From contig RSEE01000056.1 in NCBI GenBank assembly GCA_003971905.1, positions 1-64,000 on the forward strand: a DNA stretch of 64,000 bases, read 5' to 3'. The position numbers and the translations under genes were made by a program. This DNA is from Moniliella sp. 'wahieum'. Lineage: Eukaryota. Under the pieces are notes generated by a model. It searched no databases, was not told the origin of the DNA, and worked only from the letters and a program-made list of their open reading frames with translations. This document shows, one piece after another, positions 1 to 64,000 of the stretch; within the stretch, counting starts at the first letter, position 1, and every line of letters starts with the position of its first letter.

Positions 1-1678
1 AAAGGAACGCGTGGCGCACGTTGAGTGCGCATTGGGCCGAGGCATAATCCAAATTGGACAACTCGGACAGTAAGCCAAAGCGGCTGAGGAAGTGGACGAG
101 GACGAAGACGAGGCAGGGGAAAGTGGTAAGTTGGCCATGCTCATGCCCACTGGCAAGGGGGACGCCGTTGCCGAGACAGCCCGCCCTGTCCGTTTCTCCG
201 CGCCAAGGGGGGGCGAACCCGAGGCGAAAGAGGGTAGCAGACATAGAGTTGCATAGCGGGGTGGTAAAGCGATACGACGAGGATGATGGCGTCGACGAGA
301 ACAATGGCAAAGTCAGCGCCTGCTGGACCACATAGACCAAAAACAATCGCCATTCGTCCATCATCACGCCCATCAAGCCTGCCACCGCACATGCGAGACC
401 AGTGAGGGCATAGATGCGCAACAGGTCCGGGTACAGAGTCGAAGTATCCTTGCGCACACCTGCAGTTCCTCCTCCGCCTCGGACCAGGGGAACGATCCGG
501 CAGAAAAGGGTACTTCATCTTGCATCGCAGCGGGAACGCTTTGCCACTGATCGGGAGAAAATGGTTCCGAGGGCGCGAGGTTAGCCAAACCAGGAGTACC
601 GCTCGTGCCCGTTTGCGCGTTGGAACCGGCAGCTTCGGAAGAGCGCCAAGACCAAAGTTTTTCCAAGGACCAAACGCCTGTCGAGGACGAGGAGGGAGGG
701 GCAACGGTGGAAAGGGGGGCAAACGAGGGGCTACCCGCGAGGGGGTGGCAGCAGAGGGCGGGAGAACGCCATTCAGCGTAGCCGAAGCTGAAGTAAAGGG
801 GGGTTGAGGTCCTGTGGGTACCAGACGGGATCCCGTGACATAAAGGGAGTTTGTTGCCGCGGTGCATGACCACGAGCCGCAAGGACAGGCAGGGCAGCAG
901 CGCGAATATCCAGTTTCCACGCTTGGGCAAACCGGTACAGAGCCCAATTCCACGCCAGCGAGGCCAGGCAGATGGTCACTACAATCCAATGGCGTTGGAG
1001 ACGGGACCAAGGGGTGTGGGTGCGCCCGATCCGTTTGAGGGAAGACCTACGGGACCGATGTCGGCGCGGGTGGCCACGAGTGGCCAAAGTCGTGTCGCCT
1101 GAGCTTCTGGGCATGGGGGAGGGGGTGGAATGTGGTATCAAGGCGGAGGCAAGCGAGACGGAACGCTGAGGAGTGCGCCGATCAGGAACGGTGTGAAGGC
1201 GATGATGGGAGCGCTTGGACGAATGCGCACGGGGGCGGCTGTGGGCACGGGAGGCAGGGCGCGATCGGTGCTGAGAGCCAGGTGTGGGCGGGGACGAGTC
1301 GGCCAAGGCAAAATCGTCCTCTGATGCACGGCGCGCGACGGGGTACACCAGGCGGGTGGAACGACGGGGAGGAAAGCGATGGGCACTGGTTGTGCTGGTG
1401 CCGCAGGGGGGCGGGAGCCAGGATCAGGCTCAGCCGCGTCCAAGGCGCCGTGGGGGCGGGATGTTGAGAGGGACAGCATGCGCTGGCGCTGCTCAGGGTC
1501 AACCAATGCGCCCGACCAGTCAAGAGAGACAGCGCGACGGGAGGCTGCCATGGAAGCGGACGTAGATGGGGGGGAAGCGCAGACGACTCGGCCGGCAGCA
1601 GTGTGGGCGGGACCAGGCGCGGGGCGAGAGAGGGGCCTTGTCGGGCGGGACGGCGGCGGGGCTGGGATGGATGGACAT
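1..1678 (-). CDS. Hypothetical protein with an S/P/R-rich N-terminus and probable transmembrane segments; frameshifted, 3' end uncertain
   Basis: Coding-like minus-strand segments can be stitched across frames: MSIHPSPAAVPPDK..., MAASRRAVSLDWSGALVDPEQRQRML..., VARRASEDDFALADSSPPTP..., and hydrophobic HWIVVTICLASLAWNWALYRF and FAIVLVDAIILVVSLY. No family recognised. Confidence 0.4.
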
Positions 1679-4600
1679 GCTCGGAGAAGCGTGAGGGCAG
1701 CTCACACCCGCCCATACACAGCTGCTGGCCCTGGATGGCGTGTGGGGAGGGGGGGAGGGGAGGTGGTGGTGGTGGAGGAGACGGCTTGGCAGGTGGAGGG
1801 GCAGGCAGGCGCACACGCTCCTCTGCGGCTGGGTGTGCGGTTGCTTTCCCGATCGAGCTAGGCGTGTAGGGGCACCGGTTGATTCCGGCGTGTGGGCGGC
1901 TTGGGGTTGGTTTCAGGGCGGGCAGGTGGGCGCTGGACAGGGCAGTGCGGCCCAGGAAAGGGACGACTGGGAGTGTACTCAGCACTCATTCATGCTCAGT
2001 GAGTACTCAGCGTACTCAGCGCAGCTGCAACTAGAGACGCTCGACTCAGCACAGATTAGGCGCTGGGTCCGCGTGCGGCTACGGTTACGCGTTACGCGTT
2101 CCGGCACTGAAGTACTGAACACTGACTGAACGTTGAACGGACTGACCAACGGGTGACGCGGGACAGCAACTCAAACGGGTGTGCCCAAGCCCAGCACCAT
2201 CCATCATCCATCATCCATCAGCGCCAGCTCGCTGCGCTCATGCGCTCATGATGGAACAGGCACCTGGCAAGTGTGAGCCACTCGGTCGCAGCACAGAGCC
2301 AACGCCCACCAGCGCCCAACACACACACCCTGCCGCTTGCATCTGTCCCGTCTGCTCGCACTCGACATGAATATGAATATTCCACTGCCCCTCCGCCCTC
2401 CGCTGCCTTCCTCGGCGGGCTGGGCAAGGGCATGCGCCTCATGCCAGAGGGCAGAGGCTGCGGTCACATGCCATGTCACCCACACGCCCAAGAGGAGCGC
2501 TGAGCGTGCTGACGCATGTCATCATCCTCATCATTCTATGCGCCCCGCGGCCAACGTGGCGGCGGCGTGGGAGAGGCGGATGTAATGATGTTTACGTCCG
2601 TGTTGCTAGCTCCGCCATCGATCATCGATCCTCGATCTGATCTCCCATCCATGCCGCGTGTCACCTGTCACATGCATCACAGGCCACACGCCACGCGTCA
2701 CGCGCCACGGGTCACATGCACACGAGCCCGCACAGCCCGCGCAGCGCGAGTTACAGCCTGGCACATGTTACAGCGACCAAGCCGCTTTGTACGCCTCAGG
2801 CCCTGAGCAGGGCCTGAGGTTACGACCGACTGACCCAGTTACATTAATGAGGAAAGCTTAGCGCAGAAAGCTAGTCGTACTGACCAACTGGCCGCGCCAG
2901 CACCGGCCAACACTATACACGTACTACCTTCAGGAAAGTAAAACCCTCACTAACACTAGTCCCGCCAGCTTCAGCCGCTCGTCACTAGCTACTAAAAGTC
3001 ACTGCTTCGCTACATGTACCCCACCTCGATTGCTTCGTTCGTCCGGCGCGGCACGTGGACGAGCGTGGGGTGGGTGGGGTGGGGTGGGGTGGGCCTGCGT
3101 TCGGTTCTTGGATCTTACGTGTTACAGCACCCCCCTTCCCCACAGCGCAACGTTGAAATTCAACTTGAACGTTCAACGCTCACTGTGAGCCCTTTTGCGG
3201 CGCGTTTTCATTCGCCCACTGTTCCTGCTCCAAGCTCCACGCCGAGCCCGTCCAACCCATACTGCCCACACCACCTCATCAAAAGTTCTTTGAGTCTTCC
3301 TCTTTGGCCTTATAGCCGCAGACAGTCGTCTGAGGTCGGAAGAGAAGGCTCCCCCTTTGGCTGGCACATCCCTATGCCCACTCTGCCATGCGTCATGTCA
3401 TGCTTTCCCCGCAATTGAAAGACTGCACGTATAACGGGTACCGCGGTTACGGGTATTCTCCCCAACTTGTCCTCCCCCAGGCCTCCCGACAACGGCCTCG
3501 CATGTCTCGATGTCATGGCTGCACGGCCAATGGAGCCCTGGGATGCCTGGACCATGCCCGCCCGTGCCAACGTGTGCGATAGGAACTGTATGCGATCGGA
3601 CTGCCTGGGGCCACGGAGAGGGGGGAGAAGACGAGCCCCCCAAACTGAGCCAGAGTCTCTTTCGCTTTGGTTCTCGCTATTGCCTGGTCCGGTTCCGTCC
3701 GAATGCATCCGATTCCGTCCATCTAGCTATGCAATACAGTGACGATTGCGTTTGACGGATGGATAGCCTTGCGAGCGCCACTCAATCTGAGTACTTATGC
3801 ATTCATGCCCAAGCGGCAGCTCCAAGACGTACTGTATGCCCCAGGCTGGAAAAGAGAGGTATGGAAGGGTTGGATTGGCCGCGCGTGTTCGGACTTACCA
3901 AACCGATAGGACATCCCTTCGTCATGCCCACCAGCGCAAAGACCCGTGGGATCAAATGCAAAAAAGGTGTGGATCCACCAGTCGCAGCTTCATTTCCTTT
4001 AGCGCCCACCTCTCCCCGCTATATAGTAGTTGACTGCGCTACTATAGGGAGGTAAGGAACATCGGGGCCGCTGGGAGTGAATTGGCCGAACCCCGATGGT
4101 GGTAAAAAGTGCTGGGGAGACACGGAGGTGATGGGTTCTTGCTCTGAATTAAGCACTGGCTGCGCGCGATAGAAGCAAAGTCATTTGTAGTTCCTGTCAT
4201 ATCAACGTAGGGAGTGATAGCCTTCCCTAGTCCCTTCCCTGTTACCACATTTTCTCGGGCAGGTGGTGCCCAGCTTCCTCACCACCTCAGGGCTGTTCCG
4301 TGTCCTTTCCTTCTGACCTCCTTCCTCATTCTCGAGCACTGCGACCGACCCGCAGCCACCGCTTCTGCAGACTACTTGTCAAAGAGTGTCCTTCCCTCTC
4401 GCGCCTCAGTGAGGCCTCAGTACTCAGTACCCACATCATTTGAATGTAATACTCTAGTTCACCCAGCTGGGGAACAGATACACCCCCGCAGGCACCGCAG
4501 CATTGTGGGCCTATCGCCTCTCTGGCTGTCTCTGCCAATGTATCCAACGCTGCACCAAGGCGGTCTATCCTTACCACCCATCGAATGCTACGTGGCGCGT

Positions 4601-4872
4601 GGGCCATCTTGTCTTGACGCAGCACTGGTGCCGTTCTCTGGCACCAAGCAAAAGGAGTTCTACGTCGTGGTATCATTTACCAACCATGCACAGGAATTTG
4701 AATGAATTCGATTGTTGCTCCTCGAGCTGCGGGATGGAGAGGAGGAAGCATCACAGGTTCAAAGCATCCTCCAGTCCATCTTCAAACTCCCAGAGAGAGG
4801 GGAGGAATGGGGTGCATGAGAATAACGCACATGAATCCCAATCCCAACACCAATACCGACACCAACATTGTC

Positions 4873-6164
<1,292 letters not shown>

Positions 6165-6233
6165 GATGGCAGCGGATTGGAGGTTATTGGGGGAGTTGGG
6201 ACGGGGGGAGGAGGGGGTGGTGGTGGTGGTGGA

Positions 6234-7135
6234 TCAACGTTGAACGTTGAACGTTCAGTGAACGTCAAGCAATTATCGGTACCCCAGCAAAGCGGGAGCA
6301 GGCGCTATCGAGGCCGCGTTGCGATGTAGATGCGCACACTAGGCGCTGTCCCATCGCCTCCCATCGCGCACGGCCCAGTTGGATGATCGATGATCTCGAT
6401 GATCGACGATCGCCGCCGCCCAACACTGGGCCACTGTAGAAGAGGGCGGAATGCAAGAGGTCACTTCCGCCGCTCGCATTCCGCCCGTGTCAAATGGCGA
6501 TTGCGGATGGTGGGCTGGGCAGCGGCCGCATATCTGCTAGCGACTGCGTAATAAGATCTAAGACCCTGACGCGTGATGCGGCGCCATCGACCGTCGGCTA
6601 TCGGCCATCGGCCCTGCGGCCAGGCGATGATCGATGGCGATCTAATCGGTTGCTGATCTGAACAACTTGGACGGCCCATTCTGGCGACGTAATGCAGCTG
6701 GCGATCCTACGGATCAGCTGCAAGGCAGCCTTCAAGCTTCAGGCCAGGAGTGACTAGTGAAGCTTGAAGCTAGCTTGAAGGCAAAGGGGAGCCACAAGTC
6801 TTCAAACAGCGTCGGAAGGGAAGGAGACAGGAGAGAGAAGAGGGAGATGGAGTGAGCAGGGGGTGCACAGCCGACGGCCGAAGGGCCATGCAGGGGAACC
6901 CTAGCACTACCCTCCAGCACATAATGCAATGGTCACCGGTCACCGGTCACGGTCACCCTCTCAGCCTGCTGAGCCTGGGCGCGTGTCCAATGAACGACAT
7001 CGATTGATCAATGGTGGTACAACGAAACAAGACAGCGTTTTGCAGCCTGGAGCTGGAATATTGTTGAGCGTCTGGGCAAGCCAGACCAGGGTCAAGCTTC
7101 AAGCTTTAAAAGCTTCAAAAGCTTCAAGCTTCAAG
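6234..7135. repeat. Cluster of (TSA + 4-bp palindrome) heptamer arrays in the PEP4 / methyltransferase divergent intergenic region
   Basis: TCAACGT TGAACGT TGAACGT TCA (6234); TGATCGA TGA (6384); TCAAGCT TCAGGCC and TGACTAG TGAAGCT TGAAGCT (6732-6771); TCACCGG TCACCGG TCA (6933); TCAAGCT TCAAGCT (7092). Confidence 0.9.
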
Positions 7136-7864
7136 GCCGAGTGAGTGGCAAGCCAAAGTGCCAAGCAGCAAGAGCTAAGTGGAAGCTGGCGGTGCACGCA
7201 GCGTGGGACAGAATACATTTTAGGTTGTGGACCTACGGCCTTCCTCGGAACTTGGGTGGTGGGCGAGGGCAGAGTGTCTGGAGGCGGCGTGGGCTCTGTG
7301 GCAGGCTGTGGCTGTGGCTCGGCTGCTGGACCTGCGGTGCCTGCTGCCCCACCTGGCCTGCGCTAGTGACCAGCGTGAGCAGTGTGCTTGCGAAGCTAGT
7401 GACTATGACTCGTGACTCGCGTGACGCGTGACTGGACGAGTGACAGTGGCTACTAAGTACTAAGAGGAGATGGTGGGGGCACTGCAGGAGGGAAGCGATG
7501 AATCAGGGGTGACCGGTGACTCCACCGGCGACCGGTGACATCACATGACCCGCCATGCCCGGCCGCAAGCCTCGGGCCTGAGCCTGAGTTACTGCGTTAC
7601 TCAGTACTCCGTGTACTCACTCGGATGATTGGAAGCTCTGAGCGGCTGAGCGCTTGAGCGCAGGGACGACAGACCCTTCCGCACCAGTCTCCGTGCAAGC
7701 CAGCTGTGGCGCTCCTTTGGCTCACACTTGGCCAGCACATCGTCCCACTTCCACTTCCACTTCCACTCTCCCTCTCTCCCTCTCACTCCCTCTCCCTCTC
7801 CCTCTCCACCCCCACCCCCACCCCCACCCCCACCCCCACTCCGGACGATGCGACGGTGGTGAGC

Positions 7865-10166
7865 ATGAGCGGCCAGCGCGTCTCCCCCCCGTCGAGCCGC
7901 CCCGCGGCCCTCCGCACCCGCGCCCACACCAGATCCAGCTGCCCCCTCCGCCCCCCTCCGCCTTGGCTGTGTCTGCGCCCGCCTCCGCGGGCCAGCCACC
8001 GCCCCATCCTCTCCCACCCGCTCCTGCCGCCTTCCACCTCCGTCTCCCCCGCTGGCTCCCCGCCCCATACCCCACCCGCAGCGTTCCCCTCCACACACGC
8101 ATCAGTATCTTCCGCCGCCGCCCAGCGCGCTCCTACCCAATCGTCCCCACGAGTCCGAGGTAGACTACTTTTCCCTTCCACAGTTGAGTCCTACCGTCTC
8201 CACGGGCTCCAGCTCGGGCTCGGCCGCCCCATTCGACGCAGGCCCAAGCGGACTTGCGCTTTGTCCGGCCCCTCACCCTCAATTCCAACCAGCTCGGCCA
8301 ATTGGCCCAACGAGCGGCCTCGCGCAACCTCAGCCTCTCCACTTCGCTCTCCCCTTCCCATCTCCCTGCTTCCCCCACATCACTCTGGCCCACCGCCCGG
8401 GCCGGACAGCCACGCACCTGGCCTCAGTCCCTGTCGCCAGAAATGGACCGCTCGCGGCCCTCGTCCGCTCGCTCCTTGACCGCAAGGACGCCTAGTCGGA
8501 GTACCCTCTCGTCCACGTCGGTCCCAGGACCATCCACAACCGGTGGGCCCCGGGGGACATTCTTCGGTTAATAATCCTTCTTTCCCCCCTGCCGATACGG
8601 CGTCCCAGTCGTCCAAGCCACCACATAGCCCCTCCGATGCCCGAGACTCCAATTACATCTCGGTCTCTTCCCCCGCCGCCTCACTCGGATCCAGAGTTCG
8701 TCTCGGCGAGTATACCGAGACTGGCACCAACCTTTCCACCTCTCCCGCCGGGGTGGCGCGAGATGGTGCTCTGACCTCTGCTGGAGAAGCGGCGGATACC
8801 CTCGGTGCCCCGCCCGCGTTCTTTCAAGATGCCCCAGGTCTGCATGGGCTCGGCGGCGGGACCCAATTTGGTGCAGCTGTACGCAAAAAAGTGGGCCGAC
8901 ACACTCGATTTGTTGATTCAGGAGGTGCCCTGCCACCACGCGATCCAAGGCAGATCGTACAGGTGGCTGAGTATGGTGCGGTCAATGGAAGGGGCTATCC
9001 TTTGATTCAAGTCATCATCACCCGCCTGGCGGAAGCGATGGTAGAGCGCACACGCACTTCTTCCTCGTCCCCTGGTCGCCCACACGTTCCTGATGGTGAT
9101 GGTGCCACCGAGTTTTGGGTGATGCACTGCGATGCTCCCGGAACCGACTTTCGCGGATTGATGGCCGCGCTGGAAACCGATCCCGACTCTTATTTAGCCC
9201 CTGGGGGGCTGCGCGAACTCGTGGAGTCTCTTCTGATGGTGTTTACCACTCCTTTACGACCGGCCATTTGGAGCATGTGTAGCTCCCAGGTCAAGTATCG
9301 ACTTTGGTGATCCATCATGGACCTCCATTGGGGGCACAACCTCCATGGTCCGCCCCCGCCTCGGACCGAGCCAACACTGCCATTGCTGATACAGAGCTCA
9401 CCCAGTTCCTTCGGGCCCGGGCGACCGAGTTGAGGCCTGGGGCTCATTTGGTGGTCGCCTACATTGCCCGGGGCGAAACTCGTTCGCGTCCAACGTCCGT
9501 CTCCAGGCGGCGCCATACCGACACTCCAGGTCCGGACCACCTTGATCGCTCAGGATCAACGTCGGATGTATGGGCCGTCCTGGGCGAACTGCTGGGCCCG
9601 AGCATTCAACGGCTCGTGTCGTGCGGTATGCTCCAAGCTGACGTGGCACGCTATATGCTCACCCTTCCGCTGTATCCCCGCACCACAGCTCAGTCGGTTG
9701 CCACGCTGCGGGCTCAGAAGGACTTGTGGAAGGTTGATTGGGCTTGTGGGCTGGGCGACTACCCCAATGAGTCGGTTCCCTGCTCCAACTCCACCGATAC
9801 CCCTGCCCCAGAGTCCTCTGTACCCTCGTGCGATCCCTCGGCATGCGACTCGGCCTCGTTCGTCCAACCGCCTCGCCCCGTAAGCGATCCAGAACCGTTG
9901 CGCCTGCCCCACCCAGCCTGGGTCTCCTATAACGCGGGTGCACTATCGCGGGTGGCGTATTCGGAGCATGTCATTGCCCTGATCAAAAACCTTTACGAGG
10001 CGCATTGGCGCAAACTGCTAGTCGCGTGGACGACCTGAGCAAGGGCGCAGTGGCCTTCACCCTCGATTCGATTTATGATGTTCTGCAAACCCGCCTCGAC
10101 TCGCCCGATGTACCGCTGCACCGAATCGAGTTTGAGATCTGCATCTACCTCCTCCGACGCAGGTGA
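7865..10166 (+). CDS. SABATH / Methyltransf_7-like SAM-dependent methyltransferase-fold protein with a long S/P-rich N-terminus (frameshifted; start uncertain)
   Basis: ORFs 8543-9310 and 9304-10038 carry IVQVAEYGAVNGRG (degenerate motif I), FWVMHCDAPGTDFRGL (equivalent of the nDlPxNDF motif) and LTQFLRARATELRPGAHLVV (FLxxRAxELxPGG motif). The C-terminus reads IEFEICIYLLRRR* and ends at 10166. Confidence 0.65.
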
Positions 10167-13100
10167 GGGCGGCGCCGATCTAGCATCCCTGGGCTGATCT
10201 ACCTTTCTTTTCGGCTGGTGCTGGCCGCTCGCCTCTGCCTGCGTACACTTGACCCTTCACGCCTCCATTCCTTTTTTTTACTACGATTCTGCCTTTGTGG
10301 GCTTGGCCTCGTCGTGATCTCTTACTGGGGAGACTGCACTTTGTCACCGATTCTTCCGGTTTTGATTTCCCCTCGTCATGACTTTTCGCAGCGCATATGT
10401 GTTTCCTTGCGCCCAATCACTTTCCGCTCACTTGCCCGCTCTTTTTTCCCTGCTTCCCCCTCTCTACTCTCTGGTTACTAGGTTACTCTCCACCCTTTTT
10501 CTCCTCCCTTCCATCGCCATTCAGCGCGACGCTGTCCTCTTGTCCTCTTTTGGCTCTCTGTTCTTGGTCACACTCTCTTGCCGATATGGGCTTCTCGCTT
10601 CGACTTCTTCTCAGCTTGCTGTCTCTGGTACCTGTTGGTCATTGTTATGGATGTCTTGCTACTGCCAGCAGGGATCGATTGGCACAGCACATAATGCACC
10701 GGCGACGGCGAAGCGCAACTGATATGCGGTTGTAGGGATTTCGCCCTGACACCCCCCCCCCCCCACCTCTACCCTCTGGGGCTGGCCGTCAATGGCATGA
10801 TGGCAGGGGGTCTCGCGGGTCAAGGATGCAGATGGGAAAGGTGACGAGATATTCCTGCATTGAGAAGTGATGGGTTTGGCATCGCCTTTCCGGGCGAGTG
10901 CAAGCCGTAGGAGCAGCCTCAAGAAAGTGCAACACGCCGGTGGTGGTACTGAGTGCTAGACTGCAGCTGGAGGAAACGCTATGGGCAGCACGAGAGATGA
11001 GCTTCAAGACGTGCAAGAAGGCAGGGCGGTCAGCCACAAGTCCTTCAAGCAAGATGAAGGGAAGAAGACAAGAGCCAAGCAAGCAAGTCGGAACAGACAA
11101 AGGGGTGGCGCAGACCACGCAAGGGGCGAATCACCCGAACCAGCGAGCATCACCGATCCATTGGAGAGAGTGCAGGTGAACCCTAGCACTACCTCTAGCC
11201 TGAGTAGATGGATGCGATGGGATGGTCGAGCGTCAAGCAGATTTGAGGCAACACAGCAATAAGATAGTGTCGAATTGGGGAAACCAGCATTTTCACAATT
11301 GCACGCATCCGATTTGATCGATTCGAAGCAAGGGAAAATATGCTCTACTTGGCTGCTCCTGCTGTTCCCTCGGCCACCTGGCCGGCCGCGCTGTTGACAC
11401 CATCAGCCAACCATCAGACCAAGCTAGTCCGGTGCGGCTGCATCGCTTTTGCCATGCCACTCCCCCGCCTCTTCGTTTGCCGCCCCCCCTTCTCCTTCTC
11501 TCCCGCCCCGCCACCACATCTCACCCGCCTCCTGCGATCTTCCCGACGCTAAGCTGCCACTGGCAACTTCAACTTCTCCCACCCTTGCCGAAGAGCAAGC
11601 ATGTTTAGGTCATGGCGATGACGACCTTGCTCGGGTCGAGGAACGCGAGCATCACGTCATCTCCATTTGCACGCTCGGGATCCCACCCCACCCTTCTCCC
11701 CAACGTCAGCGTCGTGCCGTGGGCAGGCCCCGTCTTCATGGTATCATCAAACTCCCACCGGCTCGTCCGCGGGCATGTCAGAGACGATACTCGATCGGGT
11801 GCAAGCCCTCCGCCTAGCACCTGAAAGTCCGGGCTACCCGTTATCTGATATGACCGAACCCGGCTCTACGATTTGGCTGGATTGGTGCGCGGATGCCGCC
11901 CGCAGGGAACGATGGCAGCACTCGTATGTTTCGACCCGCTTCCCCCTCAGTAGCGACCCAGACGCCTCTAGCTCATGAGGCAGCCCCTGTGCTTGCGAAC
12001 CGGATCCCTCGGTTGGGCTCGAATGGTGCAATTGCCAGCATGAGAGCAACCGAGGATGCATCTCTCCGCTAACGCCTCACTCTGTTGAGCATGGACGGTG
12101 GAACTCCTCTGCCAAACAAAGATCGATGTGCTCTGGCAGGATGCAACACTACCATGTCTGTATCGGGATGGGGATCGATGGTCAAACCATGCGGCCTTTC
12201 GTTTCGGAAACCAGCGTTGGTGGAAGGGAGCCACCGCCATACCAAAATGCTGATGGGGTTTTTCTCGGGCCAGTAACTGCTTTCGTCCAGTAAAGCTGTG
12301 GCAAGGACCTTGCCCTGTGTTGAACCGGCGATGAAGGGTGTGGGTCGCCTGTTAGATCCGACCCCATTTCCTTCTCTTCGGCCCTTCTCTGTCGATCCGA
12401 AACGCACCCCTCCTGGGCCAAGTCATCCCCCCATCAAGGCATAACCGCCTATCTCACCACACGTACCACTTGTAAACCCGGATGGTTTTTATATGATTTC
12501 CTTTTCAACCGCGAAATGTCTTAACCCGGTCTTCTACCCCACGACATAATCGCTCTCGAGACAACAGAACACATGACCTCATCCTTTGGACGCATGGGTG
12601 CATCCAGCCCATGCTTTGGCCCCTGACACGAGGCCATGCGCAATGTACGATAAGATCGGCTGGCGGCTATGGGGAGCAAGATCGGGAAACACCTGATGGT
12701 TCGGATAAGTTGGAGCCTGGTCCACGACCAAGTACCTCATCTGTCCATGCTTGGTGCCGGAACATTTGGACAGGTGGTGTCTGCGGGTCAGCTGGGGAAC
12801 AAACGCGCATCCTGCCCTCCTCCTCCCCTGCTATGGACCCGTGCTGAGCCCACAAGAGGCGGTTGCTTGCGCAACAGTCTGCCTCCTACTCCCTCACTTG
12901 CGCAAGTACCACTCGGTCGAAGTTCTTCGTACTGCCTGGCCAACTGGCTCCGAGAGTTCGCTTGCCACCTCAGAAGCACAAGCACAAGCACAAGCTCAAC
13001 CTGCCGCCCTGCCATCGGGGAAACATACAGAGGAACAGGAAAACTTACAGTGCAACCTAGGCCAATTGGGTCGCGCCAACACCGCCCACACCACCTTCGC

Positions 13101-14608
13101 TCGTCCTTTCCTCGCCCAACTCGACGACCCACGACCTTGGTACTCGAGGCGCCGAATTCGAACCAACAGTATCTCCCGATCCCGAGCGACGCACCTCGTT
13201 CTTTCTGCATTTGGGACTGGGACTGGGCAATCTCACCCCACCCCACCCTGGCCCGGCCCGGACCGCGCCCGCTCCTCTTCTTCCTCCGCCGCCCTTCCTC
13301 TCCCGCGGACAGGCGCGCCGATCCCGATCCCCTTCCCCTTCCCCTACTCCTCCCAGGGCAAAGAAGGAGAACCCTTTGGTCCCCTCGTCCCTGGCTCGCG
13401 CTCTCGCTCAGCTCGAGCACGTCCGCTGCCCGTTCCTGCCGTGCCACCGCACCAGCCCAAGGGGGAGAGCAACCGATACTGCCTCCGCTCGCTCCGTCTG
13501 CACGGTACGGGCACGGGCACGGGCACGACGGAAAAGGGCACGACGGCAACGAGGACGACGGTCCCCGCCTCGAGCGCCAAACACAGCTACACTGATCCCG
13601 TCCGCTGTGCTGTCTCTGCCCAGCCCATCCGTATCCCCGTGCTGTCGCCGTGCGCAACCAAGTCCCCGCGCTAGCCTGCCATGTCCATGTCAAACCCATC
13701 TGGATGGTGCCCCGCGTCGCTGCGTTGATGCCCTTGGTCTTGTTCTTGGCTCTTGGCTCTTGGCTTTGGCTCTTGGGCCTTGATCTGCTCTTGCCCTCAT
13801 GGACTGATGAGAACCATCTGCTTTCTTTGTTACCTCTTGCACTTGGACCACAAGTGAGCAAGGGGTGCAGTATGTATATTTCGCCTGCGCTCGTGCTGGG
13901 CGTGCGCTTTGCCCGGACCGGCTACATGCCCACCGGACCCGTCTTGGTGCCTCCCCCCCCGCCCCCTCTCACTCCGCCCCGATGATACCTCATTTCACGG
14001 TTCACGGTTCACCCCTCTCCCATTCGTCTTGATCGTTGATCCTTCGTATGTGTTTCCTCTGTTCATGTCTTTTTTCCTCTTCCCATGTCGATCCGGCTTG
14101 CCCTACCCCCCCTTCCATTACCTCCATTACTTCCATTCTCTGCCTCTTTTCCTCGATGCGGCATAGGCCAAAGGAAAAGGAAACAGGAAAAGGCAACGCA
14201 ATGCCAGGGCGAAGGTCGGCATGTATATAGTCTCCACCATTATACATCCACCAGGTCCGCATTCGTGCACTCAGGCGGGCGGCAAGCCCCCCCCCCGCCC
14301 TAATAGCTTCGATTGTGGTGAGCCCAGAACGACAGATGAGACTACCCGTGCGACCTGGGGAGGAACCAAACCCACCCGCTGGAACTACCGCATGGTCCAC
14401 CGCCACCCCTCGCTCTATCCTGGTTGGAGGAGGCGAGATAGTCGTCTTGTACATTCGCTACGGATCCTCCGTGCAAGCCAGGGGGAAATACGGCGGCGAG
14501 CAAAGGCGTCTCCGCCTGGGGCCGGAAGGGGGGATAAGGTCCGAGGAAGGAAGAGAGCGAGAGCACAAGACGTGCCGGTCCCTTCGCGTGGAACCGAGCG
14601 CAAAAAAA

Positions 14609-14696
14609 CGAATCCTGCCGGGGTCGAACCGACGACCATTACCATGACTTCCTGGCGTAGCCGGAAAGTAACACTCTACCACTGAGCTAAGGATCG
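14609..14696 (-). tRNA. tRNA-Arg(CCG) with an intron of about 16 nt
   Basis: Minus strand: GATCCT TA GCTC AGTGGTA GAGT G TTACT TT CCG G [CTACGCCAGGAAGTCA] T GGTAA TGGTC GTCGG TTCGACC CCGGC AGGATTC G, followed by a T7 Pol III terminator. D arm, T arm and anticodon stem all pair; the first acceptor pair is imperfect. Confidence 0.85.
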
Positions 14697-17600
14697 ATTG
14701 AGCAGCGTTGTCCGTATGCTAACCACCTGGTTATCCCCTGATTTCGTTTGTGCCCTAATCGATAATCATCCTTCCACCAAGAGTCCTCCGCAAGAGTCCT
14801 ATAGAGAGACACTTGACTTCCACAAGGTTTCTATAAAGACACACTTGATCTATCACTCTTACAGTAGGAGGGAGGGAGGATGGTACGTTTACATGCAGTG
14901 CAGGAGACAGCACGTTGTCCAGAATCCCAAGTTGCCGGTGGGTGGAAAGATAGAATGCATGCGCAGTGAGAGGTGGGCACCATGAGATATGCATATATGG
15001 ACACTGAAATCGTAGTCGGATGACGCATCGGTCGGCCCAAAAGTCGTGGAATGTCGTTGTAGAGGGAAGAAGGAAGTGGGAAAGTAGGGATGGATGACGA
15101 CGGGGGACATAAGACTGGGATCGGACTCCCCTCTGCTGCCACCCCCACCCGTCAAAGGACCACACATGGTGAGATGTGTAGGTCCTGCACTGGTGTCAGG
15201 TGAGGAGCGCAATGGCAAACTGTGCCAGTGAACTTGCGTCTTCCGCCACATATTCGCCCGAGTTGCCCGACGCGGAAAACGTAACGCCCGGTACGATCCC
15301 ACTTCGTACACATTGTCCGCCCAGCGGAGCGAGCGGTGGGCACAGCGGTTGTTTGGTGTTGGCTCACGATCCAGACCTGGACATGGATCACGCTGCCCAT
15401 GTTGAGAGTGTGGTAGGAGGAGGAGGGAAAGGGAAGAATGGAGAGTGGAGAACGGAAAATGGGAAATGGAACAGAAGCGGTTGCTGCGCCCGGCCACTCA
15501 GGTTTGCTGTGCGGGGAGCGGGTATACGAAGAAGAATCGATGCACCCGAGGAAATTGTGGTCGAGGCAGAGAGAGGACAAGCAGCACAAATAACTCGGGT
15601 AGCTTTGGCGTGCGAGTGCGAATCAGATCTCAGAGCGCTAATGGCAAGCAGAAAGGATGGTGGGGCGAAGAGGATGCGGTGCAGGTGTCCCACAGATGTG
15701 CTTCAGCTGATTGATGGTAGGGTGGGGCAGGCAGAGGCTACTGGTCCATGGGGGAGCAGGACGTTTGGGAAGGGGGGCTGAGAAGAATGAAGGTGAACGT
15801 GTGAGGGCAGATAAGTAGGAAGAAGTGCGTGGGTGAGCGATGGGCGTGCGGGCGTGCCGGTATAGTAGGTGATGGGTGATGGATGATGGATGATAGGTGC
15901 ATGCGCATTGGTATCTCATTAATCATTCTCATGCATATCTCTGAGGGCAGAGCTGTGTAAGAAGGAGAGGGGAGAGTGTACACACTGAGCGCTGAGCAGC
16001 GCTGAGCCCTAACTCTGTCCAGAGCGAACAGGCGCCAAGGGGAAGGAAAGGAGGGGGGGCGTTATAACAGGCACTCGTCAAGCGTGCTGGCTGCACACTG
16101 CGCCAACGGTGAGCGGCTGAGCGTCGATCGCGTCCTATCGACTATCTTCCCGCTCGCATTCACAAGCAAGAGAGGGTGCTGTGCGTGGGGGTATGTTCTT
16201 CAGCTTCAAGCTTCACCAGTCCTTCACCGGTCACCGCGGCAGAGAGTAAGACTATCGCAGTGTCTCGAGCGCACAGAAGTGTTTTCAAGTGGGGCGCTCT
16301 CTTTCTGCCATCATCAAATCGGAATCAGAATAGCAGCAACTCAGCTGTTGCTGCGTGTCCTGGGTGTTTGGCGCCACGTTTGCCCGTCTGGCCTCAGGCT
16401 GGGGGGCAGGGGCACTCTCAGTGCAAATTGTGCCTTTTCTCGTTCGGTCAGTGCGATCGATGACTGACCGTGACATGCCTTTTCTTAGATCTTTGGCCTT
16501 AGGTCTTAGTCTCAGACATCATGCAGTTATCACCCTGTTTTGTTACTGTCACGCGTCACGCGTCACCGTTACGGCGTACGACCAATCTTGTTTATTAGCT
16601 GCCAGGTGTGGCCATCATGCATCATGCATCACGGTTCACCATGAGCGCATGAGCCGGCCTGGGCCCTGCCAGGCCTGCCCGGGCTGTGCAGGAAACACCG
16701 CTGCCATGCAATTTGCCCCAGACCACTTTTTGACAGGTGCCTCACGGATGCATGTTGTCTTCTGCTTCCCGCCAGTCCCTGCCAGTCCTCTGCGCCATTG
16801 GCAACAACAAGTCCAATGCCCCAAAATGCATAGTGCATAATTGCCGTTTGCATGTTACACGAGATACAAGTAGGCTGAGTGCTGAGCCGGTCAGCCTGAG
16901 CGCACGAATGTCAAGGGAGCCCTCACTGGCCTCAGGCCTCACTCTAATAAGAATAGCCCCGCCAAATGCTCGATCTCTGCGCGTCAACAACACAGCAACC
17001 TCTCTTCGGGCACCGTTAAATCTGTTACAACCCCAGCTGCTTGTTGTCACATGTCACAGCTGCATTTAGCTTCTCAAATGTTAGTAGCTCCACTTGTGTG
17101 ATGCATGATGACCTCTGGGAAGTTACGATGATGGCGGGCGCTATAGCGGATAGCGATCTACATTTGTCATGGGTTCAACCAGCACCCATCTGCTGTGCGT
17201 ATCTTCAGAGGCTCTAGTGGGGCTTCTCAGATCTCGGCGTTGATCTCAACCCACAAGGCCTGCGAAACTTGAAGCTTGAAGGCTGAGGGGTCGGAAGCAA
17301 TGCCTGGCGAGACACGTTTTGAGGGGGGGAACGGAACTATCATATCCAGAGATCAATGACGCATGATGCCTTCTGAAATCGATTCTCCTATAACTTGTAA
17401 CACCCTCTGCTGTCCATGCCCGCATCATATGTACAGTCGCGGTATGTGTCAACTGTATCAATGCACAGAATAAAAAAACATGACAAGAAAACAAGTGTGG
17501 ACCTTTCACTCCTTCTCTTTCCCATTATACAAAAGAATGGAAAATCCTTCCCAGAATGATTTGGGGTCAATACAAGCATTGCTGTTCGTGTCTGTTGGTC

Positions 17601-19067
17601 CCTTGCTGGCCCGGCCGACTTTCCCAATTACCACCCTTGCAGGCTGTTGGGGTCGAGGCAGTGCTGAGAACAAGGAGGTGAGTCACGCAACAACAAAACA
17701 ACTTCTCGCACCGCTCCCGCAGATGATTAATGATTGATGATAATGATACGACAGAAATACATACGTACGACAGCTACTGAGTACTGGATGGGATGTGGCA
17801 GGTGAGACAAGTGGCATGGCATGAGTAACTCACTGAGTAGTACGCAGTGTCAGGATAGAGTCATACATCAGCATCATGCTTCATGCTTCATGCGGGTAGG
17901 GTGCACTTAAGTTGCACGCTTGCCGCCGCCGCCAGGCTGTGACATGTGACGTGACTTGCAATGTTGAAGCCCCTTGCACAGCACAGGCTATGCACGCTTG
18001 TCGGACGCAGATGTTCCGCCGGCGCTAGCGCTCTGCAGGGGGGGTAGGGTTCAGACTGAGTACGTGGTCAGTCTGGTGCAGTCCACCGGCCCAGGCGCTC
18101 CTGCACCACGCGGCACGCCCGACAGGCTGCCCACGGTTGCACAGCGCAGGCTCCCTCCGAATCTCGTGTCTCAGAGCGTGCGTGTCACGCAAATGCCACC
18201 TCCCATGCATCCCAGGTGGCAGAGCCCCGAGACAGTGTGTGTTTGTGTACATGTCCCATGCATGGCAGGGGCGAGTAATTGGCGTTACTTTTTCAAGCTC
18301 AAGCTCAAGCTTAAGCTTCAACCTCGCATTCCCATTCCTTTTCGGATACGACCGAGATTCATCTATGTCTGGGTTTTCCCCTGGCCTCTCTCTATTTCTG
18401 TTTCTGCTGCCTGGGGCGTATGCGAAGCTGAAAAGAGCTGCTCGGAGAGAAAGAATAAAGCACAACATGTGTGAAAGAGCACAAGGTCACAGAGAGAAGG
18501 AGAGGAGAGAGAGAAGACGATGGATCTATTCAAGAGAGAAGCCCGTTGGAAGAACATAGGGGAGAGTCGGGTAGAACAGGGCGAGGCGCGAGAGGCGTGA
18601 TGTGGGATCAGCGGCATGCGTGATGCGCTGAGAGCAACAGAATATAGATCGTCAACCGTGATTTGCAGAGGCGTGTGCGTGCTGAGGCTCACCAGCGACG
18701 AGGGGGGGTACATACCCAATAAGCTTCAGGTTGGGGGGATATTGGTGGGAGGAAAATATAGTTTGGTGGGGTTCTTTCTTATTGGAAATCTTGAACTGGT
18801 TGTACTTATTGGGCGTTGGACTGCACTCCCCACAGATGGCTTGACTGTGTTGCTGAGGACGAGGGATAGGCCATTATTCCAGCAAGGAAATGGGGGGGGA
18901 AGACCAGGATTGGGGGTTATATTTATACACCTCTCCATGTCGCAAGCAGGTCGCCATTCAGCAACAGGTCTCATCTGACATACCCGCGACGGTCTAATAC
19001 GCGATATAAACATCGAATGTATAACTGCCAGCACAGTCCTACTATGGCAGATTTAGCAAAGGCATTG

Positions 19068-21644
19068 CTATGTGTGTGGGTTAATTGGCGCGTATACGGG
19101 AAGGAAGGGGGATGGGGGGGTCTTCGGTCGGTCAACGTTCCAGGTTCCTTCGACAGGAGAGGACTGGCCCGATGAATCGCTAGCACTAGTGGGCCGAAAT
19201 TGGCAAAGAGAGGTGATCAGGCGGCCGGCGGTGGCTTCCCAAAAGGAAGCGTACATGTTGACGTTGTCAATCACCTTGCCCGACTCGCGGATCTGCAATG
19301 GCTTGACATTGACAAACCCAGCGCGTTCAAAGCGGTGCGAGTACCACGGGTACTTGCCCGCCGAGCGCCAGAATACCTACCACCAGGTGCAACCGCCCGG
19401 AACAGCTCGACAATTTCCCGGTCGGCTCGCCAACAGACGTGTCGTCTCGTCCCTGGCCTGGCCAGCGTCGGCGCTGGTCGCTCCGCCGCAATCACAGGGA
19501 ACCAGTCCAAGTGATCCATGAGGATGGCCGCGTCAAGTGCCCATCGGGCAAACCGCGGAGAACGGTGACGATCGCGTCCGTGTGCAGTCGGAACGCGCAG
19601 CGCCCCCGGTTCGCACAGCGCTGCCCCCCTTCCTTGCGAAGATAAAGAGGAGTGCTTGTTCGCTGTATCTCCCCGCCAAGCAGAGATGGTAATGGTAGTT
19701 GTCGGTAGCCAAGCTGGTCTTGCACGCGACCGGTCGAGGGTGTCAGAGGCAAATTGGGCTACACTGGTACCGTCGGCGTGAGACAGGCAAGTGGTGCGGG
19801 GCACTCCTAGTTGCGTTCCACAAGAAGGGGGATTGGCCAGTGCGAGGCGGGTGAGGATCGGGTTGAGCAAGGCCAGCGGACGCGCTTGGTCCATAGACGA
19901 CCTTGCTCTTGGATCGAGGGCGCGGCAACCATCTTCTTCACTCCTTCCGACCCCAATGGCGCTAAATGCAATCTTGGCCAAGCGTAGCGCATGGCCCGAA
20001 TAGCCACGGAAGTAAAAGTTGCGGTCAAAGACGGTGGTTTGGTTGCGCCAGAATTGATAGGCATGCGATGAGAGGTGGAGTGCCAGTTGCGTGTCCAACA
20101 ATGCCGGAAACTACCCGGTCCCGAACGGGCAGACGCTTGGCCTTGCCCAAACAGCGTCCACACTGCTCATGGCTGATCTTGGCAGCAGCCATGGCAAGCT
20201 TGAGCTCAAGAATATGTCCCTGGCAAGCATTCATATCCACCGCATGGATCCGTTGCGGCTTGCCCTCGATCGCATAATGTAGTGCATTGTCCCCAGCCGA
20301 GGTGATGCATAAAACGGTTGTCCTTCGACCAATTCCACACAGCCGCATGTCCACCGACGGATCCTCCCATACAAAATCCATACACCCACGTTCGGAACAG
20401 ATCGGTAAACGCCGTATCGATAAAGGGGACCCGCCACACATGCTTTTGAAAGTGGAACGAAGATGCCGGATAGGGCACTCCAGCCACCTTGCCCCGCGAG
20501 CTGGTGCTCGCCACAGAAGCGCCCGATGCAACTGGTTGGTTCATTCGTTCCATGCTAGTTCGGGGAACGAAGGAGGTACGACAGTGCGGTTGCCACATTC
20601 TACCTCGAACGCTTGCACTGCCTCGCTGGTATCGCGCAGACGGGAGCAACCGAGCCAAATGTAATACGGGCTGGTGGGAACGAGAGCAAGTTAGTACTCT
20701 GGACAATAAAAGCATAAGATGGGACACGTACGATTAACCACTCACATTTGGATCAAACCAGGGACGAGGAAGTGGTTACGTCCGTTGAAGCACTTGATTG
20801 TTCCGAATCGATGCTCGAGGTAGTCTCTTCGTGCCGGGTGAAGGTCCACATGGTCCCACGAGAACCACCATGTCCAGAACCAGCGCACCAACGGGTGACA
20901 CCCCGTCCCTTGTCCGACTTGGACGGAGGCGCAGCATAAAAGTCACAAACTGCCACCATGCCCGTCTCGGGATCAAGAATGGAATCTACCCGATCCAGGG
21001 TAGCATAGAACGGAGGAATCATCGAGAGAGAGTAACTCATCGTCACCAGGTCGGCCTTGATACCAGCCGCGTCTCCCAACGCCATACCCGGAACGGAAAA
21101 CGACGCGGCATCTTGGCAAAGAACATGCACATTCTTCCATCCTCGCGCGTGAACCGGGCGCGAGCCACGTCCAGCAATGGCTCACAAAGATCAATCAGGT
21201 AGATGGCTTCGAGTTGGGACAGATCCATGTACTCGGACATCTGCTCAATGTTCCATCCGGTGCCTCCGCCAATATCGATCCAAACCAGGGGCTTGGGGGT
21301 GCTGACGGCGCATGTCCAGCAGATACTGCGCGGTAAGCTGAAGCATGGTCTTGCGTCCCCGCAAAAGGCGGGAACGAGTCATGTCGTACACATTGGCTTG
21401 GGTAGCGTAAAACCGGTCGAGTCGTTCGGCTTGGGTGTTGGTCTTGCCCAACGGACGTAGGAAGCACCCCCACGCAAATAGTACCACCGCCCGCACCCGC
21501 GACGAGAGCAGAATCAGGGCTGCACAGAGCGCCAGCCAGGCTAGGATAATCGCAGCTGCCCCGCCAACACGCTCACTCAGATGGGCGGCGTAGCGGCGGT
21601 GCAGCCGCCTGGACTGCTCGCCAATCGAACATCTTGGTACCCAT
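19068..21644 (-). CDS. BTA1: Betaine lipid (DGTS) synthase, BtaB methyltransferase + BtaA fusion (frameshifted)
   Basis: QAERLDRFYATQANVYDMTRSRLLRGR; IDIGGGTGWNIE SAM motif; IYLIDLCEPLLDVARARF; ADLVTMSYSLSMIPPFY; EDPSVDM; VLCITSAGDNALHYAI; IHAVDMNACQGHILELKLA; C-terminal NVNMYASFW. Confidence 0.9.
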
Positions 21645-21734
21645 CGTGCTGATGGGGTTAGAGGCGAGAACAGAGGACGGTCAAGGCTGGCATGAGGACG
21701 AGGGGATGGACTTTAAGTGGGATCAAAGGCCCAG

Positions 21735-22624
21735 CACGTGGTCATTGCATTGGCATGGAGAACCTTGCCGTTGACTCTTCCGGTGTGCGGGCCGGCAAGA
21801 CGAAGCAGGAAAGAGTGGGGAGGGGATCGTACGCATGTTTCACCAGCACGCCTCTACCTCGTATCCCCCCACCTACCAGCCTATCCGCCCGTCTGTGATG
21901 CAAACCAATGGGGCAGGACCCCTGTCGACGGGCTGTGGTACATGCAGCAAGGACCACTGCGTCTCGGTTGCGCGTGCGGACAACAGCCGGGTAGCGGGTG
22001 GAGCCGGTAGCGAGAAGAAACGTGTGCACGGGCCATGCGATCTGAGATACGATAACTACTAGTAACTGCAGCGAGGGTGCCACTGGCAGAGAGCTTGACG
22101 CCCAAGACACAACCCACGTTCGACGTTCGACGTGGGCACTGTGGCGGTAGTGGTGGCGCTCGTGGCAGATCTCAAAAGTGCCGAGAGGCGTCTGGTCGGA
22201 TGGCCCATGAGGCTGAGGATGAGGCCTGAGGCCTATGAGGCCCTGAGGCCTCAGGGCTCGTGCTGTCCTGGAGGAGAAATACCGCTTGCCGGCCCGTCCT
22301 TTCAACGATCCCACGCACAGAGGCAGTGTCCGCTCTCCCCACGTTCCCATTTTGCACGCACCCAACAGCAGATCAATATCAAGCGACACTCCGCCCCATC
22401 AGTAAGTATGTCGCGCATCTCAGTCAGTTCTGTCTGCCATCACCTGCCGGCCTCCCCAGCCGCCCCAGCCCAGCCCTTCCCCTTCGGCCGCCCTAGTCCC
22501 CCCCACGTGCGGCTGGGCTGGTCGTATGCATATTCAGATTCCGATTCCGATGCAATAGTGATGTCATGCATGACAGTCTGGTCGCGCACATGGATTTCTA
22601 CCCGTTCCAGAGAGGGGGCACGTG
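21735..22624. promoter_or_regulatory. Candidate Pho4/NUC-1 E-box cluster upstream of BTA1
   Basis: CACGTG at 21735-21740, 22504-22509 (GCACGTGGG on the minus strand) and 22619-22624; CACGTT at 22115-22120 and AACGTG at 22019-22024. Confidence 0.5.
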
Positions 22625-22919
22625 CAGAGCGTGCGACATCGGGACAAGGAATGGGCCTTCTCGATCTTATCGGGCAGAAGGACGTGGCCCAGCGCAGGCG
22701 GCTACCTTTCACATCCTTTCACCGCCAGACGCACACAACTGGTGGGAGAGCTTATTATTTTTTTTGTTCGTGGACGTACAGATTAGATACAAACACACAT
22801 GCCTTCCCAAATGGGAGAGGGGAGAGGGGGGAGGGGGAGAGGGAGGAGGAACAACAGGCGAGCATGCCGCATGCATGCGATGCATGGACCGATATAGAAT
22901 CTGCGACTTGGAGGTCAAG

Positions 22920-23671
22920 CTAAGGAGCACGCGCATGCATCACGGACTTGGGATGCGAAGGAACTTGGCCGCGTGTACGACACTTGTAGAGAAAGTGGAC
23001 CACCACTTCACCCTCCTTGGGGGCAGCCATTTCAGAGAAATGCCTGTTGGCCAAATGGGAGAGACGTTCATGCTCCGTGGCTTCATTCAGCTCGCTCACC
23101 CTCACATCGCCTTGGTCGGTGGGACGTGGCGGCGGCTTGGCAGTCACGGAGTGGGTTCGGGAAGTTGGATGCCCTCCTTGATGCGCTTGGTAGCTGCTGT
23201 GGCCGCAGCGCGCGAGCCCACTCCGCCACTCAGAGCCCGCGCCAGTGCCTCATGTCCTCGACGGAGGAGTGACGACGTTTGGCCTGGGGACTGGAGGGCG
23301 GACGCTCCTCGAGGTCGGGTGCGCGTGCTGTGCTTGGGGCGCCTCTTGGGCTTGACGTACCAAGGCGAGGTCTCTCTGGGCATCGGTGATGACCGCATGG
23401 GAGGGCCGCGCGCTGACTCCGACGAGAGGAGGGGGCCAGTCGGGTGCAAGGCCGTATGCCTTGAGGTAGGACGCGAGTTGGTCTTTGGGCCAGGTGGGAG
23501 AGGTTGATGCGGGGTACGTATTCGGATGGGGCAGGAGCGGGGCGGGGGCAGGCGCGGCGGACGCAGGCGCTGCTTGAGACGGAAGAACAACCGGTTAGGA
23601 TGGCAGACGCACAGAGAGGAACGGGCAGCTTACGCTCGGCGCGGGTCAGACGCTGGCGGTGCGGGTGGCAT
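22920..23671 (-). CDS. SAP30-like histone deacetylase complex subunit (Sin3-binding domain)
   Basis: ATG at 23671 (MPPAPPASDPRR) followed by a GTAAGC...CTAAC intron; PRINLSHL..QLASYLKAYGL across a frameshift; C-terminal HERLSHLANRHFSEMAAPKEGEVVVHFLYKCR resembles SAP30_Sin3_bdg. Confidence 0.65.
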
Positions 23672-24231
23672 TGGTGGTGGTGGGCAGGGCGGCGGCGGCG
23701 GTGGCGGGCACGATGTCGGAGGCGGCAGCGAGGGGCGTGGACGGCAGGCCAGTGGGAGGGGCGGCGAGGCGGCGCGGGAGACAGCAATTCCGCGACGGAT
23801 TCCGCGCTGGGCGCGGGCGGGCATGCCACATGCCACAGGTGATGCGGTGGTGGGTGGGGAGTGGCCCGGGTGGGCGGTGGCTGCTGAGCTAAGCGCCATG
23901 TGGGGCGCTGGGGCGAGGGCTGTGACATGTGACACGGGGGGAGCAGCAAGGGGCGGGTAAGCTGTGCGGCCCGCCGTCCGGCGCAAGCAGCATGCAGGCT
24001 GCATGCTCGCCTGTGCTGGGCTGCTGGGCGCCGATCGCTGATTGAAGCTATCGAAGCTTGAAGCTTGAAGCGACGCGCCGGCAGCCTGCCGCAGCGGCAA
24101 GGGGCGCCTGGGCTGCGTCGGCGTGCGCTGCTGCTGGCCTCGGCACACCGCCGCCCGCTTCTCGCCGCCCAGCAGGAGCACGCGACCACCACCACCACCA
24201 CCCCCGCCACCACCGCCACCGCCACCGCACC

Positions 24232-27200
24232 ATGCGCCGTCTGTGGGCGCGCTTCAGCGGCCCCTCCGACAAGCAACACGACAAGTCTGCCGCCACGCCT
24301 GCCGCCACACCCTCCCATCCACCCGCCCCTGCCGGCCTTGCCTTTCACGACCCAGACGACCCACCCTGCCCGGTGCATGGACCTACCCAGCACCGGCCCC
24401 GCCCGCTGCTGCGCCGCGCCCCGCCTGCGCCCGCACCCCCCCACCTTCCCGCCCCAACGCCTGTGTCCTCCCTGCCACTCCTGCCACCATCGCCGCCCCC
24501 CTCTGCACCCGCTCCTGCTTCTGCTCCAGCACCTCCAGCTTCAGCAACACCCTCTCATCCACCCCCTCATTCCCCGCTTCTGCTCAGCGTCTCCAGCCCC
24601 AGCGCCTCCAGCTCCACACACCCACTGATCCGCCCCCTTCACTCCGCGCATCTGTCGCCCCTTCCTCAGCGCCCACCACCACCCGTGCTTCTTCCTCCCC
24701 TTCCGATGCCAGCCGTACAGGCCCTCGCTCTGTACCTCCACCGGCCCTTCGCATGCACGCGCGAAACAGGTCAATGACACCAACACTGTCCCCTTTGTCG
24801 CTTCACCTCCATCTTACTCCCCCCTCCTCTCTCTCCGCGCCGACCTCCGGCACACGCTACGAGCCACCCCATATTCCCCCCACACCCACCGCCTCCCACC
24901 GAAGAAGGCTCTCGACTCCTGATCATGCCCAGACATCGCCTTCTTCCGGCCCTCATTCCTCCGCCACTGGTGGCCTGGGCGGCCTTCCCAGTGCACGTCG
25001 CAGTGCATCCAGTTTGGTTGGCTCTTTGGCTCCCAGCACTACCCACTGACCACCATGAATTCGACTTCCCCTTTGGCCTTTTCTCCGATACGGGCGCTCC
25101 CTCAATGGGTGCCACATGGGCCAATATCACCAACGCCGAACTTGTCATGAACATCGGCACGCGCGAACGAACGCGGCAAGAAGTGCTCTGGGAAATTGTT
25201 GCAAGTGAACAGCGGTACGTTTTTAACCCCCCCCCCCGCAGTGTGTGCCTGCCATGATCCAATGTACTGATCGGTATATTTGCTCTTCGTAAGGCACTCG
25301 ACGAACTTCTTCGTGCCCAGGACATGTACATTCTCTTCTTCTTCATCCTCGTCGCTTCACCCAGCTCCAGCATGCTTCCTCACCCCCCGAAGGAACCTCA
25401 GCCCAGTCCCAGTCCCAAACGACTTCCGCCCCAGTGGGAAAACGCCTTTTCGGTCGAAAATCGGCAGGATCTGCCACCAGCGACAAAAACCGAGCCCAAA
25501 AAACTAGCAGGCCGCTCATCCCAAGCACGGGCACCCAAGGACCCATTCGAACTGGGTATTGCCGTGCTGCCCTGCCATCTGCAGTGCGATCTGTACTGGA
25601 AGCCATCTGGACCAGAGGGACTGGTGGCTGTGCATACGTCCCTTGCCAATGCGTTGCGACAACGGTATGAATCACAGTACCCCCTTGTTCGCTCTTTAGC
25701 CGATGTGTTTGCCTCACATGCCCACGCCCTCTTGGACGCCTACGCCACCTACGCCGTCTCCCTTGGCGCTGCCCTGACCCAGCTCGACGAAGCGCGCCTA
25801 ATGGCTCGTGCGTTGCGGGGCAAGACTCTGCGCAAGGAAGCCCAAGCGTTGGCGGATACCGTACTGTTGGGTCGGGCGGTAGCAAACTGGAAGGCGCTGC
25901 GTCGGATTCACGTCGGGCCGCTGTTCCTGGCAGTCCCAACGGGATCTCTTCTAGTACCGTGCCTAGTCTCTCGGTTGCGCTGGCTCGACCGTTACAACGC
26001 TTGCTCAAATACCCTCTTTTGGCTCAAAATCTACTTTTTCAAACCGACCCAGCACTTCCGAGTTTGAAGCGACGGTCGACATGGTTGCTGGCATTGAGGC
26101 TCTGGTGCGTAAGGTCCAAGCCCAAAAAGTTTCGGCCGACGCGTTGGATGCCACATTGGATGCCATGGCCCGGATCGAGGGCATCACGGACCGCAAGCTG
26201 CTCAAGCCGTCTCAAACGCGGACGTTGGTTACTGAGACCCCCGTTTATCATTCTTCCCGGACCGAGTCCACCGCATCCTCCACATCTGCCGTTCCACCCC
26301 GGCCCGACTCCAATCCAATCCCTTCTCCCTCCAGCTCCACTACGGCCACGAGCAGCTTACAAACCCAGTTACGATCAACGATCAAGACCAAGCGCTCCTT
26401 CCGGCGCTTGTCTGATCTGCTCGATCACCTGTGCCTGGTGTCTTGCGCACGAGGGAAGACAGTCTCCCAGGTCCCTCTGCCCCGTCTTCGAGCGGTGGAG
26501 GCATTCTCTCTGCGTTGGGTCAGGGTCTATTGGGCTCCTTCTTGACGTCTGATAGTGGGGCGGGCAAGACCCACGTTGGGTAGTAAGCGGGACATATGGA
26601 GCGTCAAGTTCTCGGATGTAGAGCTGCGCTGCCAACGAATCGGGGTCACGACGCTGCCGATGGCCAGTTCGGTTGCTCTGCGTCCTCCTGGTTCCGACCG
26701 ATGGCGGAGGAGTCGTTGGCGCGACGCGCAAAGGAGACAAGGATCGACTGAAAGCATTGCGAACCGAAACGCTGCGGACACCCTCACGCAACTTGTACAA
26801 GTTTATTGGCGTTGTCGCCTGGTTTAAGGCGCCTGCGTCTGCTCCTCCTGTCCCGGCACGGAAACGGACGAGGCAGCGACACGCTCTGCGCTTCTCGCTG
26901 GTGCAGTGTGGCCATGGGACTTGCACGACGCGTTGGAGGAGGAGGAAGATGGGATGATTCGGCCGATGACGGTTCCGATGCGTCTGACTTGGACGAACCC
27001 GAATCGGACATGACCTTGGTCCGATTATCCCGCGCGCACTTGAGACGCATGCGCTTTTGCGGCCGGAATCCGGACGAGGACGTGAGCGAAGTACTGGCTA
27101 CCTCGGACCCGGCACCCACAGTCACCCAGTGCGAGCCCAAGCTAACACCTGGCCTGCGATTCGCGACATTGACGAGAACTTGTACCCGTACCCGTACCCC

Positions 27201-27348
27201 TGACTGGAAGTACCGAGCCTCAACCCAGTTTCCTCAGCCCCATCGCATCCAGTCCCACCCCTTCCTCACCTCGAGCGTCGTCGGTGGAGAAGGACGAGAT
27301 GGAAATGCAAGCGCAAGCGGTCCCGATGCGCCTGTAGCTCAAGGCTAA
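24232..27348 (+). CDS. Dbl-homology (DH, probably DH-PH) Rho guanine nucleotide exchange factor (frameshifted)
   Basis: ERTRQEVLWEIVASEQRYV (DH CR1), SLANALRQRYESQYPLVRSLADVF, LARPLQRLLKYPLLAQNLLFQTDP (DH CR3), PH-like DIWSVKFSDVELRCQRIG and RNLYKFIGV; Pro-rich N-terminus from the ATG at 24232. Confidence 0.85.
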
Positions 27349-28499
27349 AGCTAAGTTTGCCATCGGTTACGCGACCATCCGGCCCCAGAATCGATCCAAA
27401 ACCCCAAGCTTCGCGCGTATGATGATTGGCTGCGTGCGTCTTGCCGTGCCATCCCGCCTTGCCTTACCGGTAGGTACCAGGTACCAATGATCTTGCTTGG
27501 CCTCGGTACCTTGCGTACCTTGCCCCGTCCGCGCCACGCGTCGTGCCAGAGCGCCGGTCCTGTGTGCCCCTGCGATCTGCGATCTGATACCTGCTCTGTC
27601 TTCCTTATCGCCTCGCCCTCGCCCGACACGTTCCAACCTCTTACCAGTCGTGGCGCACCCTGCCCTCGGTCGTTGGCAGACCATCCCTTGCTGTGTGGTG
27701 TGTGGTGTGTGTGGTGTGGTGTGCTTTGTGCTCGTTGTCTCTGTCTTTTTGTCGTTGCCCTCCTCTCTGCCTAAGCAGGATCTCATTATCGATCACTGAT
27801 CATGATCACGGATCACGGATCTTCCCTCTCGTCGTGCCACTGCCAGGATACGTTTTGATTTGCCAAAACTCATCGCCCGCTGTAGACTTGAGATCTGAGA
27901 TACGTTTTGTGTCCCGTACACGTTACACTTACACGTTACACGCAAGCGGTTGCGGAGAGGCTCATCGAAACAACTCATGTTCCTCGGGCCTCATCGGTCT
28001 CAGCTTGTAACATGTAACAACCCAACCCTGATCAATGATCAACCCCTGATATCCGCATGGAAGCACACACCATGGCGGCGCTCGTGCCGTAAGTTCAGGA
28101 CGTTCATGCGTTCGTTCCGTGGAGGGAAAGTGCAAGCAATTTAAGATTTAAGGGCGAGGCGTTCCCGTCCTAAGCGTATAGGCCCTACTGTATTCAACGG
28201 CCGGTCAAGCTGGTCAATGGTTACCGGTTAAGCTTAAAGCGCAAGCCGCGGCCCCTGAAGTTCTGAGTTCTGAGTTTGAGTGAGTTCTGACTGGCCAGTG
28301 GGCCCGCTCAACCAGCAAGGGTTGCCCTATGGCCTATTTAAACGTCGAAGATGACGTTCCAGTCCAGCAGGTGAGTTGAGCAACAAAGGACAATTGAGAG
28401 ATGCATGCATTGAGCTAGGGGGCCTTGGTAACACGGGCAAGACGACCCACGGCACGATCATGTCACACATGTCACAGGCCATCGCCAATGAATCGCACC

Positions 28500-29556
28500 T
28501 TAGAGCTGGTTGACCGTACCAAGGTCCTCGAACGCCTCAGTCACACGCTTCGACATGGTCTTCTCACCCTCGCGCACCCACACACGCGGGTCATAGTACT
28601 TCTTGTTGGGCTTGTCGGGCCCCTCGGGGTTGCCAACCTGCTGCGAAAGGTAGTCCTTCTTCTTGTTCACATAGTCGCGGATGCCTTCGAGGTACGCATA
28701 CTGCGTGTCCGTGTCCACGTTCATCTTGACCACTCCATTTTGACGGCCGTGTGGATCTCCTCCTTGGTGGAGCCCGAGCCGCCGTGGAAGACGAGGAAGA
28801 CAGGGTTCTCCTTGGTGGAGCCCGTTTGCTTCTTGACGTACTCTTGGTGGTCACGCAAAATGTCAGGGCGGAGCACAACGCTGCCCACCTGGTACGAGCC
28901 GTGGCAGTTACCAAACGCAGCGGCAATGGAAAAGTTGGGCGTGATCTCCGAGAATTCACGGTAAATGTCCCAAATGTCCTCGGGGGCGGTAAAGAGCTTC
29001 TCCTTGGCAGCGCCCTCATTGTTCACACCATCCTCGCCACCCGTGATGCCAAACTCCATCTCAGCCAAATGCCGAGCGGGCCATCTCCTTGAGGTACTTT
29101 TGCACGTATGGATGTTCTCTCCTTCGACTCCTCCGACAAGTCGAGCATGTGCGACGAAAAGAGCGGGATGCCGTTCTGCTTGAAGTAGGCATTGTCCGCC
29201 TCGAGCATACCGTCAAACCACGGCAGCAGCTTCTTGGCACAGTGGTCCGAGGCATAATCACCGGCACGCGTAGCGGGGCAATCTGGCGCACAAAGTGGGC
29301 CGCGCCACCGCCCCCTCAATCGAAGCCTTCTGCTGCTTGTTGTCCACGCCTTGCCGGCCCAGTAGGCAGCGCCACGTTGGACACTTGGATCATACGGGCG
29401 CCTGGAGTCGCGGGCGGCCTCGAGGACAGCGACGGCGGGTGCTGGAAGAGGTGACGTTGAACGCAGGAATGGCAAAGTGGTCACGCGCTAGTCAAGCACC
29501 TTGTACACGTCCTTGCCCTGGACGACACCGGCGGGAACAATATCGAGGATGCCCAT
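28500..29556 (-). CDS. FBA1: Fructose-1,6-bisphosphate aldolase, class II (frameshifted in assembly)
   Basis: MGILDIVPAGVVQGKDVYKV; DHCAKKLLPWFDGMLEAD..PLFSSHMLDLSEE; EMEFGITGGEDGV; FSIAAAFGNCHG; VFHGGSGS; VKMNVDTDTQYAY; GNPEGPDKPNKKYYDPRVWVREGEKTM. Confidence 0.97.
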
Positions 29557-30734
29557 GGTTGTGGTGGTGGGGGTGGGAGGAAGTGGGAGTAGGGGTGGGG
29601 GGGGTGGTGGTGGGGGGAGAAGACGAGCCGAAGACGAGCGAAGCCAGGGCAGAGAGGGGGGTTTTGACTGGGCTGGGGGGCGGTGTGGGAGCGTGGCAGC
29701 GCGCCAGCGAGGGCAGCGCCGTGCGGGAAGCAGGCGCGGGGGCAGGGCGGCGCAAGCGGGCAGCGCCCAGGCGCACGGACCGGACGCACGGAGCCGCCCC
29801 GGGCAGGCGCACACTGCCCCCGCGGCCCCCACGCTGCCCCCAGCCCCCAGCCGAGCCTGGCGGACGGGGGCTGTCTTCCCCGCACGAGCCCACTCTGCGC
29901 TCACAACCGGGCCCAGGCGGACGACATGCGTTCGTGCATCCGCCGCGCGGGCATGGCGCCCGTGTCCCTGCGTGCGCCCGGCGGCTGGGCGGAGCGCGAC
30001 GCTGCCCCCTGCAGAGTGCATGCATGCGGTCTGCGTTCCCTTGCGCCCCATGCTGCATCCATGCGCCACGCCCCGGCTGGCCCCGGCCCGGCTGCCCAGT
30101 CCCGGGCGCGCCGAGGCCGGGGGCAGCCGCAGTGCGGACGGAACGGGTGAAAGCGAGTGCCGGGTCCCGCCCGTGCACGTGACATCCCCGCATCGCCCAT
30201 CTGCGAAGGCCCAATCGACAAGCGACGTATCGATACACAGAACGCACAGCAAAACAACTACCAGTGCTTCTGCACCGTCTCCCATCTATACCACACCCAC
30301 GCCCGGGCAAAGGCCAGCCAGCCCTGGTAGAACTCCATTATACACGGTCATCATCTTCATATACGACCAGGTGCGTCGCAACAAAACGTCCCAGGGGCCC
30401 ATCGACAGAGTGCGTCATAACCGGTACCAGCAAGGCATGATAGACATGCCGCCACCCCGCCTTGCGGGAGCAGGGGTACAAGTACATAGCCTCCCCACTG
30501 CGGTCGGGGCAGATGCGGTTGAGGAGAGGCCAAGTCCAGAGGGGGGCCACGCGCGCGCGGCCCCATCAGGGTCTGGACAGACAGTGTGGGGCAGATACCA
30601 ACCCAAACCGGTGGGGCCTCCGGGCCCCATATCCCATGTCACATGCCACAGCAAGATGCGAGCAAGCACACAAAACACCAGTAAACAAACAAACGCCATC
30701 AACGGTCAACCCCTCTCCATCTTGGACTCTGCAC

Positions 30735-35960
<5,226 letters not shown>

Positions 35961-37332
35961 GACACAGCCAGGACGCGGCGCGGTCCAGTGCCGGCGCAGC
36001 AGAGACGGTGGGGGTGGGGTGGGGGTGGGGGTGGCCGCGGCGGCGTCTGGGGCGGCGGTGGTGGTGCTGGGTGGAGCGGCGGCTGGGCCCCCTGAACGTT
36101 GAACGCGCACGGGAGGACGGAAGCCGGAGTAGCTGAGCTGAGCTAGGCCTAGCCTGCGAGGGCCCAGCAGCCAAGGCCAGCCGCAGCTGCTGCCTGCTGC
36201 CTGGCGCCCAGGCTGCATGCAGCAGGCAGGGCGACGCAGGGGGCAAGTGGTACGTACCAACTCCGACACCCAGTGCGCGGGCAGTGTGGTCCCACACTGC
36301 CACTGCGCGAGGCGTGCCAGCCCGCCTGCTGGGAGGCTGCCGCAGGTGGCGGGCGGCATGCCGATGCGGGATGGCCGGTGAGCTGGGATCTGCGATGCAT
36401 GATCCAGATGCGGGATGCAAGGGTTAGTGCGGCGGATGCAGCAAATGCAGCAGCATAGTCAGCCTGACTGCTGTGCAGTGCTCGCCTGCGTTCGCCGGCG
36501 CATGGCACATGCGAATGTAATAGGGGTGACGGTGACCGGTGACTGCCACGCCGGATGCTGCAGGCACTGGCACACACCACCTCCTGGCCGCCGTTTTCTG
36601 TCACATGTCACATGTCACATGGTCACACACGTCTGCATGTCACAGCCCACGTGACTTGGCGCTCATCAATCATCTCGATCGATCATCGGTGCAAGTTCTG
36701 CGGCAGAATACCTGGGCTCGCACTCTCTGTGACACCCTCCACACGGACACACGTATGCCATCTAGACCGGTTGGACGCCGTCGCAAGTAGACAACCACAC
36801 CCAAAGCCATCGTAGTAGAGCCCTAGCGGAACTAGTGGCTAGTGAGTTATTGGGGAGAAAAGACAACAGAAAACGAAACCCGAAATCCAGGATTCCTCTG
36901 TGTGGATGTACTGGCTGCCATTTTCGCCTGCAATTGAAAGAGGCAATTTCGAACGGTGGTTTGTACGCGTGCACATTGAATAGTGATTGCAAACCACCCC
37001 AACTCTGGGCCTACAGGAGGACATGGGACAGCTGCCCACCACATGCTTAAGGGAATAGAGTACTGAGTGAGGTCACCCGATCACTTAGTAGTCACAGTAT
37101 CCACTGAGCCCAGTAATACTGAGGATACTCGGAGGGTGGGACACACTGGGAGAGAGAGCAAGGATTAGTGATCGACTGTGCCCGCAACGAATATACCCAA
37201 GCGGTGACAGGTGAAATCTGAGATCTGAGGCTCAGATCTGAGAATCTGAGAACGACGTTTCCTGAAAATACTCCCGGCGATCAGCTCGATCAGCCTACAG
37301 AGTGGGTCTAGGGTATCAAGAAAGGATGCTTT

Positions 37333-38256
37333 TCAAGACTGAGTCTGCTCCTCGGTCCATGCCTCAACTCTCACCCCCATCTCACCCGGACGCTTATGGA
37401 CGGCATAACGGGTAATGGCAAAGGAGGCGAACGCCTGTGCGGCCACCGCCGTGGCTTGCCGATGAGCGGGGAGTCGCGAGGCAGCACGGGCCGATGCCCG
37501 GTCGGTCCAAATACAAGTAGCTAAGTTCTCCCCTTGATCAGTTGGAACTGCGTACCAGTACAAGATCAACCCCCCTGCCTCGACCGCTTCTTCGTGCGCT
37601 GCCCGGTCGGCGGCGTACAACTGCGCCGTCACTTTGGCTGCGGTGACAGCCTCGAGTGCGTCCTCCTGATTGATGGTGGATAAGGGGGAACGAGAACGGG
37701 CAGAACGGAAAGCCACACCATACCATGTTCCCTCTGCTTCTGGCGGAAGTCGCAACTGACTCCAATTGAATGAGCGGCGGAGATGGTCGAGCGTGCTGGT
37801 TCCGTTCGTATCTGGTGCAAGGGACTTCCAAAATCCTGCGGCAACCTGGTTGGGGGGGACGATGGGACGGAATGCGTGAAGCGCCTGCCACAAGGCATGT
37901 GTCGCTTGAGCATGGGTCGGTCCAGGTGGGGTAAGCGAGACCGGGTGTACAACACGCCTTGCCTGGAACGATGGATGAGGTAGCCTTGAGGCTGCACAGC
38001 AATGTGCCCCCAACTCTTCCTTATTGGTGTAAAGATCTCCTCGTCACTAGGCGCAGTAGTGTCCGTTGATTCCTCAGGCTCCGACTCGTACCCTTCTTCT
38101 TTCGGCCCACCCGCCCCCTTGGTACCCCCATGGGAGCCGGGCAAGGATCGGTTTGGGCGTCTCATCAAGGACAGCTTCGAGAAAAGGCGGGTTCACACTC
38201 CCATTCGAGTAGCCCTTGGGAATGCCATCCGCGTCGGCCAGGACAGAAAGGTGCAT
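37333..38256 (-). CDS. Conserved fungal protein, UPF0643-like
   Basis: RRSFNWSQL, WYGVAFRS, LYAADRAAHEEAVEAGGLILYWY, GENLATCIWTDRASARAASRLPAHRQA; the start probably lies at 38256 across frameshifts. Confidence 0.7.
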
Positions 38257-39933
38257 GTTGTGGGTAATACAAGTCTTGGTGGTGGCGATGCAAAAGGTGA
38301 GAAGTGTTCAATGGTCCAACGTGGGATTTGAATGGCGAAATAAGGGGGCTACTATATAAAAGGGATGTCCAGTGCTTGGGAAGAAACTCCTTATCAGCAC
38401 CGCTACTCGATGAGTTGGTAACAGCGTGAGGCTACCTTCTTTCAAACATATAATGGTCTAGTAGTACTATCGTGGCGTGTCAACTACCGGATGCCAAGAT
38501 GCCGTGCTCGCTGAACGTATGAACGTATACCTCGTATACCTATGCGGATCTGAGAGTTCGGGAGCTCTCCCGCTTGTCTGTGGGGCTTCCAAGGCCACCC
38601 CCAAATGGTGAGGTTCTCTTGGGGGCACGCGACATCCAGCCACACGATATTCTCACTGTCTCGGTCTAATTTGCACCGGTACAGCAGGCAGTGCCCCCGT
38701 GCCACATCCAATAATGTAGCGAGCACGTCGAGCACTCGTATCGGTTTCGTCACGTGCGTCAGATGCGCCATCGTTAAACGTTAATCGTTAATCGTCGTGT
38801 CCATGTCATGCATGCATCATGCATGTTAGGAGTGGTGGCGTGCCGGGGCGCCCGGGCAGAGGAGCCTGGGAAAGTTGCATTGCGATGTTACTGAATGTTG
38901 AACGGACGCTACGTGTTCAGCTGACCAGTAGTGATATTGACTTGGTTTACGCGCTTACTTACGTTCACTAGTCGCTAGTCAGTAGTGACTAGCTTTCTTT
39001 AGCGCTTAGATGCCGCCGCGTCTCCTTCGCGTGTTCTGCAATGCAGAGCAGGACACGTTATGAGCACGTCTTCCGACCAAGGGAGTGATGATGAAACGTT
39101 CAAAACCTCGATGTCGGTCGCATTAAACCCTCTCAAAACAAAGGGACAGAGGAAAACGCTTGCCCACCGACCTGGTGGGGCTCATCTGGCGTTTGCTCTA
39201 GCTCGCCCACCGCCTGATTCGTCTCCATATCAGATGCAGCGCGAGTGGATCAGTATATGCGGTAGTCGACTGCAGTGTAGATGAAAACCACCTCTAAGAT
39301 GTATACACCACAGCGAGAGATGCTCCCCATCCCGTTCTCTCTCACTATATGTCAATAACTAGGTGTATTTCCCTCCACATAGCCAAGCAGGTTCTTTCTC
39401 TTCTCTCTCTCGAGAAAGTTGAGGTGTTTCTCATACAATAAAAGATTGCGCAATGCAACAATTAAAGTCTCTCGAGGGATTTTCAGTCTTTTTCCTGACT
39501 GGTCTCGGTCTACCGAAGCAACATATGTCGCGAAACTGTGGTGTAATCTACCTCTCCCTTTTGAAGACGGTTCTCTCTTTCTAGCACAGTGTGACAGAAG
39601 CGGGGTAAAGTTATACTAAGTGCTCTATCCTGGCAGCCCTGCTCATTCTGTTTCCTGATAATACGCTAAAATGTGTTCTAGCTGCAAATGATCGCCCTCC
39701 AAATGATATATAGACACTTCTGCTGTAGGCCAGCAATGCCTACCGGTCTGTTCTTGACAGCTGAGAAAGAACCTTCAACTACTTCATCATTGTGGAAATG
39801 TCCCCCAACCAGTAAAAGCCTTGCAAATTCCGGGACTACATTACATTGTGTGAGGAAGCACGACATCATTTTCATTGACAATACGAGAAGGGGTGTATTG
39901 GAAAACATAGGTTTTCGTATAGGGTGAGCCAGT

Positions 39934-41089
39934 TTACTTGTCGACATCGAGGACAATACGGCCGGCCAGCTTGCCCTCGTGCATCTCGGCGTACACCTCG
40001 TTGAGCTGAGACAGGCCACGGGTGTGGTAAATGACCTTAACCTTACCCCGCTCGGCAAGACGGAGAGCTTCGATGGCATCTTCCCGGTTGCCCACGATGG
40101 AACCGACGATCCGCTTGGCAGTGACGGTCGTGTCGAACACATCAGCCTTGATGAAGGTGCCGGGAGGCATGCCGACGGCGACCAAGGTGCCGCGCGGGCG
40201 TAGGTAGGCCAAACCTTGCGTGTAAGCCGCTTCCGACGCAGCAGCCACGACGGAAGCGTGGGCACCGAGCCCGCCAGTGATCCGCTTCACCTCAGCCACA
40301 ATATCCTTGCATTCGCGGAAGTCAATCCACGCATCAGCCCCGAGCTGCTCCACCAGCGCCTTCTTCTCGGCGCCCGTGTCAATCCCAATCACGCGGAAGC
40401 CCATCGCGGCAGCGTACTGCACACCCAAGTGGCCCAGTCCTCCACCGGCACCGGGCAGGACAACCCAGTCGCCGACGGCCAAGTGGGCCTCGAGAAGAGC
40501 ACGGTAGATTGTCACGCCAGCGCATAGGATGGGCGCAGCGTCAATCAGAGCAAGAGAGTCGGGGATGGGCGTGACGTACTTGGCCGGCGCCACAACGTAC
40601 TGCTGGAATGTGCCATCGACCGTGTACCCCGAGTTCTCGAGGTGAATGCAGTTTGGCTCAAAGCCCACGCGGCAGTAGTCGCAGTTAAGGCAGGCCGAGG
40701 CGACCCACTTGATGCCCACACGAGCTCCCTTTTGGATCCACTCTTCCGAGCCCGTGCCAAGTTTGACCACTACACCTGCGCCCTCGTGGCCGCCGACCAG
40801 CGGCTCTCCCGTCGCTTCGAGTTTGGTAGGCAAGGGCCAGTCGCCGAGCATGGCATGCAAGTCACTAATATCCATGTTAGCTCGTATTCCTCAGAGGACC
40901 TGGATAAGAAGAAAGGACGTACGTGTGGCAGACACCAGTGTAGGTAATGCGCACCAGCACCTCGCCTGGCTTGAGCTCAATCTTGCTGGGGTCGTACGTG
41001 ACGAACTTGATGGGACCACCGACTTTGTCAAAGACAGCCTTGGTAGCCGAGGTGGGGACCTCGAGCTGCTGCTCGCGAATGTCGGCCAT
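39934..41089 (-). CDS. ADH1: Zinc-dependent alcohol dehydrogenase (fungal ADH1 type)
   Basis: Exon 1 MADIREQQLEVP...YTGVCHT, a GTACGT...GCTAAC...TAG intron, then DLHAMLGDWP, GGHEGAGVV, structural Zn CLNCDYCRVGFEPNC, AAPILCAGVT, GAGGGLGHLGVQYA and GRIVLD. Confidence 0.95.
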
Positions 41090-41187
41090 GGTGAAAAAGG
41101 TTGGAAAGGGAAAGGGAAAGTAGTGGTGGAAGAGGAGGTAGCAAAGCTGCTGGGAAGAGAGAGGATAGCGAGGATGGAAACGTCGCG

Positions 41188-41198
41188 ATATATATATA
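41188..41198 (-). promoter_or_regulatory. Candidate TATA box of the ADH gene
   Basis: TATATATATAT about 100 nt upstream of the ADH ATG, in GC-rich surroundings. Confidence 0.55.
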
Positions 41199-42564
41199 GA
41201 GCAAGCAACAGAACCCAGCCGGTTAGATGATGGGTCCGTGCGTAGGCACGCACCATTTTGTCTCAATGTCAACCACACTGCTGTCTTCAAGCTTCATCCA
41301 TTCGTGCGGTGTGGTGGGCAGAGGGACGGCGAGATGATGTAATGCGACACCTCTGAAAAGATCTGATGCCGAGGGATCTGAGGCCTGTGAGCCTGAGGTC
41401 TGAATGTGAAGCCTGCGGGAGAGTGGCCCAATTTGATGAGACAGAGCAAGTGCTTGTTGCGGTCGGACTCGGCCTCCGTCTCTGTCGGCGCTGCTGGATG
41501 TATCGATGCCAAGGGACCAGGCACAGGGCGGGACAACGGCAGGAGGGGAAGGTTCCAAGATTAATGAGGCAAGAATGCATGAGGGAAGGATGATGCCCAT
41601 GCGCTCATATCCCACCAGGCAAACCGTGTGCCGGGCTCAGATCCAAACCATAGATGCGCAATGCACACTGCCGATAGTATCCTGACAGTATTGGGAGGCT
41701 GAGACTTCCTGCCTGAGGGCTTGAGGCTCCGAAACCGAGGAATAGCCTGGAACAGCACCTGGATAGCTGCCGCCCACAGCCCACAGCCCACATGGCTCAA
41801 GCTCAAGCTTGACCTTCCAGTTGAAGGCGCAAGAAGCGCTCAAGCGGCGCCCAGCGCTCAAGTCGCCGTCCGGCACCGAGGCAGAAGTGACAAGTGACAC
41901 CGCGATGTCGTCTCTGAAATCGGAGCATCCACGAATGGGACCAGACCTGGCACACAACAGAGTGCCCCCGTGCTCCCAAAATCAGCTAAGGGACCTGGAC
42001 AGTCCGTCGGTTTGATTGATCGATGATCTGAGATCTGATCAGTGATTGATGATCCTTAGTGGCTCCATTTTTGAAACGCTTAGCGCTTAGCGGCTCAGCG
42101 CTTATACGCCGGCTGCTTGACATGTGACATGCACATGGCTCTAGCCAAGCCAGGGCCATAATAGCCTCTGATCTGAGCGTGGCTAGCGCGCTGGCGTGCC
42201 CGCAGGGACATTGGCGCAGCAGTGCATGTCATGCTTGTCATGCCCGTGTCCGGCAACAGTACGGAGGATCTGAAACTCATCGTACTCATCAGAATCAGAT
42301 CTCAGAGTTGAATATTGAATCAGAGTTGAACGTTGAAAGACGCCGATGATCGATAGTCGATGACGATGATCTCCGCAGCCTACACGTGTATACACATAAC
42401 TTGATTGTGTGTTTTGAACCCCTCTCTCTCCTCCAGATGCAAGGGAGGCAGCTTGAAGCTGAAGTTGATCTCAACCAACACCACCATCTCGCCATAGCAT
42501 TGCCCTACTCTTTGTAGCGACTCACCACCCAATATACCTTCGGGTTCCTGCGGGCTTTTGCAAG

Positions 42565-42588
42565 AAAAAAAAAAAAAAAAAAAAAAAA
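42565..42588 (+). repeat. Poly(A) tract
   Basis: Run of about 24 A in the ADH / makorin divergent intergenic region. Confidence 0.9.
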
Positions 42589-43417
42589 CGCACCACACAC
42601 GGTCAACGTTCCCGCGTGTGTTGGCGACCCCGACCCCGCGATAAGCGTAGCTACTAGTGATTCTATAGCGGCAACATGGGCAATGAAGATGGGGTATCGA
42701 GAGAGCGACTGGTGGCTGGTCCCGCAGACCTTCCATGAGACGGTGTTGAACCACCGGGTGGCTTGTGCTTTGGCCAACGTCCCATGTGAGTTCCTCCTCA
42801 GGCCTAGGAGTTCATCCGTTGTTTTCTTTCTCTTTCTGTTTTCCTTGTTCCGCAGCTTAGGCCCTGCTGGTGGCGAATCGCTGCTTGATGTTCCTCCGTA
42901 GTCATTGCTGGTTGGCTTAGACCATCATCTCCACCAGTGCGGTTGCATCACCATCGAGGACCATCCGGACTCCAGGTCTCATCAGACCGGAGCCACGTGG
43001 CATATAACAAAGGCAGATGTGAGAGGCCAGAGATGTTTGGACCACTAGTGTGGTTTATGCCCACACAGTAAAAATGGTGGCCACCTTTTGTTCACAGTAG
43101 GTGCCGACCGCAACCATCGAATCCACGTCCTCTGTGGTAGGATTGGAACGAATGATAATCTGATGTCAGACTTGATGTATCTCTCTCGAGAATGTAGATT
43201 TTTGGTCGACTGTTTGGTCGACTGTGGATATATGTGAACTTTTGATTTCCCGGCCGTCCGTGCGGGAGGAGGGGGCCTCAATATGTGCTAAGGTGTGTAC
43301 TTGCCGCCTGCGCGAGGCACTCCTACTACTGATCCTTGCTCGCCCTATTGCACTCTAGCAATCGCCCTCTGCTTTTGCCATGATGCCTTCGAGCCCACCC
43401 CTGCTTCTTGATACATC

Positions 43418-44973
43418 ATGCCCCGACCCCGGTGTCAGCTTCATTGGCTTGCCTTCCCTCACGCTGCACCACAGGCCTTTTGCATGGAAAACAAGTCCAT
43501 CCTCTCCACCGTCCAAGTAGACGAGAGTGAGCAGGATGGTTCCAAAGATGGAAGCGAAGACGGAGGGGTTGCACTAGGCACTTTTGTCAAACCCCCACTT
43601 GAGTCTTACGCCCAGGCTGCCTCGTCCATTGCTTATCCTCAGCAGTACAACCCCCCTATGAGTACATGGGAGCTGTCTCAAGCTCAAGCTCAGCGGCACG
43701 ATGACGGAAACACGGACTCTTCCTGCTACTCCCACGGACAAGACGCTATGATTGCGCACAAGCCTCAGTCAGACTTGATTAACCCAGATCATGACTCTCC
43801 TCTGGCCAACGACTCTCCTCTATCGGAGCAAACCTTAGACCTTTCTTTGCCTCGGCCAGCTTGCTCTATTTGTGCAGAGGTTCCCCAGGCGTATGATGGT
43901 CTGCTACAAAATTGCAACCACTCTGTGTCTCATGCTTGCGTCAATGGCGGCAACAGGGTACCACGCCAGATCAAGACGAATTAACGAGCAACTTTAAGTG
44001 CTGCCCCATGTGTCGCACCCCATCCCTGCTCTGCATCCGTTCGCTTAACTTTGTCACGGGCACTGCCAAGAGGGCGTAAATTGACGAAGTGATGGCACCT
44101 AGGAAAGAAGTTCCTTGCCGTTATTTCGTCAAGTCACTCTCCATACTTCTCAAGGACCGTTTTGCCCTTTTGGTGACGAATGTTTTTATCTCCACAACAT
44201 GGGGCCTGGGCAGTTCCGATTTGGCGTGGGTGCCGAACATATGCAAGCCAAATCATAGGCCCGAAAAAGGGCAGCAGCCTACCGCTCCCATCCCCCTTCT
44301 GAGGACGAAGAGTCGGACACTGAGCCGGTGTCATCCCATAATCCTCCGTCCCTTCTTGTACAGGTCCTCGACGCTCTGGCTCAATTGGACGGGCACGGAC
44401 TCGGTTTGGCGGATCGGGCCTCGGATTAACGCCGATGACCCCGACACGCTCCACGTCTTCCACTGGATCGTTGCATGGGGCTCCTGTAATACCAGGTCAA
44501 CCGCTATCCCGTCGAAGTGCTTCGTTTGGGGTATTGACCATCGTACCGCCCAGCCCTAGTTCCACTTCTTCCTCGTTGTCTTCCTCGGGTAAGACGGAGC
44601 GGCATGGGTCGATTGCTGCTGCTGCGGCAGCGGCTCGACGACAGAGAGAGTCGCGGGCAGCTTCAATGTCGGAGGGTGGGACTCACTCCCTTCCTACCGG
44701 ACTAACACTTTTATCGTCTATGGGTGCTGTCTCGAGATCGGCAGCTACGGGCTTACGTACCGTCGAAGCTCCTTGTCACCCGCAGCAGCAGCAGCAGCGG
44801 CCGCTGCTTTCACCCGCTCTGACCTGCCCAAGGACGCGCGTGCTATGGTGCGGAGCATGCGATTTGAATGCTCTCCGAGTTGGCCGCACCGCTTTCCTCA
44901 GCCGTTGACTCGGATTTGGACTGCTCGCAACCTGCATCCCCCATTCCTGCTACCCTCCAGACTTGATCATTAA
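43418..44973 (+). CDS. Makorin-like RING finger / CCCH zinc finger E3 ligase (frameshifted; both ends uncertain)
   Basis: CSICAEVPQAYDGLLQNCNH...CCPMCRTPS (C3HC4 RING), followed by KEVPCRYF...CPFGDECFYLH (CCCH), the makorin C-terminal arrangement. Confidence 0.75.
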
Positions 44974-46378
44974 TACCTAGCGAAGAGTTTCACTGATGTG
45001 TTCCCATGTCGCGTCTGCTTTCCCCCTCCCATTTCGTCTATACCCTCTTTTGTGCCCACGCACTGCTTCGGGTGCGTTTTCCTGCCGCTGGATGGTTACC
45101 TGACGCGCTTGACGAGGGACACCTTTTCTGTTTTTTGGTTCCCATCGCTGTCCCGCTTGGTCTGTATTTTCTCTGTTCGCCCATCCGGCCCTTCCTGCCT
45201 GTCATGCATGATGTGTCTCGTCTTTGTCTTCGAAACACATGTTGGGACACCGCACTATATATTCACTGAGTGCACTGCGGGACCCTAACGTTCCCCGCTT
45301 CCCCGCCACTTCCATTCGCTGACTCCACCTGGGCGGAAGTCTGGCATCTGATGCTATTACCTCCCAGGATGAGTGGCAGCTAATGATTATCGCCCAGGAG
45401 GAGCTCACAGAGCAGCAAATGGAAATACTGGTCGAAAGAAATCAAATCGCCAAGGGAGGCGGCGGTGGCGAATCCAAGTCATCGCATGGAGTCGGACACG
45501 CCATGTTAGAAAAACATCACACGCACACCACGCATGATGCATGATGCATGATGTCACTTCACCTCGGGCAACAGCGCTTGTGGCCGCAAATGTTAATGAC
45601 AAGAAGTCAACAGATGCGCCTTCTGTAAGCGTCGGATGAGATATGAGATAGCTTCGTCTTCATACCCTTCCCACTCCCTTCCACTCCCTCCTCCTCGCCG
45701 CTTCTCTCTACTTGGGCTCCATTACCAATCAATCCCTATTGATCATCTGATCCGACCGGCTGACCTCCTTGCTCTTGAGCTCGATTATCGCTTGGCATCG
45801 GGGCCTGCTCGTATCATATATCACACAAGGAGGACCACCGGGCCTATGGCCCGGTCATCTGGGGCTTCGCCCCAGCTGCCGTTCCCCCTTCGCCACCGTA
45901 GCCACCGTTCCACGCTGGAGAGGGAACATAATATCACCGATGCATGCGGGTGGGCAGGAACGTGGCACCGGTCAGGGAACGTGACACCGGTCGCTGATGT
46001 AAAAGCGTGCAGATCGGGGATTCGCAATATTATTTAGGTCTAGACGTAGCGTTCCCCCTGTCCCAGCCTTAAGCTCTGTCAATGAATGGACGTGATCTAG
46101 AGATATCACCCGCTTGGCGCAAAGACGAGCGTGAAATTGAAACTGCAGGCCGTGTGGCTCGCGCCTGCGCACTGTCTCTGATCATGGCCTGCGCATTGAC
46201 CTGATCGTTGAATTGAACATTGGACATTGAACATGAACGTCCAACTGAACGTTCACCAGACCGCCTTGCCCCAACCTCCGCGCTTCAGCGCCTCAACGCC
46301 ACGCCACCCTCGGCGCCACCACTCGACCGCCCGCCGCCGCTTCTTTCCCTCCTGCCCATTCCCAACGGCTTCGCAGCC

Positions 46379-49300
46379 ATGTCGACGCCGAAGGAGATCC
46401 CCAACTTAATGCAGGCTCCGGCGCCTGGCTATCCTGGTACGCGGCTGTCTGCTACACTGCATCCCCCTACTCCTCCTGTGCTCGCGCTAGTGAGCCGCTG
46501 GCATTGACCCTTCCTCTGTGTCACGGTGCATTCAGGCAACCTTTCGCCCACCCAGCTCGCCCTGCTGCGCGACATGTGGTCGGCATGGCATGCGATGTTC
46601 GATCGCGCATCTGCCGACCAATCCCACCTCCCTTCATCCTCTTCCAACTCGCCCGTGGCTCCCCCTCACCCCCCGTCGCCCTCCTCTCCTGTTGTCCCTG
46701 ATGCTGCTGTTTCAAAACCCCACCACACCAACCAAGGCAGGCGCCGCAGCGGAAACCTCTGGTGCTTCTTCGGCCTCAGAGATGGTCGATGCGCTCCTAG
46801 CGGCCTACTCAGGTCCCGAAGTGGAGCGGGCCCTGTGGGATCTGGCCAAAATGGACGATCCTGATTCCCTTTTCTGCCGTTTCCTGCGCGCCCGCAAGTG
46901 GGATGTTCAGGCCGCGCTCAATATGCTAACTGGTACTCTCAAATGGCGTCTCGACAATGATCTGGAGGTATGTTGTTTCCCTTGAATGTGGGAGGCTTGC
47001 GCTTACCACCGTACTGGTAGTCCTTGATTCGTGCTGGCGAGGCGAAAACCGCGCAAGCACTGCCCAACTTTGCCGACCAAGCCGCCTCGGGCAAGGCATT
47101 TGCATATGGGTCTACCGTCTCTGAGCAGCCTGTCACGTACATCATTGTCAAAAAGCATCTCGGAAGCGGACAACCCGAGGAGACGATGCAAAGTACATCC
47201 AGTTTGCGGTGGAATCCTTTCGGCTAGTTATGATGCCGCCGGCTGACAAGGTGTCGCTGCTCTTCTCCCTAGACGGGTTTGGCTTCAAGTAAGTTGCCTA
47301 TCTGTGGTAGAAGCTTGTGCGCATACTGACATTCCCCACTGTGCTAAGAAACATGGATTGGGCGACCCTCAGCTATGTTTTGTCTATTCTGGAGAAGTAC
47401 TATCCCGAGAGTCTGGGTACGTCTATGTTTCTGGATGCTCCTTGGGTTTTCAATGGCATATGGAAGGGCCTCGCGCCAATGCTCGATCCAGTTGTACGCG
47501 CCAAGGTCAATTTTATCAAGAAGCCCGCCGATGCCGCGCAGGTCATCCCGATCGACCGCTTTATCGCCAGCCTGGGCGGCAAGGCTCAATTCACTTATCA
47601 ATATCCTCATCCTCAACCCGGTGATGACTCGTTGATGGAGGATACGGAGACGTACGCCTCGTTGCTGGCCAAGCGTGACGATGCATGGCTCGCCTTTTTG
47701 GCTGCCACAAGGAGTGGTGTGCCACCACCACTACCTCGGTGGAAGACGCTCCGATCTTGGCTCGGCGGAGGCTGTTGGCCAAAAAGATCCGCGTGGCGCA
47801 TTGGGACATGGAGCCGTACTATCGACCCAAGACCTCGTTTGACCGCACAGGAGTGATCGATCGACGGGGGTTGGTTACTTGGTTATATCGCCAGCCAGAT
47901 GGGTCGATTTGCGACTGTGTGGGGGGCGTATGCGGCGCCCACGTTGCGTCGGGAGGTGAACGATGTGGAGCAGTTGGGCTTGACGGTGGACGAGGCTGAA
48001 GCTAAGACCCGCAAGGCGATACAAGACCAAGATTGGGTCGCCCTATATGGTTCCGTGGAGCTCGCAGTATAACGATAGAGGGGCGGATCATGTTCACATT
48101 CCTGATGAAGTATCCCCCCCTCGGGACCACTCGGCTCCCCCGCTACATAAGGCTGATTCCTATTCTGCTCCTGCTCTGCCCTCTGAGCGGAGTATGCCCA
48201 ACCTCTCGGGAGCATTCTCATCTACCGCTGTCGCTGCCACGACACCAACAGCCCCCACCAGTCCACCGCCTCTGGCTCGTCCCGTTGCAATTCGACGCGA
48301 TTCAACCGTTAGCGTCAAGTCGGCGGACTCATTTGCCTCTGCTTTGTCTGAGATGCCTGATGATACTGGGGATGCCACCGCCACCGACACTAACGCTGTT
48401 GCGAACACGCCTGTGGTGGGAGGAGAAAAGAAGCCAACAAGTGGATCATCTGCCCGCCGTCTTCCCGGCAAGCCATACCGTAATATTGGGGGGGCAATGG
48501 CACTTGAAGTGGGGCAGGAGGAAGCGTCTGCTTCTCCAGGATCGGTAGGCAACTTGACCGAGGAACAAAACAAAACCTCCGAGACTTGTGGGCCGCCTAC
48601 TTTGCGTGCAAGCGCTATGTTGAGTCATCGTCTTCATCCACATCGGTGGCCGATGCAGGGCCCAGCGATGACCCTAGCGGCAACGCGGTTATCGAAGAGG
48701 CAAAACCTGTTCTCGCCTCCCTCGTTGATGCTTATGGACCACAGCCGTTGAGCATATTTGGGAGTTTATCAAAATGGATCACCCGACTCCTCTTCCTGCG
48801 CTTCCTTCGTGCTCGCAAATGGGTTGTTTCCGATGCTTTGGTGATGGCAATTGATTGCATCAAGTGGCGCATGGATTATGATGTGGAGGCTCTTGTCCGA
48901 GGCGGTGACTTGGGCAACGCGGCCGTGTACGACAAGTTTCTCGATCACAACGTGTGGCTAAAACCTATGCCAAGGGCACTTCGATGACTCAACAACCTAT
49001 CTGTTACATCCATGTTGCCAAGCACATCACCTCAGCCCAGCCCCCCGAGACCATGGAAAATATGTCGTGTATGCAATGGAGACGTTCCGCTTGCTCATGT
49101 CACCACCACAAGAGAAAGCGACTTTGTTCTTTGACCTGACCGGATTCGGATTAAAGTCGAGTACGTCATGCCCTCCACTTTTCCCTTTCTCTCGCCCGTA
49201 TTTCATCCATTTCCCCACATATACAGAGACTAACATTTGTTTGCAGTGGACTGGAACACGGTGGGATTCATCATCAAGTGCTTCGAGTCGTTTTACCCTG

Positions 49301-51006
49301 AGTGTCTCGGTACCCTTTTTGTCCACAACGCTCCTTGGCTCTTCTCGGGCATTTGGAAAGGGATTGCACCCATGCTTGATCCGTCGTACGGTCCAAGATT
49401 ATATCTCTTCTTCAGCCAGGGACTGTGCCGAGGTTGTCCCCCCTGGGCGTCTTCTCGCAGCCTTGGGAGGTAACGTGGACAATGGCTTCCAGTTCCTCGA
49501 GCCTATCCCAGGGGAGAACAGCTTGTTGGATGACAAAGAGGGCTACGCTAAGGCCAAGGCGGTATACACTGGTTTGGCGGCTGAGTACGAGGAGGCGACG
49601 CGACTGTGGATTGATTCAGAAGGGAAGGACGTGGCCGTTCTCAACAAGCGGGCTATGATTGCCAAGCAGCTGCGGGGTGGCCCAGTTTGACCTCGAGCCT
49701 TACGTCCGTGGACAGACAATCTACCATCGCAACGGCACCCTTGATGGCCAGGGTAAGGTCACATGGCTCTATCGTCAAAAGATGGCCATCTCATCCGCCA
49801 TGTGGTGGCCGGATTTCATGCGTTGGAACCCTCGAGCGTGAAATTGCTGAGATGCAGGCAGGGGTGCATCGGCCGATGAGGTGGAGCGTAAATCTTCTGA
49901 AGCCCTCAAGGCCGCCGACTGGCTTGCCTTGTATGGCGACCCGGCCGTGGCGAACCATCTCGAGGGTACGACGTACATTGTCCCTGGTGCGGAACCGGCA
50001 CCTGCCCCTACATCGATGAGACGGATCCTGCAGCTGCCGTAGTGCCGCCTCCGCCGCGGCCCGCAGCCACTGCAGCTGCCGGGCTCCTTTGGTCGAAGGG
50101 GGGTCCGAGACCCGCGATACCGTACTGGGTCTTGGTCTCAGTCCCAGCCTGTCGCAGCTGCCGATACAGTCCGGGCATTTGCCGAACCCACGATGGGCAT
50201 AGGCGATCAGCCCTCAGGAGATCTGAGCTGGACCGAGTCGATGACTTCCTCAGTGACAGGCATCGCATCCGACTTGGCGGAACGGATGGGAAACCTCCAA
50301 GAGTTTGCACTCAACCGCCCGGAGTAGCAATGGACCTACTGGCGCCGTATCAGCGCAGTACGTCGCCCGGATCGCCCAGTTCGCGTTCGCCCCATGCACG
50401 CCGTTCCTCGCATCGTCTCTCGAGCCAGTTCTTTTACTGCCATCGCGGCTGCGCGGGAAAGCACAACAGACTCGCCAGCCACCGCGTCGCTCCGCGACAT
50501 CAGCGTGGCCGATCTTCCCTCTCCTGGTCCTCCACTTGGTTCTCTACCGACACTGGTTCTTCACACCACCAGGGGAGCGGATCCGGACAACCGCCGATCT
50601 CCAAGCTGCTGCGGCCTTGGCAGAACACTTGTCGGCCGCAGCAAGCGAATGGACCAATACATCTACGGCATGGTCCTTGGCTCCTCCACCAGCCCCGTCA
50701 GTGTCACGACGAGGCGCTGGCTGAATCACCCTCGTCCAGTCCCATTCGTGAAACAGGGGACACTCATCCGTCCAACTCTTCCCATTTGCTTGGCTCCATA
50801 CGTCTACTCACCGTGGTCATGGTCATGGTCATAGCCATGGTCATGGCCATTCAAACCATCACCACCCGCTCCTAGCCGCCCAAGCACCCCACCGCGTGCC
50901 CCGCATGCCCAGCAGCCCGGTCACGACTCCCCCGGCGAATCAGTGGGCCTCCCGCACGTCATTGTGTCAGCTCAATCCCCCAGAAAATACGGACAGTAGC
51001 CACTAG
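46379..51006 (+). CDS. Sec14/CRAL-TRIO lipid-transfer protein (CSR1/SFH2-like) with two tandem modules
   Basis: Module 1: PGYP|GNLSPTQ, DPDSLFCRFLRARKWDV, NMDWATL..LEKYYPESLG..DAPWVFNGIWKGLAPMLDPVVRAKVNF, WDMEPYYR. Module 2: PGSVGNLTEEQ, FLRFLRARKWVV, FFDLTGFGLK, DWNTVGFIIKCFESFYPECLG..HNAPWLFSGIWKGIAPMLDP, FDLEPYVRG. The 3' end is approximate. Confidence 0.88.
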
Positions 51007-51740
51007 TCCGTGCCTCTACCTTGATTGTCACTTCCTGCTTTCTATCGGCGTTTGGGACGTACATACAATACAGTATGGGCTCAAGAGTTTTCACCATTTT
51101 CTACGTTACCTGCTGCGTTTTCATCTGCTTTTTTTGATCGATATCCCCCCTTGTGAAGGGCTGTTTGTTCTTGAGATGCACAATACATGCAGCTCTTCGT
51201 TGCGCCAATGGTGGACTGACGACGACAGTCAGCACTGCAATCGCGAGCGATCTGACTCGTAGAAGCCTCTGATCTACCGAGGCGAAACACTTGCCTTCGG
51301 GCCTTTGCTTTGTTGGAAGGCTGCTTCGCAGCTCGTCTTGTTAAAACGCGGAGACCTCAATCAGCAGCATCAAAGGATGACGGTCGAATGAGTTGACCAT
51401 GGTGTTGTTGAGGATATATACTACGGTAACAATTTACTCTCACATAGGTACGATCGGCCTCTGCCTCTCCCGTATCGATAATCAGTTGCAGTTAAGAACG
51501 CGGTCTTTATTTGATGGATATGAGGTCTGATGCTCTGATGATTTCGATGATGCGGTGTGTACAAGATCAATAGATGCGGATGGCACGACGGTCCAGGAGA
51601 AAGTGCGAGATGGGTGCGGGGTGGAGAAGACGTAAATATGCCCAGGATTCAAAACCAAAAGAAGAATCGAGATGAGATCGATGACAGAGAGGAACCACAG
51701 GGGAAGCCTGAAGGGAAAGAAAAAGTACGGAGAAGGATCA

Positions 51741-54700
51741 TTATTCCCCCTGCCACACAGCCGGCCAGGAAACAGTGAGCAAGGTACGTCGATTGACGTC
51801 TCTGCATTGGTCGACGGGAGCGTGGCGAGGAAAGCATCGTGTTCCTGACGAGAGGGAAAAGGCGGGTCAGTACCATGAACACACATGAACGCACGTGCTT
51901 GATGGGGGGAGCGATTCAGCTGCCCAACAAGCACACCAAAGCAGTTAACAATTGAACGTACAAGAACGGTCTGTTCATACTCGCGTAGCACCTGCACCGC
52001 GTACGGTTGCAGCCGCCGATCAAAGCCTTCCTCCGTACCGTCCAAACCGGGATAGGAAGGGAGGACAGGGGAGCTGCAACGCGACAAGGTGGGAGTTGAG
52101 GTGGGTGCAGGGCCGGAAGGAAGCAAGCGTGCTGCGGGCCCAGGGACCAAACTCGCCCGGTGAAGGAAGGCGCTGGCGGTAGCAGGGCGAAGGGAACGGT
52201 GGTGGGTAGGCGAGGGTGAGGGCGAGGGCAAGGAACAGGTTCGGATTGCAGGTCAAACGCAGCATTTTCCGCAAGGTGTTCTTCGGACGAGAAAGCGTGC
52301 CCCATTGCGTGCATCGGGGCACGGGCAGGCTAGAGCTGGAGGAGAAGGACTTGGAGCGCCGAAGGCCAGTGTCGGAAAGTGTGCTCGGGTACTGCTGGTC
52401 AGACCGTGGAGGCGTAGGCGGCGTAGGCGTCGAGCGTCCCCCATTGTCCTCACCAGGAGGCAGGGCAAGGACATCATCGCCTGATGCCTCCATTCCTGAC
52501 ATTTTTCGTAGACCAAGCAACCAGCTAGACCGGCGGCGACGCGGGACGGATTGAGAACGATCGATACCCAAGATTTTATCAGATTTGGACGACCAGGTCG
52601 CCTCCATTTTGGGCAAGGGCGTGCTGGGGCGTTCCGATGGTTCATCTTCAGGGAACAGCAGCTGCTCGTCCGAGGCCGACTTGATAGGATGGATGCGGGT
52701 AAGGTCGGCAACCGGGCCAGAATCGGAACTGGACGAGGAACTGCATGGGCCCGCCTCATCACGAAGCTGCTGGTACCGTTCCCGCACCTCTTCAAGCCGA
52801 CGGTGGAAAAGGATGACAATGTGCTGGGTTGAATGGCCTTCTAGGTCGTCCGGAGGCAACACGAAGTCGGTAAGGTGACCAAAGCGGTAGACGAGCACAT
52901 GGAGAAAATATGCACGGATAGTAGGCGACCAAGAAAGGAGAAGTTTAGTAAATTTCTCTAGAAAGCAGCGTTTCGTCCACCAGGCTGCGACGGTGGACAG
53001 GGGGGACATGAACATGGCAAAGTTGGTGTAGCAAAAGGAGATTGTCCGCATCAGCGTCACGATGTGGTCAGTCTCAAGCAGAATGCGACGGATAACAGAG
53101 ATGATAAAGTCCACATCGACAACGTGGGCAATTGGCAAGCGCAGCTTAGCCAGCGCTTCCATCAGGGTGTCAAGCCAATCCAAAAGACAAAACACACTTT
53201 GAACATCATGCAGCGAAGTACGCTTGATGAGGAGGGAAATGTGCCACTGGATACTGGGGAGAAAGAGAACAGAAGACGCTTGTTGGTTCGATGGTAACAA
53301 ATCTCCAAGGTGACAGCGTCAACCACCGCTGAGACGCAATGGTTCGTGGCAGTCACAGGTGTTTGGGTTTGCCTGTGGTGCTACCAAGGAGAACATTGGC
53401 TGTTTCACCCGCAGGGTTACTGAAGAAAATGTGTTAGCATACAACGGTTGATGAATGTGAGCATGACATGAGACAAGGTACTCACAAGGCTCCACCAGAT
53501 ACTTGCTTGGTAACAGATGTGAGTGATCGGTGAACCAACGAAAGGCTCTTTTGGTGAATCGAGGCGGTAACGTGGGCAAGTCCCGGGGCGCCAAATAAAA
53601 GGGAATGGCATTCAGAAGGGAGGTTATTGCGCACCAACCGATCAATTTGACGATGAACATTGCGCAAAAAGGAAAAGATTACCTCCGAGTCGTCCGATTT
53701 GAATCGACGGAGCCAGTTTCCTTCCATGGCGATTCCTGGCCCTTGTGCTGAACCAAGTATACCATGGGCCGGTTCGAGGTGTTGTCCATCCCGTTCTCCT
53801 CAAGACCTTTTGGACGGCGAGTAGGGTTCACGCGCGAGAGGTAGGAGCGGGCATCATCAAAGCAGATTGCATGTAAGTGCTCTGGGAAAAAGCCAGGAAC
53901 TCCTCCCATGTTGCGCCAGAAGGGCAAAGCTCCTTCCACTTTGTTTCCTCTCGGCTACGCGATCGAGCACGGCACGCGAGATGGGAAGAGCACCAAGAAG
54001 TTTGTTTGCCACACCTGGGATGCGCACCAAAGCCAGAGAGAGGAGCCGTCCACCAAAGACAAGGTTGGTGTGATAGACACCCTTGTGATTCAACTCGCCG
54101 ACGGCATATTCCAAGCAGAAGTAGAGCATGTCGTCGAATCGCTCCCGCTCCGCTGGTTCTACCTCTGGACTTTGGAGGGCATCCATGCTCAGATTGCGGG
54201 CCTCGAATAGAAGGTTGATGCTCTCCAACATTGCCATACGGTCCGCTGCCATTTGGGCTGTCTTGACGGACCGCATTAGTTCGGAAATCCAGTCGAGGAG
54301 CAAAGCACGGCGGGAACGTGGGTCATTGTACCGTTGGAAATCCTGATCAGACGAACGCTGCTTGGACGGTGTGGGGCAGCACGGGCTTGCTTGCCCAACA
54401 GGCGGTAGGGTCGGTGGCGAAGGCACGATCGGCGAAATGACCATGGCTGATACGACGGGCGAGGGAGGTTCGCTCGAAGTAAATTCAGACAGACTCACCG
54501 GCTTGCTCTGGGGAGTGGAGGGTGCAGATGGTAGATCGGGGCGAACCAGCGGTCGTTCTTGCTCCATGCGCAGGAAGGACTGGAGTACGAGACGTAAAAG
54601 TTTGGCCCTCTCAAATGAGCGGCCCCCGGCCTCTAGACGCTGGGTAGCTTGGCGGAACTTGGGTAGAGCCAGTTCAATCGTCGCCCATGCGATGGCTGGC

Positions 54701-55709
54701 AATGCGTTCTCTCGCCCCGGAACGGTGTCAGGCGAAAAGGGTCCCAAAGGCTTAGGTGCCCATCGGTCTTGGGACGCCACCTTGGCAGAGTTGAGCGACC
54801 CGCACCGAATTGAATCTTTCGTTGATGCCGACTCGGAAGGGACGGTAGAGGCAATGACCGGGCTAGATGCCTGATGAAGTGTGACTGACGGACTGGTTTG
54901 GAACAGAGGCGAGGGTGGAGGTGACTCTGGTTCTTCAAGACCAGACGAGACGGACTGGGGAGAGTGAAGTTGGTTGCGCTTGTGAGCTCATTTGAGCTGG
55001 TCTCGGGCAAATCACTGCTCATGGTCTTGTTAGACAGTGCAGCAGCAGGACTGCCTGTATAGGAGGGCAGGGGCGCCGGTTGATTGTTGCCAGTAACGGC
55101 GGTCGAACGCGGAGAGTATAGAAGACCCTCTTGTTCCTTCACCGAACCTGTGTGGCGCAGGTCAGAAGAAACCAAAGGTGCGCTGAAGACCAATTCAGGG
55201 AGATAACTCTCGCTTGTTGACCGAGGCAAACGGACGACAGATTTTTCGCTCGCGGAAAGTGGGGGAAAATAGCTTTGGCCCACCGACGCGGGCGGTTGAA
55301 TTGAAAGAGACGAGTGGGGGCGCTCTGGCAGGGTGGAGGTGAATGTTCCGAGCCGAGAGGAAGGGGTGCATGAGGAAGAGCGGCGTAAAGGAGCTGGTTG
55401 GGGCGGTGAGGGGGCGAGTTTGCCCGAGGTGGAAGGGGAAGACGCAGGCAAGGATGATGCAGGTCCGGGCGTGTTCGTACGCTTTCGGAAGAGGGCAAGA
55501 CGACTGTAACGATGAGAAATGGCCGGAGTAGGGGCAGAAGCAGGTGTAGAAGGGACAGGGGCAGACACAGTGCGGGGTTCCCCTGGAGAAATGAGCTTGC
55601 GCCAGAAGCCAGAAAGGCCAGTGCGGCGGGCGAGCGGAGGGGGTGGATGAGGCGGACGCGGTGAAGACGAGACGGTAGTGGTCATGGTAGATGGAGGTAA
55701 TGGTGGCAA
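51741..55709 (-). CDS. DUF1765 / UPF0592-like conserved fungal protein with an S/P-rich N-terminus (frameshifted)
   Basis: RAKLLRLVLQSFLR, LVFGGRLLSLALVRIPGVANKLL, WLRRFKSDDSEVIFSFL, LIKRTSLHDVQSVFCLLDWLD, VDVDFIISVIRRILLETDH, LLLSWSPTIRAYFLHVLVYR, PYAVQVLREYEQ. Confidence 0.7.
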
Positions 55710-56323
55710 TGGAGGTGGAGGTGGAGGTGGAGAGGGGGAGGGAGAGGGAAAGGGACAAGACCAAGCAGGACAGGGCGGACCGAGCGCAGGCCGTCAAGGT
55801 GAAGGCCCAAGGAGGCAGCAGGCGGGATGGAAAGCAGGAGTATACCGATGGGCTTGGCATCAGTATAGGGGCAACAGTAAAACCCAGGACTTGGCTTGGT
55901 GAACAAGAGGCTTGGAGAATGTCTGTGCTGCACTGGGCGCTGTGTCGTGGTGGGCAGTGGCTGGCTGTGCTATCTGGAGGTGGGACAGAGGGGCTGTGAC
56001 ATGTAGCTGTGAGCTGTGCAGTCCGACACAGCAGCGCCGCAGAGGCCTTAGCATCCGATCAGGTGCTGGTATCCGGTGCGTGGTGATCCGGTGATGGAGG
56101 GCATCGATGATCTCCGATGTCCAACGCCGAAGGGGACTAGGAAAGGCCAAGGAGCCCAAACAGGAAGTTCATATTTTGAAAGCAAGGCAAGTATACACAC
56201 TGCCCCAGCGCCCATCGGCACAGGGGCGCAGCAGGCCGCAGCCGCTTTCCTGAAAAGACCGTCTAATTCGGGGGTCCTCAGCCTCTCAGGCCCTTGGATC
56301 TCAGATCGGAGAAGTCCGCACAG

Positions 56324-56388
56324 TGACTAGTGACTAGTGACAAGTGACCAGAGTGACTAGTGATCGATGATCGATGATCACTGATCGG
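56324..56388. repeat. Longest 7-bp-period TGA-NNNN array
   Basis: TGACTAG TGACTAG TGACAAG TGACCAG AG TGACTAG TGATCGA TGATCGA TGATCAC TGATCGG. Confidence 0.9.
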
Positions 56389-56851
56389 GGGTCCGAACTG
56401 ACGTGCTGACCGCTGGTCGCACTCGAAGATCGATGATCGCAATGATCCCCCTTGTTGGCCGAGACGACGTACATCCGCATCACACACACCCTCCTACAGT
56501 CTACCCTATTCTACCCTGGTCTACAGTCTACCAGAGTCTGCCTCACTCGCTGGGGCAGGCTGGGACCCTCCAGAGGCTGTCAAGCCGCACCCGCCGCACA
56601 AGTCGCACGTCCCCCCTCCCACGCCAGGACAATGTGCTGCCTTCAAGATTCATATTCACGCGCCATATCCACCCGTCACGCCTCACGTGTTGCCAGGCTG
56701 CTGAGGCTGAGGCGCTGAAGCCTATACGGAGTACTGAGTACAACTGAAGACAGCTTGAAGCGCTGAAGCTCTGAGTTTGAACAGTCTTGAAGCTCTTCAA
56801 ACGTGAACCTCGTGTGGAGCTTGAACGCAACAGCTTGAACTTAATCAAGTC

Positions 56852-57011
56852 TGTCGGCCTCGCTACTACCACAGAATGTGAGCACTGAACGTCGTATTGG
56901 ACTAAGAAGCTTCTGCGACTGACTCGTCCAGAAGACTGGTGCGAGCTCGGAAGGAATGAAAGCTGACTCACGTGACTCAGGGTCCGCGCGGTCCTAGGAC
57001 GGATGTCAACA
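56852..57011 (-). repeat. 3' LTR (160 bp)
   Basis: Plus strand TGTCGGCC...GTCAACA, identical by eye to 61751-61910. Confidence 0.97.
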
Positions 57012-60000
57012 CCCCCGCTGACCGGAGGGCCCAGTCATGTGGACTGGATCCATCTCCTCGACGCGGAGTTGAGCAAGATGGCTTGTCAGGGCGGGACGGC
57101 CGAGAGGCTTGGTGAGGACGTCCGCTGGGTTCCTTTCGCCGGGGATGTGTACAAGTATGGCCTCGCCCGAGTCCACGTGTTGCCGTACATTGTGGTACCG
57201 GATCTTCAGCTCTCGGAGCTTGCCGGTGCTGCCAAATTTGTGGGCGAGATCGACGACAGACTTATTGTCGCAATACCAATGAATGGGTGTACCCTCGCCG
57301 ATGGCCCCAAGCTCGATCATGATGTTCTTGACATAGTTGGCGTCAACCAGTCCATCATATCCTGCCGTATATTCGGCGGCGGCGGTACTGGTAACGCTCT
57401 TCGGCTGAAGAATGGATCGCCACGACACCGGCACACCGTACACCATCAGTAGGCATCCAGATGTGGAGCGTGCCTGGATGGGATCTCCCGCCAAGTCGGA
57501 ATCTGTATACAGCGCAATGGCCGGTGCATCTGATGTTGGGGTCAACCTCAGGCCCTTTCCTCGAGTATGGTACAGGTAGCGAAGGAAGTCATCGACTGCT
57601 TGATGATGCTGCTGCGATGGGTCGGCAGCGGCTCTGCTGAGGGCCGTGATAGCGAAGAGGGAGTCAGGCCGGCCCATTCGTGCAGCCCACAGTCCCGATC
57701 CGATCTTCCCCTGATATGCCTTGCGCAAGGCTGGGAGGGATGGGGGTTCAGGGTCGGCACGGGGCGGTATCATCCGTACGGGATGTGGGAGAGTCCGGAT
57801 CCACGGGGCTTTGATGTGGTGCTTTGCCACCACTTCCTCGATGAACTTTGGTTGGCTCAGGTACAGCTCCCCACCGATCCGATCGTATTGGCATCCCAGG
57901 TGGTAGTGAAGGGGACCGTTACCACGAACATCAATGTGTGTGTTTATCTCGGCCATAAACTCCTCGTACTTTTGGTGTGACTTGCATGCGAGGAGCAGAT
58001 CGTCGGTGTGGACCGCCAGGAGGATCTGCTCACCCGGTGGTGCAGCGCGCACGAACAAGCAGGGCTCGGTCAAGCTTTGCGTGAAGCCGAGCTTGTCACG
58101 CAGCAGGTTCCGGATGTATCGTGCCCAGTTTGCTCCGCTCTGATGTAGCCCGTATAGACTCTTCTTGAGACGCCACACGCGACCACCCGCTTCGGGGAAG
58201 TAGGGGGGTGGGCGGATGTAGACTGCTTCTTCGAGGGGGGCGTTCAGGTACGCTGCATTGACGTCCGCCGAGAAGAGGCCAAACTTATACTTCTCGGCCA
58301 GCACGACGAGGGTCAGGATGGCAGGTGTGCGCACCGATGGTGCGAACGTCTGGCCCCAAGTCTCGGCCGATTGTTGGTGTCCGCCCGCGACAAAGCGCGC
58401 GCGGTGGCGCAGGAACCGGCCCTCGGCGTCCGTCTTTGTGGTGATGCGCCATAGTCCTATGAGGATTTGTGCACCCGGTGGTGGGTACGTAGCCTCGTAG
58501 GTGCCGTATCGCGCGAGTGTGGCCACCTCGTCGGCCATAGCCTGCTTGACCATGGCAAAGGAGGGGTGAGTCTCGAGACCCTTGAGCGTCTTGGGAGCGA
58601 GGGGTACGCCATCCTTGGTGAGCTGAACCGTGTCCGGGTGGATGGGTGCGCTGAGAGCAGTCATGGCGGCGTATTCGGGAGGTTGAACTGTGTCGGCAAA
58701 CGGGGGGGCGGATGTGTCAGGTAGGGGGCGGGCGATGCCGATCTCTGGTGCGGCGCAGTGGGGCGTGGCGGCTGCAGCACGAGCATGGTAGGTCGTGTCG
58801 GTGGGGTCGTCAGCGATTGGGAGTGTGTGCAGGTCGAGGGAGGTGCGGGTGGTGCGCTGGCGGAGGGGGTAGCGGCGCGGAGGGGGGTGGTGGTGGGAGC
58901 GGGTGTCTGGGGTGTGGCGGCGGTTCGGGGCATGGGTGCTGCCGCGGCTGGCGGAGTAGGGTTAGCGTCTTTTTCACTGTCGATTTTAATTTGAGGTGAT
59001 TTGGAGATGTCGGGTGGGAAGTGGTCGGGGTGGAGATGGGGGTAGATGGCGTTGCCCCATTTGTACGGTTTCGACCAGCGGTAGGTGAAGGTACCCAGGG
59101 ATGGTTGGTATGTGGCGAAGAGCCATCCCTTTGATCCGCGCTGATGGTGGTATCCTACCAGCATACCTTCCTCTGCCCGCGCGCTGAGCTTGTGCTCGCG
59201 GCGTGACTCGGGCAGATGGAGGTATGCAACGCGGCCAAAGGGTTGCATCGGTAACGAGTATGCGTGGCCTTTGTATCGCTCAAATCGCGATTTGTTGTCT
59301 TCCCCGGATGTTTTGAGTGGCATTTGGTTTTGGGTGAAGCACGCAGCGTGGAGGCTGTGTTCCCACCAGTCCGACGTCGGAAGACCTGTACCCAAGAGCA
59401 ACTGCCTTGCACGAGTCGTTATGGTTCGGATGGCACGCTCAGCCACACCGTTGCTAGCACTCTGCCCCGGGATTGTCCGTTCTGACGTGATGCCTTGCTC
59501 GTCCAGAAAAGGTTGCAGTGCGCTTGTCAATTCGGGGGCGTTGTCCGTGCGCAAAGTCCGCAGCAGTCTGTCCGGGCCGTAGCGTTGCTCCCGCAATATG
59601 AGGTTCCGCAGTTCCTTCGTTGCAGCGCCCTTTGTCGGGATCGCTGTGGTGAAGACGTACCGCGTGAAGTCATCAACGGCGACGAGGGCGTATCCGTGCC
59701 CCATGCCGGTTACCCGGGGGAGGTCTACTACGTCGACGTGGAGGACCTCGAAAGGTCTTTTGGATCGGAGGCGGTCCCGGCTCGGATGGGGCGATGCTGT
59801 CGCTAGTGCCACCGCGCATGTTGGGCAATCCCACTCTGAACGACAGAGGGAGATATGCTTGGCTGTGACGCGGAGGCCTGCGGTTTCCGATCGTGTAAGC
59901 CAGGGGAGGAGGTCGATGGCTGCGTGGTTCCAGCGTTTGTGGGCTTTAGAGACGTGGTCCAGGGCCAGGGATGCTGCGAGGGAGTTTGGGGTTGAGGGTG

Positions 60001-60448
60001 GGTCGGCCGGTTTGATCGGTTTGGTCGCCATGGCCCGCAGGGGTGTGGGTGGCGTTCGCGGGTTGTGTAAGATCGTGAATTGATAGTCACTGCCGGTTAC
60101 TTTTCGTAGGGTGGATCCTGGGTTACCAAGCCAGATACCCTTCTGGTGTGGGGCGAAGTATGATGCGATTCCGGTGTTCGACAGGTGTGCTACACTGACG
60201 AGATTTCGGCTGAAACGGGGCATGTATAGGCTGTTGGGGAGTTTTATCTCCATTTGGTGTCCTCCTAAGCATCGGATACGGATTGTGGCCGTGCCTCGTC
60301 CTTCCGCCTTTACATGTGTCCCGTTAGCAACCTCTATCTCGTCGTCGCAAGGGGTCATGGATGTGAAGACGGATTTGTCTTTCCAAATGGATGGGAATGC
60401 CCCACTGTCATATAATGCCCGGATGATTCGCATTTCGCCCCCGAGTTC
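57006..60448 (-). CDS. pol: Retrotransposon Pol (protease, integrase, reverse transcriptase, RNase H), with one frame break in the IN-RT linker
   Basis: PR LYDSGA; IN HKRWNH...CPTC, LHVDV, LRTDNAPE, SNGVAERAIRT; RT RARFVAGG, ADVNAAYLNA, LKKSLYGLHQSG, VHTDD; RNase H YTDSDLAG, STAAAEY, CDNKSV, NPADVLTKPL. The stop codon lies in the first bases of the 3' LTR. Confidence 0.95.
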
Positions 60449-61696
60449 CTAGTAGTCAGCTGTGCCCGCATCAACGTCAATCACTTCAGACTCGGGAGAG
60501 CTCGCTCTCTGAGCGACGTGAGCGTTGGCTCGGCCTGGGTTGCGCGGAGGGACAACAGGTTTATTAGACGTCGCGCTGCGCCAGGGTTGGTTGGTGCGGT
60601 CTTGCCCCTTGGTCTTTGTGTCCGCGAGGTTGTCGTCGCCGGCTTTGCCCCCGCTGGAGTTTTTTCCCCCGCTGGTGGGTCGTCCCCCGCTGTCGGGTCG
60701 AGTCCAAGGCGTTCCTCCGTTGACCGGCTTGCCTCCGTTTCTCTTCCTTTCTCCACCGGGATACGTGGCGGCTGGTATGTCCATCACGGCCTGCCGTAAC
60801 TTGTCTAGACTCGAGCGCTCTTCACGCTGGCGAATGCTCATGTCGCGTAAGCCGAGTAGGATCCCAGTGCGTTCCTGCTCTTCCGTAAGTGGGATGCCCG
60901 CTCGCGTCAGGCTTGCACTGATCTCTTCCATGTAGTCGAGGTAGTCTCGACCCGATCGGTTTCCTTGGTCGGCCGAAAAGTAGCGAATGAGTAGAGGCCC
61001 TCTGTTTGCGGTAGGCGTATATCCATACCGCTGACGCAGCATGTTCAGCGTGTCCTGGGTGCATGATATTTCGTGGTGGGTGCGGATCGTCCGGAAGAGG
61101 GTTGACGGCATGGCTTCCCTAAGAAGGTTGTGCAAGCGTCTGTCGAGGTCCTCGGTGAAGTAGCGGGAGCTGCGACCATTCTGGACGACGTCGCTTGCGT
61201 GGGGGTGGGCATCTGTTATCGCGAAGAGAAATTCGTCTTCCCAAGCGCTGTAGGCGGACGGGTCTTTGTTCAGATCAGGCCACTTGATATTCTTGGTGGG
61301 AGACTCGCGTAGTGATCTGTAAAGGTCGTACTCGGGTCGCGAGGCTGCGCCTGTAGGTGCCCCCAAAGTTGCGTTGGGTTGAGTTTCCATTTGGTGGATG
61401 TTTTGCACCACAAAATTCGTAGCCCGTCGAACCCAGTTTGTCGTGATAGACGTAGGTTCGTCCTTCCATCCAAGCCACTCGGCTCTGTCGTGTATAGCTC
61501 TGTTGATCTTCTCTTTAACGACATCGATGTCGTTCGTCTTCTTGAACCACAGGTGCGCTTCGGCGCAAAGCATCATGAGTTCCTCGTTGTCGGTGCCAAT
61601 CGGTGGCGGATCGCGACCGGTTGGTGTCCAGTAATCGCGCTTGTTCACCATTGTGGTGTCGCTGACCGAGAGATCGGTGTTAGCGTTGGCGCCCAT
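60449..61696 (-). CDS. gag: Retrotransposon Gag
   Basis: Long ORF directly after the 5' LTR; first ATG at 61696 (MGANANTD), with the frame also open through the LTR. YSAWEDEF, TLNMLRQRYG and DYLDYMEEISASLTRAGIPLTEE..ILLGL are copia gag-like. Ends in TAG at 60451-60449. Confidence 0.85.
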   Translation of the reverse strand: MGANANTDLSVSDTTMVNKRDYWTPTGRDPPPIGTDNEELMMLCAEAHLWFKKTNDIDVVKEKINRAIHDRAEWLGWKDEPTSITTNWVRRATNFVVQNIHQMETQPNATLGAPTGAASRPEYDLYRSLRESPTKNIKWPDLNKDPSAYSAWEDEFLFAITDAHPHASDVVQNGRSSRYFTEDLDRRLHNLLREAMPSTLFRTIRTHHEISCTQDTLNMLRQRYGYTPTANRGPLLIRYFSADQGNRSGRDYLDYMEEISASLTRAGIPLTEEQERTGILLGLRDMSIRQREERSSLDKLRQAVMDIPAATYPGGERKRNGGKPVNGGTPWTRPDSGGRPTSGGKNSSGGKAGDDNLADTKTKGQDRTNQPWRSATSNKPVVPPRNPGRANAHVAQRASSPESEVIDVDAGTADY

Positions 61697-61750
61697 GGTT
61701 GTGGGTGTAGTTTTGGCCAGCTCAGGGATGAGCAGATAAGGATGTAACTC

Positions 61751-61910
61751 TGTCGGCCTCGCTACTACCACAGAATGTGAGCACTGAACGTCGTATTGGA
61801 CTAAGAAGCTTCTGCGACTGACTCGTCCAGAAGACTGGTGCGAGCTCGGAAGGAATGAAAGCTGACTCACGTGACTCAGGGTCCGCGCGGTCCTAGGACG
61901 GATGTCAACA
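61751..61910 (-). repeat. 5' LTR (160 bp)
   Basis: Identical by eye to 56852-57011. Confidence 0.97.
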
Positions 61911-63429
61911 TCCTCCGCGAATACGGAGTACTGCGAACTGAGTAGTCACTTCGTGGGCAGTGAGAGTCTCCTGTCGGACGAGCTAGGCATGCCCCCTTAC
62001 AATAAGGACCTGCGGTCAGCCGGTCAGCGCTCAGCGGGGTTGCGTTGACATGCGTGGACGCGGGCCCTGAATATTGAATCATCAATCAGTGAGCCAGCTT
62101 ACTCGGACCAGTGTTCCGGACGATTCGGGGCAGACGCTTCTGAGTCCAATTCGACGTCCAGTGCTCACGCGCACAGGCTCGGAGGCTCGCATTCAGGGGA
62201 GTGGCGAGGCCGACAGCGGCTCAACGCTCACCAAGCGTGAGCGCGCTTCACTTATAGTGGTAGTATTACATGAGCCGCAGTGGGGCAGGGTGCTGATGGC
62301 TGATGATGATTGAGCTGTGGATCAACTTGGGCCATGCGCATGCTGCCTTTCGGTGGGACGCTAGACGCCATGGTCGGACATTGGACGCCTGGTGGTCGGG
62401 GGTTAGGGGCATGGGGCATGGGGCATGGGCTGGGGCTGGGGCATGAGGCTGGGGCTGGGGCTCAGCAGGCAGCAGGCAGCAGACCCATTGGCCCAGCTAG
62501 CCAAGACACCGAAGTGGAGTGGGCGCCACGGCACCTGCCTTGCCGCTCAGCCTGCGCGTAACCACATGTGACCATGTGAGGTGAGATGGGAGATCAGAGA
62601 CTCAGATCTGCCTAGCTGGGTTCTGGGGATCGGATGTGTGATGCATGATGCATGATGCATGATGCCATGTCGATCCCAGCTTGGCAAGCGGCGCAATCGT
62701 TAATCGGCACAGGCCTGGCACGGCGGCGCAGTGGTGCCGATCAGCCCTGTATCCTGATACATGATGCTGAGCCGATGATCGATGATCAATGATCGGGAGG
62801 GAGTAAATGATTACTGATTGGCAATTCCATGCCACAGATCTCGCGCAGTGTTCGTAACTCTTGGCCTCGAAGATCTAAGAAAGAACTAACCTGCGCCTCA
62901 GGCTGAGGCTCAGCCGTCAGCGTGTCAGGCCGAGGGCTCAGCCTGGGCAGACTGAGCGCACGTCGGCGGCAGCGTCAGGGAGCACTGGGCAATCAGTTAC
63001 TCCATACTCCGTACTCCATACTCACGCGTGATGTGTGACGTGTGACGGCTGACGCCGTGCAAGCCACAGTTTCGCCCCCACTGGCCGGCGGTGCGGCCGG
63101 CGGCGTTGGGTGGAGCGCCGGCCCCGGCTCGGGCAGGGGGGCATGCCTGCAAGTGCTGGGTCATCGAAAGGTCCGGCGCCACATTGCACTACACTGCTGC
63201 TGTGCCTGCCGAGTAATGGCCAGTCGGTCTAAGGTGGCCCCCTGCCCCGGTGGTGGTCCCGTGGTGGCCCAGTGGTGGCTCTGGGTGGACCATATACTCC
63301 CCTCCACACACCCACCGCACTCGGAAAGCCAACTCGCCTTCCCCCCTCCATCTCCTCCCCCCCTCCCTCTTCCTCTTTCTCCTTCTCCCCCCCTCCCCCC
63401 CCCCACGCTCTTTCACCTCCCTCGCCGCC

Positions 63430-64000
63430 ATGCCGCATCGCCGTCGCTCCAACCTGGCCGCCGCGTTCTGGCCGTGGCCACGCTCGGCCTCGCTGCCACC
63501 GCCGCCGCATCCATCAGCCCGCACGCGGCACAGCCACCTATCTCTCCCCGCTGGCATCTCTTCCAACGGCGCCAAGTTTGACGGCCAGACGTTTGACTAT
63601 GGTACGTCCCCATTTGTTTTTTGTTTTTACCGTGTGCCTCTTCGTGCCTCCCCCCGTCCCCGTCCCCTTTGGTGGCCCACTACCCCTGTCCTCCTCCTGC
63701 CTCCCCTCCTACGCTACTACGATACAGTCATTGTTGGTGGCGGTACGGCCGGCTGGTTCTGGCGAACCGTTGTCAGCGGATGAGTCCAACTCGGTTGCGG
63801 TGATTGAGGCGGGCGAAGCGGATCTGGAAGACGTCATTGACGACGCCGAATGCCATGCTGTACAACTCGTCTGTTGGTACATCGCGCGACTGGGCGTACA
63901 AGACGGTGGACCAGTCTGGTCTGGGAGGTCGGTCGGTGTCCTGGCCGCGGGGCAAGACGCTAGGTGGGTCCAGTGCGATCATGGGTTGTACCTGGTGCGC
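63430..64000 (+). CDS. GMC oxidoreductase (glucose oxidase / aryl-alcohol oxidase-like), N-terminal part, probably secreted
   Basis: Hydrophobic leader [18 protein letters not shown], intron 63602-63727, [49 protein letters not shown]. Truncated by the window end. Confidence 0.92.

Follow-up and report, generated by a model that had tools for sequence, protein, structure and literature searches.

What process writes the short tracts of 7-bp period that recur between the genes of a fungal contig? The window, i.e. the whole stretch analysed here, comprises 64,000 nucleotides from the smut-related fungus Moniliella sp. 'wahieum' (assembly GCA_003971905.1, contig RSEE01000056.1, positions 1-64,000). 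A first-pass annotation had described arrays of a T[C/G/A/T]A triplet followed by a 4-bp palindrome at a 7-bp repeat, and these arrays are real, being present in 18 of the 18 cases it cited. Their enrichment survives correction against a Markov background: TSA-N4-TSA with the same triplet on both sides and a palindromic core occurs 60 times, compared to 1.7, 1.7 and 4.7 expected from backgrounds of order 1, 3 and 5, respectively, while non-palindromic cores occur 76 times (22-33 expected). The 4-bp spacer is special, as had been proposed, since among the spacers scanned (0-10) no other behaved alike; at 0-3 and 5-10 enrichment was at most ~2.7-fold overall and ~2-fold for palindromic classes, and TNA-TNA at spacer 0 was at chance (41 vs 38-42). 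Outside ORFs of at least 150 aa (19.4 kb), 54 motifs were counted where 1.1-2.3 would be expected and where none of 100 simulations exceeded 6, and the density is about one tract per 300 bp of intergenic DNA. Cores were palindromic in 44% (60/136) of TSA and 47% (9/19) of TWA cases, compared to 0-11% in 27 of the 28 other strand-merged triplets, the exception being ATA/TAT (2/10); counted as events, 67 fell on the four TNA triplets and 34 on the remaining 60. The 15 cores in use (one more than had been listed, of 16 possible) occur roughly evenly and only AATT is missing.

Period 7 also proved to be special. Exact period-7 arrays of at least two copies number 68, compared to 3.35 in order-2 Markov simulations, and reach up to 3.9 copies. 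A quasi-palindromic unit (xyT-N-Ay'x') makes up 35 of the 68, where ~11% would be expected, whereas symmetric units at periods 5, 6, 8 and 9 (29/105, 2/86, 0/11 and 0/9, respectively) are at or below chance; non-symmetric period-7 arrays are enriched too (33 vs ~3). The C/G flip that had been ascribed to the base N is real in 12 cases but mostly reflects strand orientation, as neighbouring TNAs within arrays kept the same N 69 times. Outside the arrays there was no excess of ANNNNT (183 vs 184 expected) or of xyTNAy'x' (167 vs 159), nor was there a general excess of palindromes of at least 10 bp (74 vs 66), and therefore the symmetry is a product of the event that made the tracts. The tracts, with the genes and the retrotransposon near them, are:

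4873-5991, minus strand: PEP4 aspartyl protease gene
6164..7603, unstranded: 14 TNA-pal4-TNA units, the highest density of any cluster, within 1.44 kb of non-ORF DNA on the upstream side of PEP4
6234..6257, plus strand: TCA-ACGT-TGA-ACGT-TGA-ACGT-TCA, three units, N flipping at each end
6751..6767, plus strand: hetero-core chain AG-TGA-CTAG-TGA-AGCT-TGA-AG
6933..6949, plus strand: (TCACCGG)2-TCA array, followed by another copy with a 1-nt deletion
15779..17967, unstranded: second cluster, 14 units, partly under probably spurious 150-aa ORFs at 16006-16837
16549..16565, plus strand: (TCACGCG)2-TCA array
16615..16631, plus strand: (TCATGCA)2-TCA array
27346..28418, unstranded: cluster of period-7 arrays and three palindromic-core units, 3' of the aldolase gene
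28221..28237, plus strand: TWA chain TTA-CCGG-TTA-AGCT-TAA
28724-29212 (Pfam hit), minus strand: class-II fructose-bisphosphate aldolase gene
36601..36617 (exact array 36599-36621), plus strand: (TCACATG)2-TCA
39937-40890, minus strand: zinc alcohol dehydrogenase (ADH) gene
41228..43411, unstranded: 8 clustered units upstream of ADH
45535..45551, plus strand: (TGATGCA)2-TGA array
56324..56377, plus strand: two-core tract, (TGACTAG)2-TGA and then TGA-CTAG-TGA-TCGA-TGA-TCGA-TGA
56847..61913, minus strand: young copia-type LTR retrotransposon with 168-nt LTRs that are 99% identical
62639..62662 (exact array 62639-62665), plus strand: longest chain, (TGATGCA)3-TGA

The elementary unit of these tracts is a 12-mer, TNAcd-d'c'-TNAcd or its mirror abTNA-b'a'-abTNA, in which TNA and two flank bases are directly repeated, with the reverse complement of these flank bases between the copies. 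What looked like a 'palindromic 4-mer' is thus the flank dinucleotide plus its inverted copy. Palindromic-core 10-mers without a flank match at lag 7 are not enriched (2 vs 1.62 expected), whereas those with a 2-nt match on the right only (26 vs 0.07), on the left only (21 vs 0.13) or on both sides (20 vs 0.03) account for the whole excess. We examined the flank boundary in 49 isolated units, having set aside the 20 of 69 that adjoin another palindromic-core unit at 7 bp; where one side matched, the opposite side carried 16 double and 6 single mismatches and, since it is mostly fully mismatched, the boundary is sharp and not decayed. In 87 cases the filler between the repeats reverse-complements the dinucleotide distal to TNA, compared to 2 cases for the proximal dinucleotide. 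TNAcd-NN-TNAcd contributes 46 fillers of rc(cd) and one of rc(TN), abTNA-NN-abTNA contributes 41 of rc(ab) and one of rc(NA), and a comparable filler is seen in 3 of 63 bTNAc repeats. Among lag-7 runs of length 5, TNA is found at an end of the repeat in 28 and mid-repeat in 3, and the two observations together place TNA at the centre of a 7-bp unit. By analogy, the distal-base filler has the pattern of P-nucleotides from an opened DNA hairpin.

This anatomy bears on what had been proposed for the core, which was taken to be free and is not: half of it is the reverse complement of the adjacent 2-nt flank, and it is therefore templated. Of the fold-back or template-switch synthesis put forward as one explanation, the inverted 2-nt copy, a hairpin signature, stands; but in 69 of 81 cases the new TNA carries N as a direct and not an inverted copy, and the missing general palindrome excess does not fit either.

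Our tentative reading of the sequence is that the tracts may be scars of 7-bp staggered breaks centred on TNA and repaired through hairpins. Their simplest source would be the footprints left when a cut-and-paste transposon that duplicates 7 bp of target is excised; a 7-nt insertion is what the tract anatomy would suggest. A nuclease would cut with a 7-bp stagger with T-N-A at the centre, and insertion of a DNA transposon would duplicate the 7-bp target abTNAcd. Excision would leave hairpin-capped flanks, as happens with hAT, MULE, Transib and RAG enzymes. Host repair would then open one hairpin ~2 nt from its tip, yielding two P-nucleotides on that side, and the opposite end would shed its two outer bases; the gain of 2 nt would cancel the loss of 2 nt, and with the total still 14 the period would remain 7. 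That the main product demands exactly this balance counts against repair scars. Other outcomes would be a plain 7-bp duplication, retention of both target copies with two P-nucleotides (period 9), P-nucleotides on both sides (period 11) or deeper hairpin opening that flips N. Because every scar would make a new TNA, later hits would lengthen a tract or add a second core, and point mutation would gradually erode the scars, which would build up in tolerant or accessible DNA, i.e. between genes. Set beside hairpin-type excision footprints, the tracts have two of the hallmarks, namely two copies of a target duplication of fixed length (7 bp, central TNA) and a P-nucleotide-like junction with loss on the other side (filler 87 vs 2).

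The predicted by-products were found to differing degrees. Non-symmetric 7-mers with a central TNA are exactly duplicated 11 times (0.12 expected), TNA-pal4-pal4-TNA of period 11 occurs 4 times (0.10 expected), although only 1 of the 4 has fully consistent flanks, and N-flipped perfect 10-bp palindromes number 13 versus 2. The period-9 form [abTNAcd][b'a'][abTNAcd] was found at five loci; among X7-N2-X7 loci with a central TNA the filler is P-like in 5 of 7, compared to ~12% by chance (a post hoc test), and across all registers together it is so in 9 of 89, which equals chance and counts against scars. These loci, with one period-11 case, are:

2005..2020, plus strand: period-9 [ACTCAGC][GT][ACTCAGC], a duplicated non-symmetric 7-mer with central TCA; the 2-nt filler reverse-complements the opening dinucleotide of the 7-mer
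6389..6404, plus strand: period-9 [GATGATC][TC][GATGATC]
6765..6778, plus strand: period-11 TGA-AGCT-AGCT-TGA flanked by ct/ag, as would fit P-nucleotides retained on both sides
28461..28476, plus strand: period-9 [TGTCACA][CA][TGTCACA]
37279..37294, plus strand: period-9 [GATCAGC][TC][GATCAGC]
42275..42290, plus strand: period-9 [ACTCATC][GT][ACTCATC]

Half-palindromic cores are enriched as well (outer-only 37 vs 5.5, inner-only 18 vs 6.2) and many of them correspond to CpG-type transitions of central-CG cores, which marks them as probable decay products of palindromic cores. The 72 chains contain one, two or three units in 59, 10 and 3 cases, respectively. From a hit rate (p) of 0.067-0.128 per intergenic TNA, the predicted fraction of re-hits (2p) is 0.13-0.26 and that of second re-hits (3p) 0.20-0.38; the observed values are 13/72 (0.18) and 3/13 (0.23), and chain lengths thus agree with random re-hits. 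A second hit predicts particular flanks, and hetero-core chains show them: in the chain at 6751..6767 each core consists of the dinucleotide of the outer flank joined to its reverse complement, which two hits at neighbouring TNAs would produce.

The placement of the tracts follows the intergenic DNA. ORFs of at least 200 aa cover 53% of the window, yet hold only 5 of 69 motifs, and the copia element (56847-61913), described from the outset as free of arrays, indeed contains none; as it interrupts a motif-rich intergenic region (56059-56545 and 61946-63038) it serves as a motif-free internal control. Triplet orientation is mixed within single intergenic regions (37 TGA and 23 TCA among plus-strand same-N pairs). 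Tracts lie both 5' and 3' of genes, and since the aldolase-side cluster is on the 3' side of its gene the arrays are not limited to promoters. In 37 other fungal loci (507 kb; those of at least 4 kb among 80 fetched metagenome loci) 28 of 422 cores (6.6%) were palindromic, compared to 6.25% by chance, and 12-mers of the distal type numbered 8, compared to 87 in this 64-kb window. The best match among the 80 loci had 75% identity, none being a close relative. Judged against the 37 loci, the grammar appears specific to the lineage, which we count in favour of repair scars.

The transposon itself was not seen in the 64-kb window by Pfam or TSD/TIR scans. Neither 14 of the 35 ORFs of at least 250 aa nor 106 of the 117 of at least 150 aa gave a transposase Pfam hit when scanned; of the remaining 11 in the latter set, the 250-aa scan took in 6, the rest being 5 shadow ORFs that overlap PEP4 or copia. 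A scan of the window for target duplications with terminal inverted repeats returned three 7-bp candidates, about chance level, and the one with a central TGA itself consists of TGA repeats. Known hairpin-forming superfamilies duplicate 8 bp (hAT), 9 bp (MULE) or 5 bp (Transib); we know of none with a TNA-centred 7-bp duplication, and to our knowledge the scar density observed here far exceeds any described for transposon footprints.

A host break-and-repair process or replication error that involves no transposon would account equally for the 12-mer anatomy and the distal filler rule, and we consider it unlikely but the most serious of the alternatives. This single judgement covers both a domesticated transposase or other nuclease cutting TNA in open chromatin and a polymerase that snaps back or switches template, copies 2 nt of the opposite strand and re-copies TNAcd. 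The very high density (0.07-0.13 per intergenic TNA) and the lack of a DNA transposon in 64 kb suit a constitutive host activity better than a parasite, and tracts on both gene sides also fit. However, nothing in the window data points to such an enzyme, no host process known to us combines a constant 7-bp register with T-N-A at the centre, as is typical of target choice by transposases, and pure polymerase error would predict neither the TNA preference (67 events on the four TNA triplets, 34 on the other 60) nor the restriction to period 7.

Much less probable is that the tracts are heptanucleotide microsatellites, hairpin-prone quasi-palindromic units expanded by replication slippage. Arrays of up to 3.9 copies, the enriched non-symmetric arrays (33 vs ~3) and one flip-containing tract that folds well as single-stranded DNA (z = -3.6) speak for this, and slippage may have contributed to the multi-copy arrays. 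Yet slippage yields whole units of unconstrained sequence, whereas the commonest form is a sharply bounded 12-mer of 1.7 units and 35 of 68 units are symmetric; symmetry is not enriched at periods 5, 6, 8 or 9, five of six folded arrays are no stabler than shuffles (z -1.7 to +0.3), chain lengths are short and geometric (59/10/3), and the TNA centre is left without a reason.

We regard as slightly more doubtful still a selected cis-regulatory or chromatin grammar, either nucleosome exclusion or a bZIP-like dimer on TGA/TTA half-sites 7 bp apart. TGA and TTA are the starts of bZIP half-sites, and tracts cluster beside gene 5' ends (6164-7603, PEP4; 41228-43411, ADH). A binding site should be enriched whatever its unread neighbours, but the bare TNA-pal4-TNA is not (2 vs 1.62); in addition, 15 of 16 cores are used about evenly, orientation is mixed inside one region, decayed cores are abundant (37 vs 5.5; 18 vs 6.2), one cluster lies 3' of a gene and the grammar is absent from the 37 other fungal loci. 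The dimeric protein reading TGA/TCA half-sites that the first-pass annotation had suggested consequently finds no support. Three-frame stop cassettes that end stray translation are very improbable: three TGAs at a 7-nt period do span all three frames, and on one strand the triplets are TGA and TAA, but 59 of 72 chains have only two TNAs, TGA and TCA are mixed on the plus strand within regions (37 vs 23), and the palindromic core and flank rule are left unexplained. An assembly or base-calling artefact is just as improbable given 15 different cores, an exact flank rule, ORF avoidance and graded decay, and no mode of sequencing error known to us produces structure of this kind.

Several known systems share parts of this anatomy. 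P nucleotides at V(D)J coding joints, which come from hairpins opened ~2 nt off the tip, are likewise 2-nt inverted copies of a flank end that create a 4-bp palindrome of any sequence, but V(D)J joining is somatic, programmed and confined to vertebrate lymphocytes, with neither target duplication nor tandem period. Tc1/mariner footprints (TA, terminal nucleotides of both inverted repeats, TA) also place a 4-bp palindrome between duplications; there, however, the palindrome is the transposon's own ends, a single fixed core with arbitrary flanks, and the mechanism is excluded because 15 cores are used, each dictated by its flank. PIF/Harbinger and IS5-group elements duplicate a 3-bp T-N-A or T-W-A target and so share the triplet, but a 3-bp duplication predicts arbitrary flanks and no 7-bp unit; the bare TNA-pal4-TNA is not enriched, and TNA-TNA at spacer 0 stays at chance. 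A Tc1/mariner- or Harbinger-type footprint was accordingly rejected (15/16 cores; arbitrary-flank 10-mers 2 vs 1.62). Heptanucleotide microsatellites form similar short tandem 7-bp arrays in non-coding DNA, but differ in that here the 12-mer is commonest, chains are short and T-N-A is joined to a flank-derived palindrome. The hAT superfamily itself was rejected on its 8-bp duplication, as opposed to period 7 with a T-N-A centre, since none of the 11 exact period-8 arrays is symmetric; no element was seen in the window, and the density is far above that of any hAT host we know of. The likeness to Ac/Ds footprints lies in the junction: duplicated target copies persist at the empty site, short palindromic P-nucleotide insertions on one side accompany short deletions on the other and a few types dominate (PMC5873905), and hairpins form on the flanking DNA at hAT excision (PMC5499845). 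Bendich and Rogers (2023) read short direct repeats of rDNA spacers as transposon remnants, a similar picture of non-coding DNA filled by transposon visits, although from generic short repeats where the junction here is specific and statistically sharp (PMC10319768). The literature searched yielded no prior description of such tracts, nor anything on the 7-bp Ustilago repeat that had been raised as a related case.

Should the repair-scar reading hold, a single genome would offer tens of thousands of neutral end-joining junctions made in nature, from which one could learn how far from the tip hairpins are opened, how P-addition and trimming are balanced and which targets the enzyme prefers, all without experiment. 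A single break-and-repair process would then be able to write much intergenic sequence and seed short tandem repeats, which would be relevant to the origin of promoters and microsatellites, and annotation would have a warning that regular non-coding 'motif grammars' can be mutational and not regulatory. The scars would also indicate a kind of transposon or a domesticated nuclease whose cut, 7 bp and centred on T-N-A, is unusual. Possibly, judging from the tracts, this fungal lineage carries a very active, undescribed family of hairpin-forming nucleases or transposons with such a stagger that has hit ~7-13% of intergenic TNAs; if so, it would be the dominant insertion process in the genome, steadily supplying new TGA-rich intergenic sequence, and the genome of this wild fungus would document throughout, in readable form, how hairpins were opened and ends joined.

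Between the genes of the window, T-N-A triplets alternate with self-complementary four-base cores in tracts that repeat every 7 bp. All 18 coordinates cited for such tracts in the first-pass annotation carry the tract described, and its observation of 7-bp arrays is confirmed. For exact arrays of two or more copies there is a peak at period 7 (68, versus 3.35 in order-2 Markov simulations), with 11 at period 8 and 9 at period 9. Quasi-palindromic units of the form xyT-N-Ay'x' (primes denote complements) make up 35 of the 68 period-7 arrays, where about 11% would be expected, and symmetric units are not enriched at periods 5 (29 of 105; 31% expected), 6 (2 of 86), 8 (0 of 11) or 9 (0 of 9). Palindromic cores between two TSA triplets (TCA or TGA) number 60, versus 1.7, 1.7 and 4.7 expected under Markov models of order 1, 3 and 5, while non-palindromic cores in the same setting number 76 versus 22–33; among spacers of 0–10 bp, no spacer but 4 shows a comparable palindromic excess. 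When the background was trained on the 19.4 kb of the window outside ORFs of at least 150 aa (non-ORF DNA), the palindromic-core count was 54 versus 1.1–2.3 expected, with a maximum of 6 across 100 simulations. The palindromic share of cores is 44% (60/136) for TSA and 47% (9/19) for TWA (TAA or TTA); 27 of the 28 other strand-merged triplets give 0–11%, and ATA/TAT gives 2 of 10. The palindromic-core effect belongs to T-N-A as a strong preference and not as an absolute rule: 34 such events involve other triplets, and the preference for TNA is about 50-fold per site. The arrays had also been described as absent from the conserved coding regions and from the retrotransposon; the latter indeed holds none, and ORFs of at least 200 aa, which make up 53% of the window, hold only 5 of the 69 motifs.

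The window is fungal nuclear DNA with a G+C content of 58%, and carries the following features:

4873–5991, minus strand, PEP4-type aspartyl protease ORF (protein matches)
14609–14696, minus strand, single tRNA gene, length 88–90 nt (Rfam, 40.5 bits)
19274–20540, minus strand, DUF3419 (Pfam)
28724–29212, minus strand, class-II fructose-bisphosphate aldolase fragment (Pfam)
32775–34259, minus strand, HAMP-repeat histidine kinase (Pfam; locus 32775–35190)
39937–40890, minus strand, zinc alcohol dehydrogenase, ADH (Pfam)
46494–48984, plus strand, CRAL/TRIO proteins (Pfam)
52023–53318, minus strand, DUF1765 (Pfam)
56847–61913, copia-type retrotransposon with 168-nt LTRs, 99% identical

The best named matches of the PEP4 ORF are from Tilletiaria anomala (79%) and Tilletia (76–77%), and the organism may accordingly belong to the Exobasidiomycetes or, more broadly, the Ustilaginomycotina. 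Other protein matches, at 94%, 89% and 82% identity, imply that close relatives exist. Within the histidine kinase locus a 58-nt DNA segment occurs five times at a spacing of 273–275 nt, with one HAMP pair per repeat, a layout characteristic of the group III (Nik1-like) kinases of fungi. Rfam and ARAGORN together found the one tRNA and nothing else in the window; ARAGORN gave no anticodon for this gene, which probably carries an intron. The 13-nt string ATACGGAGTACTG is present at 56724–56736 and 61921–61933; the first copy precedes the 5' LTR of the copia element by 123 bp and the second follows the 3' LTR by 8 bp, too far out for the pair to be the element's target duplication. Long polypyrimidine hexamer tracts, (CCACTT)n, (CTCTCC)n and (CCACCC)n, occur at 7745–7839, 8334–8366 and 13280–13345 and are placed at the start of an ORF block (7658–10038); purine-rich mirror tracts are found elsewhere, at 1727–1800, 6178–6232 and 29550–29616.

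To dissect the 7-bp tracts, units of two TNA triplets around a palindromic core were sorted by whether the two outer bases on each side keep the 7-bp period. In the window the bare 10-mer without a flank match is not enriched (2 versus 1.62 expected), and the whole excess has a flank match, on the right (26 versus 0.07), on the left (21 versus 0.13) or on both sides (20 versus 0.03). The elementary object is therefore a 12-mer, TNAcd-d'c'-TNAcd or its mirror abTNA-b'a'-abTNA; in either form two direct copies of a 5-nt sequence enclose a 2-nt filler, and this filler is the reverse complement (rc) of the outermost two bases of the copied sequence. The core, which the first-pass annotation had considered free within a fixed scaffold, is instead the flank plus its inverted copy. 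Among 49 isolated units (the other 20 of the 69 have a palindromic-core neighbour at a distance of 7 bp and were left out), those that match on the right have a double mismatch on the left in 16 cases, a single mismatch in 6 and a full match in 10; as decay of a 14-nt duplication would yield mainly single mismatches, the unit boundary is sharp. The filler between the two direct copies is rc(cd) 46 times and rc(TN) once in the right-hand form, and rc(ab) 41 times and rc(NA) once in the mirror form, giving 87 from the TNA-distal side versus 2 from the proximal side, and lag-7 runs of length 5 have TNA at the repeat end in 28 cases and mid-repeat in 3. Taken together, the flank, filler and run results define a 7-bp unit, abTNAcd, that is centred on T-N-A and at whose outer edge the palindrome arises. 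A 5-bp duplication with P nucleotides (inverted copies of a flank end) from either end is rejected by the near-absence of proximal filler and also disfavoured by the scarcity of bTNAc repeats in the length-5 runs. Outside the period-7 tracts neither ANNNNT hexamers (183 versus 184 expected) nor xyTNAy'x' heptamers (167 versus 159) are in excess, and perfect palindromes of at least 10 bp are at expectation in the window (74 versus 66). The symmetry is therefore made by the repeat-making event and is inherent neither in the sites nor in the genome. On the same counts a global palindrome-making process is rejected, and duplication of already-symmetric sites is insufficient, since 12-mers make up two thirds of the isolated units. 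Remnants of transposon ends (a 3-bp TNA duplication with 2 nt of each inverted repeat), those of Tc1 type included, are likewise excluded because the flanks of the cores are not arbitrary.

The most likely reading, which we put forward tentatively, is that the tracts are repair scars, left where staggered 7-bp breaks around a central TNA were mended by way of hairpin intermediates; the simplest agent would be a cut-and-paste transposon. A transposon's target-site duplication consists of two target copies from a staggered break, and off-centre opening of a hairpin has as its signature a palindrome of free sequence in which a flank end is joined to its inverted copy. Cutting with a 7-bp stagger around TNA would give two abTNAcd copies, and departure of the intervening element would leave flanks capped by hairpins. 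These would be opened about 2 nt off the tip, one opened end being kept (+2 nt) and the other trimmed to the TNA (-2 nt), which would keep the length at 14, so that the period stays 7 at any opening offset. Other products predicted by the hairpin model are present. Plain duplications of non-symmetric abTNAcd number 11 versus 0.12 expected, and a period-9 product, in which both copies are complete and a 2-nt P filler lies between them, occurs at 2005, 6389, 28461, 37279 and 42275. Among X7-N2-X7 loci with a central TNA, 5 of 7 have P-like filler versus about 12% by chance in a post hoc test; when every register is counted, such filler is no commoner than chance predicts (9 of 89). P nucleotides on both sides, seen as two adjacent palindromic cores between TNAs, number 4 versus 0.10, with fully consistent flanks only at 6765. 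Perfect 10-bp palindromes with a flipped N number 13 versus 2 expected, and the flip would come from deeper hairpin opening. Fungi offer an experimental precedent.

Counting against the transposon version, the dominant scar product requires an exact +2/-2 balance. No DNA transposon or transposase was seen within the 64-kb window, and a scan for 3-, 5-, 7-, 8- or 9-bp duplications with 12-nt inverted ends returned chance-level matches only; a 6.2-kb candidate (56700–62908) was rejected, its 'ends' being CTGAGG repeats. We know of no hairpin-forming superfamily with a TNA-centred 7-bp duplication. Duplications measure 8 bp in hAT, ~9 bp in MULE and 5 bp in Transib elements; Galileo and 1360, of the P superfamily, have 7-bp duplications, and to our knowledge hairpin use has not been reported for either. 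Because the density is unusually high, a host process, with a host nuclease or a domesticated transposase as the agent, is a serious rival and the next most likely reading, though a less probable one. The dimeric protein that the first-pass annotation had proposed beside fold-back synthesis, and with it any protein-binding grammar, is weakened by the lack of enrichment of the bare site, by the even use of 15 of the 16 possible palindromic cores, by the mixing of TGA and TCA orientations within one region and by the decay of sites. Slippage of hairpin-prone units is weakened by the 12-mer form, by the restriction of symmetric units to period 7 and by a single-strand stability that is unremarkable in five arrays (z -1.7 to +0.3) of the six folded, the sixth having z -3.6. 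Nor is slippage needed to account for chain length, although it may contribute. The 72 chains comprise 59 of one unit, 10 of two and 3 of three, and there are 0.067 units per available TNA in non-ORF DNA and 0.128 in cluster regions. As each scar has two TNAs, random re-hits predict a second unit in 13–26% of chains and, among these, a third in 20–38%, and the observed 18% and 23% fit these predictions. In two-core chains the second hit would take P nucleotides from the other flank, and the chain AG-TGA-CTAG-TGA-AGCT-TGA-AG at 6751 has the flanks so predicted. Three-frame stop cassettes are weakened as an explanation by the mixed orientation and by the presence of only two TNAs in most chains, and the structure of the tracts makes an assembly or base-calling artefact implausible.

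The tracts cluster upstream of PEP4 and of ADH, and a further cluster lies on the 3' side of the aldolase gene. Half-palindromic cores are in excess, both those in which only the outer pair is complementary (37 versus 5.5) and those in which only the inner pair is (18 versus 6.2). Many of them differ by a CpG-type transition from a core with a central CG (TCAA or TTGA from TCGA, for instance, and GCAC or GTGC from GCGC), which has the look of neutral decay. T-N-A density is higher in non-ORF DNA (1066 in 19.7 kb, 5.4%) than in ORFs of at least 150 aa (1409 in 44.3 kb, 3.2%), which is consistent with a process that adds TNAs. Repeats of TACTCC/GTTACTC type with periods of 8 to 9 lie around T-N-A at 62985–63020 and 7584–7619, without palindromic cores, and may be further products of the tract-making process or of its decay.

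A counterpart of the grammar in other fungal genomes was not borne out by 37 metagenome loci of at least 4 kb (507 kb), drawn from 80 fetched as PEP4 relatives: the palindromic share of cores there is 28 of 422 (6.6%, against 6.25% by chance), and period-7 arrays number 4.8 per 64 kb versus 68 in the window. As the best identity among the 80 loci was only 75%, they hold no orthologous intergenic DNA. Distal-type 12-mers occur 8 times in the 507 kb, a few-fold above the random model. In the full-text literature outside subscription journals we found no account of a 7-bp TNA/palindrome grammar, no heptanucleotide excess described in these fungi, no report of a fungal transposon that duplicates 7 bp and no confirmation of the 7-bp Ustilago repeat mentioned in the first-pass annotation; the nearest published idea is that short direct repeats left by transposons fill rDNA spacers (PMC10319768). 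Overall, the tracts would belong to a known kind, hairpin-type footprints, and what would be new is their register, their target and a density that shapes the genome.
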